From positions 868,001 through 932,000 of the forward strand of contig JAHDYR010000025.1 in assembly GCA_019828565.1 (NCBI GenBank): a DNA stretch of 64,000 nt. Direction: 5' to 3'. The first letter of the stretch is position 1; each line of letters begins with the position of its first letter. A program made the translations under genes and the position numbers. Source of the stretch: Carpediemonas membranifera BICM (lineage: Eukaryota > Protista > Fornicata). The notes beneath the pieces are model-generated. The model was not told where the DNA came from, searched no databases, and saw only the letters and a program-made list of their open reading frames with translations. Shown in pieces: positions 1-64,000 of this stretch.

Positions 1-14
1 CGGTCTTTGACCAG

Positions 15-2315
15 ATGTTCCCAGCCTCTACGGCGGCCAGACCCACCTCGAGCGTGATGACGGCGAGATACCGTTATCTGATCCAATCTCACAGGATATG
101 GGCTGACCAGTGGGTTGCATACACGCGACTCATGAACCGTCAGCCATCCCTCCCATTCAAATGGCCGCTGACCGCCACCAACACCACCAAGGCTGGTCTG
201 GCCACCCTCATCGTCTGGGCGGCCACAACACCCCTGCCCCAGCGGAACGATAGCCCACCCACCTCACTGGTCACCCCCTCAGAGTTCCATCCCCACCTGG
301 GTCTGCTCTGCTCCGCCCTGGGGGTCGATCCGTCCCTTGCCGCGGCCCCCACGCCTGTTCTCCTTGCTGTAGCCCACTCCTTCCTCACCGCGCTCAAGAG
401 CCACGTTGTTCCAGATGCTACAGGGTTGTGTCAGATCGCAGACCCATCCAGTGACGCACAACTCGCGAAGTTTATCAACAAGGGCGCGTATGACTCAATC
501 ATGGCCTTCCTGACCCGAGGGGAGGATTTGGATCCAATCGTGTCAGATATAGCCTTCCTGTACCTCACCAGCATCGAAATGGAGGTCACGCGGACCAAGG
601 ACCGCACTGCAGTCCCGCTGCGGGCGTTCAGGGCTCAGGTTGCGTCGGGATTCAGCAAGGAGCAGCAGCCGAACCCCGACCACGTCAGTGTGCTTAGTTC
701 GACGGTCAGGGGTGTGCGAGAGGCCGTGATTCTCTCAGGATATTGGGATATGTTCTGTCGCGGTGACATTCCGGACCACCCTGAGGCAGCCATCCTGCCC
801 GCGGCCCACATTGGGCGTGAGGTCAGGAGCGCTGTGATGAAGCGTTTGTCAGACATAGCCAGTACAGAATCTGATATCGGATCGGCTGAAGATTTAGCGA
901 ATCTGAAAAATCGGATACGAATGCTTCGTGAGCCCGCGTATCGGCTCAAGCTTGAGAAGGAAGAGGCCCGTGTCGAGAAGGAGCGTTCGTTTGCTGCCTC
1001 TATGCAACAGGCGCTAGACCAGGGCGGCGTCACCGATGTTGAGCAGACCCAGACCGCCAGAGAGGCGAGTGAGGACGCCAGGGCAGGGGTTGCACGAGAG
1101 ACAGTCGTGGCAGGCGTAACCGTCACCGAGGGCGAGACGCATGCGCCAGTTTCTTCGACGTCTGGCCCTGCTGAGGGGTCGACCCGAAAAGTCAAAGTCA
1201 GAGTCAAGTCAGCGGAGGTTGTCACGGCCCCTGCGGTCGGGCATCACGTGGTCCTAGCATCCGGGGCCATGGGTCGGGTGGTCGATACCATAGATACTGT
1301 AGCTTATGTTACAGACATTGATGGCGAGATCCACGTCGTCCCTCTACCGGAGCTGGTCGAAGAAATCTCGACAACGAGCCTGAAGCCGTTCGTCGTTTGG
1401 CGACACCGCCCCAGCAACACTCCCATGAGCACCTATCGCCCAAAGCCGAAGCCCCAGGGTCAAGCCAGGCAGAAGCCCCCACAGGTCGAAGCTTTCAGCC
1501 GTGAAGACTCCCAGCGCACGGAGTTCGGCCTCGTAAGCACCACCGTGGCCAATGTCTCGCGTCATGTGCCCAGTGCCCGGGCATGGACGCCGATCAAAGT
1601 GCAGAGGGTGATTACGCTGGATGAAACCCTGCTTAACCCGCCTGATGAGGCCGAGCAGCTCGAGAAGGAGACGGCCAGACTGCTCACGACAATGAGCGTG
1701 GGCAGCTTGACGGGAAAGAAGGCGTTTATTACTGAGTCGTCACCCCTCACAAGCCAGATCATTGACGCCGAGAACAAGGCGCTCCACACGACCATATCAG
1801 ACGCCCAGCATGAGCGACGCAAGATCCTCGATGACATTGGTGCAGTTTTACCCGAGTACAACCCTCTCAGGACGACCGAGATGGTGCAGCAAGCCCGGGC
1901 CGACGCCGCCAAGGGGCCAACCGTCCGCCCTCCGACCAAGTGGTTCAAAAACACGACCCTGCCTCGCAATAAGAACACTCTAGGCGCACCCATGCTCACG
2001 CTGTCTTCTACCGTGTACAACAATAGACCAGTGCCATTTGCTCTCCCCAAGCGACGGCCGCCGAGTTCATACACGAACGCCGTGCACGCCGAGTCGAAGT
2101 TCTCGACACTCGAGTTCGAGAAGGAGACGCTACCATCGGTGCAGGCTAACGTTGGGCACGTTGGCAAGATCATTTCAGATAGAGTCACGGTGGATGGTGT
2201 GCGGGAGTACTATTGCCGCTGGGACCGGCAGAAGCCGCTGACTGCTAAGTATCTGTGGCTGAGAGAGGAGGATATATTGCCGGAGGAGCTTGATGCATAT
2301 ACTATTGTTACATGA
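15..2315 (+). CDS. Hypothetical protein with C-terminal chromodomain (true start may lie upstream of the window)
   Basis: 766-aa ORF. C-terminus VGKIISDRVTVDGVREYYCRW...YLWLREEDI matches the chromo-fold pattern (V.KI...R...G..EY.V.W...W..E). Confidence 0.6.
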   Translation: MFPASTAARPTSSVMTARYRYLIQSHRIWADQWVAYTRLMNRQPSLPFKWPLTATNTTKAGLATLIVWAATTPLPQRNDSPPTSLVTPSEFHPHLGLLCSALGVDPSLAAAPTPVLLAVAHSFLTALKSHVVPDATGLCQIADPSSDAQLAKFINKGAYDSIMAFLTRGEDLDPIVSDIAFLYLTSIEMEVTRTKDRTAVPLRAFRAQVASGFSKEQQPNPDHVSVLSSTVRGVREAVILSGYWDMFCRGDIPDHPEAAILPAAHIGREVRSAVMKRLSDIASTESDIGSAEDLANLKNRIRMLREPAYRLKLEKEEARVEKERSFAASMQQALDQGGVTDVEQTQTAREASEDARAGVARETVVAGVTVTEGETHAPVSSTSGPAEGSTRKVKVRVKSAEVVTAPAVGHHVVLASGAMGRVVDTIDTVAYVTDIDGEIHVVPLPELVEEISTTSLKPFVVWRHRPSNTPMSTYRPKPKPQGQARQKPPQVEAFSREDSQRTEFGLVSTTVANVSRHVPSARAWTPIKVQRVITLDETLLNPPDEAEQLEKETARLLTTMSVGSLTGKKAFITESSPLTSQIIDAENKALHTTISDAQHERRKILDDIGAVLPEYNPLRTTEMVQQARADAAKGPTVRPPTKWFKNTTLPRNKNTLGAPMLTLSSTVYNNRPVPFALPKRRPPSSYTNAVHAESKFSTLEFEKETLPSVQANVGHVGKIISDRVTVDGVREYYCRWDRQKPLTAKYLWLREEDILPEELDAYTIVT

Positions 2316-2540
2316 TTTACTAAGTGTGTTATAAATGCAGCTTTGGAGTGCATGCGCTTGATGGTGCGAGCTGTCGCTGTCTAGACAGCTACAGGCGACA
2401 TATAGAGGCCCAGGCGTCGTCTCTAACCGCTGTTTTGCGACGTTATGATCGCGACATGGGACGGAGTGACATGACTATTGTTGCCACGGTCCTATGTCCA
2501 CTGGTAGCCAGCCCAGTCACGCTCCATGTTAACTCTTACT

Positions 2541-4195
2541 TTATGATAGCTCTGGGCCGACGTCGACTGGGGCGATCTCCCAGGTCATTGATTTGACTGC
2601 ATCATGCTCCTTAATCGCGACCAACTCGGCCACCCCATCTGACACCGTCTTCGCGAAAAACCACTGGCCGGTGGAGTTGCGGAATGAGAGGGTGTATCTG
2701 CCTCTTATCCTAACCTGTCTGCTGTCAAAAGCCGTCGCCTCAAAGGGCACGCTGTACTGTTTGTCACGGCTGTACATGTGAGTGCGGCCCTCAGTGACCC
2801 AGATAAGAACGTATCCACAATAGAACCCCTTGACCTTCTCTCGGAAGCGGAGCGGGGTGGCTGTGAGGCATTTGTCGCCCTTGCTGTATCCAGGCAGCAG
2901 GCCCGACTGGGCGATATGAAAGGGAAGTTCGCCGGCGAACAGCAGCTGGCGGCCGCTGAGGAAGATGCTGCAGTAATTCCCAATGCTTGGTATCCGGTCG
3001 ACCCTGAAGGGCAGCTCCTCGAAGCCAGTCATCTCGTTCTCGTGCCCGTGTCCCAGCCGGCCACAGAAGTTCCATCCGCTGATCATTCGTCGATCGCCCA
3101 TGGAGAGGATAACAGTGTTCCATGCATGCATGATGTGATCTGGGACAAAGCCATACGGCACGGCGACTGGGTGGAAGAGGTGGCTGTTCTCCCGCTCGAC
3201 TGGGCCAACATACCATGTTGAATCATCACCAGTCATGACAGTGCCGACCGGAGTGAAGATGAACGTTCGAGCTCTTATCAGCGACACACCGGTCACCACC
3301 CTGTGCTTCTCCCAGGCGGGCAGGCTGGCCTCGCGCTCGGCGACCTTGGGGCAGTTGGGGAAGGTGAGGCGGGTCGGGTCGACGAACCCAGATGACTTGA
3401 ACCCCAGCTGACCATTGTAGCAAGCGCCCCAGCCCCACAGACCCTTGGGGGTCCTGGCGATGTGGGTGAACCAGTCGCTGTAGACCTCGAGGGCCCGGGG
3501 CATCCTGGCCCTGGTGAGGGCGGTGTGGTGGTCAGTGTCGAGCATGAAGAGTCGGCCCATGTACATGTGGTGGTGGTAACATCCGTAACAGTTACCACAC
3601 TCATCCTCGTCACTGCACTGATAGCTCTCGCCGTCCTTCTCGGCGGCGTTCAGCGTGAAGAAGAACTTGCGGCAGAGGAACCAGAGGCACTTGGCCTCGG
3701 GCGTGAGAGCCTTGCGGATCTTGTCGTACATCTCGGTCTCATCTGGCCACTTCTCTCGAGCCTCGTTCAGCACCCTGTCCTCGAGGTCTGGGTTGGCCCC
3801 GCCACCCAGCAGACACGCCCACACCGCGCCCTGGTTCAGCGTGTGCATGGCGACCGGGAGCTCCTCGCCGTCCGCGAGCTCGACGTTCATGGACAGCGGG
3901 GGGCCGCTGGTGAGGATCGAGCAGGCGCGGTCGAGGAGGGCTTGCGCGGTTGGCTTGAGAGGGGGATCTTGCAGAGCGTGGCGAGGAGGGATTCGAGAGA
4001 CGGGGCGCTCGTTGGTGTAGCAGTGCTATCTGTTTTGTGCATCGAGGGCATTTGTTCGCCGAAGTGTCTGGAGTAGGCGCACTGGAGCAACGAGGGGATG
4101 TCCCCGGAGACGGAGGCCGTTGCGGTGAGCGACTCGCGGAATACGGAGCTCAGCGCATCTCTGATGGCCGATGGCGAGGAACTAGCGCTGCTCAT
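2541..4195 (-). pseudogene. RCC1-like repeat family copy 1, frameshifted (possibly a sequencing error)
   Basis: ORFs 3887..4204 and 2541..3890 join if one base is restored in the G run at ~3961-3965. Family motifs WGWG..NGQLG and GRLGHG. Confidence 0.75.
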
Positions 4196-4366
4196 CGCTT
4201 TCAACGCTCAGTTCGGTGATGGCCAAATTCAGACGACTTGCCGACTCCCCGACGCTAAACGTGTCGCCGCAGAGTGTCAGGCATGATGGGTCGACGCAGT
4301 CTGGTTGGTTTATTGGTGCGAGAACTGGCTCCGACCAAAGGGCAGCGCGTCACTCGACCACACGAT

Positions 4367-6019
4367 TCAGCCCCACACGTCCGCTGGCGTCAGCTCCACA
4401 ACATCCGCCGTCGGCTCGTCGACCCGTCTCAGCGCGCTCTTGCCGAGGCTAGTCGCGCCCATGGCCGCGAGGATGGCCCGCGCGAGCAGACCCAGCAACC
4501 ACCACTGGCCGGACGCGTCGCGGAAGGCAGGGGTGGGGAACGTCAAGGACGCAGCTGTTGCCTCGACCGGGACTTCTCCAGCGTCGGCAGTGCTGCGGTA
4601 GTTGGTGCGGCCCTCAGCCACCCAGATCAGAACCGACCCATCGAGGTAAAACCCCTTGACCCTCTCTAGGAAAAGGAGCGGCGCCGGTGTGGGGCACACG
4701 TCATCTTCTCTGTACCCAGGCAGCAGGCCCGACTGGGCGATATGTTCGGGAACATGGCCAGCGAACAGCAACTGATGGCCGCTGAGGAAGACGTTGAAGT
4801 CGTATCCCGTGGAAACAATCCGGTCGACCCTGAAGGGCAGCTCCTCGAAGCCAGTCATCTCGTTCTCGTGCCCGAGTCCCAGCCGGCCACAGAAGTTCCA
4901 TCCGCTGATCATTCGTCGATCGCCCATGGAGAGGATGATATTGTTGGCATCATCGTGTAGCATATCACTTGGTATAAAGTCAGCGGGCACGGCGACTGGG
5001 ATGAAGCCGTCATTCTCAACGGGCCCTGTGAACCAGATCCGATCATGGCCGGCCATGACGGTGCCCGCGGGTGTGAGTATCCAGACTGCGTCGAACATAA
5101 TATGTACAGCGATGATCATCGTGTCTTTGCCCCAAGCGGGCAGGCTGGCCTCGAGCTCGGCGACCTTGGGGCAGGCGGGGAAGGTGAGGCGGGTCGGGTC
5201 GACGAACCCAGATGACTTGGACCCCAGCTGGCCATATTCGTTGTAGCCCCAGCCCCACAGACCCTTGGGCGTCCTGGCGATGTGGGTGGTCCAGTCGATG
5301 TAGACCTCGAGGGCCCTGGGCATCCTGGCCCTGGTGAGGGCGGTGTGCCTGGCAGTGTCGAGCATGAAGAGTCGGCCCATGTACATGCGGTGGTGGTAGT
5401 ATCCACTACAGCTGCACTGATATCTCTCACCGTCCTTCTCGGCGGCGTTCAGCGTGAAGAAGAACTTGCGGCAGAGGAACCAGAGGCACTTGGCCTCGGG
5501 CGTGAGAGCCTTGCCGATCTTGTCGTACATCTCGGTCTCATCTGGCTCCTTCTCTCGAGCCTCGTTCAGCACCCTGTCCTCGAGGTCGGGGTTGGCCCCG
5601 CCACCCACCAGACACGCCCACACCGCGCCCTGGTTCAGCGTGTGCAGGGCGACCGGGAGCTCCTGCCCTGGCGCGAGCTCGACGTTCATGGACAGCGGGG
5701 GGCCGCTGGTGAGGATCGAGCGGGCGCGGTCGAGGAGGGCTTGCGCGGATGGTTCGAGAGGAGGGATCTTGGAGAGCGTGGCGAGGAGGTATTCGAGAGA
5801 ATTGCCATCCTTCGGCGCGTCTGTGGTTGTATGATTGTAGATAAACGTCCTTAATGCGTTCAGCATGCCAGATCTGAGCGGGATTTCCTCATTGAAGTGA
5901 CGCTGGTACGCGCAGGCGATGAGCGAGGGGATGTCGCCTGCGATGCTGCTCGTGGCCGTGATTGAGAGCCGATGGGCCGCGATCAGCGCCTCTCGCGTCT
6001 TTTTGCTTCCATTGCTCAT
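4367..6019 (-). CDS. RCC1-like repeat family copy 2
   Basis: Start MSNGSKK is shared with paralogs. WGWGYNEYGQLG and GRLGLGH motifs. Divergent C-terminus. Confidence 0.8.
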   Translation of the reverse strand: MSNGSKKTREALIAAHRLSITATSSIAGDIPSLIACAYQRHFNEEIPLRSGMLNALRTFIYNHTTTDAPKDGNSLEYLLATLSKIPPLEPSAQALLDRARSILTSGPPLSMNVELAPGQELPVALHTLNQGAVWACLVGGGANPDLEDRVLNEAREKEPDETEMYDKIGKALTPEAKCLWFLCRKFFFTLNAAEKDGERYQCSCSGYYHHRMYMGRLFMLDTARHTALTRARMPRALEVYIDWTTHIARTPKGLWGWGYNEYGQLGSKSSGFVDPTRLTFPACPKVAELEASLPAWGKDTMIIAVHIMFDAVWILTPAGTVMAGHDRIWFTGPVENDGFIPVAVPADFIPSDMLHDDANNIILSMGDRRMISGWNFCGRLGLGHENEMTGFEELPFRVDRIVSTGYDFNVFLSGHQLLFAGHVPEHIAQSGLLPGYREDDVCPTPAPLLFLERVKGFYLDGSVLIWVAEGRTNYRSTADAGEVPVEATAASLTFPTPAFRDASGQWWLLGLLARAILAAMGATSLGKSALRRVDEPTADVVELTPADVWG

Positions 6020-6304
6020 GTCGTTCGTTCGTTGACAAGCAACTCGGTCACAGTCACACCCGTGGCCGGCAAGGCAACACCAGTGCAGCCCTACCCATGA
6101 GTAGTGCCGCGAGACGCTCATTGGAGTATCCTTCTACGTCCCATTTCACAGCTCAAAGCTGCACGTTCATTGCTTGATCTCCCACTTGAGAGCATGGAAT
6201 GACGTAGATGGCGACCAAAGCCACGCTCGCATGCTACCATCGATACACGCATCTCTGCAAGCCAAGACAGTGCCACGCCGTCCATTTACTGGCGTATGCC
6301 AAGC

Positions 6305-6685
6305 CTAGTAGCCGACAGACTCGAGGTAGTCACCAAGCTTGGCAACAGTGAGGGCGGCGGGCTCGGGCACCTGCTGGTCGTCGTGGACGCCAACAATGAT
6401 GGCCTGCTGGGTCTTGCGGAGGAAGACACCGTTGGTGAGCTTCTTCATGTACAGAGTCTTGTCATCGCCACGGATGAAAGTGTACTTCATGCCGTTGAGG
6501 GTGAGACCACCGGTCTGGAGGATGGAAAAGTCATCATGTCCCTTGATGATCTTTGCGATCTCAGCCTGATCTATGTTGAAGCCATTGCTCGTGGCCCAAA
6601 CGTCGCCAGCGTGACCAAGAATGGCAGCATGGCGGAGAGTTCCGGTGCTAAGGAGCTGTACATCGACGTATTCTTGCCAAGACAT
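6305..6685 (-). CDS. Profilin
   Basis: 126 aa: MSWQEYVD...AAILG...WA...GLTLNGMKY...KTQQAIIVG...KLGDYL..VGY, typical profilin. Confidence 0.95.
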   Translation of the reverse strand: MSWQEYVDVQLLSTGTLRHAAILGHAGDVWATSNGFNIDQAEIAKIIKGHDDFSILQTGGLTLNGMKYTFIRGDDKTLYMKKLTNGVFLRKTQQAIIVGVHDDQQVPEPAALTVAKLGDYLESVGY

Positions 6686-7209
6686 CTGTTGTCTTGTGTA
6701 ACGGTTTTGGTGTGTGGTTGCAAACTTTTTCATGCAAAGGTAAAAGCACCAGATTGACACGCCTCTGATGAGGTGACACGCGCCGTGAAGCCAGCCTTTT
6801 GGATCTGACCTCTCACCCTTTCCCGTGGAGGATGATTGGGTCTTCGTCCCCATGTCCGGAAACTTGGGACGAAGGATGGTCGATGCTGTTGGCCCAACGC
6901 CTGCTGAACACTGACCATGGTCCAGCATCATGGTGAGCCCAGTATGTGATATTTGTTAACCAAGATCTGAGACAAGGCATTGCTTCAGAAAGGCGTATTA
7001 GGCTCAGCGGGTAGACATCTCAGGGCTAGTTAGAGCTAGCTATTGAAAGCTATATCGGCCAGTTGAAGGTCATGATTCCTTCTAACGATGGATTTTATGT
7101 CCACATCAGCCGAATGGGCGCCTATAACCTTCGTTTCGAAGCGATCTGCGTTGAAAACCCAAACTGAAAGAGTCGCAGCACCAGTAACCAACGATTTTCG
7201 AAAAACCGC

Positions 7210-7281
7210 GCAGCGGTGGTCTAGGGGTATGATTCCTGCTTAGGGTGCAGGAGGTCCCGGGTTCAAATCCCGGCCGCTGCC
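7210..7281 (+). tRNA. tRNA-Pro (AGG)
   Basis: Cloverleaf with acceptor GCAGCGG/CCGCTGC, anticodon stem CCTGC/GCAGG, AGG at 7242-7244, T-loop TTCAAAT. Followed by a T4 Pol III terminator at 7285-7288. Confidence 0.97.
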
Positions 7282-7295
7282 TACTTTTCAATTCC
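7280..7295 (+). repeat. 16-bp direct repeat CCTACTTTTCAATTCC, left copy (right copy 24951..24966)
   Basis: Exact match at both ends of the retroelement island; overlaps the tRNA 3' end and terminator. Confidence 0.85.
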
Positions 7296-7763
7296 GATGC
7301 CGCCCGACTCGCGGTCCACAAAGTGTGGCTCTATAACAGAGAGCCCTCCTCTTAAATCCAACCAAAATGGGGGGCGAGTATTTACTTCGGGTGGCTTCCC
7401 CGAGCTCTTATGACAGACCCGGGTAAATCCTCGTCTCGCGATCCGGTCAGGTCCGAAACGGCTCCGACACCTGCCGATGCGTTTCGAAGTGTGACCTAAA
7501 GTGCACATTGATCGGCGCGCGCAGGTGCCAGTGATGGTCCTGTGACAGGATCCACAAAGTGTGGCTCTATAACAGAGAGCCCTCCTCTTAAATCCAACCA
7601 AAATGGGACAATCCCGCAAGACGTCCCTGTGGGACTAAAGCTTTGGGCCGGCGAGTCTATCTCGCCTCGACCAGAGTTAAGAATTAATGATGAATCCAGG
7701 CCGGCGAGTCCGTCTCGCCTCGGCCGTTCCCCCTCGAACGCGGATGTTTAATGGAGGGGGTGG

Positions 7764-8645
7764 TTAAAAGTGGGGCCCGAGAAGGCTGAGGTTCATCCTC
7801 CTGGTGAGGTCCTCGTTTGTTCTGATGGCGTCAGCGACATAGCTGCGGAGGGAGGTGACGTCCTTCCATGTGCCCATTGAGAGGATCACCTCCAGCGGGA
7901 CTCCTGATAGAGCCATCTCCGACGCTGCCCCCCTTACGGAAGCTGTGGAGACCCGTCCGTGGACCGAACAACGCCTTCACGACTCGTCGGAGGTGTGCGG
8001 CTGTGAGCGGTTTGTCTCTGCTCAGGCGCCCGTTGATTATGACTCGCCAGATGGGGGTGTCATCAGCCAGGTAGTGTGTGCCCTCGACCCAGCGTCTAAG
8101 TGCCAAGGCCGGGTTGAAGGCGGCTGATAGCCATACGTATGGTACGCGCTTCTTAACTCCCGTTAGGATGGTCTTGGTCCGCTGAATGTGTAGGAGAATG
8201 TCGCCGTTCTTGAGTAGCTCCAGGTCGGCCGGGCATAGGGAGAGTATCTCGATGCCTCTGGACACCGTCAGATAGGCGACTGCCCCAAAGAGACATGCCT
8301 GATATGACTCAAAGTCGTCACTCCGGCGCCCCAGTGCCTCGATCATCTCAGCCTTGGTGATGGCGCGCGAGCCGCCGGTAGTTCCCGCCGTGCTGGCGCC
8401 CTTAGCCGCCTGCTTAACGATGTACTTGGAGTTGGCGGGCGGATGCCAGTCTTTGAGGAACTCCTGTAGCTGAACAATCCAGTAGCCCTTCCTCGCCACG
8501 TTCGATGGCCCGCAGAAGGAGCCTTCGTCCTTGAGGAAGGCTACAAGCTGGTCTCGATCCGACAGGCTGCGATCGCGAGAGCCTTCGAACCTGGCCACCC
8601 AGCCGGCCACCGTCCGAGCAGACGCGTGATTAAGGTGAATCACTC
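7764..8645 (-). pseudogene. Tyrosine recombinase of family A copy 1, disrupted
   Basis: SRGIE, TKT and HSFRKG motifs. Cut by the LINE insertion, plus one extra C at ~7928-7933 relative to copy 2. Confidence 0.85.
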
Positions 8646-8658
8646 AATTTTCCGCACC

Positions 8659-11600
8659 ATGGGCAAAAGTAGTTCTGGCTACAGAGGCCCAATCTTAGCG
8701 AAAGACACTGGTCCGCAACCACAAAGTACCACTGCTGCTCAAAGCAGTATCGCCGACCAACGCTTCCTGACGAGGAAGCACCTCAAATATGTTTCATCCG
8801 CCCCTCCTGTCCTCAAAAGACAACTACTAGCAGGCATTGCCTTTATTGGGGACCCCGTAATCATCCATCCCTTCAAAACTGAGCTTGCAACACACTCATC
8901 GACGGGCAATTTCGTCTCGGTGGCAATCCCAAACCTAAAACGGGACAACGCCCGCTATAAGCGGGCTAAGGATGCCTGTAATGACCTACTCCAAGATGCT
9001 GAGCACCTTGCAGCTGCATTTGGGCTCTCCATCCGGGAAGGTATCCTCAAACTCTTTCCCCTCATTGCCTATGATCTTGTCCACACGGTTGGAACGCTTA
9101 AGGCTGCCCTAATCCACTGCAGGTTCACGGGACTCCCCCCAGCTAGCAGCATGGACTGGAGCAAGTTCGCAGATTTCATCTCCGCCAGATGCCCTACAGT
9201 GTTAGACCAACGGAACGATCCTTGGCCTCCAACCATATCCACTGTCCCGAACTCTCCGAGCCTGACATGGCAGGCAGTCGGTCAAAGAGAGCCTCTTGGT
9301 CCCCGCATCGCTCACTCCGGCCGGCCCGGCCCCATTGTATCTCCGGATGGTCTCAACCTCACGCCGTTCATGGGCCTCGAGGTAATCCACTTACTGTATG
9401 GCGCCTCTCCCGTGTTGGGAGGACATGCGATGACTGAGCTTTATGCCGAATGGGGTGGAGCCACAGCGGCCGACCTTCAGTCTTCCTTATCGAATACCTT
9501 ATCAGACAGCCTTATCTCTCCCATTCGCCGGAAGGCCTATCCAGTCGATGACTCTACTATATCCATAAGTTCCTGTTCAAACTCTGATGTTGAGCTCGCA
9601 AGCCCGATCCCTGTTAGCGTGGAAGAGGTTGCGCGGCAGATTCGGAAAGAAATATCGTCTTGCGAAGAGAACAGCATTTATCCATCATCCCCGATCGTAG
9701 CTGAGGAGCCTAACGCCCGTTGGGGCCCTCTCATGAGCATCCCAGTTCACGCCGACGGCAACTGTGGCCTTCACTCACTTGCTGTCTCTCTGGGTATGAC
9801 GGGCCTGACGAGACGAGAAGCCGTGTCGAAACTTGCCTCCGCCATCCAGAATGGTACAGTGGATCTTAACTCCTCGTGGAGATCCACGGTGCGCACTTTA
9901 ACCACACACACCACCGCTAGCGACATTGGTAGTGCCTTCCTATCCACCACAGACCTCCGCAATATTGCATCGCTCTTTGGAAAAAATGTGCTTATTGCTC
10001 ATCGATATGATGCCAACACAGTCTCAGTAACCATCCCAGCATTATCCGAGTTCTCTACACTTCCTCTCAATATTGACGCGCTCAAAACGATGCTCAAAAC
10101 CGATTACATCCTCATTAGACTGAGTGCTCTGCACTTCACGCCTCTTTTTCCGTCTGTGAGGAGCGCAGAAGCAAGGCGCCTGCAATATGCTGAATATCGT
10201 CCAAGAAGAGCCCCCTCTAGTGTGGCTCGCAACAACATCGCCGCTGAAGGCCTCGATAGCGCCCCCCTCTAGTGTGGCCCGCAACAACATCGCCGCTGAA
10301 GGCCTCGATAGCGCCCCCTCTAGTGTGGCTCGCAACAACATCGTCGCTGGAGGCCTCGATAGCGCCCCCTCTAGTGTGGCCCGCAACAACATCGCCGCTG
10401 GAGGCCTCGATAGCGCCCCCCTCTAGTGTGGCCCGCAACAACATCGCCGCTGAAGGCCTCGATAGCGCCCCCTCTAGTGTGGCCCGCAACAACATCGCCG
10501 CTGAAGGCCTCGATAGCGCCCCCTCTAGTGTGGCCCGCAACAACATCGCCGCTGAAGGCCTCGATAGCGCCCCCTCTAGTGTGGCCCGCAACAACCGTGA
10601 TGGCGTCCATGGCGCTCTCATAGGCTTGTCTGGCAAGAGAGAGGGTCCTGTTTCTCATATCCTAGTGGTCGACTTTGAAGGACTAGGAACTGCCGTAGAC
10701 CGCAGAGCCACCAAACAGAGTCGCGTCTCATATCCCGTAGAGGCCGGCGCCACACTCCTAGCCCGCGTCAAGGATCCTGAAACGGGGATAATGATGTGGG
10801 ACGTCGCAGGGGTCCACTGGGGCGGCTTAGAAGTTGATATCCCAGCGCAGTTAATGCAGACAGCTTTATACCAAGCGGCAGTTGTTCATGGGTGTCCTCC
10901 CATGAGCTTCAGAGTACACCCCGACCACCCCGGGATCTCATTCCCCAGCCCGACCGACTGGCTTCACCACCTCACGGTCATAGTGAGCTCCCTCCCGAAC
11001 TGCATCATGGTCGCCAAAGACCCGAGACTTGAGAACTCCGTCCTAGAGTCATGGGTCTCGGAAAGCGATGCCCCCTTCCTTGACAAGGTCTATGACATAA
11101 GTGATCTAGAGTCCATAGACAAAAGATCCTTTGGGCATATCCATGACTACTGCCGTTCACCCGAGTTCTCTGAGGCGATGTCGATAGCCCAATGTCTCAC
11201 AATGGTGAAGTGCCCCTGCCCGTACCACATTGGAACAGATCCAGGCTACCATTGTGCTCTCAGTGACACTGTAGCTTTCGCGGCGGTACTGCACACAGTC
11301 TCATGTCTCGACCGAACATCTAGGGGAGCTATCACATCCACGTACTCTGAAATCACTGATGCATGGAGGAAAGACTTGGATGTCCTCATCGGCAACTGGT
11401 CCTCTCTCCTGCCCGACCTGGCCGTGCTACTACTCCAAGACCTCCACCTGCCAACGCTTGAGGAGCTGCACCACATCCTCAAGGAGTACGTAATAGCACC
11501 TAAGGGTGGCTGCTCCTTCCCCACAGGTGATAGGGCCAGACAGGCTATGACGTGCCGTCAATTTATTGCAGTGCGGAGCCCAGCTCGGCGAGGGTGGGAA

Positions 11601-14600
11601 TGGTTTGATCCTCTTGCCAAGATGATAGCGGTGGCGGATGCGGCAGGCATAGTCCCTCCAAACAGCCTAGAACAGCCATTCATCAGGATAGCGACGGTGA
11701 ATAACGACAGCTCCTTCAGCAATCAGTTGACGGCTCAGCAAGTTTACTGGGAGTGCCCTCCTCACCGAGACCTACCGCAATCTGCTGCAGAGCTTCTGGC
11801 TCTCAACGTTCCTCCCTCGGCAGACAACTCCAAAGGAGTAGTCAAGAGGTCCTACAGAGCGCCGGATCATTGGTTTCTAGTCCCGAGAATCCCCAACAAG
11901 CCAGTGCGAGGGCTCCGCAAAGTCAGACTGAGAGGGCCCATGACTCGAGGAGACATGGATGCCCTCATACAGAAGGCAGAAACAGCATGGGTCAGCGAAG
12001 CGTGGGACCTTTCTCCGGTGTTCAAAGCTCTCCAGAGTGCCCGAGCTCACGACGGTAACTGGAGTAAGGTTGAGCCACCGGCTTCTTCCACGCCAGCTCC
12101 AAGCTTAGCCACGCGAGTCTCGCCTGCGACCTTCAGGAATCAGAGAGGGCGAAGTCAAGCAGGTAGACGACCAGTAAATGGTCACCTCTACTCGTGGAAT
12201 TGCACATCACTCAACATCACCAAGATGACTCTTGCTCTAGTACAAGACGTGGACATCATGGCCATTCAGGAGCTATGGTGGTGGGCCCAGTCCCCGGAGC
12301 TGCCCACAACGAATGACAAGGTCCTGCTATACCACGGAGTGATCAAGTCAGAGTCCGAGACAAAGCATCTAGGCGTAGGCATCATGCTGAGGAAGGAATT
12401 AGCTGAGCTCTGCACATACGTCGAGAACCAACCCCACTCTCCAAGGTTGATTCAAGCTGACCTAGGCTGCGTGTTTGTAACAGCTGGCAAACTGAAGGTC
12501 CGTGTCATGTCCATCTATAGTCCATGCACGGGAGCACAAGCCAAGAAAGAGTTCCACACTCTACTGTCCTCCGAGGTGAAGAAAGCTATTGAGCAAGGGC
12601 TCCAAGTTCTTGTCATGGGAGACTTCAACACGAACCTACTAGATCCATCGACGCTGTGGGCTACCACCCTAAAGGAGTGTGGCTTGAGACTGGTAGTGCC
12701 CGACGGCCCGACCTTCATGGACAGAGTAATTGATGGCATCGCAGCAACACCTAAGCTGGCTGATCTCATCAAGAAGCCGCTCACAGTATCCCTTGAACCC
12801 AAAGGACACAGAGCGGTTGTAGCAAGATCAGGCATAACGGGTTACTTTCGCACGAGGAGCAAGGCAACAGCAGTCCTCAACGAAAGACATGTGGCTAACG
12901 TACTTGAATGCAGCAAGGATCATCGAAAGGCGAGGACTCTCCTGAGGAACATCAGCCACCTTGATGTCGACCAAGCCTTTCAAAGCCTGACGTCGACTAT
13001 CAACCGATGGGCGTTGGTGGACACTGCGGCCTCACATGAAGTGAGAGAAGTCGAGAGAGCAGAAGACTACGACCACTGGTTTGTCGCCGGAGAGCAGATC
13101 GGTATTTCCCCTGAACGGCTCTATGAGCTCATCATTGAGGATCATCGCCACCAACATCAGCTCAAGGAGAGGACGAGCAGAGGCCCCAAAGCTCTCGTGT
13201 GCTCTGAGCTATCATCAGCAATGCTATCAGTAGCGTTAGCATCCTCGGAGAGCCACGCCCACTCAACACTCAAAGCCTACCATGCCCGAGCCAAGCGAGT
13301 CTCTGAGAGCATGGATGTCATGTCCCCTGAATTCTTTAGATACGTCCATTGGAAGCTTTTTGAAGGGGCAGGCCAGAGTGTCTGGTCTTCGCAGAGACCT
13401 GGAAGGCTTACTCAGAGGACCCGGCCTTCCTGCTACCACCACAGTAGGAGGCAGAGTGATCACCAACCGAGAAGAAGTAGCCAAGGCCTTCGAGGAGTGG
13501 TATGCGTCAGTATCATATGTGGCAGGAGCAGTAGAACCATCCATCTCTCGCCCCGATATAGAGCTCGAAATCACGGACACTCTCCTGGAAGGGGCTCTCA
13601 AATCTGCCAAGAATAGATCAGCCCCAGGCAGTGATGGACTAACCCCGGCAATTTTCAAATATTGCCCAGTCCTCAAGGAGGCGCTCAAGACTCTGCTACA
13701 GAAGTGCATTGACCAACTCAAGACCCCAGCAGAGTGGCATACCGCCGTGGTAATTCCATTGAAAAAGCCCGGCTCTACTAGCGATGCTCCTGTGGCGTTC
13801 AGACCTATCTCCCTACTTTCCACAGCCCACAAGGTGCTCGGCACAATGATGATCCGCACGATTGACCGAGACAACCCTCTTCCCCCTGAACAATACGGTG
13901 CAAGGCCGGGTGTTTCATCGGTTGATGCACTATGGGCTATTGAGCACGCGAGACGTGGGTTCAAAGCGACCCACATTGGGACTCTGGACGTGGCTAAGGC
14001 CTTTGACCGTGTCCCGAGGAGAGATGCATTGGACTCGTTGAGGGGGGAACAGAAGGGCCATTGAGATGTTGAAGGAGATGCATTTGCACACAAGGATCTC
14101 TATGCGAGGTAGCAGCACTAGCGCCGCTACCAACACAGGAGTACGGCAAGGATGCACCACTGCTCCCTTCATCTTCACAAGATACCTTGCGGAAGTCCCT
14201 CACATCATTGCAAGCTTAACCGCTCTAGGGAAGGAAGCAATTGAGAAGCTTCCTCCCGACATAGAGACCCTGAGACGAGTGGCAGCAAGGCCGTGCGTTC
14301 CCTGGATTGTCACAGTCCTGTTCGTTGATGACATTACAATAGTAGCTCCCTCCCTTAAGTGGTTGGAGGCAGCACTTACGGCGGCATGGACATGCATGCT
14401 AGCGCTATCCTTGGAGCCCAACGATAAGACCACCTATGTCTCAGAGGACGACACCCCCTCCCTCACCATCCATGGCAATCCAGTCATTAAGAGAGACGCG
14501 GTCAAGCTCCTAGGGGTCCTCTTCGATACGTCCCGAGACTTCTCCACCCAGAATAGGACTATGGGCGAAAGGATAGACAGAGAGCTACGACTACTGAGAG

Positions 14601-15463
14601 CTAGCGGCGTGATGCACTCCAAGTTCTGTCCTCGCATTGTAGAGGTCTACACCCTCCCCAAGCTGCTGTACGGGTGGAGCGTCTGGGCTAATCATAAGGC
14701 TGTCTCCCAGGTAGGCAAGCTTGCATCGGCAGCCCTAAGGATCAGCCCAACTGCATCGGAGGCGAAGTACCTGGAGCTAGGCTGGCTGCATCCAGAGGCA
14801 ATGCTCCTGCTGGACAGATTCAAGCAAGGGGTGAGATGGGCGAGAATCCATCCGGGCAAGGATCTCCCAGACTGCATTGCTGAGGCACAAGGCAGCCTTG
14901 GCCTGTCCCACTCCGACAGCCTTGACCTAGCAGCCTGTCGAGCAGCCCAGCTCTCTCACGACATAATCTGCCGTGGTAACAAAGTGGCTGTCAGGAGATA
15001 CGTCACGGAGTCGGCACTCACCCGCCCTTTTACCCGCTCTAACTACCCGGCCAGGCAGCCATACCTCGACCATCTAACGGCTGGGCCAGCGAAGCGCCTC
15101 GCGATGCTACGGCTATCGTGTCTACCAATGCCAACGAGAGGGGCTCTTCCTGACGCGTGGCAGCCGGTCAGGGGAATCCTACAGGACCTGAAGGATGAAC
15201 CGGAAGCCGCCGCAGCTCTTGAGGCATGTCCTCTCTGTCAGGGTGAGGCCATCGCCGCGGCTGTGATTGAGATCCTGACGTCCCCTACCAAGACCTTAGC
15301 AGTGCTGAGATCCAGGACGTGGGTTGTCCTGAACCAGACCCACTTGGCTAAGTGCGACCACTTCAAGATTAACCCCATCCTCCTTTTCAAGGACCCCCTG
15401 ACCCTGAGCAGGCGTGACGACGCCAAGCTCACACATATGTTGAGTGTACTTTGTGACGCGTGA
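8659..15463 (+). CDS. LINE polyprotein (~2266 aa after removing four +1 homopolymer insertions): OTU protease, 17-aa repeats, DEDDh exonuclease, APE endonuclease, RT, C-terminal CxxC
   Basis: Motifs ADGNC...LHF; VVDFE...HCALSD; SWN, AIQE, SIYSP, GDFN; GVRQG, LFVDD; CPLC. Extra bases at ~10262, ~10416, ~13357 and ~14042 account for each frame change. Confidence 0.8.
10210..10595 (+). repeat. 51-bp tandem repeat (~7.5 copies) encoding APSSVARNNIAAEGLDS
   Basis: Directly visible near-perfect units. Confidence 0.95.
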
Positions 15464-16453
15464 CTGGTAGGTTCCCTCGCTTACATAGGAAAACGCCACC
15501 GTCCTCCCCGGTCTCAGGACCTCCTCGATCATCGTCCTGAGGGAGCCCCATCGGGCTCGGAGCACAGAGTCCCGCAGCGCCAAGAGCTGGAAGTTGTGAG
15601 CTGGCCGACCCGCGTGGGTCATCTTTTTACCCTTCTTCGAAGGGGTTTTAGGCCCTCCTCTCCCTGCAGCTTCAGAACAGTACTCTTGGGCGCCGCAGCT
15701 CTGGCTTCCAATGTTATGAGAACCGTTGCCCTCCTGCGGCTGATCACCGCTCGTCTGGCTCGGGTTGTGGCCAGTGCCTGGAGGTGGACACCCCGGCACT
15801 GTATCAAAAAATAAACTCAAAAACTCAAAACTCAAAAGGTGAATCACTCTGTCCGACCTGAGGACTCTGTGGAAAACGTCCTGAACGCCATCACATTGAA
15901 CCGTAGGCGTCCTCTGTCCTGTAGGTGAAGTAGGTGGGCCAGATCTGAGCTCGAAGCCGGGACGGAGAGACGGAGTTTCCAGGGCGTCCAACTCTTGAGG
16001 AGTCTCATCTCCGGCGCTTGAACCTCTGGGTAGAGGAGAAAGACTGCTGAGGTCCAAGACCTCGGGTGTCTCTCCATCTGGATCTGGATGTTCCGAATTT
16101 TCTACCATTCTGCCCGCATAAACTGCGCGGCTCGCCTGGTCGGCGCATCACCATGCCGGAGCGAGGCGATCTCATTGCCCTCCGCTCACGGCCCGTTACC
16201 CGAGGTAACCTGTCAGCGCGATGTAACGCCAGCTAGCTGTCCTAGCCTCTAGACATACTTGCTCTACCCAACGGGGATATCCCACCGGCAACGAGCATAG
16301 TGGAATGGCTTGCAGGCACGCTTGCGAGCCCAAACCGACCGTCTCCTCGAGAGACCGCGTCAAAGAATGTCTGTTGTGGCTTACATCTGCCGTTGTAACG
16401 CGTGTCAGCCCCACCCTACCTAGCTCTCCCAGCCACTAGCTCCCGTCAGAGAT

Positions 16454-19400
16454 TTAAAGTGGTGGTTGGAGAAGGATGGAGGCCAGGTGTCCCTGGACCC
16501 CCGGGTGTGTGCGGACCCCGTTGCCCATATATCTCAGCATGCTTTTCGTGGAGGCCCACGTCCCCATGGACAGGAGGACTTCGGTACTCGTGTGGGCTAC
16601 CGCCAACTCCGTGGTGGCGCCCTTGCGGAATGAGTGCCACGAAATGTCGGTGCCGTACGCCTGGTGGATCCAGTGGCGGAGGGTTGACGCCGGTAGCGGC
16701 TTCGATAGTGAAATACCACCGGTTGAGGTGATCGCCCGCCAGATGAGGTCGTCGTCGCGGCGCGTTGCCGTGGGGACCCATGCCTTCAGGGCCCTTGCTG
16801 GGTTAAAGCGGGCCCACGATTGGTTTGGTACCAGCTTGCGGACGCCTGTGGCAGTCTTAGTTCTCGCGAACAGAAGGAGGGCATTGCCATCAGCGTCGAA
16901 CTCGACGTCTCTTCGTCTGAGCCCAAAGATCTCTGCGCCTCTACTCACGGTGATAAAGCAGAGAGCAGAAAAGAGGGCGGCCTGGAAGGCTTGGGGTGAC
17001 TTCCGACGTCTGTCTATGACCCTGCGGACTCTCGCGGACGTGACAGGCTTCGCACCCCCGGTCAGGCCTTCTACAGAGGCGACGTTCCGGGCGGCGGCGA
17101 TTATCTGCTTGGCAGCGATCGGGGGGCGCCAGTCAGACACGAGTGGGGCGGCCTCGCAAATCCAGTAGCCTTTCCTGTGTATCGACTGTGGGCCCGACGT
17201 GGTACCCTCGGTCAGAAGGAACTCTTTGAGCTGTTGCGCGTGTGAGTGGCTCGCGTTGCGGGATTGGAGGAATTTGGCGACCCAGCCCGCTGCTGTGCGG
17301 CGCGACGATTCGTTTCTGAAATGTGATAGTCGGTCGTCAGCGAGGAGGGCTTGGAACGGGTCCTCAGGATAAGCGCCACGAAGCGGATCTTGCCCTTGTC
17401 TGTCGCTGTCCAGGCTAGCTCGGACTGCAGGAGGTGTTTCGCCTGGACTCTGAGGTACAACTTGAGGGGTGTCAAACGTTTGATGGCTCGGACCTCGGGC
17501 GAGTTGAGGTCCGGGCACAGGACTATCGCCGCTGATCTCCAGTGTCGAGGGTTCCCAGTCTGGGTCGAGGCGCGTATTGTCTGGAGGCGACGACACGTCA
17601 CTCCAAGAAGGGCTATAGGAGGAGCTATATAAATCCTGACTCCCCTCCAGTCCATCTGGAAGCCGTTGTCGTGGATTGACCAGGCTATTTCTGCAAAGCC
17701 TGGTAAGGCCAGAACCTTGTCGGGGCGTGCTGTGACGTCGATCTCGACCGGCCCCCACTTGCGCATGATGGTTTCCAAGACTTCTCGGGGTGACGACCAG
17801 TCGAGCTTGGCGAACCTGGAGAGCCTGTCCGCCTGGACATTCAGGTGTCCGGCAATATGGAAGCAGTGGACGTCGAGGCGCTTGGTTTCTGCCGTGTTGT
17901 AGATGTCCTGTAGGATCTGGTGTGCGGCTGGGGGAGGTTCGGCGATCCCCGTCTGTTTACCCAGCTGATGGCAGCTGAGTTGTCGGCAAAGACTGTGAGA
18001 GAGGAGCGTGACTCCTGCTGGGGCACGAGATTGATCGCCTGAGCGATCGCGAAGAGCTCCTTGACGCCAATGTGTTCCCCCTTGAGATGAGGGGGGAAGG
18101 CACCCTGTGATGCCGCTCCCTTCTCCCCATTGAACAGGCATGCTCCCCAGCCGGACGTTGATGCGTCTGAGGTGACAGAAATCTGGAGCGTATCGCGTAT
18201 TTCCCAGTCCGCTCTTGCTTCGGCGAACCTCTTGGGTGGGCGATCGCGGAGGAGGACTTGCCACGCCGCCAGCTGCCTGCGGATTTGGCTGGAGAGGTGG
18301 ACGGTCTCCGTCGTAGGGGTGGCCTGCAGTGGTCTGAGTGCGAGGCGGGCGAACTGTGTGGTCCCTGCGAAGAATGACAGACGGCCTAGGAGCTTCTGCC
18401 AGTCTGAAGCTGTGATGGACCCGACCCGGAGGGCCTTGGAGATCGTGGCCGTGTAGGCCTCGGCCTTGTCTTTTGAGATTCTTAGGGACTCGCTTGCGGT
18501 GTCTATGTGGACACCTAGGTAGTCTACCTGCTGGGTCGGCGTGAGGACGCACTTGTTGAGGCCCGGTATCGCCCCCAGCGATAGCATGAGGTCGATGATC
18601 TGCGGGGTGACCGAAGCTAGGTACGATGGGGAGGCATGGGACACTAAGAAGTCGTCGAGATAGACCGCGATGGTCACCCCGAACCTGTGTGCGATGATCT
18701 TTGCAAGCTGTATGGTCGTGCTCTGGAACACGTACGGCGCCGCTGTCCATCCGAAGCCGAGTGTGTTGTACCTGAATGCGCGGCCGTCCGGTAGGACCAC
18801 GCCTAGGAGGGGGGAGTCTCGCGAGGCGACGCCAAGTTGGTGGTATCCCGATGCTAGGTCTATCTTGATCATGTAGTCGTTCTTGTGCAGATTGCGGACC
18901 GCCCGTCTGATGCCGAACAGACGAAACACCCTCAGCTCTGCTGTCAACTCGTTCAGGGCTCGGAGGTCGTGCACGGGGCGGACATCGTCTTTGCCCTTCG
19001 ACACCGCGAACAGGGGTGCGCTGTGACGCAGTTCGTCTATCGGGCACGGGGAGAGGACGCCCTTGGCGACTAGCTCTTCGATCTTCGGGAGTAGGCGGGG
19101 GTCCACTCGCCTTTGCGGTTCTGGTGGAGGGGGCGCAGAGGTGAGGTGGATAGGGACGCCATCCCGCAGCCAGCTTACTACCTCGGGGGAGGCACCGAGT
19201 CTTGCCCACACCGGCCACTTTTTGTTCATTGACGGGAACTGAACATCTGTGGCAAGGGCTACTTCTTGTGCTTCTTGTGAAACCCCCTTTGTTCTGGGGC
19301 TGGTCCTTTCTCTTACCCTTGGCTCTGGCTTTGGCTGCGCAGTAGGAGATGGCACGGGGGGTTTTGGTCTGGGACGTGTTGAACAAGTCGAGAAACAGTT

Positions 19401-19785
19401 CGCAGGTTGCGTCCGACCAGTTGTCGTCCTTGAGGTCCAGAAGGGTACGGCGTGCTTGGAGTTCCACCAGGAGTCTTGCTTTGAGCGGCTCGTCGTCGAG
19501 GGCGTTGACGATCACCATCACGCGGCGAAGCCACTTTGCTTCCGCCTTAAGTGGTCTCTTTGTCGGAAGCTCGCCGTATGCATCCATCTCTGCCAGTGTT
19601 TGGTCAATATCCGCTTCATCTTGTTCAGGGAAGAAATCAATTTGAGATTCCTTCGGCGGCTCGGTCTCGGGCGGCGGAGGAGGCGGATTAAGCTTTGCAA
19701 GCTGTTGCGAGATGGTAGCGATTGAGGCTTCTAGGTTATTGAGCCTCGTTGCCGTCGGATCTGGATGTTCCGAATTTTCTACCAT
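16454..19785 (-). CDS. Family B Gag-to-tyrosine-recombinase reading frame (continuous if one base is restored at ~17930-17934)
   Basis: Gag-like N-terminus MVENSEHP. YR motifs SRGAE, TKTA, HSFRKG, GTW and LRY. I checked codons 17759-17932 in the YR frame and found no stop. Confidence 0.7.
17212..19229 (-). CDS. Family B Pol: RT, RNase H and DNA N6-adenine methyltransferase-like domain (frameshift ~17930)
   Basis: KIDLASGYHQ, GFGW, YLDDF; TSDAS...KEL...ADN...NVQADRLSR; WGPVEID...YIAPP as in the DIRS/PAT MT domain. Confidence 0.85.
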
Positions 19786-20341
19786 TCTGCCCGCATAAAC
19801 TGCGCGGCTCGCCTGGTCGGCGCATCACCATGCCGGAGCGAGGCGATCTCATTGCCCTCCGCTCACGGCCCGTTACCCGAGGTAACCTGTCAGCGCGATG
19901 TAACGCCACTATAACAGAGAGCCCTCCTCTTAAATCCAACCAAAATGGGGGGCGAGTATTTACTTCGGGTGGCTTCCCCGAGCTCTTATGACAGACCCGG
20001 GTAAATCCTCGTCTCGCGATCCGGTCAGGTCCGAAACGGCTCCGACACCTGCCGATGCGTTTCGAAGTGTGACCTAAAGTGCACATTGATCGGCGCGCGC
20101 AGGTGCCAGTGATGGTCCTGTGACAGGATCCACAAAGTGTGGCTCTATAACAGAGAGCCCTCCTCTTAAATCCAACCAAAATGGGACAATCCCGCAAGAC
20201 GTCCCTGTGGGACTAAAGCTTTGGGCCGGCGAGTCTATCTCGCCTCGACCAGAGTTAAGAATTAATGATGAATCCAGGCCGGCGAGTCCGTCTCGCCTCG
20301 GCCGTTCCCCCTCGAACGCGGATGTTTAATGGAGGGGGTGG

Positions 20342-23092
20342 TTAAAAGTGGGGCCCGAGAAGGCTGAGGTTCATCCTCCTGGTGAGGTCCTCGTTTGTTC
20401 TGATGGCGTCAGCGACATAGCTGCGGAGGGAGGTGACGTCCTTCCATGTGCCCATTGAGAGGATCACCTCCAGCGGGACTCCTGATAGAGCCATCTCCGA
20501 CGCTGCCCCCTTACGGAAGCTGTGGAGACCCGTCCGTGGACCGAACAACGCCTTCACGACTCGTCGGAGGTGTGCGGCTGTGAGCGGTTTGTCTCTGCTC
20601 AGGCGCCCGTTGATTATGACTCGCCAGATGGGGGTGTCATCAGCCAGGTAGTGTGTGCCCTCGACCCAGCGTCTAAGTGCCAAGGCCGGGTTGAAGGCGG
20701 CTGATAGCCATACGTATGGTACGCGCTTCTTAACTCCCGTTAGGATGGTCTTGGTCCGCTGAATGTGTAGGAGAATGTCGCCGTTCTTGAGTAGCTCCAG
20801 GTCGGCCGGGCATAGGGAGAGTATCTCGATGCCTCTGGACACCGTCAGATAGGCGACTGCCCCAAAGAGACATGCCTGATATGACTCAAAGTCGTCACTC
20901 CGGCGCCCCAGTGCCTCGATCATCTCAGCCTTGGTGATGGCGCGCGAGCCGCCGGTAGTTCCCGCCGTGCTGGCGCCCTTAGCCGCCTGCTTAACGATGT
21001 ACTTGGAGTTGGCGGGCGGATGCCAGTCTTTGAGGAACTCCTGTAGCTGAACAATCCAGTAGCCCTTCCTCGCCACGTTCGATGGCCCGCAGAAGGAGCC
21101 TTCGTCCTTGAGGAAGGCTACAAGCTGGTCTCGATCCGACAGGCTGCGATCGCGAGAGCCTTCGAACCTGGCCACCCAGCCGGCCACCGTCCGAGCAGAC
21201 GCGTGATTAAGGTGAATCACTCTGTCCGACCTGAGGACTCTGTGGAAAACGTCCTGAACGCCATCACATTGAACCGTAGGCGTCCTCTGTCCTGTAGGTG
21301 AAGTAGGTGGGCCAGATCTGAGCTCGAAGCCGGGACGGAGAGACGGAGTTTCCAGGGCGTCCAACTCTTGAGGAGTCTCATCTCCGGCGCTTGAACCTCT
21401 GGGTAGAGGAGAAAGACTGCTGAGGTCCAAGACCTCGGGTGTCCAGTCTGAGTCTGAACTCTCGCTGTCGCTATCTTCTGGACTATGGCTGCCATAGACG
21501 AATTGGGGGCCCAGAGGACGCGACATCCAAGCCTTACGTCTACGTCCGTTGAGACTGTCTGGACTGGACCCCACTCCGCGAGGACAGATTCCATGCTGGA
21601 CTCCAGAGAGGAAGGGAGTCGTGAGAAGCCTCTGGACAGCCGATCTGCTGCCAGGTTGATGATGCCCGGAGTGTGTAGTCCACGGAGTGTCAGGTTCCGG
21701 TCCTCCGCCTCCTTCTGGATCTGGGCTAGAATGTGCAGGGCCTGAGGTGGAGCCTTCGTAGACCCCGCCTTGTTGAGCCAGGCCAGAGCTGATGTGTTGT
21801 CTGAGAAGATCGATAGCTCGCGTTGGGAACTCTGTCTGCCGATCAGACGGATGCCCTGTAGGATTCCCGCGAGCTCCTTCACGTTGATAGATTCTGCTCT
21901 TAGTTCTGGAGTGAACGTGCCCGAGGCTGAGGTCCCATACTCGCCGTGCACGGCTGCTCCCCACTTGACTCCAGATGCGTCTGTCGATACGACGAGGTCT
22001 AAGGAGGGGTGAGCGCCCCAAAGCGACTGAAGTTCTCTGATGTCTCGGACTGGGCGCTCTCTTAGCAGTAGCAGCCACTCTTGCAGTAGCTCCTTGGAGA
22101 GTGGGTCCTGTTGAAGGTGTCTCAGCCGGAGGAAAGCCCCGTGGGCGGTTGTAGCGAAGTAAGTCAGTCTCCCGAGGATCTTGGCCCAAGTCTCCTGATC
22201 GATGGTCTTGCCTGCCAGAGCCTGATGAATGTGAGAGGAGTAACGTTTGGCCTTGTCCGCCGGGAGGCGTATTGTAAAACTCGCGGAGTCTATCACGAGC
22301 CCCAGATAGACCAATGACTGAGTCGGTGCCCATTCTGACTTCTCCTCTGAGGTGAGGACACAGAGGTCGGCTAGAGTCCGCCTGATGCGCGGCACCGCCC
22401 TCCTCAGGATTTCTCGGTCGCGGTGAAATAAGAGGAAGTCGTCGAGGTAGACAACGATGGTAAGACCCGTCCGAAGGGCTAGTATCTTGGCGAGTTGGTT
22501 GGTGATCGTCTGAAACACGAACGGCGATGCGCGCCAGCCGAAGCCTAGCACTCTGTACTGAAACGCTCGTCCGTCTGGAAGATAGACTCCTAGCAGCTTG
22601 CGGTCCTCCTTCCGTACCGGTACTTGATGGTACCCGGACTTGAGGTCGAACTTGACCATCCAGTCGCCCCTCTGGAGAAGGGAGAGAGCTCTGCGCAGAC
22701 CGTAGAGCCGGAAGGATGAGCGCTCTGCCGAGCAGTCGTTCAGTATCGTGAAGTTGTGAATGATCCTCTTCGACTCGCCCTTCGGCACAGTAAACAGCGA
22801 GGCGGTGTGTCGCAGGGAAGAGGGATTCACTTGCTCTATGACGCCTGTCTCTATCAAGGAAGGAATCTGCTGGACAATGAATGGGTCGACTGTCGGCTGT
22901 TGCCTTGGTGCTGGTGGTTGACTTCTCAGACGGATCTCGACCCCGTATCGTAACCAGTTGATCACCCGTTGTGATGCTCCCAACCTCTGCCACTCCCTCC
23001 ACGCCGCGTTCATGCATGGAAAGAGGGTTAGGTGTGGGCTCTCTTGCCGGAGGATCCTGTCTGAGTGCGACCTCGGTCCTGAGCGCGGCCAC
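20342..23092 (-). CDS. Family A tyrosine recombinase ORF (long N-terminal part overlaps Pol in another frame)
   Basis: R-K-H-R-W-Y catalytic set: SRGIE, TKT, HSFRKG, GTW, LRSY. True start uncertain. Confidence 0.85.
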   Translation of the reverse strand: MAALRTEVALRQDPPAREPTPNPLSMHERGVEGVAEVGSITTGDQLVTIRGRDPSEKSTTSTKATADSRPIHCPADSFLDRDRRHRASESLFPATHRLAVYCAEGRVEEDHSQLHDTERLLGRALILPALRSAQSSLPSPEGRLDGQVRPQVRVPSSTGTEGGPQAARSLSSRRTSVSVQSARLRLARIAVRVSDDHQPTRQDTSPSDGSYHRCLPRRLPLISPRPRNPEEGGAAHQADSSRPLCPHLRGEVRMGTDSVIGLSGARDRLREFYNTPPGGQGQTLLLSHSSGSGRQDHRSGDLGQDPRETDLLRYNRPRGFPPAETPSTGPTLQGATARVAATAKRAPSPRHQRTSVALGRSPLLRPRRIDRRIWSQVGSSRARRVWDLSLGHVHSRTKSRIYQREGARGNPTGHPSDRQTEFPTRAIDLLRQHISSGLAQQGGVYEGSTSGPAHSSPDPEGGGGPEPDTPWTTHSGHHQPGSRSAVQRLLTTPFLSGVQHGICPRGVGSSPDSLNGRRRKAWMSRPLGPQFVYGSHSPEDSDSESSDSDWTPEVLDLSSLSPLPRGSSAGDETPQELDALETPSLRPGFELRSGPPTSPTGQRTPTVQCDGVQDVFHRVLRSDRVIHLNHASARTVAGWVARFEGSRDRSLSDRDQLVAFLKDEGSFCGPSNVARKGYWIVQLQEFLKDWHPPANSKYIVKQAAKGASTAGTTGGSRAITKAEMIEALGRRSDDFESYQACLFGAVAYLTVSRGIEILSLCPADLELLKNGDILLHIQRTKTILTGVKKRVPYVWLSAAFNPALALRRWVEGTHYLADDTPIWRVIINGRLSRDKPLTAAHLRRVVKALFGPRTGLHSFRKGAASEMALSGVPLEVILSMGTWKDVTSLRSYVADAIRTNEDLTRRMNLSLLGPHF
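21217..23013 (-). CDS. Family A Pol: RT, RNase H, degenerate MT-like tail
   Basis: KFDLKSGYHQ, GFGW, YLDDF, STDAS, KEL, SDN, NLAADRLSR. Confidence 0.92.
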   Translation of the reverse strand: MNAAWREWQRLGASQRVINWLRYGVEIRLRSQPPAPRQQPTVDPFIVQQIPSLIETGVIEQVNPSSLRHTASLFTVPKGESKRIIHNFTILNDCSAERSSFRLYGLRRALSLLQRGDWMVKFDLKSGYHQVPVRKEDRKLLGVYLPDGRAFQYRVLGFGWRASPFVFQTITNQLAKILALRTGLTIVVYLDDFLLFHRDREILRRAVPRIRRTLADLCVLTSEEKSEWAPTQSLVYLGLVIDSASFTIRLPADKAKRYSSHIHQALAGKTIDQETWAKILGRLTYFATTAHGAFLRLRHLQQDPLSKELLQEWLLLLRERPVRDIRELQSLWGAHPSLDLVVSTDASGVKWGAAVHGEYGTSASGTFTPELRAESINVKELAGILQGIRLIGRQSSQRELSIFSDNTSALAWLNKAGSTKAPPQALHILAQIQKEAEDRNLTLRGLHTPGIINLAADRLSRGFSRLPSSLESSMESVLAEWGPVQTVSTDVDVRLGCRVLWAPNSSMAAIVQKIATARVQTQTGHPRSWTSAVFLLYPEVQAPEMRLLKSWTPWKLRLSVPASSSDLAHLLHLQDRGRLRFNVMAFRTFSTESSGRTE

Positions 23093-23510
23093 CGCGGCGA
23101 AAATTAGCGTCGCGCTTATCGCCCTTAGACTTGGCGCGGGCCGCCAGTTCCAGGACCTCGTCGCGATCAGGCACGCCCTTCGCCTTGCAATAGTTCTCGA
23201 ACCGCTCTGCAGTAGCGTCAGTGTACACGTCCTTGATTAGAAGGTACTGGATTCTTGCAAAGAGAATGTTCCCGATCTCCTTCATCTTTGCGCCGTTCTC
23301 GATCCTATTCATGGTCTTGTATACGAATCTGGCCTCATCTTCGAGGCCGAACCTCTTTGGCATCTCCAGGAACAGTGGACGGCGAGCTGCTTCTGCTTGC
23401 TGCTCCAAAATTGCTTCCGATTGTATCTTAACCAAGCGCTCCAGCTTCTCGATACGCTTGTTAAGCTCATCGGGACTGTCTTGCGGCGGCAGGTCTTCGT
23501 TATCAGACAT
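23028..23510 (-). CDS. Family A Gag-like protein
   Basis: First ORF, directly after repeat A1. Coiled coil and basic C-terminus; similar to family B Gag (MPKRFGLEDEARF vs LPTKRPLKAEAKW). Confidence 0.7.
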   Translation of the reverse strand: MSDNEDLPPQDSPDELNKRIEKLERLVKIQSEAILEQQAEAARRPLFLEMPKRFGLEDEARFVYKTMNRIENGAKMKEIGNILFARIQYLLIKDVYTDATAERFENYCKAKGVPDRDEVLELAARAKSKGDKRDANFRRGGRAQDRGRTQTGSSGKRAHT

Positions 23511-23591
23511 CCTGCCGATGCGTTTCGAAGTGTGACCTAAAGTGCACATTGATCGGCGCGCGCAGGTGCCAGTGATGGTCCTGTGACAGGA

Positions 23592-24950
23592 GCCACCTGA
23601 CCCTCTACACTCTGTAGATCCAACGGGGGAAAGAATATTTACGCAAGAAACCCCTGTTTCGCCGCGTCAATATTCGAAGACTTACGCGCCTTCGGCTCCT
23701 AAGTAAGTCTTGGGTTTCCCTCGCGTACCGACGAGGGACGCTCTCCCGAGCGCGTTCTTACAGCCACCGGCTGCGAATCGTTCGTCATCTGGCCGCATAA
23801 ACTGCGCCGACCAATCTTGACCAATGACGCGGGCATCCGGCGATTGCCGGCCTCGCCCACGTCCCGTCGCCCTTGCGACAATGAGCTGGGGTACTACCCA
23901 ACGCCATATAACATGGCCAACTAACATATAATCACCAACCCAGAGGGGGGGGTGAGAAATTTATTCCAATGCTGAAGTTTCTCACAGCGTCGCTCCTGCG
24001 CGCTGAACAGGCATCGCCTGCGGGTTCTCGCTCCCGGCTCGTTTTTTTCGGCCGGATCAGCCATTCTCGTTCTTCTGAAGAGGATCGAGACGATCCTTGA
24101 AATTTGCGCGCCCATCGAATCCGATCGAATCGGATCAGGCAGCACGACCCGACACTCCCGGGTGTCAACTGTGACCCATGTGGTCCACGGCATCCCTTCT
24201 GCCAGGCTTGCTGGCTAGATAACACAATCATTCCAAACGGGGGGGGGGGAAGAACATTTATTGTAACCATAGAAATGTTCGCTCGGGATCTCCGCCCGGT
24301 CTGCGTCTTGCAGTGCGTCGACATCGTGCTCGCGTGTCGAAATCCAAATTTCTGCGCCACGACTGACATAAACTGCCCGAGGCATCGACACCCCAGGCGT
24401 CCACGGTTCTGTGTAGAACCCAACCCGCCAGATTTTGCTGGCCACACAACATATACACTCTTACCCAAGGGGGGTTGGACATTTATCTCTTATCTGTCCG
24501 GCGGTCTCTTCCGCCATTTCTCTTGGTCTGACTCCATTTTTCAGTCGATTGCGCCATCGATTCTCCCGGATCGAATCACCTCGATTCGTATCCGAAACTG
24601 CCACCAGATTCAACCTCTTAGCACGGCGACCCGGTCCCGCTGGGGTCTCGCCCGCGCCTCGGCACTCCAGGGTGCCCGTGAGCTCATGTGAAACTCGCTT
24701 GCAGGTAAATCCAATGGGGAGTAGAACATTTACTGGTCGTTTGAGGCTCAAACTGATCGAATGTTCGCCCGGTTCGGGTTCGGACCGGGCCGTGCGGGCA
24801 CGAAGTAAACTCGTGTTTTCGAGCTTCTGTTCTTGACTTGGCGACTCCGCGCCAAAATCGAGCGACCGAATTTTGGGTCCGCGCTCCTCGCGCCGGAGTC
24901 GTGTCGGCGCATCTACGCGCCCTCTCACTCGCAGGTAAGGTAAGGTACTC
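23592..24950 (-). repeat. Tandem array of five diverged ~250-315 bp units resembling solo YR-retroelement termini
   Basis: Each unit has CCA(A)-N-G4-11-...ATTTA (23620, 23939, 24233, 24465, 24711) followed by a hairpin, like the family A end (7362). Unit boundaries are approximate. Confidence 0.65.
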
Positions 24951-24977
24951 CCTACTTTTCAATTCCCAATATTCACC

Positions 24978-25020
24978 TGTTGCGCAGTATAAACACATTG
25001 TTTGACCCTTCAATAGCACA
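24978..25020 (+). repeat. 43-bp sequence also present at 59659..59701 and 63495..63537
   Basis: Exact TGTTGCGCAGTATAAACACATTGTTTGACCCTTCAATAGCACA at three loci. Confidence 0.9.
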
Positions 25021-25386
25021 TCACCCGAAGCCTTAAACTGCGACTGGCTGCGAATTCTCTTCACAAGCAAGTTAGACCTCACCAACCATCAAATAATACA
25101 GCATTAATCCAGTTGGAGGGTATTCCATCTTGATTTTTTGCGATTTTGTGCAAAGGCCGTCAAACTGATGTCTTGGGGAAGGTCGTGGGTGTGGGAGACC
25201 AACAATGGAACAAAAAGAAGACAGTCACGGCTCATCGCTACGCATGGGCGAGTGACTGATCGTAGCCAGCTCGGGAAGTGCCGTCTTTCATTCCTCCTGA
25301 CGCTAAGTGCACTCCCACAACCCGAATAAACTCATGTCACTCACGGTCTCCCCAGAGCTCTCAGGAATGATTCAATAAGCATAACT

Positions 25387-28300
25387 TTATACATTGCAAA
25401 TCTCCTTGAGTCCATCAATTGCCGCGACCCACTCCTCGACTTCAACCGCCGCTGCGTTGCTCGGCACGATCAAGCCTTTAGCCCCGGCCAGCTCCACCTC
25501 CTCGCACCATTGAGCAGACCAAGACCACTTACTCTCCAAAATCTTGACCAACGAGTGGTGGTTGAGGAGGTCCCGCGTGCCGGTCGACGAGGGTGCGACT
25601 CGGTGATAAAGCAGCCGAGCATCGTCCATCACGTGCATCCCATGCGCCTTTGTGACGTCAACCATCACGAGTTCGTCCGTCACGAACGGGATCTTACGAG
25701 CAGCCCACCTGCCTTGAATCCAATACGGCTTGGGTCCGTCGGCCCGGCCAGCACACATCGGTGGGGCCGCGAAGAGGGCAGTGTGCATTGCTGATGTCAT
25801 CACGCTTAGCACATTGTCTCGGAGTACCAGATTCGGGCCCAGAGCGAGGGCCATGCCGGTCTTGGGCGGGAAGATCAGGTCTGATACGGCTAGAAGCTGA
25901 TCCACTGGGCGGAGGGGCCGGCCGTACTGGCTGTCGAGGAAGGCAGGCCAACGGAACTTGCTTCGTTCAAGAGCACAAGACTTGGCATCGCACAGCTTAG
26001 TGAGGGCAGAGACGAACTGTGGCGATGCGACAAAGTCATCCACCCAGAACACCACGCGAGACTTTGAATTACTCATAATATGACTCGCCTGCGCCAGGGC
26101 CATCTCTTCAGCCGCAAACCCTGGGTGGAATAGAGCCACGTGTGGGGTAGTGGGGTCTCCGATGGTCGATGAAACCACGCCGTTGGGCAGCCGCCTAAGA
26201 TGGAGGTGCATGTTCTTCACCGACGCGAGAGTCGTCACTGCGAAGGTCAAGCCCTTGACAACGGCGAACTCCTGGGCCCGACCGGGGCCGAGCTGGACGG
26301 TATAGACGCCGGGGGCAACCTGGTGCTGGAAGTAGCCGGGGGAGTAGAGGATTGAGGCAGCTTCTGACACCACGGAGCCAGTCATGTCGATGAGTTGGAT
26401 GTCAATGGCGGAAACGGGACGTGAATCTCTGCCGATTGCGTGAGATTCGACCGCAAAGTGTGACAAAGCGTGGGCGATCACACCACTGGCTGAATCTGAC
26501 ACAGACTCCGTGTCAATGCCGTCGTTCGACTGTATATGAGTCACCCAAGCCTGTGCGACGTCCAGCTTGACTGATGTGCGGTGGCCCTTCACAGACGGCA
26601 CCGCAACCCGCTGATCGAGGCCGTAGTAGGTGTAGAAGGAGGGCAGCACGGCTGCGTTGTACTTGTTCGGGCAGGACAATGTCAGGTCGACTCTGACGAC
26701 GGAGTCAAGGTCTGCCAAGACGTTGATGATGCGTCTGCCGTGCTCGGTGAAGGGGTCAATCACACCCTTGACGATGGGGGGCGTGCCTGCCACGGGCGGG
26801 GAGACGGTGAGACGGGGGAGGTTTGCTACGGCAGAGAGGAAGCCGCGTTTCTTGGTGGCACGTTTGTATGCCTTGTATACGATCGTGTCGATCTCAGCTT
26901 TGGCGTCCTCGAGCTTGGATGGTGTAGTGAGATCGAGAATTGGTTGCATCAGATCTTCAACATATGACCGCACAGCACCCGTAATTGTCCCAGATCTAAG
27001 CGATCCAGCATCAGATTCAGTCAAATCCATCCCGAATCCAGCGATCGAGAGGTGGAACTCGGCATGGGCGACCCTCGGCAGCGCCTTGAGCCGCTCACCG
27101 TCGAAGCCCACAGTCTCCACGCCCAGGGCCATCGCTAGGCTATCAGCGTCCACATCTTCGCCGTCGAGGCCGGCCGTCCAAGCAAGCGCCTGGACGAAGG
27201 CGGCTGGCCCCATGACTCGGATGGAGTCGTCGGCGTGGGCGAGGAGCTGCTCGAGCATCCGGGGCACACGTGTGGGGGCGGCAGTGTTGGCGAAGGACAC
27301 ACGGACGTCAGTGACCTCGTCGAGGGGCTGGGCGTCGAATACACCGCGTACGACGGCGATTGCGAGTCGGGCCGCGCCGTAACGAGTCATAGAATCGTGG
27401 GAGGCGAAGGGGGCGGCGACGTTGATGTGAAGAGGCGGGGTGGATGCCTTGGAGTCGGGCATGGAGAGCTGTGCGGGGAGGATGTCGTGGACTTGTTCTT
27501 CGGATCGATCAAATATCGAAGATACGGGATGATATTTGGATACGATTTCAGGTTTGATCTGGGGCAACGAGAAGACGGAGCTGAGGAAGCAGAGGCTGCC
27601 CTCGCACGCCACGGCGTCGAGCATGGCGTCCGTCAACACGCCGCTCTTCACCATCGACGAAAGAAGGTTGATTTCACGACTGACGGCGTCAAACGTTTCA
27701 GTCTCGATAGGTCTCTCACTGCTAGCGACGACGCGGCCATTGATGACGGCGACAGGGCCCCGGGCGACCTCGTCGTTGAGACCGAGGTCACGCGTCGCCT
27801 CTGCCATGGCGCGGAGCTCGCGAGAGATGGCTGAGGAGTGCGCGCGCTCGGCCAAGATATCCTCGTTGATCGAGTCAGGCCTGTTGAATCTTGTGATGAG
27901 ATCGGATACAGCATCCGAGATCATCATTTCATCAATCTCAACATGGTCTGATTCAGCGTGGCCGTAGAGGATCGAGGCCCACGTGAAAGCCGTATTTGTA
28001 TCAATAACATCAGATATGGCCAGGAAATATCTTGAAACCATTTCGCCCATGGGGTTCGAAGCCGAGGTATGTCCAACGGTCTCAAACGCCGAATCAAAGC
28101 CCAGATCGTCTGTCACGGCATGCATTCTTGACTCGCCTCTGAGTCGAGGAACTCCACCCACCTCGAACAAGGAGTCGGGCTCAGTCAGTGGGTTCTCTAG
28201 CCCCGACGAGAACACCAGGCCCAGATGCCACGGGGGCGAGCGTTTGAAAATGTTATAAATCTGAGCGAGGGAGGAGAGGCCTGTGGCCGACTTGGGGTCA

Positions 28301-29463
28301 ACGAAGAGGACGACGTTCATGGCGTTACGGCGGATGGGATGAGTGTTGTCGAGGTGTTTGATCGACGTGGGGGCGCGCCGGTATGCCATACTGGTTTCAA
28401 CATCAATCTCCCAACGAATGGCGGTCTCGAAGGGTCTAAAGTCGAGTCGAGTCGGGTCGAGTCGGATATGAGGTCTACAGTCGGCCAGACCCGCGAGGGC
28501 GCAGTAGTTGTCGAGGGCGACTTCCTCAGTCACCTCTTGCAGGATGTCGTGCATGGTCGCGGTGTAATGGTCCAATGCGACGCCGTTGATCGAGAGGGAC
28601 TCGACCGGCTTGGGCATTTGTGTCATGGGCATCTTTGTGTTCCGAATTGTCCTAAGCATCCGGGGGAAGCTGTTGATAACGTCTCTGACGGCGTAGATGT
28701 CCGACTTCTGCTGATAAAAGTACGCCAGCGCCTTGTTCGCGTCAGCAGTGTTCCCGTCAAGCAGCACTTCGTCGTCAGTCGGAGTCATGCCCCTCGGGGT
28801 CCACGGTTCAAAGAAACTCAGGGGTCTAGCACCGGCAGAGGGGGCCTCAGGTGCCGGGCAGAAGGCAGAAAGTCCAGTGGTGTCGTTCAAGTGGGGCTGG
28901 GTGTCTGCCACGATCGACCACACGCCGAAACCCGTCGTCGGCATGTCGACTGGGTCAGCGAATGAGCATAGGATAATGATATCCGCCCCAGCGGCGGGCA
29001 CACCGCGCAAGTCAGTGAATAGGACGCGGGTAGACCCGTGGATGTCGTCGGCATGGAGTGCTATGCCCAGGGTGAGCAACTCGGTGAGGTCATCGGGCGA
29101 CAGTGACTGGAGAGAGGTGAAGGTCACGCCCTTCTGCTTGGCATACGCCGTGCTTGAGGAGAGAAGGGGGGCGTAGGTGTGGGCCTGCAGGTGGGCTGAG
29201 ATAGTGGCGATTGTGCCTTCGGAAAGAGCAAGTTGAGTGTTCATTGAGGAAATGAGCGCCTCGTCGTCAATTTCGCCCGCATTAGACGCAATCTCTATAC
29301 ATGCAGTGAATTTGGTGGGCTGGATGAAGGAAATCGCCGCACAATACTCCAATCTCGGCGAGGTGTGGGTTTCTGGGAGGAAAACGGAAACACCAACCTT
29401 GCAGGAAGCCAGAGCGGTGATAGCGAGCAGAATCAGCAGTGCGAAGCTATTCACACGAGCCAT
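25387..29463 (-). CDS. UDP-glucose:glycoprotein glucosyltransferase-like protein (degenerate GT24 domain)
   Basis: Signal peptide, 1358 aa, VIDPFT, GYFQ..PGVY, FRWPAFL, DLIFP, PMC...YW..G.W and W.W...WC match the UGGT layout. Confidence 0.75.
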   Translation of the reverse strand: MARVNSFALLILLAITALASCKVGVSVFLPETHTSPRLEYCAAISFIQPTKFTACIEIASNAGEIDDEALISSMNTQLALSEGTIATISAHLQAHTYAPLLSSSTAYAKQKGVTFTSLQSLSPDDLTELLTLGIALHADDIHGSTRVLFTDLRGVPAAGADIIILCSFADPVDMPTTGFGVWSIVADTQPHLNDTTGLSAFCPAPEAPSAGARPLSFFEPWTPRGMTPTDDEVLLDGNTADANKALAYFYQQKSDIYAVRDVINSFPRMLRTIRNTKMPMTQMPKPVESLSINGVALDHYTATMHDILQEVTEEVALDNYCALAGLADCRPHIRLDPTRLDFRPFETAIRWEIDVETSMAYRRAPTSIKHLDNTHPIRRNAMNVVLFVDPKSATGLSSLAQIYNIFKRSPPWHLGLVFSSGLENPLTEPDSLFEVGGVPRLRGESRMHAVTDDLGFDSAFETVGHTSASNPMGEMVSRYFLAISDVIDTNTAFTWASILYGHAESDHVEIDEMMISDAVSDLITRFNRPDSINEDILAERAHSSAISRELRAMAEATRDLGLNDEVARGPVAVINGRVVASSERPIETETFDAVSREINLLSSMVKSGVLTDAMLDAVACEGSLCFLSSVFSLPQIKPEIVSKYHPVSSIFDRSEEQVHDILPAQLSMPDSKASTPPLHINVAAPFASHDSMTRYGAARLAIAVVRGVFDAQPLDEVTDVRVSFANTAAPTRVPRMLEQLLAHADDSIRVMGPAAFVQALAWTAGLDGEDVDADSLAMALGVETVGFDGERLKALPRVAHAEFHLSIAGFGMDLTESDAGSLRSGTITGAVRSYVEDLMQPILDLTTPSKLEDAKAEIDTIVYKAYKRATKKRGFLSAVANLPRLTVSPPVAGTPPIVKGVIDPFTEHGRRIINVLADLDSVVRVDLTLSCPNKYNAAVLPSFYTYYGLDQRVAVPSVKGHRTSVKLDVAQAWVTHIQSNDGIDTESVSDSASGVIAHALSHFAVESHAIGRDSRPVSAIDIQLIDMTGSVVSEAASILYSPGYFQHQVAPGVYTVQLGPGRAQEFAVVKGLTFAVTTLASVKNMHLHLRRLPNGVVSSTIGDPTTPHVALFHPGFAAEEMALAQASHIMSNSKSRVVFWVDDFVASPQFVSALTKLCDAKSCALERSKFRWPAFLDSQYGRPLRPVDQLLAVSDLIFPPKTGMALALGPNLVLRDNVLSVMTSAMHTALFAAPPMCAGRADGPKPYWIQGRWAARKIPFVTDELVMVDVTKAHGMHVMDDARLLYHRVAPSSTGTRDLLNHHSLVKILESKWSWSAQWCEEVELAGAKGLIVPSNAAAVEVEEWVAAIDGLKEICNV

Positions 29464-30189
29464 TGTGCTGCGAGGTGTCTGCTTGAAGGCGTGTCGTCGA
29501 TGCGAGCCGTATACATTTGGAGAAATGTATACGATTAAGTGAGGGAAATTTGTTCAGCTCGCCAACAAACGGCCCCATGGTCACAGACGGTTAGTAATCG
29601 TTTCATCGCCTTATTTAGACAAATCGTCTGGTTCTGGAGAGCCTGCGCTGTTTTCGTTCTTCACGCACGATCAGCTCATCAACAGTGAGCTAGAACGATC
29701 GCACGGCGTCGAGAGCGGGACAACAGTTCCAAAACATGTAATAGTAGATCAAGCACAAGTGGAACTTGCTGCCCAAAACCGTAGCATTCCAATCAACATT
29801 GATTTTGAACGGCTGCACCTTCTTTTGAAGGTTCAAGGGCGTCTCTCCTGACACATGAGTATTTTGCTCCATAGACCATAGCTAAGGAAGCATACAACAG
29901 CACGCAACGCGACTATATTACTTTGAGTCCTCGTCAGCATTCCGCGCGTTGACCTCTGGGTGTCGAAGATAGCAAGCGACGACGAGACGGTGGCACCAGC
30001 GTTAATACCAGCATCTTGTGTTTCGCGAGAAATAAATAGTACTTACCCACCCCTTCCCCTCCCTGTACACCCCCAGAACCGCGAACGAGATCAAAGATTC
30101 CGTCGATGACGCAGGAAGACCGATTCGATATCAAGCAAAACATTTCAATAATCGAATAATCTCAGCCTACCCATCATTTAATCGCTCCC

Positions 30190-31227
30190 TTAGTTCTTTC
30201 TATGCACAATAGAGGGCCCCACCTCGTCGTAATCCCTTTTCGTCAGGGCAACCTGGGAGAAGCTCTTCAGACTCGCAAGGATCGACCCGCCCAGCCACAC
30301 GGCCTCGCCCCTGTCAGGAGGGCACAGGATGCATGTGTCGGGGTGGGGGATGCGTGCGAGGACCTCCGCCTCGAGTCTGTCCGGGATGTCCTTGATCATG
30401 GAGCCTCCGCCGCAAATCGAAATCGACTTGACAAGTTCTGAGCGGTAGTCGCTGGGAGCAGCCATGTACGCTGCATGGACGAGGTCGTCGATCCCTATTA
30501 TGTTCTTACCCAGCCCGTTTACCCTGCTGGGGGTGAACAACGCCTCGCCGGCCTCGGCGTGGGCTGATTTCACAGTCAGGACGGTGTCATCGGGCAGGGT
30601 GAAGGTACGCTCAGTGTGGGCGGTCTGGGACATGTCCAGGGGCGTGGCGGGGCACAGAGCAAGGCGTTCTTTCACTGTTCGGGCGATGTCGACGGTGATG
30701 GTGTTAAGCGTTGGGTTGGCGTTTGTAAGAAGGCGCAACACAAGCTCTGTGATGTCCTCACCCCCCACCGGGGTCTCCTTGGCGGCAGTTTGGATGGGAT
30801 AGCCGTCGTAGATAGGGATTGCCCTGGTCGTGTTGCAGCCAACGTCCACGACGATGCCAGAGGCGCGGCCCGTGCCATAGAGGGCAAGACACGCGTCGAG
30901 GTGGCTGAACATGGACGTGACGTTGTAAGTCTCGAACATTAGCTGCGTGACGAGCTCGCGCTGGCGGTTTGATATGCTGAGCGGCTCCGAAAGGACAACA
31001 GTCTGGCCGGAGGGGGAGATGTCGAGGGATTTGAAAATGTTGGCATAGAGAGTTTCGAGCTGTTCCCTGGAAAACTCGCCTTCGGGAAGATAGGCAGCAT
31101 TTTGAAGCTCCAGAAGCTCCACGGCGCGGTAAGCTTCAGGAGAGGACAGTTTGCTGGCATCACCAGACAATCCAGCCTTAACAGAGTATTTTCCAACATC
31201 GATCACAATGGTTTGCGAGTCCGTCAT
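30190..31227 (-). CDS. Actin-related protein (divergent)
   Basis: IVIDVG...KAG, MFETYNV, GIVVDVG, PIYDGY, GGGSM, VWLGGSILASL, YDEVGPSIVHRK. Confidence 0.92.
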   Translation of the reverse strand: MTDSQTIVIDVGKYSVKAGLSGDASKLSSPEAYRAVELLELQNAAYLPEGEFSREQLETLYANIFKSLDISPSGQTVVLSEPLSISNRQRELVTQLMFETYNVTSMFSHLDACLALYGTGRASGIVVDVGCNTTRAIPIYDGYPIQTAAKETPVGGEDITELVLRLLTNANPTLNTITVDIARTVKERLALCPATPLDMSQTAHTERTFTLPDDTVLTVKSAHAEAGEALFTPSRVNGLGKNIIGIDDLVHAAYMAAPSDYRSELVKSISICGGGSMIKDIPDRLEAEVLARIPHPDTCILCPPDRGEAVWLGGSILASLKSFSQVALTKRDYDEVGPSIVHRKN

Positions 31228-31255
31228 TCCTCTGCAAAGCACTGCGCTTCAAATG

Positions 31256-31267
31256 GCATAAACTGCG
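31256..31267. promoter_or_regulatory. Candidate core-promoter motif GCATAAACTGCG
   Basis: ~30 bp upstream of the actin-like ATG. Recurs at 16116, 19793, 23795 and (reverse complement, last base different) 48041, each within ~40 bp of an ATG. Confidence 0.5.
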
Positions 31268-31307
31268 AAAGCCAAGACTGAGGTCTCGATACAATAAGAG
31301 TCTTTAC

Positions 31308-33338
31308 TGCTTGCACTGTGCACTCTATGATACTTCATTACCCCTTCCCGCTCTCCATTCCTTCTTCTTGAGAGTGATATTTCGATAGTCAGTCATCATC
31401 GTCGGGGGTCATCAATCAGTGCTTCTCCAGTCCAGTACTTTCACACTTGCCTTCTGTCATACATCGCCGCGTGTTGCCACCACGCCAATCTCTCCTTGCC
31501 CGTGCATGACCAGGCTCTGCACCAGGCCATCGTTATCGTCGCCTACCGACGAAGTGGAGAGTACCGAAACCTCGCCGCCGACTCACTCGTCGACCGCTTC
31601 CTGGGCGCGAAAAAATACGCCGCAGTTCGGCAGGTTGTCACCTCAATAGCCGAGATGCCACTGTGGCATGGCGAGTTCATCATCCGCCTCTGCACCGCCC
31701 TCAGGGCAGCTCGTCAACAGTGCCCTCGCGAGTTCGACGTGTGGCTGGGCGAATATGCCACGAGCACCAAGCTGTGGCTCGTCAATGCCCTTGAAGGTTA
31801 CTGCTTGCGCCTGGCGAAGATCATCACTCGGGTCGACACTGCCCTGACTCAGCGTGATCCAGACGTGCCCCGGGACGACATCACCCGGTTGCGCACCGAA
31901 CAACGCGCTGTCAAGGCGATCGTTGATGAGCACCTTGCAAAGATCTCAACTCCGGGACGAGTCGACGAGGGCGTTCTACTCACGCTGCCCTGCGTCTGGC
32001 GGATCTCCGCGGCTCTGGGAGAGCTCACGGATATGGTTGCGGCATTCAACACCGCCCATCCACCTCTTCCGGGTGACAAGCCGCTGGCTGGCCCCAAGCT
32101 TGTTCCGCTTGTCCCGATGGCTCCGATCCGCCCCGGGTTCATGCACGTTCCCTGTTCTCTCAACGTGCTGAACCCGGCTTGGCTTGCCCAACTTGGGGTC
32201 GACCCGGAGCATCACGCCACTGAGCGCATGACGCGAGAGCAGCTGGAGGCTCTTCCTCCGAACATCCGTCGGGTGCTGTCTGTCAAGACAGATGGGGTCG
32301 CCGTGGACCTCACGGTCCAAGTTGGTGCTCTGCCATACGTCAGCAGACGTGCCAGTGGCAACCCGACGATGAAGCGAAAGGCTCGGGAGCGTCTGGGTGT
32401 GGATGACGCAGATGCTCGCCCCGCGCCAGACCCCGATGCCCACCTCATGGGTTTCGACCCGGGTGCTCGGGCTCTGGGTGGATTCTTCATCCGCCACCCA
32501 GATGGCACCACCAGCTCCGGTGTGGTCCCGAAGTGTGGGTACACCAAGACCCCCAGCTTCGCGTTCGATATGACTCCTGCGTCATTCAAAAGTACAAATC
32601 TAGATACTCTACAAAACTCGATTAGGTTTGTGCTCCTCCACGAGCAGGAAATATTCGACGCTGGGATGGTCAAGAGCTTCCGCAGAGTGCGCCTGACGAA
32701 CCACATCTTGCGTCAAAAGCACTTCCACAGAGCTGGGGAGCAGCTTGCTCGCACCCTAGGATGGACTCCTCGGCGACTCCCTCGCAGTATTGCCCCTCCC
32801 CGGGCAGCCCCCCACCAGGCTGGTTGTCTTCTACGGAAGCGCTAGATTCAAGACGCCCCGTCGGGTGCATCCATGCGCGCCGTATGGTCGCTTTGCAAAA
32901 TCACTACCACACATCATGAGAGCTTTCAACATCACTGCTGAAGTGCGGATGACTAACGAGTTCCGAACCTCACTCGTCTGCCCCTTCTGCCGCGCGAGGT
33001 TCCGTAGAACTCGCTACACGAGGCGCACGATGCGATGCCACAACCCGAATTGTCAAGGTGCTCCATGGTACAGACAGCAACGCCTCAATTCCGATCCTAC
33101 TACCACCACTTGGCTCAATCTCTCCCACAGAGACAAGACTGCTGCACAGAACATCTTGGATTGCGGCCTCATGACGGATGCACAGTATCAAGCCAGTGCT
33201 TTCAGAAATCCAGCCCGTCTTCCCAACTATAACCCCAATACACCAATTACGGCTAACCAGCCGCTAGTCTTCGCCTCCGGGCAAGCTAATTGAAGTGGAG
33301 AGACGCAGTGCTTGCACTGTGCACTCTATGATACTTCA
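31308..33338 (+). mobile_element. Fanzor/TnpB-family element bounded by 30-bp direct repeats
   Basis: TGCTTGCACTGTGCACTCTATGATACTTCA at 31308..31337 and 33309..33338, enclosing the RuvC ORF. Confidence 0.75.
31331..33293 (+). CDS. Fanzor (eukaryotic TnpB-like RNA-guided RuvC nuclease), one frameshift, start unclear
   Basis: KTDGVAV; RuvC-I MGFDPG; VVFYG; RuvC-II NEFRTS; CPFC...CHNPNC zinc finger; RuvC-III HRDKTAAQNI. An extra C at 32808-32813 splits the ORF. Frame is open from 31331. Confidence 0.85.
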
Positions 33339-33339
33339 A
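33290..33339 (+). ncRNA. Putative 3' stem-loop of the Fanzor omegaRNA scaffold
   Basis: TTGAAGT/ACTTCAA, GGAG/CTCT and GCAGTGC/GCACTGT nested pairing right at the stop codon and element end. Confidence 0.5.
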
Positions 33340-33473
33340 AGACTCACCCATAAACAAACACAACAACAAATACCGGCTCCATATGCACTAACCGACGCCA
33401 ATCAGCGTGTCTTTGAGAGTTTTGTCAGAATTGGCATCATAACACTCGACGACGAAAACGGAGCAAACACGTG

Positions 33474-34955
33474 ATGGAACAACTTCCAAAGCATCTTATT
33501 GCTCATATACTTATTGAATCAGCGCATCAAGCATGCTGGTTTCTTTCTAGATCATTTAGCGAGGCCAAATCCCACTTTGACAGTGAGAAGAGCGAATCGA
33601 AGGAGGATGGCGTCTCATTCGTGCAATATCGTGGGCATATCTATGCAAAGGGCAACAATGTCTTTCACCAGGTCTCATTAGCCTCTTCACCGTGGGTTTC
33701 CCACTTCACTCCCATCCGACTCCCCGCAAAGACCGCACCAGCCGACCGCATCGAGCTGAGAGCAAGCCACGGATCTGTGTTCGTCTTGAACAGGACACAC
33801 GGCACCGTCTATGCCTGGGGCTGCAACACGGCAAACAAGCTCGGCATGCTCGGCCCAACAGTTGTCACAGCCCCCAGAGCGGTCAGGGTGCAGTCTAAGG
33901 TCAGTGAAATCATCCCTTGCGACGCATGCACCTTCTTCCGCGCCGTATCCGAGAACACAGGTTCGTCTGACTGGTTTGGGGCGGGCGACAACGACACTGG
34001 CTGCCTCGGCCTTGGCCACACGCGGGACGTGACACACCCGACTAGAGTGCCCTGGTTCTCCCAGATATCGCGTGTGTGGTCCGCCTGGGGCAGTACTTTT
34101 ATGAGAACCGACAAGGGCGCCCTGCTTGCCTGCGGGTCAAACGATTACAACACTCTTGGCCACGGAACTGAAAGCATACTGGGCACTGTAGTACCGATAC
34201 TCACTCCCGTGAGCCTGGGGTTCGGGAGGAACGGGCCCTCTGTCACCCGAGTGGTACGTGCGTTCCGGGCGACATTTATAATCGTCGGCCGACGTTGCTT
34301 TGTCTGTGGCATCAATGACGTCGGTCAGCTTGGCCAACCCTCTCAGCGGGACATCTCCACCCCCGTCGAGCTCGACTTCCCCGTGGACGACGTCGCCAGC
34401 TTTGCCCGCAGCACTGTCTTCCGCACCGAGTCCCAGCTGATCATACTCGCCAAGCCGCCCGACAAGGCGAATGGAGATGAGATGCACAGTGTCACACCGA
34501 CACAACTGAGGTTGCTGTCCCTGCCCTGGGCGATCACGAGGATTATCGTGGGGTTCAACGCCCTTTTCGTCAAGCGGGCCGACTCTGTGTGGCTCGCTTG
34601 GGGAGCGGACGCGGTCGGGCAGCTCGGCGTGGGGTCGTGCCAGGAGTTGGTCAGCGACTGGGCTGAAGTCAAGATCGACTCTGAGATCGAGTCCATTTAC
34701 ATGGTTTCCGGCATCACAGTTTTCCGGACAGTAGAGGGTTTCTTTGCTTGTGGAAGGAACGAGTCGTCCGAACTTGGAGTTGGCACGACCCAGCCGACTG
34801 TGTTCATTCCCATGCGGGTTGAGTCGATGTCGGAGCTACCCCCAGAGTGCCCTGAGGTCAGCTGGGTTGAGTCGGTTGATGGACGGCCGACCCATCGTGC
34901 CCTGGCCAGCTGCTACACTAGTGACGACGAGGCCGAGGATGCAGCGTCGGAATGA
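33474..34955 (+). CDS. RCC1-repeat protein with F-box-like N-terminus
   Basis: MEQLPKHLIAHIL start; multiple (W/C)G.N..GQLG repeats. Confidence 0.85.
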   Translation: MEQLPKHLIAHILIESAHQACWFLSRSFSEAKSHFDSEKSESKEDGVSFVQYRGHIYAKGNNVFHQVSLASSPWVSHFTPIRLPAKTAPADRIELRASHGSVFVLNRTHGTVYAWGCNTANKLGMLGPTVVTAPRAVRVQSKVSEIIPCDACTFFRAVSENTGSSDWFGAGDNDTGCLGLGHTRDVTHPTRVPWFSQISRVWSAWGSTFMRTDKGALLACGSNDYNTLGHGTESILGTVVPILTPVSLGFGRNGPSVTRVVRAFRATFIIVGRRCFVCGINDVGQLGQPSQRDISTPVELDFPVDDVASFARSTVFRTESQLIILAKPPDKANGDEMHSVTPTQLRLLSLPWAITRIIVGFNALFVKRADSVWLAWGADAVGQLGVGSCQELVSDWAEVKIDSEIESIYMVSGITVFRTVEGFFACGRNESSELGVGTTQPTVFIPMRVESMSELPPECPEVSWVESVDGRPTHRALASCYTSDDEAEDAASE

Positions 34956-35164
34956 GTTATGCCGCTGCCCAGGTCCAGCTTAAACTTCGTAAACGTTGTG
35001 TGAGAATCTGGCGCATCGGCGCGGTCTTCACGCCAAGCCAGGTTCTGCTAATGTGGAACCTGTCACTGGCCAGAGCAGCGCGGTTTCCCTGCTGACCATG
35101 AGGCCTGGGGCATGGGGCACTGCGGGGTGTCCGACTGCAGCCGAGTTGCTTGGCAACGAACGAC

Positions 35165-36804
35165 ATGAGCAATGGAGACGCGAGAGGCGCTGATAGCGCC
35201 CCATCGGCTCTCAATCACGGCCACGAGCAGCATCGCAGGCGACATCCCCTCGCTCATCGCCTGCGCGTACCAGCGTCACTTCAATGAGGAAATCCCGCTC
35301 AGATCTGGCGTGCTGAACGCATTCAGGACGGATATCCACAATCATACAACCACAGACGCGCCGCAAGATGGCCACGATCTCGAATCCCTCCTCGCCACGC
35401 TCTCAGAGATCCCCACTCTCGAACCATCCGCGCAAGCCCTCCTCGACCGCGCCCGCTCGATCCTCACCAGTGGCCCCCCGCTGTCCATGAACGTCGAGCT
35501 CGCGGACGGCGAGGAGCTCCCGGCAGCCATGCACACACTGAACCAGGGCGCGGTGTGGGCGTGTCTTATGGGTGGCGGGGCCAACCCCGACTTCGAGGAC
35601 AGGGTGCTGACGGAGGCACGAGAGGAGGAGCCAGATGATATTGAGATGCATAACAGAATCCGCAAGGCTCTCACGCCCGAGGCCAAGTGCCTCTGGTTCC
35701 TCTGCCGCAAGTTCTTCTTCTCGCTGAACGTCGCCGAGAAGGACGGCGAGAGCTATCAGTACACAGTATACGGCGATTGCTACCACCACCTCATGTACAT
35801 GGGCCGACTCTTCATGCTCGACACTGACTATCACCAGGGCCAGGATGCCCAGGGCCCTCGAGGTCTACAGCAACTGGATCACCCACATCGCCAGGACACC
35901 CAAGGGTCTGTGGGGCTGGGGCGCTTGCTACAATGGTGAGCTGGGGTTCCAGTCATCTGGGTTCGTCGACCCGACCCGCCTCACCTTCCCCAACTGCCCC
36001 AAGGTCGCCGAGCGCGAGGCCAGCCTGCCAGCCTGGGAGAAGCACAGGATGGTGACTGCTGTGTCGATATATGAATATCGGACGTTCATACTCACCCCGT
36101 TCGGCACCGTCGTGGCATGTGCGAGTTCAAACTTGTATGTCGACCCGGTCGAGCGGGAGAAAAACAAACACCTCTTCCACCCAGTCGCCGTGCCCGGTGG
36201 TTTTGTCCCAGATCACATCATGCATGTGGGTCCGTTGCATGCAGTGACTGTTATCCTCTCCATGGGCGATCGGCAGGTGATCAGCGGTGACAATCAGTAT
36301 GGCCGGCTGGGACTCGGGCACGAGAACGAGATGACTGGCTTCGAGGAGCTGCCATTCAGGGTCGGCCGGATCATGCCCAGCCTTGCAAGAAACTGCAACG
36401 TCTTCCTCGGTGACCGTCAACTGCACTTCGCCGGCCTGGCTCTCCTTCATGTCACCCACTCCGGCCTGCTGCCTGGGTACCGCGAGGGCAACCTATGCCT
36501 CACAGCCACCCAGCTCCGGTTCCCAGAGCGTGTCAAGGGGTTCTTCTGTAATACATCTGCGCTCGCCTGGGTCACTGAGGGCCTCACTCATCTGTGCATA
36601 AGAGACATCCGGATGTACTGTGTGCAATTTGAGGCGACGGCTTTTGGTCAGTCATTACCCGGTGTCCCGGGGGCTGATGTGTTGCGCGACTCCACTAGCC
36701 AGTGGTTCAGGGTGGCAAGAGTCACAAATCGGGTGGCTGAGATGGTCGAGTGCGAGGTCCCTTCTTCACAATGGGAGATCGCCCCAGTCGACGTCGACCC
36801 GTGG
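35165..36804 (+). pseudogene. RCC1-like family copy 3, pseudogene
   Basis: 8-bp deletion after ATGAGCAATGGA, 11-bp deletion at ~35834 between TCAC repeats, and loss of the family stop after ...DPW. Confidence 0.8.
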
Positions 36805-36896
36805 ATGAGAATGAACATCAACATAAAAACGCCAGAAATTATTAATAAAGATCCAAACTATATTCATTCCCTATCCAAAACATATCTAACATCACA

Positions 36897-39800
36897 TTAT
36901 TCATCCCAGTCTGATTCAGATTCGCTCTCCGAATCCCCCTCAATCGCGTTCCTCCGCTTGCTCATCGCCTGGAACAGCTCCTTCGCGAGTGTAGACGAGT
37001 TCGACGCGTGTGATGGCTTACTCGTCTCCTCCTTCGCCACAGGCTTGAGGTTGAACGAGCCCGCCTTGATCTGACTCAAGAAGTCAACCTTGGCAGGGGC
37101 GGGGGCGGGGGTGCGCAGCTCAGACGGAGTAGACTTCATGCGGTCTCGCGCCGAGTTGATTTGGTCGAGGAGCGAGGCGGGGCGGCTAACCTGCGCGGCC
37201 TCTTGGTTGACTGGCTTCAACATAGACGCACCGCCACCGCTCTTGATCTGGTCAAGGAAGCTGGCGCGGCCGCCTGTGGGTGCGGGGGGCGTTGCTGGAG
37301 GCTTGGCGGCGGGCTTGAGGCCACCCGCCCCGCCCTGCCGGATCTGGTCGAGGAAGGACGCCTTGACTCCACCAGGGACTGCTGAGCCGCGGTCCTCGGC
37401 GTTGCTTGGGCCTGGAGGGGGTGGAGGACCACCGCTCTTGCCCGGGGGTGGGGGCGGTGGCGGCCCCCTTCCTGCAGGGCCTGACGTGGTTGGTCTCGGC
37501 CCGCTGCTCTCCACCACGGACGAGTTGTCTCTCCTCGCGTTGATCTGGTCGAGGAAAGACATGCCAGGCTTCGCTTTGGGCGCGGGTCTCGCCTTGGGCT
37601 TTGGCCCGCTGCTCTCAACGACAGACGAATCGTCTCTTCTTGCATTGATCTGATCAAGGAATGACATACCGGGCTTGGCTTTTGGCGCTGGCCTCGTGGT
37701 CGCGGCAGCCTGCGGTTTCGGTTTCGGTGCGGGCGGCGCTGGTGTGGAGTTTGGTGTCGCCGCGCCCTCGACAACGCACGAATCGTCCCGACGTGCATTG
37801 ATTTGGTCAAGCAGCGACATTCCAGCGGCGGGCCGCGGCCGGGGGAGGGTCTTTGCCGCAGCAGGAGCAGGCGGGGATGACGCTGCGGCGGTTCGCTTCG
37901 GCAGGGGCGGGGGGAGACCGCGGCTCGAGGGTGTGGCCGCAGGCGGGGTTGGGGGCACGGGCTTGAGTCGGCTGGGGCTCGGCTGCGGTGCTGCTGTCGC
38001 TGGGGTCGTCGGGGTTGAGGGGATGTCGTCCAGCAGCGACCTACCCCGTCTGGGCCGACGCATGGTGAATGACTTTCTCTTACTCACGGGATCCTCAGCC
38101 GTCTGCTTGCGGAGCATCTCTGGTGTGCACGATTCCGTGGTTGGCGCCCGCTCGAGGATGAGGGTCGGCATCTTATTGAGCTGGGCCGACCCGCTGGGCG
38201 CGTCAGCGTGCACACCGGCGGGAATTTCTTGGATAGGTAGGGGATCGCCTAGCATTTCCGGCGCGAGTGTCCGGATTACCGGAACTGGGATTGTGAGACC
38301 GGACACCACGGGCGGGATGACGGACGAGGCGCCTCTGGACGCGAGGATCGGCTTGACTCTACCCTTGATGACTTCCACCGTCTCCGGGGTGAGGGTGAGA
38401 TGGGTCTGCGCCTGGTCGGTGGTCATGGCCGCACGCAGACTCTTGGGTGCGGTCGGCGGGGGTGGCATACGACCTATCTGGGGCAGCAGCGCCTTGGCGT
38501 CGGATGCGAGGGCGAGGGAGCGCTCATCGAACATCTGTTTCCAGAACTCGCTGCCGTCGAGCGCTGCCTGGATACGTGCGACCGACGCTGGGTCTCGTTC
38601 CTTTCTACACGCCAGCGCCTGCTCGATCACGGCCACCACACATTGGCCGGCCTTCGGTGTCACGTGCTCCTCCTTTGACGCATCCCATGCTAGGGCAATG
38701 AGCGCCTGGATGAGTTTCTCTGACTGGGCGAGTGCGTCTTGGGATCTCATCGTGTTGGCAATGATAGCGATGATGAGATCGAGGAGCTTGGCATTGTAGT
38801 GTGCTGAGTTCAACTTCATCTTCACGGTCAGGCCGCCTTCGATGTTGACAGTACAGTCGACCGGGTCGAGCAGCAAGTCGAGGAAGTCGAAACGCATCAC
38901 CAAGGCCGCCCAGCCGTCCTGGGAACTGAGGGCGAAGAGCAGCTCGACTATGGCAACCACCGTCTCGCCCTCGCCGTCGTCCTCGACGAGGTTAGGGAAC
39001 AGCACCGAGAGGATCTCTTCCATGCCCTCGGAGGCAAGGATCTGCTGCGTGACCCTGGGGCACGAGAGCACGAGGATGGTCAGAGCCTGCACGGCCGTCT
39101 TCACCTCGGACATGGAGGCGTTGGGGTCCTTGAGGGCCTGACACAGTGCGGCAGTGAATCCCTCGGGGTCGGGCAGGGCTACGGCTGCTCTTCCGCTGTG
39201 GGAGTGGGCGACAAAGAGCGTGGCCGACACGTTAGCGAGCACGAAGTTCTTCCTCAACTGCGGATAGCGGACGTGTATGTCGAACGGCGAGGGCGTGTCC
39301 GCGATGAGCTCCACCGTCACGGGCGACGGGGCGCCGATCACTGGGAAGCCGAGCACGTCAAGCTCGCCCGTGAGTTCCTCTGCCAAACGATCCCTCATAC
39401 GCGGCTCCCAGTAGAGCGTGGCAGTGGTGCACGGCTTGGAGAAGAGGACGGGGATACTCTCGCGGACGTGGACGACGTGGTCGAGCACGGGGCCAGGGAG
39501 TAGACGCTCGAGGAGGGCCTGGGCCTGGGGCTGGTCCGCTGTCTTGGCCACAGCGAGGGCGCACAGACGGGCATGGCGGGTAGAGGCGTCTGGCCGGACG
39601 ACCTCGAGCACAAGGCGGAGGAGGGCGCCACTCTGGTACACAAACTCAGCGGCGATAGGCTGATCCGCCAGCTGACATAGAGCAGTAAGTGCGACCTCAG
39701 CCTCCGTCTCATCAAACGCAGTGGCAATGAGCACCGCAAGGACCTTCTTCACGTCTGTGGCTGGGAATACCGCCGCGTACCCGCCCAGCGCCTTGGTCAG

Positions 39801-42800
39801 TTGGACGAGCTCGAGGGTGACTGCGACCACGTGGCGACGGACAGACGCGGTCCCGAGGGCGTGCAGACTCGAGAGGCCGGCGAGGGCGTGGGAGCCTGCA
39901 AGGGCGTCAATGAGTGCCTCAGACCTTGGCTTGCTGCGGGACTCCGCAGTGAGGCGGATGGCGTTCGCTGCGGCGGCCAGCACCTGTAGCGTCCTGATTT
40001 CATCGGTTAGTGGCGAGCTCCGATTGAGTACAATGAACGATATGGCACCGAATATACCGGTGATGAACTGGCCGACGCCCTCGGGGCTCTGGAGCTGCTT
40101 GATGGCAGGGTCGACGGTTAATAGCATGCCCATGTATACATTAGCCACACGTAAATCAGGTACGAGGCTAGTAAAGTGGAATTCAGCGAGGGTCGGGTCG
40201 ACTTCACCTCTGACAGCGGCCTCGAGCACCCCCGCGACGTTTCCAGCCATGCTGCCGTGCCACACATGCTCTGGTGTGAGCGTGCATGTCATCAGTGCCC
40301 TCAGCACTCTGGTTGTCGACTCAGACGTCACCGCACCGCCCATGAGCTGGGTGATCATTGGTGGGACGGCGCGGTCCATGAGGTTACGGCAGGCGTCGTC
40401 CTTGAGACGAAGGGTGAGTACGGTGAACGCGGCACGGAGGGCGAGGGCGTGATTGAAGGCGATGGCCTTGGCGGAGGCCTCTCCCTTGGCCCGCTTGCCC
40501 TTCTTCTTCTTCTCCTTCTTATCTGGGGGCGCATCTGCCGTTTCGATGCTGAAGAAGAACATGAAGCGGACCATCATGAGGAGCAGGCCGCTGTCGATGA
40601 AGAGGGAGACATCGTCGAGCTTCCTGGCCAGCTGCATCGCCATGAACACGACGTGCTTGGTGATCATACTCGGATGCTTCCCAGCGAACGTCTCGAGGCG
40701 CGCACAGGCGCCGAGGAGGCCGAACAGCTCGGGCTGGAGCGACAAGGCGGACCCGGCCTCGTTGACGAGCATGTGAAGGCACCGCAGCGTCTCCATGAGG
40801 AGAGCACGGGCCTGGAAGTCGGTGATACCCTGCTCGGCAAAAGACATGGCCAGCTTGACGAGCGGCTCGTACACGATGCTCAGAGCAGACGCGCAGTTCG
40901 CCTTAGAGTGCTCGCATAGGGCGTCTATAGTCATGATGGCAGCACCCGCGACGGATGCCTGAAGTGGGAGCGCGGCGGCGAGGGTCTGGAACCACTGGGC
41001 TGGGGCATTGGCCCATTGCCTGGACGCCTCGGGCACCTGGCTGCCGGGGTCCGCAGTCAGTCGGGCACGTGCGGGTTGGGGCGAGGCGAGGTCGATGAGA
41101 ACTCGGGCGAAGCCTAGCAGACGCATGAGGTCGTCCGGGCCGAGCTTGGGGCTGACAACCTCCATGGTGAGGGCGAGGTAGCGTACCGCCCCGCCGTCGT
41201 CAAGGATGTCGGCCATGGCGCTGGGGATGTCCTGATATGTCCGACCAGATGCCACAGCAAGCGCCACATCGACAAACACGTCGCCGACTCTCAGTACGCC
41301 CGAGTGGAAGCCCCTAGAGAGGTCTGGGCAGACGAACTCTGGGGGATCGGCCTCGGGCTTGGTGACCACAGCCTCGATATACGGCGCCATGGTCACAAGG
41401 AGATCCGTGAGGAGGATGTCGCGTTGCTCGGGTCCCCAGACGATCCGTGGGTGCTGGATCGGTTTCTCGGCAGAGAAGCAGCGTGCGAAGGCTTCTTCCG
41501 GAGAGTCGTCGGCGCAGAAGTAAGGACGTTCACCCGTCCCGTCGAGAAGGCCGACCATGTAGGCGGGGAGCAGCTTGGGTACGGCTGCAGCGTGGCCGAG
41601 GTCCAGCATCTTCTTCAGAACCGTGGCGATGGCCAAGGCGTTCGCAGTGCCGTTGTACAGCAGCAGTGTCTCGGGCAAGTGCTGAGCCGCGAGCACACCG
41701 AGAGCTGCCTCGTTGTTGTGGGCGAGGGAGGTGAACAGGATGAGCATGTCTCCAATGCGGTCGTCCAGTGCGTCCTCCTCGGGGCCTGCGGCGCTGTTCC
41801 GCTCTGATATGAACCACAACAGCGTCCTGGTAAGCACGGCGAGTCGGTCCAAGTGGCCTACGATACGCTTGGCCTGCGGGGCTGGGACAAGGGTCCTGCC
41901 TGCCGCGTCGACGCCGGGGTTGGCTTGAATGATCGGCACAGTGATGCCGACGATCAGGGCAGTCAGCGCGGTGTGGGAGACAGCGTCCAGCTCGAGTCCC
42001 CACTTGCTGAGGACAGTCTCAACGTCGCTAACCTTCGATCCGTGGGTGAACGAGGCGTGCAAGATCTTGAACAGCGCCTCTAGGGCCCCAGACCGTGTGA
42101 ACTCCTGCATCTGGGCCGAGCTCTGGCGGGCTGGGGCAGAGAGCAGGGCCGAGTGGACCAGCGAGACGTTGACGAGGACGAAAGTCCACGTGTCAGCCGA
42201 GGGGTCAGCCTCGTATCCGCGGTAGGCCTCTTGGAGGAGCACGCAGAGGGTTGTAAAACGGGGGAAGGGGCCGATGTCGAAGAAGAAGAGGCGGTACACA
42301 GTCTCGATGCACGCCAGGTGCTGGGCTCTGAGGCCTAGGGCTGCAGTGACGAACATGGAGTCGAATGTGTCGTATAGCAGCTGCTCGGCACCGTATTCCC
42401 GGACAGACCGGACGAGTTCGACCTCGGGGGTAACTGTCTTCTGGTCCGGTGCACGCTTACGACGTCTCTTAGATCCTGTTCCGGCCTCTGTCTGCACGTT
42501 GAGCAGCTCCACGACACTGTCGAGCGGCTGGAGTTTGCTTCTCAACGCTGTAAGGAAGAATGGACCGACGTTGGCCTGCCGAGACAGCGACTGGTACTCG
42601 ACGAAGAATTCATCCCCGTTCCACACTACCCCCTCGCCTGCGGCCTCGAGGGCCGTGATCTCGTGCTGTATGGCACCGCACAGGTCCATACGGGCCTTGG
42701 CGTGCCACTCGACCATAGCCGTGGAGAGGTCTCGTTGGATCAGATACATGAAGAGAGCCCAGCAGGCCTGGTCGTCGGGGAAGGCGGGGGCGGCATCGGC

Positions 42801-44829
42801 GGGGGGAACGGCGACGTTGTCGTCGAAGAGGGAGGATGCTCGGCCGTCCAGGACGGCGGTGAGGGCGGCGGGGAAGACGTTGCGGAGCATCTGCATATTG
42901 CTGGCGTGGTTATGACAGAGGAAGGCCAGCAGCTGCGCCGAGGCCGCTCGCTGTAAATCTGACACGCCATCAAAAAGCTGACCGAGGTGGTAAATGATAA
43001 GACCACTCTCCCTGGCCTGCTGCCTAATCACATCGGCACTCGAGCTGGTGTACAGGAGCAGACGGACGAGCATGCAGGCAAGGCGGCGGACGCCGTGGCA
43101 GTCGGCCCGGGTGAGGGCGAGGAGCTCGTCGAGGCTGTTATGGAGGGCCACAGAGAGCGTCGAGAGGTCGGATTCAGAGGTCTTATGGCCGTCTGCCTGG
43201 GCAAGCTCGACGAGTATGAGCAGGATAGTCTGTTTGACCACCTTTGACACAGTAGATTTGAGCATGCTCATCAAGGTCTCGAGCAAGTCGCTGCTGAGCA
43301 ATGCGGTGCGGGCCGCCGCCTCCTTAGCCCGCCCCTTAGCGTCGATGAGACAGAGTGCACGGCGTACGAGAAGGAGGACGTGCAGCTGGCTCTCCGGGGC
43401 GGCGTCTTCGAGCACGGAGTTGAGCCACTTGCCGCGGGTGGGGGTTGCGAAAGCGCCAAACATGTCCTTGTTGCCCAGTGCGATAGAGAGGGCGGCGCAT
43501 ACGAGGCCGCAGTCCTCGTACGAGTGGTGCACCGCGACGTCTAGACACTTGACGAGCTTACTAAGGAGGTCCTTGGCCCGGTCCTTCCCCCCGATGACAT
43601 GGCCGCCCAGGCCGTTGATCAGACGGCCGATGACGCCTCTATGGACCTCCTCAAGCACCCCACTCGGGTCTGGGAGGTCTGCGATGGCTGCTACGTACAG
43701 CCCTTCGTTCACCGTGTCCGGGGCCGGCATGCCCGTGTTGCCGATCGTCAGGGCGGGGTCCAGGGGCGTCGCGAGGACGGAGATGTCGGGCATGACCTCG
43801 AGTAGGGCTGCCATGAGTGCGTCGGCCTCGGCCTCGTCGCGTGTGGCGACTCGCGTGCGGCGTGTGTCCCAGCCGGCGGTGCACCAGTCGACTACAACAT
43901 GCGGCTGCTCGTCCTGGCGCTCCATGGTGATCGCGCGCGCGGCAGAGAGTGGCAGGGACCGTCTAATCATCCGATCAGCGGGCAGGCGCTCGATGATGAC
44001 GTTTGGGGTCAGGAGCAGTGTGACAGGTTTCACCCGACCCGACCTGGATATGCGGTTGACTGTCGCCTCAAACAGCGGGGCGCCGTCTACCTTGCACGAA
44101 GCCCTGGTGAGCTGCAAGTAGTTGGTGAGGGGCAGGGGCCTCTGGGTCAGTTCGAGCTTGGCATGGATGCGGGCCATCTCCGTCATCGCCAGGACGATGT
44201 CCTCTACCATACCGTCCCTGCATGACAGCCTGATCGTTCTACTCGGGTGTTTTCCAGGGCATTCGAGCTGCAGCACGAGGATTCGCTCAGTCTCAGCCCC
44301 GTCGGCCTCAGAGTCCGAGTCGGAGTCCGAGTCCTCTGCAGACTCGACTGTGAGGACGTATGCGATCTCGTTGAACCGCACCAGGGGCGTGTTGTTGAGC
44401 TGCAGGCCCGTGCCGTTCACGGTGAGAGTGGAGTTAGCAGAGCGCTTGCCGGTGCCAGAAACACGGCGGACGGTGTAGGATGAGGTCTTGGGGGCGTCGG
44501 CTGGGCATTTGGAGTAGTACTCCTCGAGAGCACGTACGACGAATGCGTTTCTGTGGATCTGGCTGGGGAAAGAGTAGAGACATCCTCCAAATTTCGCCGT
44601 GAGCGAGTCCTTTGGGGTTATCTTCAGACTCTTCCTAAATGATTCCCATTGGATCGCCATCTGTGTGCTGTGTGTCCTCTCGCGGCCAAACTCGTCAAGG
44701 ATTGCAATCCCGTCCGACCTGCCCTCTAAGATCACTGGTTTTGCGCGGATTTTCTTCTTTCTCGTTGCTCTATGTAACAAGACCAAGGTTATTAACGTAC
44801 CGAAACGAGAAGAGACGATCCTCAAACAT
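36897..44829 (-). CDS. RME-8/DNAJC13-like protein lacking an evident J domain, with C-terminal proline-rich, WH2 and CA (VCA) region; probable 31-nt intron 44770..44800
   Basis: IWN-type repeats (VEWHAKARMDL...VVWNGDEFFVEYQSL...VGPFFL). WH2 repeats (SLLDQI, FLSQIKAG..LKPV). Acidic tail ESDWDE. Start inferred from a GT-AG intron; the raw ORF extends to 45089. Confidence 0.8.
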
Positions 44830-45297
44830 CGTCGGTGTGTTGCGGCATAAAGTGCGAACGCACTCAAGGACTGACACGGACGGAATGCTGCACGCTCTTC
44901 CATATACCATGGTATGTCTAACAAAGTGACTTTGTAGTGTCCCTTCATCGGATCCCATTTGGGAGATCCAATCTCACCTGCGGGCATGAAGGAATGAAGG
45001 AAGGAATGCCCCTGCCACATGTCGATGGCCTGGCATGATACAGTCGGCATAGCACTATACTCCGTCGCTGCTGCTGTGTTACTGACCATCGTTGACTCGG
45101 TCTGCTCACCAATCGTGACTCACGATGGTCCCCTCGAGTGTGGGGTTGAGTTCAGTGAGGGTCTTCCATCTCTGCTGTGTCGAAGATGCCATTAGACAAT
45201 CGACAGACTGAGGCGTCACGGAGCTTGTTGGGCTGTCTTCTTTGAGACAACATTGTCAGCGCTGGCGGAGTCGACTCGCGGCAGAGGTGATAATCGT

Positions 45298-46963
45298 TTA
45301 CTGCTGGGCCCACGGGTTGATGTCGACTGGGATGATCCCATAGTGCGAAACAGGCGCTTTGCACTTGACCAGCTTAGCCACCCCATCTGACACCGTCTTC
45401 GCCTCAAACCACTGGCCGGTGATGTTGCGGAATGAGAGGGTGTATCTGCCGCTAACCTGCCTTCTGTCAAAAGCCGTCGCCTCAAAGGGCACGCTGTAAT
45501 GTTTGTCACGGTTGCGCATGTGAGTGCGGCCCTCAGTGACCCAGATAAGAACGTATCCACAATAGAACCCCCTGACCTTCTCTCGGAAGCGGAGCGGGGT
45601 GGCTGTGAGGCACTTGTCGCCCTCGCTGTACCCATGCAGCAGGCCCGACTGGGCGATATGAGGGAGAACTTCGCCGGCGAAGAGCAGCTGACGGCCGCTG
45701 AGGAAGTAATTGAAGGTATTATCTAGCCCAATGCTTGGTATCCGGTCGACCCTGAAGGGCAGCTCCTCGAAGCCGGTCATCTCGTTCTCGTGACCGAGTC
45801 CCAACCGGCCATACCGATTGTCACCGCTGATCACCTGCCGATCGCCCATGGAGAGGATGACAGTCCAGTTGCAATGCATGATGTGATCTGGGACAAAGCC
45901 AGCGGGCACGGCGACTGGGTGGAAGCGTTCGGTGTTCGCCTCGACTGGGCCGACATACCTTCTTGGACCCTCACCAGCCATGACAGTGCCGACCGGGGTG
46001 AGTATGAACGTCTGCCATCTCTCCATCGACAAATCGGTCACCACCCTGTGCTTCTCCCAGGGGGGCAGGCTGGCCTCGAGCTTGGCGACCTTGGGGCAGG
46101 CGGGGAAGGTGAGGCGGGTCGGGTCGACGAACCCAGATGACTGGAACCCCAGCTCACCATTGTAGCAAGCGCCCCAGCCCCACAGACCCTTGGGCGTCCT
46201 GGCGATGAGGGTGGTCCAGTCGCTGTAGACCTTGAGGGCCCTGGGCATCCTGGCCCTGGTGAGGGCGGTGCGGTGCATCGTGTCGAACATGAAGAGTCGG
46301 CCCATGTACATGCGGTGGTGGTAACATCCGTAACAGTTACCACACTCATCCTCGTCACTGCACTGATAGCTCTCGCCGTCCTTCTCGGCGACGTTCAGCG
46401 TGAAGAAGAACTTGCGGCAGAGGAACCAGAGGCACTTGGCCTCGGGCGTGAGAGCCTTGCGGATCTTGTCGTACATCTCGGTCTCATCTGGCCACTTCTC
46501 TCGAGCCTCGTTCAGCACCCTGTCCTCGAGGTCGGGGTTGGCCCCGCCACCCAGCAGACACGCCCACACCGCGCCCTGGTTCAGCGTGTGCATGGCGATC
46601 GGGAGCTCCTCGCCGTCCGCGAGCTCGACGTTCATGGACAGCGGGGGGCCGCTGGTGAGGATCGAGCAGGCGCGGTCGAGGAGGGCTTGCGCGGATGGTT
46701 CGAGAAGGTGGATCTTGCAGAGCGTGGCGAGGAGGGATTCGAGAATTGCCATCCTTCGGCGCGTCTGTGGTTGTATGATTGTGGATAAACGTCCTTAATG
46801 CGTTCAGCACGCCAGATCTGAGCGGGATTTCCTCATTGAAGTGACGCTGGTACGCGCAGGCGATGAGCGAGGGGATGTCGCCTGCGATGCTGCTCGTGGC
46901 CGTTATTGAGAGCCGATGGGGCGCTATCAGCGCCTCTCGCGTCTTTTTGCTTCCATTGCTCAT
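45298..46963 (-). pseudogene. RCC1-like family copy 4, frameshifted
   Basis: 2-bp loss in a GA run at ~46741-46744 relative to copy 2; otherwise full length. Confidence 0.75.
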
Positions 46964-47340
46964 GTCGTTCGTTCGTTGCCAAGCAACTCCAGCGAGTCGG
47001 ACACGCGCCCCGCAGTGCCCATGCCCCAGGCCCAGTGGTCAGAAGAAGAAGCTCTGCCCCAACAAACGCCTGCTCGGCACGTCAAAGAGAGAAACCCCAG
47101 TATGCTCCATGACGTTGACTGTCCCCGCCATCCGACCTGAGCTGCGTTCTCAGGGGCCACCCTGAGGTCACACTAAGTCGACAAACGAACAACGACAACG
47201 ACAGATGGTGCTTTATCAACGTGAGCTGCCCTGCGCCCACTCGAACACGCCCGAGTCTCTGAGTCGTGTGCTATCAATATACTGCTCCAGCAAATCACTG
47301 GTATGTTATAGTAAATGATGTAGACGTCTAATAAATGGCT

Positions 47341-48012
47341 TCACTTATGGCTGAGCATGTCGATGAGCCCCCTCTGCTCATGGGCCAGCCTCGTCATCTC
47401 AGTGAGACTCGCCTTCAGTCGCTTGACCTCGGCCTTGGCCTTTCTCAGCGCTTCCTTGATCGGCTGTCTGGCGTTTTGCCTCGCCTTGAGCATGGCTGCC
47501 ACCCTGTCCCTGTCCCGCCTGAGCTCGCGGCTGGTCTCTCTCTCCACGTCAAGCTGGGACCTCAGCTGCCTCGCAGTCGCCTCAAGGTTCCTGATGTGGT
47601 GCTCATCGAACCTTGGCGCCGGAGACCTGCTCCGGGACCGACGGCGACGGCCCGTGGGAGGTCGGGAGGGCGTGGATGGTTTGCTTGGGGTCTTGTACTT
47701 CCTGTCAGCTCTCTCCACGTCTGTTTTGATCTTGGCGAGGTGGGATTGGAGTGAGGCGAGCTGGGCATCAAAGTCGGACGACATGTGGTCTCCAAACTGC
47801 TCTAGCGCGGGAATTTCTTCTTCCAGAGCAGATTCATCTACAGAGAAGGCATAGGATGAGTGAACTGAAGATTCGTCGATCGAGACGTCAGAACCGGGGC
47901 TCGAGGGTGAAGGGGAATGAAATGAGACGCCGGGAGCCGAATTGCTGACCGATTCTCCAAACTCGCCCAGTTTTTGATCGAGTAAGCTATTCAATCTCGC
48001 GCGAATGTCCAT
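47341..48012 (-). CDS. Hypothetical coiled-coil protein
   Basis: 223-aa ORF with heptad-like C-terminal half; candidate promoter motif upstream. Confidence 0.65.
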   Translation of the reverse strand: MDIRARLNSLLDQKLGEFGESVSNSAPGVSFHSPSPSSPGSDVSIDESSVHSSYAFSVDESALEEEIPALEQFGDHMSSDFDAQLASLQSHLAKIKTDVERADRKYKTPSKPSTPSRPPTGRRRRSRSRSPAPRFDEHHIRNLEATARQLRSQLDVERETSRELRRDRDRVAAMLKARQNARQPIKEALRKAKAEVKRLKASLTEMTRLAHEQRGLIDMLSHK

Positions 48013-48153
48013 GGTTACCGTTATCCGCTGTCTTTCTAGGTGCAGTTTATGCGGAAATTTGTGATAAGTTTCAGCACTCCCGATGGTGTAGGTGCGGCAG
48101 TAATAAGCCCAGCCTACTCGCTTGACCGTCTAAATGACACGAAAATCGAAATT

Positions 48154-50514
48154 TCACACTGACAGGCTCTTCTGGAGATAAGCAACGAACTCATTGTAAC
48201 TCTGGCCGTTGACGCTGCTCTCAAGCATCAGCTCCGAGAAGTGCCGCTGCAGAGGACCGTCCTGTCTGACAATGAAATGGGGGATCTCGCTGACACGCCG
48301 GTTCCGGAGCAAAGTGAGGCCGTCCATGATCCGTTTTCCGGCATGCGTGTTGGTCCGTAGCTTGAGGGCCAGCTTGTTGTCATTCGGGTCAAACTGCTCG
48401 AACGCCTCCATGCCAACCTCAGTCGACACGCCGCGGCCCACGAATACGTAAATCGCATGGTTGTCCTCGATAATATAGATTTGATCGGGTTTGATTGACT
48501 CGATGCTCAGTCTCGCGAGGCTGAGTCTATCCGACTGGGCATCAACACAGTAGCACGACGGGTATATGATCGACCGGACCATGCCCACGGGCTTTGACAG
48601 GAGCACCGACAGCACGAAAGCCCGCTCGTCAGCCTTGGCGTGTGCCGACATGCGCACCATGGACGTCTTGAGCAGCGCCAGGGAGAAGAGGGGGTAGAGT
48701 CGCATCGTCTCGGGCAGCACGAGGGTCTGGTTGGGGCTCGGGTTGGGTGCTGTCGACGTGTAGAGCGCCAGGGTGTGCTGGCACCGGCGGTCGATGTCCT
48801 TGCGGACCTCCTCGATCTTAGCACCGTCGGCGAGCTTGTCTGCTGCCTTCTTCGCCTCGAGGCAGAGGATCGTGTCCATGTCCGCGGTCTGGAACAGGTC
48901 GCTCGTCTCTGCCGTCGTCTGCATCGGCACCGTGCACACACGAACCCGTCTCTCACCGCTCGTGGTCGTGTAAAGCAGCGCTGTCTGTATATAAACGGTA
49001 TTCTGGACTATGGTGTCCTCGACGGCAATCTCGAGGCCGACAGCCGAATCGGCGTCGGCGTTGGCCATGTTGAGCAGGTTCGTCTGGCGTGTGAAGAAGT
49101 GGCCCAGGTACCTCGTCACCTTTGCCCCCGCGCTGCAGCGGACGCGGAAGACTGCTTCGAGCGCCGTCTCCCGGCTGAGGACCCGGCCAACATCACTCGA
49201 CAGCTTCCTACCATCTCTGACGGCGAGGAACGTCGGGTAGTACTCGGCAGACCCGCTCGTGAGGCGAGACAGGACAGAGAGGGTCGCGACGTCCATGTAG
49301 GTGGAGGCGGTGTGGAAGCCGTCGATGCAGACGTGTGCCTGGGACGCTTCGGTGGCGAGTTCCTTGTACGCGTCGTTGGAAGGCGAGAAGAGGCCCTTTC
49401 CATCAATGTTCAGCTTGCCGGCCGACTCGCGGTCAGTCAAGGAGCCGACGCCCATGGTTGGCAGGGAAGCAAGGAAGTACAGCACCCGCCCGCCGTACGT
49501 CATGATGGAACGCACGGCACTCGTAATTGCAGGGCCAAAGGCGCCTGAAGGCTCGGCGCGGGCCTCGGAGAAACGATGGGGCAGCATGTCGAGGAAGCCG
49601 CAGATCTTGTCGAGGTTCTCAGCGAGGTTGACGATGAGGTCGCCCTGGAGGGGCATAGGAATGAACGGGGCACCAGCGGTCACGGGCTCGACAATCTCGT
49701 GGGCCGTCTCGGTATGCGGCGGGAATCTCCAAAACTGCACAGCCGAGTCGAAAGTGATGAAGGAGACGAGAATACGGGTATCCTGCGCCATGCGGGTCAA
49801 GTTGAACTTCAGGGTCGAGCATACAGTGTCGATAAGGCGGGTCTTGATTGCCGGGTCAGAGACGTCGAGCACGAACGTGTAGACTGGTGGTTGGGGCGGG
49901 CGGACCATGTAGGGCTCGGGGGCGGCGAGCTCATACACACCGTTGGCCAGCTCGGGCCTGTTCTCAGCGTCAATGCGGCGTCCGTTGGAGTCGAGGGGCT
50001 GGTGGTACCTGTCGGGCGTCTTGTTAATCGTGCCGCAGATGATGCACTTCCAGCGGCTGCCGTGGTCGACGAAGGGGGTGTAGCAGTTGACGTAGGACCT
50101 GCAGTTGGAGCACCGGACGGGATTAATGTCGTTGAAGTTGATCACCGGCACGGGCTTCGCCATGGGGGCAAGAGGACGGGCCACTGCGCCAAAGGGTGCA
50201 GGCCACTTGTTCATGATGCCCGCGTTGTTGCCGATGCACTTGTTCGTGAGACGCAAGTGCTCGCCGACAGGCTTCGACACCACCTTGGGAATGGGAACCG
50301 TGCGAGGCGCCTGCGGCTGCTGGGCCACTACAGGTGCAGTTGGGGCCTGCGTAGGAGCGGTATATGCGCCGAGGACAGGCGGAGGAGGAAGAAACGAGGA
50401 TGCGCTCGTGCCTTGCGGTGCAACCGTGGTATTCGGTGCTTGCTGCGTTGCTACAGGCTGTTGTTGCTCCTGCGGATAGTCTTCGAATACAGGTGCACTG
50501 AGAGGGGCGTTCAT
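48154..50514 (-). CDS. SEC24: COPII coat protein Sec24
   Basis: RCSNCRSYVN...WKCIIC zinc finger, YMVRPPQPP.Y.FVLDVS, EAVFRVRCS, QTALLYT..GERRVRV. Confidence 0.95.
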   Translation of the reverse strand: MNAPLSAPVFEDYPQEQQQPVATQQAPNTTVAPQGTSASSFLPPPPVLGAYTAPTQAPTAPVVAQQPQAPRTVPIPKVVSKPVGEHLRLTNKCIGNNAGIMNKWPAPFGAVARPLAPMAKPVPVINFNDINPVRCSNCRSYVNCYTPFVDHGSRWKCIICGTINKTPDRYHQPLDSNGRRIDAENRPELANGVYELAAPEPYMVRPPQPPVYTFVLDVSDPAIKTRLIDTVCSTLKFNLTRMAQDTRILVSFITFDSAVQFWRFPPHTETAHEIVEPVTAGAPFIPMPLQGDLIVNLAENLDKICGFLDMLPHRFSEARAEPSGAFGPAITSAVRSIMTYGGRVLYFLASLPTMGVGSLTDRESAGKLNIDGKGLFSPSNDAYKELATEASQAHVCIDGFHTASTYMDVATLSVLSRLTSGSAEYYPTFLAVRDGRKLSSDVGRVLSRETALEAVFRVRCSAGAKVTRYLGHFFTRQTNLLNMANADADSAVGLEIAVEDTIVQNTVYIQTALLYTTTSGERRVRVCTVPMQTTAETSDLFQTADMDTILCLEAKKAADKLADGAKIEEVRKDIDRRCQHTLALYTSTAPNPSPNQTLVLPETMRLYPLFSLALLKTSMVRMSAHAKADERAFVLSVLLSKPVGMVRSIIYPSCYCVDAQSDRLSLARLSIESIKPDQIYIIEDNHAIYVFVGRGVSTEVGMEAFEQFDPNDNKLALKLRTNTHAGKRIMDGLTLLRNRRVSEIPHFIVRQDGPLQRHFSELMLESSVNGQSYNEFVAYLQKSLSV

Positions 50515-50824
50515 TCCAGTGCAAGGTTGCCTCGCAATTTTGGCGGCAAATGGATTTGCATGAAGTTGGGTTGAGTGCCTTGAGATGCGTGCATGACTCG
50601 TGGTCTATGTATATCCAGGGGCCGCGGGACTGAAGAAACGCTGGGCAAATTCCAAGTCCAAGGGGCGAGAGAAATTTTTAGCAGAAAACGCCATACAGGC
50701 GTATTTCACGCATTTACACGACTCAAGGCGTCCTAATACACCTTCTTTGCGTTGAGAATTTTGAACGAATCAGGGTCGACACGAAGCATCATCTGCTCCC
50801 CAGTATCCGAGCTTAACGTCACAA

Positions 50825-52939
50825 ATGGACGACTACTCCGATGATTCTTTGGAAATATACTCCGAAAGTTCAACAGATAACTCCTGGGCGGAGTATCGAC
50901 GCCAGCAGATTCTGGACGAGCAATATCGCCGCTTTGGGGAGGAGGACTGGGATTTCAGCAGCAGTGACGAGGACTACGAAGCTGATGCATATGAAGAACA
51001 GAACAGGGATCGTCCACGGGAGGTTACCACGCTCTCGCAGGTCCGTGTGCCCATGTCTGATCTCCTCAACCAGCACTCCTCACGCCTCATCAGCCAGGCC
51101 CCCGCCTCCACACGCCAGAATAGCTCACGAGTGCCCACACAACGCCCGACAGCGCCAGACCCCGACCAGCTGCAGCACACGAATTGCCGGGCCCGGACAG
51201 CGCTCTCCTCTGTTCCCGCAATGCATACTTTGGTGGACTCCAGTGCGATCCGGAGTGTCATTGACGGGGTCGGCCCGACCTCTCGCCTGTTCCGAGGCCA
51301 GACGTGGCTTGAACTTGCAGAGATTTTCAAAGACCAGCAGGTTATGTCAGGTTCATCGGTCAAGACGAACGACCAGGTGCAGTGCACGCAGATAGTCAAC
51401 ACCCTGGCCGTATCCCTTGCTAACGCTAGGTGTATGACCATCGACTCGCCAGTTTTCTACCCGTATGTCAAGTCAAGCGGTCGAAAAGGAGATAGGGCAG
51501 CCGGTATCCGGTGGATCACGCTATACCTGCTCAACGGATACCCAGCTCGGGCAGGGGACATGCCCTCTACAATCGGCGTGGCCCAGGTCCGTCAGACCCG
51601 ACGCCAGGTCCCAACACCAGCCCGAACGGCCGGCCGACCCACTATCCGAGAGCCGACTCGGCCTGCATCCTCTTCAACCGCGGCTAGGGCGAGCCAGCCT
51701 AGTACTGTGAAGCTTAAGGCTACTCCTCCGGGGAGCAGGGTGATTCGATCGGATCCGTTTATCAGATCCAGGACCGTCCTCGGAAGATGGGCACTCAACG
51801 CAGCTAATATTGTCAAAAGCGGGCAGACAGTCGAGTTCGACCTCGCTCTCAGCCAGAAAGCCATTGAATTAATCAAAAGGGAAGCAGAGCTGCCATGCCC
51901 GGTCACCCAGAAGGAAAAGGACACCGATTCAGAGTTCTCTGACGATGATGAAGCGACGGACATTGATGAGGATCCCGCCAAGAACGTGATCTTGTTAAGA
52001 TACGATTCGAATGAGATTTTGCCGTGGATTGAGGCAGATTCGGTGAAGGTTTCGTGCTTGGGCCAGACGGTATCAGTCGCCTCTGACGCGATGAAACGGG
52101 CCGCGAAGCCGGTCAAGCCTGTGTATGGTGAGGAGAACTCGAAGATCGTCCCAAGATCTGTTGATTTGACTGAATCCATTTTGCATCTGGTTTCGTCAAT
52201 GGCAAAAATCGGGATTAACTCCGCCTCCCCATATCAATTTACCGTCTCTCTCTCGCTATCGCCCGATCGATTCTTTCAGCACCCGAACTCGTTCAATTCC
52301 GGCATTCTATTCGTCGAATCCGGCGTTTTGTTCACCCCATGGGCCCTAGCTCAAGTCGTCCATGCGGTTGACCCCATGGTCTCAGCCAACCCGACGATCT
52401 CCCAGGCCGACCCAGCCGAGGAGAGCGACGACGACCTAGACGATCTTGCCGTGCAGTTTAGCCTCTTGGACCCGCTCGCGTTTACCCGTATGGACATCCC
52501 CTGCCGGTCCGTCCACTGCACCCACCCCTCGTGCTTCGACATCCTGGTTTTCCTGGAGTTTGGCTCCGACACGGCCAACTTCAACTGCCCCATTTGTAAC
52601 AAACAGGCCCTACCCGAGGATCTGCGGGTCGACTCCTACATGAGGATGCTTCTCAACATGGTGCCTGACGAAGACTCGGTGACCATCTCGACCAAGGACG
52701 GCAAGGTCATCCGCGAGGGCGAGGAAATCCCGACCGAGCGCCGGGGTACGAGAGCAGCGCCAAAGATTCGGTTCGTGAGTAAGCGAGACAACATTGATGT
52801 CCCTGTGCACCACGCTGCGCCAGCGCCCAGGGCAAGCGTCCAGCCTACTCCGGCAGCGACGGCTGGGTGGACTCCGGATGTCCGGCACACGGTGTCCGGC
52901 GGGATCGGGACGGAGGGCGACCCCTTCGAGATCGACTGA
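50825..52939 (+). CDS. SP-RING (MIZ) zinc-finger protein, PIAS/Siz-like SUMO E3 ligase
   Basis: SLLDPL..TRM.IPCRS.HC.H..CFD...CPIC; terminal SIM-like FEID. Confidence 0.85.
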   Translation: MDDYSDDSLEIYSESSTDNSWAEYRRQQILDEQYRRFGEEDWDFSSSDEDYEADAYEEQNRDRPREVTTLSQVRVPMSDLLNQHSSRLISQAPASTRQNSSRVPTQRPTAPDPDQLQHTNCRARTALSSVPAMHTLVDSSAIRSVIDGVGPTSRLFRGQTWLELAEIFKDQQVMSGSSVKTNDQVQCTQIVNTLAVSLANARCMTIDSPVFYPYVKSSGRKGDRAAGIRWITLYLLNGYPARAGDMPSTIGVAQVRQTRRQVPTPARTAGRPTIREPTRPASSSTAARASQPSTVKLKATPPGSRVIRSDPFIRSRTVLGRWALNAANIVKSGQTVEFDLALSQKAIELIKREAELPCPVTQKEKDTDSEFSDDDEATDIDEDPAKNVILLRYDSNEILPWIEADSVKVSCLGQTVSVASDAMKRAAKPVKPVYGEENSKIVPRSVDLTESILHLVSSMAKIGINSASPYQFTVSLSLSPDRFFQHPNSFNSGILFVESGVLFTPWALAQVVHAVDPMVSANPTISQADPAEESDDDLDDLAVQFSLLDPLAFTRMDIPCRSVHCTHPSCFDILVFLEFGSDTANFNCPICNKQALPEDLRVDSYMRMLLNMVPDEDSVTISTKDGKVIREGEEIPTERRGTRAAPKIRFVSKRDNIDVPVHHAAPAPRASVQPTPAATAGWTPDVRHTVSGGIGTEGDPFEID

Positions 52940-53074
52940 TGATGAGTTTGAGCTTACCAGTGAGGTAAATCAGCGGAGTTCGGAATGAGAGATTTGATGC
53001 GACTGGAAAGCCAAAGGGAGGGATTGGCAGACTGGTATGATAAACTGGAGATGCCACGGCAGGGGTACTATCAT

Positions 53075-54264
53075 TTACTGCTCGGGCCACGGGTCGACGT
53101 CGACTGGGATGATCTCATAGTGCAATGTGGGTGCCTCGCACTCGACCATCTCAGCCACCCCATCTGCCACGCCCGTCACCTCGAACCACTGGCCGGTGAT
53201 CGAGAAGGCCCAGCTGCCACTAACCCACCGTCCGCCAAATATTGTGGCCTCAAAGGGCACGCTGTAATGTTTGTCACGGCTGTACATGTGAGTCTGGCCC
53301 TCAGTGACCCAGATAAGATCATAGTCACAAAAGAATCCCTTGACTCTCTCTCGGAAGCGGAGCGGGGTGGCTGTGAGGCACTTGTCGCCCTCACTGTACC
53401 CAGACAGCAGGCCCGACTGGGCGATAGGACGGGGAACTTCGCCAGCGAAGAGCAGCTGGCGGTCGCTGAGGAAGACATTAAACGAAAAGTCTGGTATGAT
53501 CCGGTCGACCCTGAATGGCAGCTCCTCGAAGCCGGTCATCTCGTTCTCGTGACCGAGACCCAGCCGGCCATACCGATTGTCACCGCTGATCACCTGCCGA
53601 TCGCCCATTGAGAGGATGACAGTATCGTACAGGTCTTGCATGATGTGGTCTGGGACAAATCCAGCGGGCACTGCTACTGTGTGGAAGAGGTGCCTGTTCT
53701 CCTCCTCGACTGGGCCGACATACCATGTTGAATCCGCACCCGCAACTATGCCGACCGGGGTGAGTATGAACGTCTGCCATCTCTCCATCGACAAATCGGT
53801 CACCATCCTGTGCTTCTCCCAGGGGGGCAGGCTGGCCTCGAGCTCGGCGACCTTGGGGCAGGCGGGGAAGGTGAGGCGGGTCGGGTCGACGAACCCAGAT
53901 GACTGGAACCCCAGCTCACCATTGTAGCAAGCGCCCCAGCCCCACAGACCCTTGGGCGTCCTGGCGATGAGGGTGAACCAGGCGCTGTAGACCTCGAGGG
54001 CCCTGGGCATCCTGGCCCTGGTGAGGGCGGCGTGATAGTCAGTGTCGAGCATGAAGAGTCGGCCCATGTACATGCGGTGGTGGTAGCATCTGTCGGGCAC
54101 AGGGCACTGATAGCTCTCGCCGTCCTTCTCGGCGACGTTCAGCGTGAAGAAGAACTTGCGGCAGAGGAACCAGAGGCACTTGGCCTCGGGCGTGAGAGCC
54201 TTGCCGATCTTGTCGTACATCTCGGTCTCATCTGGCCACTTCTCTCGAGCCTCGTTCAGCACCC
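53075..54264 (-). pseudogene. RCC1-like family copy 5, 5'-truncated
   Basis: Homology starts abruptly at RVLNEARE; upstream 54265..54367 is unrelated. Confidence 0.75.
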
Positions 54265-54367
54265 TTCCACCACTCTCACCACTTCGGAGGAGCAGCGGGG
54301 CCGACAAGCGGGCCAGCTTGAGCGAGTGATAAATGGTTGAGAGACTTGGAGTGGGGTCGGCTTTCAT

Positions 54368-55984
54368 TTATAAACCATACGGGTCGATGTCGACGGGAAT
54401 GATGTCTTCCCACGACTCGGGCGTCTCGCACTCGACTGGCTCAGCGCCAGCCTCGGATACCCTGAACAACTGGCCAGTAGCGTCGCGGAAGGAGCTGAAG
54501 GCTTCATCTTCTTGAGTTGTGATACCAACTGCCGTCGCCTCAAAGGGCACGCTGTACTGGTTTTCTCCGTCGCATAGATGAGTGCGGCCCTCAGTGACCC
54601 AGATAAGATCATAGTCACAAAAGAATCCCTTGACTCTCTCTGGGAACCGGAGCTGGGTGGCTGTGAGGCACACACCATCCTCGCTGTATCCAGGCAGCAG
54701 GCCCGACTGGGCGATATGAGGGAGAACTTGGCCGGCGAACAGCAGCTGGTGGCCGCTGAGGAAGTAATTGAAGGTATTATCTAGCCCAATGCTTGGTATC
54801 CGGTCGACCCTGAAGGGCAGCTCCTCGAAGCCAGTCATCTCGTTCTCGTGCCCGAGTCCCAGCCGGCCACAGAAGTTCCATCCGCTGATCATTCGTCGAT
54901 CGCCCATGGAGAGGATAACAGTGTAGAATGAATCCACGATGTGATCTGCGACAAAGCCAGTGGGTACGGCGACTGGGTGGAAGAGGTGCCTGTTCTCGTC
55001 CTCGACTGTGCCGACAAACGCTTTCGCATCCGCACCAGCCATGACAGTGCCGACCGGAGTGAAGATGAACGTTCGAGCTCTTATCAGCGACACACCGGTC
55101 ACCACCCTGTGCTTCTCCCAGGGGGGCAGGCTGGCCTCGAGCTTGGCGACCTTGGGGCAGGCGGGGAAGGTGAGGCGGGTCGGGTCGACGAACCCAGACG
55201 ACTCGAACCCCAGCTGACCAGAGCCGTTATCACCCCAGCCCCACAGACCCTTGGGTGTCCTGGCGATGTGGGTGGACAAGTTGCTGTAGACCTCGAGGGC
55301 CCTGGGCATCCTGGCCCTGGTGAGGGCGGTGTGATAGTCAGTGTCGAGCATGAAGAGTCGGCCCATGTGCATGAGGTGGTGGTAGCAATCGCCGTATACT
55401 GTGTACTGATAGCTCTCGCCGTCCTTCTCGGCGACGTTCAGCGAGAAGAAGAACTTGCGGCAGAGGAACCAGAGGCACTTGGCCTCGGGCGTGAGAGCCT
55501 TGCCGATCTTGTCGTACATCTCGGTCTCATCTGGCCACTTCTCTCGAGCCTCGTTCAGCACCCTGTCCTCGAGGTCTGGGTTGGCCCCGCCACCCAGCAG
55601 ACACGCCCACACCGCGCCCTGGTTCAGCGTGTGCATGGCGATCGGGAGCTCCTCGCCGTCCGCGAGCTCGACGTTCATGGACAGCGGGGGGCCGCTGGTG
55701 AGGATCGAGCGGGCGCGGTCGAGGAGGATTTGCGCGGCTGGTTCGAGAGGGGGGAGCTTGGAGATCATGGCGAGGAGGGATTCGAGAGACGGGGCGCTCG
55801 TTGGTGTAGCAGTGCTCTTGTTGTTGTGCATCGAGGGCATCTGCTCGCCGAAGTGTCTGGAGTAGGCGCACTGGAGCAACGAGGGGATGTCCCCAGAGAT
55901 GGAGGCCGTTTCGGTGAGTGAGGCGCGATATGCGGAGATCAGCGCATCTTTGATGGCCGATGGCGAGGAGCTAGCGCTTTTCAT
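54368..55984 (-). CDS. RCC1-like family copy 6
   Basis: Intact 538 aa with family motifs. Confidence 0.85.
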   Translation of the reverse strand: MKSASSSPSAIKDALISAYRASLTETASISGDIPSLLQCAYSRHFGEQMPSMHNNKSTATPTSAPSLESLLAMISKLPPLEPAAQILLDRARSILTSGPPLSMNVELADGEELPIAMHTLNQGAVWACLLGGGANPDLEDRVLNEAREKWPDETEMYDKIGKALTPEAKCLWFLCRKFFFSLNVAEKDGESYQYTVYGDCYHHLMHMGRLFMLDTDYHTALTRARMPRALEVYSNLSTHIARTPKGLWGWGDNGSGQLGFESSGFVDPTRLTFPACPKVAKLEASLPPWEKHRVVTGVSLIRARTFIFTPVGTVMAGADAKAFVGTVEDENRHLFHPVAVPTGFVADHIVDSFYTVILSMGDRRMISGWNFCGRLGLGHENEMTGFEELPFRVDRIPSIGLDNTFNYFLSGHQLLFAGQVLPHIAQSGLLPGYSEDGVCLTATQLRFPERVKGFFCDYDLIWVTEGRTHLCDGENQYSVPFEATAVGITTQEDEAFSSFRDATGQLFRVSEAGAEPVECETPESWEDIIPVDIDPYGL

Positions 55985-56548
55985 TGGTTTCAGCGCTCAG
56001 TTCGGTGGTTGCCAAATTCTGACTGCCGACTCGCCGACCACCGACGCCAGCACTGCGGATCAGACGATGAGATGCGGGCGATGTTCAGCCTCACAGCTTC
56101 CTTGACAGTAAGATTCCTGGGTAAACTCTCGAGTCCTTCAGCCGAGTACCGCAATGCCCTCGACGGCAGGGTGGGGCCTGTTGTCCATGGTCATGGACAA
56201 CAGCCGAGTTCTTCAACGAATTCTCCTCATGGGGTGTTTGATCGCCTCTGTTCTTTGTGAGCGGCATATCCCTCCAGGTTTGAGTGACCCATTGTCTGCC
56301 GGCGATGTGAAACGGGCGATTACTGCGGCCCCTTGAGTGTTGACTTTGGGGCCGACAGTACTGAGGTCCGCGTCTGTGTGCGAGAAGGCATTTGGGTGAT
56401 GAATATGATGAGGTTGACCCATCCCGCCATTCCGATGGGGGTAAAGCAAAGGAAGCGGACACATGCCGGCTTGGCCTTATACTGGCACTGCCGACAATGA
56501 AGCACTCAATCTCGGGCAAATCTCATGTGCCTTAACGGAACGTGCTGA

Positions 56549-57586
56549 ATGAATTCAGTGAATGTTGTTTTAGAAACGCCGATCAAAGCACTTGCGTCAC
56601 TTCTAACCAAGAAATGTTCAGATGTGGCGGCTGTTGTCCAACTAAGCCCATCTACGCCCGAGGTTGAAAGAACAGCCGCAGTGAAGAACGCCGACGTGCT
56701 CGTTTCCTTCAATCCTTCAGCCAAGCTGCTTGATACGGCTATTGACCGGTGTTCTCTCCTCGCCATCCCATTTGCAGGCATCGATAAGCACACTGCCCTA
56801 CTTCGTCATTACCCCCAGCTGCGTTGCATGAACCTACACACCAACGCGCCTCTCGTTGCCCAGCATGCGATGGCACTCTTACTGTCACTCACCAATCAAA
56901 TCTGCACGTTTGATCGCTCATTGCGGCGGCGCGAGTGGCGGCCAACTGACCCGAGCCCCGCCATGACGGCCTCAACAGACTTTGACGCCTGGATGGGCCC
57001 AAGCAGCCTGCTATGCCCTGACTACACCATCGGCCTGATGGGATACGGCGCCGTTGGCACGAGGATCGCCGCCATGCTCGCCCCGTTCGGCTGCCGCGTC
57101 ATCAGCTACGTCCAGCACCCAGGCCCGGAACAGTACGGCCCCGACAGCCTCGACGCATTCATGGAAGAGTGTGATGCGGTGGTTTCGTCCCTTCCAACCA
57201 CTCCGCAGACTATTGGAATCGTCGGCAAGAAGCAGCTTGACCTGCTTGGGCCAAAGGGCTTGCTCGTCGTCGTCGGCAGAGCATCGCCGTTCGTTGAGGC
57301 AGACCTTTACGAAGCCCTCAAGGAGCAACGTATCCGTGGCGCGGCGATGGACGTCTTTTGGAACGAGCCCCAGCCCTCTGCCAGGCACCACGACGACACG
57401 CTCCCCTTCACCCACCCCTTTGATACCCTGCCCAACATTGTACTCTCCCCGCACCGTGCATGGCTCCCCATGGCGGACAGCATGACCCAGGAGTGGTACT
57501 TTGAGCCGATCGCCCAGAATATACTGCGGATAGCACAGGGAAGAGATGACCTCGTGTCGCTTGTAGATGTTAATAAAGGCTACTAG
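56549..57586 (+). CDS. D-isomer-specific 2-hydroxyacid dehydrogenase
   Basis: VAQHA, GYGAVG Rossmann motif, VGRA, GAAMDVF..EP, SPHRA. Confidence 0.92.
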   Translation: MNSVNVVLETPIKALASLLTKKCSDVAAVVQLSPSTPEVERTAAVKNADVLVSFNPSAKLLDTAIDRCSLLAIPFAGIDKHTALLRHYPQLRCMNLHTNAPLVAQHAMALLLSLTNQICTFDRSLRRREWRPTDPSPAMTASTDFDAWMGPSSLLCPDYTIGLMGYGAVGTRIAAMLAPFGCRVISYVQHPGPEQYGPDSLDAFMEECDAVVSSLPTTPQTIGIVGKKQLDLLGPKGLLVVVGRASPFVEADLYEALKEQRIRGAAMDVFWNEPQPSARHHDDTLPFTHPFDTLPNIVLSPHRAWLPMADSMTQEWYFEPIAQNILRIAQGRDDLVSLVDVNKGY

Positions 57587-57850
57587 GTGTTTGGGGTCTT
57601 CTCGAGCTGGATTGCTGCATGTGGAGTGAGCACCAGCCAACATTGTACCCGACGCGCTTGCCGAAACTTGACCAGTGTGGGAGGCCTTCACACGGCAGAG
57701 TTCAGAGGCCCCTCGGCAGCTTGGGAAATGATCTAGTTGGCTCTCCACTGTGAGCATGACTCGCGCGACACGCCTGCTTCGCAGCTGGCGTCGGTGGTCG
57801 GCGAGTCGGCAGTCAGAATTTGGCCATCGCCGAACTGAGCGCTGAAAGCG

Positions 57851-59473
57851 ATGAGCAGCGCTAGTTCCTCGCCATCGGCCATCAGAGATGCGCTTATCTC
57901 CGCATTCCGCGAGTCGCTCGTTGTAACGGCCTCCATCTCCGGGGACATCCCCTCGTTGCTCCAGTGCGCCTACTCCAGGCACTTCGGCGTGCAGATGCCC
58001 TCGATCCACAAAGCAGAGAGCACTTCTGCACCAACGAGCGCCCCGTCTCTCGAATCCCTCCTCGCCATGATCTCCAAGCTCCCCCCTCTCGAACCATCCG
58101 CGCAAGCCCTCCTCGACCGCGCCCGCTCGATCCTCACCAGCGGCCCCCCGCTGTCCATGAACGTCGAGCTCGCGGATGGCGAGGAGCTCCCGGTCGCCAT
58201 GCACACGCTGAACCAGGGCGCGGTGTGGGCGTGTCTGCTGGGTGGCGGGGCCAACCCAGACCTCGAGGACAGGGTGCTGAACGAGGCTCGAGAGAAGTGG
58301 CCAGATGAGACCGATATGCATGACAAGATCTGCAACGCTCTCACCCCCGAGGCCAAGTGCCTCTGGTTCCTCTGCCGCAAGTTCTTCTTCACGCTGAACG
58401 TCGCCGAGAAGGACGGCGAGAGCTATCAGTGCCCTGGGTACGACAGATGCTACCACCACCTCATGTACATGGGCCGACTCTTCATGCTCGACACGATGCA
58501 CCGCACCGCCCTCACCAGGGCCAGGATGCCCAGGGCCCTCGAGGTCTACAGCAACACATGGACCCACATCGCCAGGACGCCCAAGGGCATGTGGGGCTGG
58601 GGGTATAGCGAACTTGGCCAGCTGGGGTTCCAGTCGTCTGGGTTCGTCGACCCGACCCGCCTCACCTTCCCCGCCTGCCCCAAGGTCGCCAAGCTCGAGG
58701 CCAGCCTGCCCCCCTGGGAGAAGCACAGGGTGGTGACCGGTGTGTCGCTGATAAGAGCTCGAACGTTCATCTTCACTCCGGTCGGCACTGTCATGGCTGG
58801 TGCGGATGCGAAAGCGTTTGTCGGCACAGTCGAGGACGAGAACAGGCACCTCTTCCACCCAGTCGCCGTGCCCGCTGGCTTTGTCCCAGACCACATTATG
58901 CATGCATGGAACAGCGCTGTCATCCTCTCCATGGGCGATCGGCAAATGATCAGTGGAGATAATGAGTATGGCCGGCTGGGACTCGGGCACGAGAACGAGA
59001 TGACTGGCTTTGTCGAGCCGGCATTCAGGGTCGACCGGATCATAGCCTTTGAATTCGACTTCAACGTCTTCCTCAGCGGCCGCCAGCTGCTGTTCGCCGG
59101 CGAACTTCCCTTTCATATCGCTAGGACGGGCCTGCTGCCTGAGTACAGTGAGGACGCTCGCTGCCTCACAGCCACCCCGCTCCGGTTCCCAGAGAAGGTC
59201 AAAGGGTTCCATTGTGAAGATTTTCTCCTGTGGGTCACTGAGGGTCGCACTCACCTGTGCCACTACAACAAGCAGTACTGTGTGCCCTTTGAGGCGGCAT
59301 TTGGCGCAAGACTTGCAAATGGCGACTGGGTCGACTCATTCCGCGACTCTACCGGACAGTGGTTTAGTGTGGGAAGTGTGACAGATGGGGTTGCAACGAT
59401 GGTCCAGTGCGAGGTACCTTCTTCACAATGGGAGATCGCCCCAGTCGACGTCGACCCGTGGACCGAGCAGTAA
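57851..59473 (+). CDS. RCC1-like family copy 7
   Basis: Intact 540 aa. Confidence 0.85.
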   Translation: MSSASSSPSAIRDALISAFRESLVVTASISGDIPSLLQCAYSRHFGVQMPSIHKAESTSAPTSAPSLESLLAMISKLPPLEPSAQALLDRARSILTSGPPLSMNVELADGEELPVAMHTLNQGAVWACLLGGGANPDLEDRVLNEAREKWPDETDMHDKICNALTPEAKCLWFLCRKFFFTLNVAEKDGESYQCPGYDRCYHHLMYMGRLFMLDTMHRTALTRARMPRALEVYSNTWTHIARTPKGMWGWGYSELGQLGFQSSGFVDPTRLTFPACPKVAKLEASLPPWEKHRVVTGVSLIRARTFIFTPVGTVMAGADAKAFVGTVEDENRHLFHPVAVPAGFVPDHIMHAWNSAVILSMGDRQMISGDNEYGRLGLGHENEMTGFVEPAFRVDRIIAFEFDFNVFLSGRQLLFAGELPFHIARTGLLPEYSEDARCLTATPLRFPEKVKGFHCEDFLLWVTEGRTHLCHYNKQYCVPFEAAFGARLANGDWVDSFRDSTGQWFSVGSVTDGVATMVQCEVPSSQWEIAPVDVDPWTEQ

Positions 59474-59736
59474 ATGATATAGTAGCTCCCCTGCCGTGCA
59501 TCTCCCTTCTGCTGTGCTCGCATCTCAAGATAGTTGCACTTATTCCTGACAGGTCCAGATCATCAGATCCTTTGTGGACTGGGGGATCTTTACCCAGCAG
59601 TATGAAGAAGACGATCTCCCTACCGACTTAAGACGTGAGTAGGAGGGAGACAGGGCAGTGTTGCGCAGTATAAACACATTGTTTGACCCTTCAATAGCAC
59701 ACACTCGAGCTCGCTAAAACTGCACCGCACAGCCGG

Positions 59737-61440
59737 ATGGATCTCGGGTTCACAACGGCCAATCTGCTTGAGCCTGCACACAGAGGCGTTGTACTCGAAT
59801 GCGCAGCCGTTTCATCCCGCTTGGATGCTGTCTTCGAACTTCACTCCCAGATAAGCCCACTGAACAACCGCTTGAAGAAGACGTGCCCTTCCCAGGACGC
59901 ATACCTGACATTCAATGACTATGAGTATTTACGAATGTACTACTCCTATCAGTTCACGCCAAGTGGCGTGATCACAATCTCCCTGGCCGACAAATCGAGC
60001 TACAGCATTCTCGAGACCGAGAACGCTGTGATCATGTCGTATGCATGCACCATGCCCGTGTCCACCGATACCGTCTCCTTCCACACAATGTCAGTTTCTT
60101 CCTCCGCTGCCACTTTTGCATGCCGCCACATCATTCCAGTCGACGAGTGCCTCACAGCCATGGAGCTGGCAGTAGAGATCAGCCGCCCCCTCGTCATATG
60201 CGGCACAGGAGACGGTGGTGCCCTTGCCCAGCTCTCCTTCGCCCATGCATTCGCCATGCTACTCGACTATCCTGGGTCGGCCCTGGATCACACTGTTGCC
60301 CTGACCAACCAGGATAGAAAGCGGATAGCCAGGCTGAGGAAGAGCTACCTGGCAAAGACCAGGCCGCCGAAGATGATGTGCGTCACATTCGGCGCGACTC
60401 CAGTGTTTGAGCCTGGACAGAAGCTACCCGCTGCCCCTGGCGGGCTCGTACCGTCACCACTGGCAGTCCATTGGCACAACTTCTTCAACCCGTCCGACTA
60501 TGAGGCGGGCCTGGCCGGGTCGGACGTCCCTGCTGTTTACATGAGTAGTTTTACTGTCCCGGGGAGTTTATATATTATACATGCCCCGCCGTCGCCCGAA
60601 TACGTGGATCTCGTCTCCACACTCGCTGAACAGGCTGCAGAGGCCGCCCAACCCAAGTCCAACCCCATCCCACCCGCCGCCTGGGGGCAGACAGCCCAGC
60701 TGAGGTTCTGCGAGGACACTGGTCTGTTCCACGCAGTGGTGACCAAGGCTGAGAAGCCACTGTTCCTCGCCCTCCACGAGAAGTGGGCAGACGAACGGGT
60801 CGACCCCACCGTGGCCGAGCTGGGATGCCGGGCCGCGCTTATTGATAGACTACTCGCGGCACGGGTGATGCCGTTTGAACCAAGAGTTGTGGTCGAATCT
60901 ACTGAATCAATAGATACGATTGGAACGGCCAGTAGTTTGATTAAGCCCAAGCTGACCTTCAGTAACGTCGAGCTTGCCTGCTCAGCCATCGTTTCCGGCT
61001 CGATCCACGGAGTATATAGCCTCACGACTGCTGTGACCTTCCTCGACATACAGACGTACGTCCGCTCTCTCGCCGGGTATGCGCCTTTAGCCCCTGCCCT
61101 CGCGCCCGCGTCCAAGTGCGGTGTCTCCTTCACCGGCGCGTCTACTGCACTCTATCTGAACCCATTCCTGAAGTTCTTCGGGCCTCTCGGTGGCCCAGCA
61201 CCGATACTCCCGGTCGGCCTGCTTTCTTTCCGAGTAATCCTCAGGAATTTCGTTTCTGGGAAGACCCGGAGTTCTAGCAATGAGATGATGAAGGGCAGCA
61301 TGAAGCAGGCTGTGGCGTGGGGTGCCATAGGTGGGGTGGCTTACGGACCACCGGGAGCACTCCTGGGAGGGCTCTGGGGCTCGTTCAAGGGGTCCAAGAA
61401 GGTCAAGAAGGAGTTCGACCGAAGCAGGCAGGGGCGGTGA
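59737..61440 (+). CDS. Lipase class 3-like alpha/beta-hydrolase (nucleophile Ser absent) with C-terminal glycine zipper
   Basis: VICGTGDGGALA in place of GHSLGGALA; CVTFGA.P; HNFFN..D; GAIGGVAYGPPGALLGG. Confidence 0.6.
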   Translation: MDLGFTTANLLEPAHRGVVLECAAVSSRLDAVFELHSQISPLNNRLKKTCPSQDAYLTFNDYEYLRMYYSYQFTPSGVITISLADKSSYSILETENAVIMSYACTMPVSTDTVSFHTMSVSSSAATFACRHIIPVDECLTAMELAVEISRPLVICGTGDGGALAQLSFAHAFAMLLDYPGSALDHTVALTNQDRKRIARLRKSYLAKTRPPKMMCVTFGATPVFEPGQKLPAAPGGLVPSPLAVHWHNFFNPSDYEAGLAGSDVPAVYMSSFTVPGSLYIIHAPPSPEYVDLVSTLAEQAAEAAQPKSNPIPPAAWGQTAQLRFCEDTGLFHAVVTKAEKPLFLALHEKWADERVDPTVAELGCRAALIDRLLAARVMPFEPRVVVESTESIDTIGTASSLIKPKLTFSNVELACSAIVSGSIHGVYSLTTAVTFLDIQTYVRSLAGYAPLAPALAPASKCGVSFTGASTALYLNPFLKFFGPLGGPAPILPVGLLSFRVILRNFVSGKTRSSSNEMMKGSMKQAVAWGAIGGVAYGPPGALLGGLWGSFKGSKKVKKEFDRSRQGR

Positions 61441-61662
61441 GGCGGGTTGGTGTGTTTCGGCTGCAACGGCTGCGAGATAAATTGCTGGGGTCGGTGAGAT
61501 GCTTGGGCTGACTCGAGAGTTTACCCAGGATTAACGAGGGTTAACGAATGGTTTGAGCTTGACCATCGCCCGCATCTCATCGTCTGATCCGCAGTGCTGG
61601 CGTCGGTGGTCGGCGAGTCGGCAGTCAGAATTTGGCCATCACCGAACTGAGCGCTGAAACCA

Positions 61663-63309
61663 ATGAACAGCGCTAGCTCCTCGCCATCGGCCATCAGAGA
61701 TGCGCTTATCTCCGCATTCCGCGAGTCGCTCGTTGTAACGGCCTCCATCTCCGGGGACATCCCCTCGTTGCTCCAGTGCGCCTACTCCAGACACTTCGGC
61801 GTGCAGATGCCCTCGATCCACAACAACAAGAGCACTGTTACACCAACGAGCGCCCCTTCTCTCGAATCCCTCCTCGCCACGCTCTCCAAGCTCCCCCCTC
61901 TCGAACCAGCCGCGCAAGCCCTCCTCGACCGCGCCCGCTCGATCCTTACCAGCGGCCCCCCGCTGTCCATGAACGTCGAGCTCGCGGACGGCGAGGAGCT
62001 CCCGGTCGCCCTGCACACGCTGAACCAGGGCGCGGTGTGGGCGTGTCTGCTGGGTGGCGGGGCCAACCCAGACCTCGAGGACAGGGTGCTGAACGAGGCT
62101 CGAGAGAAGTGGCCAGATGAGACCGATATGCATGACAAGATCCGCAAGGCTCTCACGCCCGAGGCCAAGTGCCTCTGGTTCCTCTGCCGCAAGTTCTTCT
62201 TCACGCTGAACGTCGCCGAGAAGGACGGCGAGAGCTATCAGTACACAGTATACGGCGATTGCTACCACCACCGCATGTACATGGGCCGACTCTTCATGCT
62301 CGACACTGACTATCACGCCGCCCTCACCAGGGCCAGGATGCCCAGGGCCCTCGAGGTCTACAGCGCCTGGTTCACCCTCATCGCCAGGACGCCCAAGGGT
62401 CTGTGGGGCTGGGGCGCTTGCTACAATGGTGAGCTGGGGTTCCAGTCATCTGGGTTCGTCGACCCGACCCGCCTCACCTTCCCCGCCTGCCCCAAGGTCG
62501 CCGAGCTCGAGGCCAGCCTGCCCGCTTGGGAGAAGCACAGGATGGTGACCGATTTGTCGATGGAGAGATGGCAGACGTTCATACTCACCCCGGTCGGCAC
62601 TGTCATGGCTGGTGGCAGTTCAGAAAAGTTTGTCGACCCGGTCGAGCGGGAGAAAAACAAACACCTCTTCCACCCAGTCGCCGTGCCCGGTGGCTTTGTC
62701 CCAGATCACATCATGCATGTGGGTCCGTTGCATGCAGTGACTGTTATCCTCTCCATGGGCGATCGGCAGGTGATCAGCGGTGACAATCAGTATGGCCGGC
62801 TGGGACTCGGGCACGAGAACGAGATGACTGCCTTCGAGGAGCTGCCCTTCAGCGTGGATCTGATCATGCCCAGCCTTGCAAGAAACTGCAACGTCTTCCT
62901 CGGTGACCGTCAACTGCACTTCGCCGGCCTGGCTCTCCTTCATGTCACCCACTCCGGCCTGCTGCCTGGGTACCGCGAGGGCAACCTATGCCTCACAGCC
63001 ACCCAGCTCCGGTTCCCAGAGCGTGTCAAGGGGTTCTTCTGTAATACATCTGCGCTCGCCTGGGTCACTGAGGGCCTCACTCATCTGTGCATAAGAGACA
63101 TCCGGATGTACTGTGTGCAATTTGAGGCGACGGCTTTTGGTCAGTCATTACCCGGTGTCCCAGGGGCTGATGTGTTGCGCGACTCCACTAGCCAGTGGTT
63201 CAGGGTGGCAAGAGTCACAAATCGGGTGGCTGAGATGGTCGAGTGCGAGGTCCCTTCTTCACAATGGGAGATCGCCCCAGTCGACGTCGACCCGTGGCCC
63301 GAGCAGTAA
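61663..63309 (+). CDS. RCC1-like family copy 8
   Basis: Intact 548 aa. Confidence 0.85.
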   Translation: MNSASSSPSAIRDALISAFRESLVVTASISGDIPSLLQCAYSRHFGVQMPSIHNNKSTVTPTSAPSLESLLATLSKLPPLEPAAQALLDRARSILTSGPPLSMNVELADGEELPVALHTLNQGAVWACLLGGGANPDLEDRVLNEAREKWPDETDMHDKIRKALTPEAKCLWFLCRKFFFTLNVAEKDGESYQYTVYGDCYHHRMYMGRLFMLDTDYHAALTRARMPRALEVYSAWFTLIARTPKGLWGWGACYNGELGFQSSGFVDPTRLTFPACPKVAELEASLPAWEKHRMVTDLSMERWQTFILTPVGTVMAGGSSEKFVDPVEREKNKHLFHPVAVPGGFVPDHIMHVGPLHAVTVILSMGDRQVISGDNQYGRLGLGHENEMTAFEELPFSVDLIMPSLARNCNVFLGDRQLHFAGLALLHVTHSGLLPGYREGNLCLTATQLRFPERVKGFFCNTSALAWVTEGLTHLCIRDIRMYCVQFEATAFGQSLPGVPGADVLRDSTSQWFRVARVTNRVAEMVECEVPSSQWEIAPVDVDPWPEQ

Positions 63310-63589
63310 ATGATATAGTAGCTCCCCTGCCGTGCATCTCCCTTCTGCCGTGCTCGCATCTCAAGATAGTTGCACTTATTCCTGACAGGTCCAGATCATC
63401 AGATCCTTTGTGGACTGGGGGATCTTTACCCAGCAGTATGAAGAAGACGATCTCCCTACCGACTTAAGACGTGAGTAGGAGGGAGACAGGGCAGTGTTGC
63501 GCAGTATAAACACATTGTTTGACCCTTCAATAGCACACACTCGAGAGCTCTAAACTGCGTCCCTGCCACATTTAGCAGGCAAAGACAAA

Positions 63590-64000
63590 ATGGCCGAATT
63601 CGATTCGCGCATTGCTATTGAGCCTGCCAACTTGTTAGAAGGTGCTTCTAATAGTCAGAACCGAAACGTTGTCCGCGTTATTTCCGACCTTCATCTCGGA
63701 TCTCACTGTTTGTTCAATAACTGCCAGCAAAGTCTAATAGAGCTGATTTTGCTGACAAGTTCCAACGCGTATACTAACACAGGGCATACTAGCGAGAACT
63801 CCAAGGCCCTCTCCGTCTGTCTCGATGAATGCCTCGATCCTGCCACCTTTGTCAAAGCCCTTGTCGTCGGCGGTGATATCCTGGAGCAGTGGCTTGTACC
63901 GCACCACACGTCCCCGCCTAATGTTGTGGACGTTCTTCGCCAGACCAACGTCTTCCCAGTCATTGAGAAACTCCGAGCCGTCTCCAAGAACGGCGTGCAA
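63590..64000 (+). CDS. Calcineurin-like metallophosphoesterase, partial (runs off window); probable intron 63708..63782
   Basis: My translation from ATG 63590 gives VISDLHLG and VGGDILE (DxH and GD motifs). Not present in the supplied ORF track. Confidence 0.75.
   Translation, partial: MAEFDSRIAIEPANLLEGASNSQNRNVVRVISDLHLGSHCLFNNCQQSLIELILLTSSNAYTNTGHTSENSKALSVCLDECLDPATFVKALVVGGDILEQWLVPHHTSPPNVVDVLRQTNVFPVIEKLRAVSKNGVQ

Follow-up and report, generated by a model that had tools for sequence, protein, structure and literature searches.

Mosaic genes for RCC1-like propeller proteins in Carpediemonas membranifera: a putative repertoire of intracellular binding modules

We analyzed a 64,000-nucleotide stretch of contig C13 of Carpediemonas membranifera, referred to here as the window. 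The assembly (24.2 Mb in 69 contigs, GC 57.1%) was made from Nanopore R9.4 reads and polished with Illumina data. A preliminary description of this DNA had reported eight copies of an RCC1-like gene family, and all eight were located (c1 to c8, Table 1). Three to four of them are broken or truncated. The frame of c1 is interrupted within a run of C, where 1 bp is missing after base 3966; this may be a Nanopore homopolymer error and not the mark of a true pseudogene. Deletions of 8 bp after base 35170 and 11 bp after base 35830 were found in c3, and its frame continues to 37074 because the stop codon is lost. Of the eight copies, c2 diverges most, and its C-terminal stretch is aberrant. A single-copy gene for a canonical RCC1-like protein, outside the expanded family, also lies in the window.

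Table 1 Family copies and associated features in the window.
Feature	Position	Strand	N-terminus	Description
c1	2541-4195	-	SASSSPSAI type	Frame broken
c2	4367-6019/6121	-	MSNGSKK type	Single open frame; MSNGSKK start at 6019, upstream ATG at 6121
c3	35165 to ~36800	+	MSNGSKK type	Pseudogene
c4	45298-46963	-	MSNGSKK type	Pseudogene; 2-bp deletion by base 46746
c5	53075-54367	-		5'-truncated; tandem, starts immediately past the c6 stop
c6	54368-55984	-	SASSSPSAI type	Intact, 538 aa
c7	57851-59473	+	SASSSPSAI type	Intact, 540 aa
c8	61663-63309	+	SASSSPSAI type	Intact, 548 aa; basis of the structure models
Upstream stretch of c8 (~90 bp)	61573..61662	+		At least 90% conserved in 15 SASSSPSAI-type copies, including c6, c7 and c8
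Canonical RCC1-like protein	33471..34955	+		494 aa; single-copy; outside the expanded family

The conserved 90-bp stretch upstream of the coding sequence forms the 5' boundary of the homologous unit and probably corresponds to a 5' UTR or core promoter. The same region precedes all intact copies examined. At the other end, similarity among most copies stops near the stop codon. A transposable element was considered and rejected, as similarity between most copies begins some 90 bp ahead of the start codon and runs to the stop, and no terminal repeats are present.

The architecture of the encoded protein was examined using the AlphaFold2 model of c8. Residues 8-97 are predicted to form a four-helix bundle and residues 115-214 a helical module with three strands, followed by an RCC1-like propeller at residues 230-548 (pLDDT 80-94). 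The top Foldseek matches in the PDB were all RCC1-like domains (WBSCR16, RPGR, UVR8, HERC2, and RCC1), with E-values of 4e-11 to 1e-7 and TM-scores by target of 0.42-0.47. Six four-stranded blades are visible in the model, and the strands at residues 190-214 probably complete a seventh, so that the propeller is predicted to be a divergent seven-bladed RCC1 type. Sequence profiles detected the relationship close to or below their thresholds. PF00415 gave 25.1 bits for c2, 21.5 for c7, 20.2 for c6, and 17.4 for c8 (cut-off 21.7), PF25390 stayed far under its cut-off of 150, at 23-28 bits, and the top match among PDB sequences had an E-value of 0.009. The family keeps remnants of the 'G.N..G.LG' and 'WGWG' motifs. 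The N-termini are polar, with no N-terminal signal-like segment or clear membrane segment in 34 proteins (maximum 19-residue hydropathy: median 1.41, highest 1.86), in agreement with the preliminary description, which had seen no signal peptide. The sequences thus point to cytosolic proteins.

The N-terminal module was searched for known relatives. At E-values up to 10, Pfam placed no family in the N-terminal 230 residues or in residues 100-200, and nothing in the N-terminus of the neighboring canonical RCC1-like protein. Fold searches were run with the N-terminal model as a single query. Foldseek against the PDB returned no match at E-values up to 0.001, in the wide VIA-align search residues 3-101 matched nothing but generic four-helix bundles (Z of about 6) and no F-box fold was found, and in the ESM Atlas, searched by shape and by features, only the family's own cluster was recovered. 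The module therefore appears, as judged from these searches, to be a helical domain without known relatives that is unique to the family.

An F-box-like motif had been noted in the preliminary description as common to the family and the neighboring RCC1-like protein. The resemblance did not extend beyond a 10-residue motif, the only part of the N-terminal module common to the two proteins, and these 10 columns aligned with an hhalign probability of 3%. Under an F-box interpretation, the family would consist of cryptic adaptors whose N-terminal module binds Skp1 and whose variable propeller recruits substrates to an SCF ubiquitin ligase. F-box proteins with RCC1 repeats exist in animals, such as FBXO24, and a compact 'LP...CKKF' stretch of about 45 residues in less expanded relatives is loosely F-box-like. 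The C. membranifera genome contains two Skp1 genes and no F-box recognizable by Pfam in a six-frame search, a blank that is uninformative because control genomes were also blank. In the expanded family the putative box is split by a variable insert of 30-45 residues, and no F-box was detected by the Pfam and fold searches above or by a profile search of PDB sequences. Co-folding of C. membranifera Skp1 with residues 98-232 reached a score of 0.02 (mark 0.34), a result that counts neither way. We regard the F-box adaptor model as quite unlikely.

We estimated the size and distribution of the family in the genome. At least 130 annotated proteins of C. membranifera belong to it. One conserved 195-bp DNA block gave 176 first-look candidates and a six-frame search 80 scored matches, and the genomic copies number roughly 170 or more. 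They are mostly clustered on contigs C13 and C67, with a cluster also on C3, and some members lie close to a contig end. Single open frames over the whole protein were found in 39 cases among 50 loci and the window, whose three are also among the loci. The family accounts for about 2% of C. membranifera genes. When the c8 protein was used as the query, all 120 of the matches listed were from C. membranifera and were mostly annotated as 'hypothetical'. A profile search with the N-terminal module against 1.84 billion representatives yielded 136 matches. Nine of the ten weakest were named C. membranifera and the tenth came from another draft assembly and had the same architecture. These searches suggest a family that is Carpediemonas-specific and massively expanded. 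Within the literature searched, Carpediemonas and RCC1 did not occur together.

The copies in the window differ by discrete blocks between conserved anchors. Every block pattern listed in the preliminary description was present, either in the alignment or in frame-shifted upstream parts. Besides the two N-terminal types (Table 1), the block past GESYQ is CSDEDECGNCYGC in c1 and c4 and YTVYGDC in c3, c6, and c8; the block past WEKHR is GVSLIRART in c1, c6, and c7 and DLSMERWQT in c4, c5, and c8. Further along, WNFC occurs in c1, c2, and c6, DNRY in c4 and c5, and DNQY in c3 and c8; IGLDNTFNYF is common to c4 and c6, YCGYVL to c1 and c4, FCDYDL to c5 and c6, and VPSSQWEI to c3, c7, and c8. The sharing patterns conflict, as had been claimed, with the second and third blocks occurring in all four combinations (c1, c4, c6, and c8). 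The idea of interchangeable blocks holds in part: variants are shared, mostly among neighboring copies, but no small set of cassettes exists genome-wide. Each block is hypervariable, with 26-32 distinct variants in 34 full-length copies.

At the DNA level, the nearest relative of a copy switches along the gene, with patches of 99-100% identity. The PHI test proposed in the preliminary description indicated mosaicism well beyond chance, with z = -15.1 for all eight copies and -51 to -52 for sets of six to seven copies (0 of 1000 permutations as low), and the Hudson-Kaplan Rmin was 46-57. The longest exact tracts were 300 bp between c3 and c8, 264 bp between c5 and c8, and 238 bp between c6 and c7, each longer than in all 300 permutations. 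The first lies in the 3' half of c3 (36369-36668 = 62862-63161), and the tract between c6 and c7 covers variable loops (58632-58869 = 55203-54966). Shorter exact tracts connect c3 with c6 (134 bp) and c4 with c1, c5, c6, and c8 (130-142 bp), and a 142-bp variable stretch of c5 is identical to a copy just outside the window (C13:934496-934637). Broken copies also take part: c3 and c4, which have multi-base deletions, carry tracts of 130-300 bp identical to intact copies. The tracts show no direction of transfer, so that the pseudogenes are at most putative donors, the role given to them in the preliminary description.

The comparison was extended to 51 copies on 12 contigs. The proportion of pairs with a shared exact tract of 150 bp or more was 51% for copies less than 20 kb apart, 25% for those separated by 20-100 kb, 2% at larger distances, and 0.3% for copies on different contigs. 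This decay is ambiguous because recent tandem duplication would yield the same pattern. Switching of the nearest relative, PHI, the exact tracts, and the decay with distance all fit the segmental exchange that had been proposed. Clustered copies repeatedly swap tracts that range from tens to hundreds of bases, and this recurrent exchange has made every gene a mosaic, so that the sequences do not fit one tree. The mosaics are best explained by segmental exchange between paralogues, through non-allelic gene conversion or recombination.

Mosaics could also arise during assembly or polishing, if reads of one paralogue 'correct' another or long reads are mis-joined. The combination of Nanopore R9.4 reads with Illumina polishing leaves room for such errors, and the 1-bp gap in the C homopolymer of c1 is typical of these data. 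However, the copies are 1.6 kb long with unique single-copy genes between them, so that ordinary long reads span them, and the exchanged blocks differ by 30-50% between variants, so that mis-mapped polishing reads would be unable to swap them. Long open frames are kept in most copies, the same mosaic pattern recurs in the 51 copies on 12 contigs, and short contigs from public sequencing runs are exact matches to variable stretches in c5, c6, and c7. We therefore consider an artefact very improbable.

Two public runs hold the region and look like one data set filed twice, as they are equal in size and contain the same contigs. They are probably RNA, because nothing was found on 53075-53274 and 56075-56474, taken as intergenic, and a 1-kb contig lies on a dehydrogenase gene. 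The run contigs over the family are 86-242 bases long, and each sequence occurs in two or three genomic copies. Being short and multi-copy, they do not bridge mosaic junctions, and expression is not assignable to one copy.

These contigs also bear on the likeness to antigenic variation raised in the preliminary description, for which we found no feature beyond mosaicism itself. In a programmed system of this kind, one or a few expressed genes would be rewritten from a silent archive of pseudogenes. Segmental mosaics, the presence of broken copies in the exchange, and the position of part of the family near a contig end speak for it. However, the probable-RNA contigs fit several different variants simultaneously, and most copies are intact and carry the same 90-bp upstream region, in place of one expression site. 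Neither a dedicated nuclease nor a recombination signal was seen, C. membranifera is free-living, and with neither signal peptide nor membrane anchor the proteins would not be on the surface. Antigenic switching is accordingly extremely unlikely.

The variable blocks were mapped onto the predicted propeller. Mean column entropy was 2.54 in the A-B loops and 1.58 in the C-D loops, compared to 0.81 in the B-C and 0.71 in the D-A loops (Mann-Whitney p = 4e-11 for the contrast between loop classes). The variable blocks are not placed at random: they coincide with the A-B hairpins and C-D loops, which would lie on the same face by strand topology. A test for a single face had been proposed in the preliminary description. 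The variable residues are thus predicted to occupy one propeller face, based on the strand order in the model. The opposite loops and the entire N-terminal module are conserved down to 32% overall identity. Variable block 352-360 aligned with the canonical GxxH hairpin of HERC1.

Selection was assessed by pairwise Nei-Gojobori estimates and parsimony counting on segment trees, which are crude for data that are saturated and recombining. Values of dS were 0.1-0.25 in the anchors, compared to 1.0-1.6 for variable stretches. The framework segments are homogenized, with little divergence between copies even at synonymous positions. Omega was about 0.3 in the framework, which is under purifying selection, 0.6-0.8 in the variable blocks, and 1.02 in the A-B loops. 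Only 5 of 451 sites had nominal dN>dS, below the chance expectation. Diversifying selection, which a selected repertoire would suggest, was not detected by this dN/dS analysis, as omega was at most about 1 everywhere. The loops may simply be unconstrained.

The selection data are what neutral birth-and-death would predict: copies would arise by tandem or segmental duplication and exchange DNA passively, with unconstrained loops and no selected 'repertoire' function. Omega below or near 1 throughout with no excess of dN>dS sites, the broken or truncated copies in the window, and tract sharing that decays with distance, as expected of passive non-allelic recombination, all agree with it. On the other hand, the framework is under purifying selection, variability is limited to one set of loops, in contrast to the conserved opposite loops and N-terminal module, and the 39 whole-protein single open frames among the 50 loci and the window show that many copies remain open. 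A family making up about 2% of the genes is also unlikely to be retained unused in a compact 24-Mb genome. We consider a purely neutral origin doubtful.

We favor, as the probable explanation, a Carpediemonas-specific family of mosaic propeller proteins whose paralogues exchange DNA and which may serve as a repertoire of intracellular binding modules. The conserved framework would supply the homology in which exchange starts and ends, so that loop variants would be reassorted among neighbors, and fresh loop variants would come from ordinary mutation under relaxed constraint. The proteins would be putative intracellular binding modules with the variable face as the contact surface. The genome paper found no Ku or DNA-PKcs, and reported that Rad51A is lost and two Dmc1 genes are present (PMC8516963). 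C. membranifera was also reported to be probably haploid and reliant on Dmc1-based recombination (PMC8516963). Without Ku-dependent end joining, in a probably haploid cell relying on Dmc1, a break in a family gene would most readily be repaired from a paralogue.

A more detailed version of this model can be put forward, which as a whole we think unlikely. In an intracellular recognition repertoire, the N-terminal module would dock an effector, possibly Skp1/SCF via a cryptic split F-box, and the propeller face would recognize many targets, such as proteins from prey bacteria, viruses, or mobile elements. Recombination driven by Dmc1 between diverged paralogues would keep renewing the diversity of the repertoire, in a haploid cell lacking end joining and perhaps replicating by recombination. 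Any role of the family in defense is pure speculation.

If the favored explanation is correct, a compact protist genome devotes about 2% of its genes to one lineage-specific family that uses the RCC1 propeller as a variable binding scaffold; to our knowledge, no such use of this fold has been described. The family would be an addition, from a free-living and non-parasitic organism, to the few intracellular repertoires diversified by sequence exchange. It would also be a natural read-out of recombination, in which exchange rate, tract length, and mismatch tolerance are measurable in clonal lines. A proposal for C. membranifera is that it has no replication origins and depends on homologous recombination based on Dmc1 (PMC8516963).

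Several known systems can be compared with this family. Its likeness to RCC1-like domain (RLD) proteins, including RCC1, the RLDs of HERC1 and HERC2, RPGR, UVR8, and WBSCR16, is the seven-bladed propeller of RCC1-type repeats. In ordinary RLDs the GxxH hairpins are conserved, whereas in this family they are the most variable part. The known RLD proteins are single- or low-copy, compared to over a hundred copies here, and the N-terminal module is not found in them and belongs to this family alone.

Among protist surface families, the VSPs of Giardia, the VSG mosaics of Trypanosoma, and the var genes of Plasmodium are likewise large, lineage-specific families with segmental mosaics and broken copies. 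They are parasite proteins, secreted or membrane-anchored, with exclusive expression, whereas this family has no signal peptide, a free-living host, and nothing suggesting exclusive expression.

Plant NLR/LRR clusters and other birth-and-death families shaped by conversion are similar in being clustered, with patchy exchange among neighbors. As in the Carpediemonas family, their framework is conserved, solvent-exposed positions are hypervariable, and pseudogenes are numerous. They differ in that the family described here has an RCC1 propeller instead of an LRR, and no nucleotide-binding or TIR domain.

HNWD/HET-E genes of Podospora are NLR-like and encode intracellular proteins with hypervariable WD40 propellers that vary on one face. 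Their diversity comes from the shuffling of repeats, both inside one gene and from one gene to another, in a small set of genes fused to NACHT signaling domains, and positive selection is documented. Both systems use propellers with variability on one face and recombination of repeated units. In the Carpediemonas family, by contrast, exchange takes place between whole paralogous genes, neither NACHT nor another signaling domain is present, and omega does not exceed about 1.

All eight RCC1-like copies of the preliminary description (copies 1 to 8, numbered along the window) were found, and every block-sharing pattern it listed was present in our alignment, where the patterns conflicted with one another. 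At the DNA level, the closest relative of each copy switched along the gene, with 99–100% identity within patches; for copy 3 it was, from 5′ to 3′, copy 4, copy 6, copy 1, and then copy 8. The PHI test suggested in that description gave z = −15 with all eight copies included and −51 to −52 with six or seven, and 0 of 1000 permutations were as low. The four-gamete rule gave a minimum of 46–57 recombination events, a figure inflated by recurrent mutation. The longest exact tracts measured 300 bp (copies 3 and 8), 264 bp (copies 5 and 8), and 238 bp (copies 6 and 7); each exceeded 300 of 300 permutations, and the last ran across variable loops. A 142-bp variable stretch of copy 5 was 100% identical to a copy on the same contig (C13) just past the window end, its next best genome match reaching only 86%, and marks a further recent exchange.

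Features of the window and related loci (window positions unless a contig is named)
Feature	Position	Strand	Remarks
Copy 1	2541–4195	−	Frame broken by a single 1-bp gap within a run of C
Copy 2	4367–6019/6121	−	Frame open, sequence divergent
Non-LTR retrotransposon-like unit	8626–15463	+	
Second ORF of the unit	10272–13616		Starts with tandem 17-residue repeats; endonuclease/exonuclease/phosphatase domain (E 2e-7)
Another ORF of the unit	14066–15463		
Two adjoining DIRS-like retroelement copies	16454–19785; 20342–23092	−	Several frames overlap; first, RVT_1 reverse transcriptase (Pfam, E 1e-20) and Phage_integrase tyrosine recombinase (E 7e-6); second, similar ORFs judged by eye
Copy 3	35165–~36800	+	Frame broken by multi-base deletions; stop codon lost
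Read-through of copy 3	36800–37074	+	Into the 3′ end of the 2730-residue ORF
2730-residue ORF	36897–45089	−	C-terminal third proline-rich and repeat-rich
Copy 4	45298–46963	−	Frame broken by multi-base deletions
Copy 5	53075–54367	−	5′-truncated, directly behind copy 6
Variable stretch of copy 5	53593–53734		Identical to C13:934496–934637
Copy 6	54368–55984	−	Intact, full length
2-Hydroxyacid dehydrogenase	56549–57586		
Copy 7	57851–59473	+	Intact, full length
Copy 8	61663–63309	+	Intact, full length (548 aa); reference for structure models
Skp1 gene (L051)	C26:615291–615419		
Skp1 gene (L052)	C13:109459–109587		
630-residue relative (L053)	PPCM01003306.1:2489–4381		

The assembly was built from Nanopore and Illumina reads, and the 1-bp gap in copy 1 may be an error of the Nanopore-based assembly rather than a real lesion. 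That the mosaics themselves are assembly artefacts is very improbable, however, as each copy spans only 1.6 kb and is flanked by unique genes, swapped blocks are 30–50% divergent, and open frames are kept in most copies. Two public runs over the region, probably of RNA, appear to be one data set filed twice. Short contigs from these runs, none of which bridged a junction, exactly matched variable stretches of copies 5, 6, and 7; each of these stretches recurs in two or three copies across the genome. A 1012-base contig of the dehydrogenase gene from the same source carried 18 extra letters past base 56534, unmatched in the genome there, which might stem from a spliced 5′ end, a leader, or an adapter.

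The mosaics show exchange between paralogues, which we examined across the genome (24,237,836 bases in 69 contigs; published for strain BICM as 24.2 Mb, 69 contigs, and a GC content of 57.1%, PMC8516963). A six-frame search with copy 8 gave 80 scored matches among 577 first-look candidates, one conserved 195-bp block gave 176 candidates, and a word-based protein search gave at least 130 family proteins. The named relatives of these genes were all C. membranifera proteins with J8273 locus tags. The cluster on C13 extends mainly from ~650 kb to the contig end at 1,024,508 and is densest past 710 kb; C67 and C3 also carry clusters, and further members are scattered over the rest of the genome. 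Some annotated proteins of 1000–1500 residues (P0121, P0124, P0125, and P0163) carry the N-terminal module far from the start or up to three times; they probably represent tandem copies annotated as one gene, or fusions to other genes.

The window (C13, bases 868001–932000) has a GC content of ~58% and long, intron-free open frames. Between the family copies lie retroelements and ordinary genes, including Sec24-like and glucosyltransferase-like ORFs, a MIZ-finger protein, and the dehydrogenase. In copies with the SASSSPSAI-type N-terminus, similarity sets in ~90 bp before the ATG; most diverge near the stop codon, while copies 7 and 8 remain alike for at least 100 bp past it. No terminal repeats were found around the copies. 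Thus, the unit is the gene with its leader, and a mobile element was ruled out by these bounds.

Among 51 copies on 12 contigs, 51% of pairs less than 20 kb apart had an exact tract of 150 bp or more in common, as did 25% of those 20–100 kb apart, 2% of those more than 100 kb apart on the same contig, and 0.3% of those on different contigs. Recent duplication contributes to this decay, and so does exchange, because identity within genes is patchy.

Synonymous divergence was 0.12–0.25 in the anchors (conserved segments) and 1.0–1.6 in variable stretches, an approximately ten-fold range along the gene. The anchors are therefore kept alike at the DNA level, a signature of homogenisation by exchange and not of protein constraint alone. 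Each variable block had 26–32 forms among 34 copies family-wide. Thus, the interchangeable blocks described earlier are hypervariable loops rather than a small cassette set, and the forms that are shared mark recent local exchange. The dN/dS analysis, also proposed earlier, lent no support to positive selection. Two counting methods gave omega of ~0.3 in the framework and 0.6–0.8 in variable blocks; a dN excess was nominal in 5 of 451 testable sites, below chance expectation, in saturated, recombining data with uncertain loop alignment, conditions under which positive selection may be missed.

AlphaFold2, with 34 paralogues as the alignment, predicted a confident propeller for residues 230–548 of copy 8. 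Its best structural matches were all RCC1-like domains (E from 4e-11), and the RCC1 sequence signal was marginal. Loop classes were assigned from the strands of this model. Mean column entropy and omega (counting) were 2.54 and 1.02 in A-B hairpins, 1.58 and 0.74 in C-D loops, 0.81 and 0.51 in B-C turns, and 0.71 and 0.44 in D-A linkers; the first two classes differed from the last two (Mann-Whitney p = 4e-11). Successive loops of an up-and-down sheet alternate between its two faces, so the variable classes would lie on one face and the conserved classes on the other. The variable hairpin 352–360 corresponded in alignment to the GxxH hairpin of HERC1; the following variable block matched the ‘N..GQLG’ loop. 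In UVR8, the residues of the dimer and partner-binding face lie in these two elements.

Residues 1–230, modelled with 81 more diverse N-terminal parts (mean pLDDT 83), form a four-helix bundle (8–97) followed by a helical module with three strands (115–214), and these strands may complete the seventh blade. No meaningful relative of this part emerged from Pfam, PDB sequence profiles, Foldseek, VIA-align, or Atlas. Its profile matched 136 of 1.84 billion representative proteins, and nine of the ten weakest matches were named C. membranifera. The tenth was a 630-residue protein (contig PPCM01003306.1, 4.6 kb; draft assembly GCA_002919055.1; GC 63%) with the helical module, an ‘LP...CKKF’ stretch, and RCC1 repeats in the same order. 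It shared 22% identity with copy 8 over the N-terminal part and lacked the 30–45-residue variable insert. The architecture therefore predates the expansion, and within the reach of the databases is confined to this lineage. The family is placed with RCC1-like domains by fold and borderline by sequence, and its N-terminal module is new.

A minority reading is that these are cryptic F-box proteins. The F-box-like motif common to the family and a neighbouring canonical RCC1 protein is real, and the genome holds two near-identical Skp1 genes. However, the motif covers only ten columns (hhalign probability 3%), and no F-box was found by Pfam, PDB profiles, Foldseek, or VIA-align. A six-frame genome search with Pfam PF00646 (E ≤ 0.01) gave 0 matches, as it did in control genomes, making this blank uninformative.

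Paralogues of this diversified RCC1-like family have exchanged sequence; the enzymology we infer. Ku70/80 and DNA-PKcs are reported to be absent from metamonads, Fornicata to have lost Rad51A and kept two Dmc1 genes, and Carpediemonas to be in all probability haploid, perhaps with replication via Dmc1-dependent recombination (PMC8516963). In such a cell, paralogues would be the main repair templates for a break inside one copy, which would fit with frequent short conversion tracts. The likeness to antigenic variation drawn earlier was not upheld, as nothing points to programmed switching: no expression site, dedicated nuclease, or recombination signal was found. The genome paper (PMC8516963) does not mention RCC1, and no paper in the literature searched contained both ‘Carpediemonas’ and ‘RCC1’. 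The mode of evolution, that of clustered, exchanging multigene families, is familiar. New here are the use of a propeller as the scaffold, the family's size given the small genome of a free-living organism, and the recombination context.

Follow-up and report, generated by a model that had tools for sequence, protein, structure and literature searches.

Insertion beside tRNA genes is a textbook example of how retrotransposons in compact genomes find a 'safe haven'. Yeast Ty1–Ty4, with their clusters of solo LTRs, TRE3 and Skipper-2 insert repeatedly into a narrow window by Pol III genes, where older copies are worn down to terminal-repeat remnants and mixed families form nested piles. Skipper-2 of Dictyostelium lands 8–23 bp and TRE3 40–150 bp downstream of tRNA genes, and the tRNA targeting covered by the reviews (PMC5911963, PMC5006619) involves integrase-bearing LTR and LINE-like elements only, with no recombinase-type element. 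Ngaro elements (order DIRS; structural definition in PMC4157794) are built as A1-[gag, RT/RH, YR]-B1-A2-B2, and their 'solo AB repeats', isolated modules resembling solo LTRs, are already known in Cafeteria burkhardae (Hackl et al. 2021, PMC8547959). DIRS-1 of Dictyostelium, also a tyrosine-recombinase (YR) retrotransposon, prefers pre-existing copies and so forms clusters, and bacterial integrons use a tyrosine recombinase, grow in a polar manner with the newest unit by the fixed point, and carry a folded imperfect palindrome in each unit. Apart from the element classes listed in the reviews, these are the features that the locus described below has in common with them.

The locus lies in a 64,000-nt stretch (hereafter, the window) of the 24-Mb Carpediemonas membranifera genome, in which an array at 23592–24950 holds five co-oriented, mutually unrelated units (U1–U5) of 220–310 bp apiece, each belonging to a separate repeat family of that genome. 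We read the five units as end-piece remnants of five families of Ngaro-like tyrosine-recombinase retrotransposons that each inserted no more than about 40 bases downstream of one tRNA-Pro, with a probability of about 0.82, and the stack is a by-product of tRNA-targeted insertion rather than a dedicated integron-like archive. The units run B-spacer-A on the plus strand, i.e., A-spacer-B in coding sense. Around the array stand the tRNA gene, transposons and a UGGT gene; the parts of the locus are as follows.

7210–7281, plus strand: tRNA-Pro(AGG), anchor of the insertion site (ARAGORN).
7280–7295, plus strand: left 16-bp direct repeat CCTACTTTTCAATTCC, the tRNA's last 2 nt and terminator flank.
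7295–7301, minus strand: U5 B-start piece 1, CGATGCC (27-mer reconstruction), probably left beside the tRNA on insertion of U1.
7302–7314, minus strand: first 13 nt of the U1 B-start, GCCCGACTCGCGG; intact family-1 copies read GCCCGACTCGCGGGCCACCTGACCC.
7315–8645, minus strand: element A copy 1, 3' part (B2 7315–7371, spacer, A2 7463–7555, B1 7551–7607, recombinase end; self-BLAST, tblastn), broken by the LINE and resuming at 15836–16070.
8646–15835, plus strand: non-LTR (APE + RT) retrotransposon that interrupts copy 1 of element A and is flanked by a 14-bp target duplication.
16080–19911, minus strand: 'element B', a family-7 recombinase element (A2 16080–16235, B1 ~16236–16280, YR ORF 16454–17758, A1 19757–19911).
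19909–23591, minus strand: element A copy 2 (pol ORF with YR 20342–23092, gag 23028–23549, A1 23503–23591(96)).
23592–23899, minus strand: U1, solo B(remainder)-spacer-A of family 1 (motif 23620, hairpin 23620–23678, Gag start MTNDSQP).
23900–23902, minus strand: U5 B-start piece 2, AAC, the palindrome loop.
23903–24188, minus strand: U2, solo B-spacer-A of family 2 (palindrome GCCAT-ATAAC-ATGGC 23903–23917, motif 23940).
24189–24200, minus strand: U5 B-start piece 3, GGCATCCCTTCT.
24201–24421, minus strand: U3, solo B-spacer-A of family 8 (palindrome GCCAG-GCTTG-CTGGC 24201–24215, motif 24233).
24422–24426, minus strand: U5 B-start piece 4, AACCC.
24427–24696, minus strand: U4, solo B-spacer-A of family 9 (palindrome GCCAG-ATTTTG-CTGGC 24427–24442, motif 24465).
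24697–~24950, minus strand: remainder of U5, probably the oldest unit (motif 24711, hairpin 24711–24769).
24951–24966, plus strand: right 16-bp direct repeat, where the native flank restarts.

A first-pass annotation of the window had described five abutting, co-oriented units; their number and orientation stand, but neighbouring units are separated by 3, 12 and 5 nt of filler and the boundaries were revised. With the new boundaries, the CGCCA ends that it had assigned to units 1 and 3 are an artefact, made of filler plus the start of the next unit's palindrome (GCCAT.. and GCCAG..), and the B-spacer-A module of family A measures 241 bp (7315–7555) instead of the 236 bp claimed. The three fillers and the piece by the tRNA (7+3+12+5 nt) concatenate to CGATGCCAACGGCATCCCTTCTAACCC, which is found as an exact 27-mer in an independent U5-family copy (L013) and runs on into U5 at 24697. 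Because the fillers rebuild this U5-family 27-mer, we infer that U1–U4 all inserted in the tRNA-facing end of U5. The two parts of U1 lie on either side of the element A/B complex (7302–7314 and 23592 onward), a split 13 nt in that is attributed to insertion of element A into the B end of U1. The right junction of 'element B', which is without its own B2-spacer, lies 16 nt into the B-start of element A copy 2.

Identity to the nearest other copies is 99.9–100% for element A, 100% for U1, 99–100% for U2, 97–99% for U4, 95–98% for U3 and 92–95% for U5, so that it increases overall in the direction of the tRNA. Nesting and divergence both fit a scheme in which the youngest insertion would lie nearest the tRNA, and they bear out the proposal that different families inserted separately at one tRNA-linked site. 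The relative order suggested for U1–U4 follows from the distance rule and divergence, without direct nesting, and the order of U3 and U4 by divergence is opposite to that expected.

In the course of events that we propose, the elements would integrate a little way downstream of tRNA genes, at a roughly constant spacing, in the orientation of the tRNA and with their 3' (B2) end facing it. The U5 element would have arrived first at tRNA-Pro(AGG), at +13 nt, and U4 (+40), U3 (+35), U2 (+23) and U1 (+20) would then each have entered the first ~30 nt of its tRNA-facing B end. Element A would have followed, entering the B end of U1 at 13 nt (+33), and the family-7 element would have entered the B end of A at 16 nt. 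As newcomers displace older residents from the tRNA, the stack would grow at its tRNA-proximal side, while the older residents were probably reduced to solo modules by A1 × A2 recombination, like solo LTRs. One observation counts against the main reading: the 16-bp direct repeats enclose the entire 17.7-kb island, and such a flanking repeat is not expected from tyrosine-recombinase integration. No equivalent flanking repeat is present at 18 other tRNA loci, and the only sequences of at least 9 nt common to a tRNA 3' flank and the downstream DNA were the window's 14–16-bp repeat and a doubtful 10-mer (L035). Target-site duplication is not a general property of these insertions.

The strongest link of the units to complete transposons comes from U1 and U2. 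U1, which has at least 13 genome copies at 99–100% identity, is the exact B2-spacer-A2 module of a full-length family-1 element (L001 1529–5465; B1 1850–1881, A1 5327–5465, RVT_1 E=4e-12, Phage_integrase 32.2 bits), the Gag of which begins MTNDSQP with its start inside A1. U2 is the exact B2-spacer-A2 module of a full-length family-2 element (L003 1519–5336; RVT_1 E=1e-21, RT_RNaseH) with a YR homologue, detected by tblastn, that is 46–54% identical to that of element A; its Gag begins MADPAEENEP and the U2 stub reads MADPAE(K/E)NEP. Both full-length elements are about 3.9 kb long and code for Gag, RT and a tyrosine recombinase, and the Gag-like stubs noticed earlier in U1 and U2 are true Gag N-termini of full-length family members.

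For U3 and U4 the links are at the level of coordinates. U3 has solo copies that are 95–98% identical, and at C6:344.1–349.3 kb a YR ORF lies between its B and A parts; U4 has solo copies that are 97–99% identical, and its B(1–40) sits 124 nt from YR ORFs at C6:57.6 kb and C6:20.7 kb. The copies of U5 (92–95% identical) are all solo, with no autonomous relative among the U5-family copies found, and U5 may never have been autonomous. The claim that the units are solo B-spacer-A modules of different YR families is proved for U1 and U2 and partly supported for U3 and U4; for U5 no full-length match was found.

None of the five array units is followed by a B1, and it is conceivable that they were never full-length at this site, having integrated as B-spacer-A mini-circles, resolved at the two A|B joints of the replication circle, or having been left after the recombinase excised a B1-internal-A1 circle. 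Because the internal A2|B1 joint is identical to the one at the donor end, the recombinase could in principle carry out such a resolution. Solos are also very common, and a 1.68-kb tandem family on C8 (L034), 81% similar to U5, gave no tblastn match to the Gag and Pol of element A. We regard this origin as unlikely, given that homologous A1 × A2 recombination, the explanation offered for the solo AB repeats of Cafeteria (PMC8547959), yields an identical product.

Noncoding RNA genes or host exons had been named as a finding that would undo the transposon reading, and the conserved motif and hairpin at a regular spacing of ~260 bp could be taken to point to them. Zero matches were returned by Rfam at a permissive E≤1 across 23400–25100 and by Pfam for the three array ORFs of at least 155 aa. 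With U1 and U2 being termini of recombinase elements, we rejected an ncRNA gene cluster or host exons as having almost no chance of being correct.

Element A has the Ngaro-like layout A1-ORFs-B1-A2-spacer-B2, as do the full-length family-1 and family-2 elements. In copy 2 the repeats are, in coding sense, A1 23596–23503, B1 20185–20129, A2 20133–20041 and B2 19949–(19893). Two defining features of Ngaro, RT with a tyrosine recombinase and split direct repeats in the order A1-[ORFs]-B1A2B2 with the internal repeats beyond the recombinase, were found. The family A pol matches Phage_integrase with 27.6 bits; RVT_1 was not found on it by Pfam. The copy 2 pol is 99% identical to the C. membranifera protein J8273_0207, and a search for relatives of the pol protein gave only the organism's own protein. 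Absence of a methyltransferase separates Ngaro from DIRS and PAT; Pfam gave no match to a methyltransferase domain in families A, 1 and 2, and the family-7 ORF 17212–19785 gave a weak Dam match (E=0.038) below the cut-off. As in the Cafeteria elements, no target duplications are seen at the joints, and the failure to detect a methyltransferase domain in family A may point the same way. Unlike in those elements, a unique spacer of ~90 nt with a conserved G-run and hairpin separates A2 from B2, at least 15 families have a common motif and terminal palindrome, and the elements follow tRNA genes instead of lying in virophage DNA or at scattered sites, with solos of different families piled up and nested.

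The association with tRNA genes extends beyond the window. The 24-Mb genome has at least 15 families of units, and its recombinase copies number at least 150. In a sample of tRNA loci, as opposed to a genome-wide census, 19 tRNA genes of at least 12 isotypes are followed by element sequence. Wherever a unit adjoins the tRNA it has the same orientation, and the first element joint, which could be placed in 13 loci, falls +10 to +33 nt past the tRNA end. Among 20 loci picked by motif clustering alone, 14 carry a tRNA with downstream element sequence. The expected recurrence of such arrays at other tRNA loci took the form of shorter stacks downstream of many tRNA genes, with 2–4 unrelated units in L020 and L022–L025, and the B-start of a resident is split likewise in L011, L016, L018, L023, L025, L028 and L033. 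The marks of tRNA targeting, i.e., a narrow window, a fixed side and orientation, and many isotypes, are all present in the sampled loci. Yeast Ty1–Ty4, TRE3 and Skipper-2 differ in using a DDE integrase or target-primed reverse transcription, with target duplications, whereas the elements here encode a tyrosine recombinase. The literature searched held no report of tRNA-downstream targeting by the recombinase retrotransposon order (DIRS), and a third order, with a tyrosine recombinase, appears to have evolved it in a deep-branching, free-living metamonad.

The joints also allow a different account of how each target is chosen. The donor joint is precise (A-end|B-start) and lies directly before a terminal palindrome, GCNNG-N3-6-CNNGC, which is present at the B-start in 15/15 families with covarying arms, while the target position shifts by a few nucleotides, with no target duplication seen at nested joints. 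Nine of the 14 mapped nested insertions lie in the resident's palindrome or within ~3 nt of it, so that later insertions may be directed by residents instead of by the tRNA. A recombinase that recognised the resident's palindrome as an att-like site, as DIRS-1 enters DIRS-1, rather than the distance from the tRNA, would also grow the stack at the tRNA side, because the resident's B-start lies there. U1 and U2 entered exactly at the two arm/loop boundaries of the U5 palindrome, the insertions of A into U1, family 1 into family 0, A into family 0, family 7 into A and family 1 into family 12 each lie within ~3 nt of its right arm in the target, and some joints have microhomologies (CCAC, GCC). 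However, other insertions are 6, 6, 11, 19 and 30 nt past the palindrome. Of the palindromes in the stack, the one closest to the tRNA alone was hit, and those of the more distal U2, U3 and U4 are intact and took no insertion. Apparently naive tRNA flanks were used (e.g., L029 at +10 nt), and the palindrome arms of donor and target families differ. Guidance by residents is thus a possible but tentative alternative to targeting by the tRNA. DIRS-1 itself has inverted terminal repeats and forms centromeric clusters of one family, unlike the split direct repeats, the tRNA gene anchor and the partners from different families found here.

Mosaic combinations of B and A occur in L007, L011 and L015. 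A bolder and rather improbable extension is that the recombinases treat tRNA genes and each other's palindromes as a common att-like site; the stacks would then be true site-specific recombination platforms where modules could pass from one family to another, and the order and dates of transposon invasions could be read from them. They could also, or instead, supply antisense small RNAs for host defence.

That the stack itself has a function, whether as an archive of the integron kind, as a landing pad under selection or as a small-RNA 'memory' locus that serves the host against these elements, was raised in the first-pass annotation and appears very improbable. Its polar growth resembles the order of integron cassettes, all units are co-oriented, and they hold the 5' and 3' ends of elements, which would make antisense RNA possible if transcription came in from the tRNA. 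Between the tRNA and the stack, however, stands a T-run Pol III terminator. Compared with integrons, there is no fixed intI/attI/Pc platform, the units are non-coding transposon ends instead of gene cassettes and hold no cargo, and the hairpins are without evidence as recombination substrates. The array ORFs have no family match and the nearby recombinase genes are the transposons' own, so that an integron-like device is not supported. Nothing points to a selected landing pad or a small-RNA locus either. The same stacks recur at many tRNA genes as a passive outcome of plain target preference. The stack does not support a new host function.

As a product of tRNA-targeted insertion, the stack is an unusually clean natural experiment, in which the order of at least six insertions is readable from the splits of previous element ends. 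With its exact donor joints, nucleotide-level target positions and two conserved structured cis elements (the palindrome, and the G-run with its hairpin), it opens a direct route to the integration and replication of Ngaro/DIRS elements, which are poorly understood.

The second of these cis elements, CCA(A)N-G-run...ATTTA, is present once in every unit (positions listed above) and at the B2 ends of element A (7362 and 19940), as first noticed for the units and for 7362. GGGG-N0-16-ATTTA matches the window 31 times with overlaps counted, where 2.3 ± 1.8 would be expected, and a stricter pattern has 97 matches in the whole genome against 1 in the reversed control. The hairpin with varying arms, which contains ATTTA, is also real: the arms after the G-run are family-specific (GAATATT/AATATTC, TGAGAAA/TTTCTCA, GAACATTT/AAATGTTC, GGACA/TGTCC and GAACATT/AATGTTC), and the mean perfect stem is 6.9 bp over 16 unit clusters (15 families and one truncated family-5 copy) against 4.3 ± 1.0 at random sites. 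Its MFE z-scores against shuffles range from +0.8 to −3.2 (mean about −1; ≤−1.9 in 5/15), and the case for it is made by the fixed position and differing arms rather than by folding energy. In a MAFFT alignment the 3' arms were misaligned in half of the 14 family representatives because loop lengths differ.

We infer that the CCA(A)N-G-run-hairpin motif marks the end of the B repeat. Its probable role is that of a cis-acting signal at the 3' end of the element, serving either to form the RNA 3' end or to allow strand transfer in reverse transcription. ATTTA reads A(A/G)TAAA on the coding strand, a resemblance on which a poly(A)-signal reading can be put forward as a weak hypothesis; A[AG]TAAA occurs within 60 nt past the stop codon in 1/16 long non-TE ORFs of the window taken as host genes. 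If the A and B repeats had U3/U5-like roles, transcription would start in A near GCAGTTTATG and the 3' end would lie at the C-run.

Element A, a Ngaro-like tyrosine-recombinase (YR) retrotransposon, and five smaller units (U1 to U5) lie downstream of a tRNA-Pro gene, with the coding sense of the elements on the window's minus strand.

Features of the tRNA-Pro locus
7210-7281 (+), tRNA-Pro(AGG)
7280-7295 and 24951-24966, 16-bp direct repeat CCTACTTTTCAATTCC
7295-7301, filler CGATGCC (beside the tRNA)
7302-7314, first 13 nt of the U1 B-start (the tRNA-facing end of repeat B); the remainder runs from 23592 onward
7315-16070 (-), element A copy 1
8646-15835, LINE-like element (APE endonuclease and RT) within copy 1
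16080-19911 (-), family-7 element, with a large ORF at 17212-19785 (-)
19909-23591 (-), element A copy 2, with the pol ORF at 20342-23092 (-)
23592-24950, U1 to U5
23900-23902, 24189-24200 and 24422-24426, fillers AAC, GGCATCCCTTCT and AACCC

The element A pol ORF and a Carpediemonas membranifera hypothetical protein share 99% identity. In coding sense the element reads A1, gag, pol with a C-terminal tyrosine recombinase, B1, A2, a unique spacer of ~90 nt, and B2. Split direct repeats in this order define Ngaro-type elements (PMC4157794, PMC8547959), from which element A differs by the extra A2-B2 spacer. At least 150 of 312 candidates genome-wide were tyrosine recombinase matches.

Sequence reading revealed five co-oriented, abutting units, each with CCA(A)N, a G-run of 4-11 and a short inverted repeat, the first arm of which continues into ATTTA. 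GGGG-N0-16-ATTTA had 31 overlapping matches in the window (2.3 ± 1.8 in shuffles), which reduce to the five units, the two element A B2 ends and a few strays. The stricter pattern CCAANGGGG-N3-16-ATTTA had 97 matches across the 24.2-Mb genome versus 1 for the reversed control. The shared motif described in the first-pass annotation is thus real and far above chance expectation. Its hairpin, with arms varying between units, is real as well: it starts 0-8 nt after the G-run, with a mean perfect stem of 6.9 bp versus 4.3 at random sites, and its arms are very different from family to family. Folding energies were only modestly better than those of shuffles. The G-run is always the place where the B repeat ends; its length varied from 4 to 13 between otherwise identical copies in all unit families (e.g., family 0), which could be reverse-transcription slippage or homopolymer error of the long-read assembly.

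In coding-strand order the motif comprises the hairpin, an A(A/G)TAAA-like hexamer, a C-run and TTGG. Our best guess, a tentative one, is that it may serve as a 3'-end or strand-transfer signal, in which case B would be regenerated from B1, as the U5 region is in LTR elements. The 3'-end reading stays weak because just one of the 16 long non-TE ORFs (putative host genes) in the window uses such a hexamer. Among the eight long non-TE ORFs in the window that stop with TAA, six have A as the next base (TAAA), a context resembling the poly(A) signal embedded in the stop codon in some metamonads. Several families conserve CATAAACTGC (GCAGTTTATG in coding sense) in their A regions (e.g., 23797 and 24369; also families 0 and 7), 10-20 nt ahead of the Gag ATG, and this sequence is a candidate for an initiator or promoter.

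A genome search with the whole array showed that each unit recurs independently of its array neighbours. When 74 motif-bearing units, drawn from 36 loci, were clustered, U1 to U5 fell into five separate clusters out of 16, one of which is a shortened family-5 copy, giving at least 15 families. At locus L001, 18 nt past a U1 match (1529-1831), the first 32 nt of U1 are repeated (B1); 3.4 kb of internal sequence follows, and then U1's last 139 nt again (A1). This full-length element codes for RT and a tyrosine recombinase, and its Gag ORF begins inside A1 with MTNDSQP, so the minus-strand stub of U1, earlier called Gag-like, is indeed a Gag N-terminus. U2 has the same arrangement at L003 (B1 1804-1844, A1 5188-5336), where the element carries RT, RNase H and a recombinase homologue with one frameshift, and Gag starts MADPAEENEP. 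The U3 B and A parts lie 5.1 kb apart, with a recombinase ORF between them, oriented as expected (C6:344.1-349.3 kb), and the first 40 nt of U4 occur, 100% identical, 124 nt from recombinase ORF 3' ends at two loci. For U5, the search yielded solo copies (92-95%) and a tandem family of 1.68 kb with 81% similarity, and nothing else. Because none of the five units has a B1 after it, all read as solo modules (lone B-spacer-A); their proposed origin from different YR families holds for U1 and U2 and has partial backing for U3 and U4, and no autonomous relative of U5 was found.

The tandem family (L034, G000:C8:145501-155500, with matches to about C8:157500) has at least seven head-to-tail copies, each bearing the U5-like module with the motif. 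tblastn detected no element A Gag/Pol match there, and the family may have arisen by tandem amplification of a non-autonomous derivative. Mosaic joints were seen at L007, L011, L015 and C26:1253002-1253374 (e.g., a U5-type A tail after a U3 unit, or position 32 of U4 joined to a U1 A-end); nested insertion accounts for some of them, and others may be inter-family recombinants.

Exact unit ends, obtained by comparing copies across different contexts, leave the short fillers between them. The four pieces assemble to a single 27-mer that has an exact match in an independent copy of the U5 family (L013) and runs on into U5 at 24697, less one T; U1, U2, U3 and U4 therefore each entered a resident U5 at its tRNA-facing B-start. 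The two parts of the U1 B-start are separated by the entire element A, LINE, family-7 and element A complex, within which the right joint of the family-7 element lies 16 nt inside the B-start of A copy 2. From the nesting, A is proven younger than U1, and U1 to U4 younger than U5. Successive insertion of different families at one tRNA-linked site, as first proposed, is to that extent established, and we infer the order among U1 to U4. Distances from the tRNA assume that the rightmost unit is oldest; any alternative order would place some insertions hundreds of nt away. Copy identities agree broadly with the rightmost-oldest order.

Insertion point after the tRNA-Pro end, and identity to the nearest other copies
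U5, +13, 92-95%
U4, +40, 97-99%
U3, +35, 95-98%
U2, +23, 99-100%
U1, +20, 100%
A, +33, 99.9-100%

Copy 1 of element A breaks off internally, and 9 nt (16071-16079) join it to mid-A2 of the family-7 element; a deletion at this junction took out the 5' half of element A and the family-7 B2-spacer. The LINE-like insert has a 14-bp target duplication (21209-21222 equivalent) and a 51-nt tandem repeat (10207-10616).

The donor joint is precise in all families (slash at the joint: A, ...GACAGGA/TCCACAAAG; family 1, ...TACTACCC/GCCCGACTC; family 2, ...GTGGTCCAC/GCCATATAAC), the target position is variable, and no target duplication flanks the nested insertions. A palindrome, GCNNG-N3-6-CNNGC with a 5-6-bp stem, opens B in 15 of 15 families (arms GCTAG, GCCAG, GCTTG, GCCAT, GCCCG, GATGCC, GATGT, CCACA); any such palindrome occurs in 31% of random 70-nt windows, whereas here it is at the boundary in every family. 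Of the 14 nested insertions mapped, nine hit the palindrome of the resident or land no more than about 3 nt from it, with U1 and U2 exactly at both arm/loop boundaries of U5's; the palindrome thus looks like a recombinase core site. Since only the palindrome closest to the tRNA ever receives insertions, tRNA proximity is ranked first, as the main determinant, and the palindrome second, as a local preference.

In the sampled loci, 19 tRNA genes (Pro, Leu, Ile, Ala, Val, Gly, Lys, Asn, Met, Arg, Ser and Glu) have element sequence on their downstream side, and 14 of 20 loci selected by motif clustering alone hold such a tRNA. The tRNA-adjoining unit, where there is one, is always co-oriented with the tRNA; a few inverted units occur farther out (L014, L024, L027). 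In the 13 loci with a placeable joint, the first joint is +10 to +33 nt past the tRNA end, just beyond the T-run terminator. Similar arrays, as envisaged earlier for other tRNA loci, repeat the window's pattern: two to four unrelated solos are stacked in L020, L022, L023 and L024, and L025 has a full-length element with three solos; the window's stack is the largest seen in the sampled loci. A newcomer also splits the resident's B-start in L011, L016, L018, L023, L025, L028 and L033.

The 16-bp direct repeat, consisting of the tRNA-Pro's last 2 nt and the T-run flank, brackets the entire 17.7-kb island, and no similar repeat was seen at 18 other tRNA loci. Recombinase integration is expected to proceed without target duplication.

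The integron-like archive and the small-RNA memory locus suggested for the array found no support: polarity alone resembles an integron, and the array has neither platform nor cargo. The stack is separated from the tRNA by a Pol III terminator. Ngaro solo AB repeats, compared to solo LTRs, are known from Cafeteria (PMC8547959), and Ty elements and the Dictyostelium TRE and Skipper-2 elements are classic cases of remnants piled up at tRNA genes (PMC5911963, PMC5006619). A 2018 review of Pol III targeting covers LTR and non-LTR elements only and gives downstream insertion as known in dictyostelids only (PMC5911963); the target of DIRS-1 is DIRS-1 itself rather than tRNA genes (PMC5006619). A 2026 preprint surveying DAM-encoding retrotransposons reports a Carpediemonadida clade of DAM-domain proteins, and the word 'tRNA' is absent from its text. 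The large family-7 ORF had a weak Dam-like adenine-methyltransferase match (E = 0.038, below the cut-off).

Elsewhere in the window, two neighbouring paralogous ORFs (449 and 584 aa; 2541-3890 and 4367-6121, minus strand) share DNA blocks that are 79-100% identical and ~1.8 kb apart, and reflect a recent tandem gene duplication.
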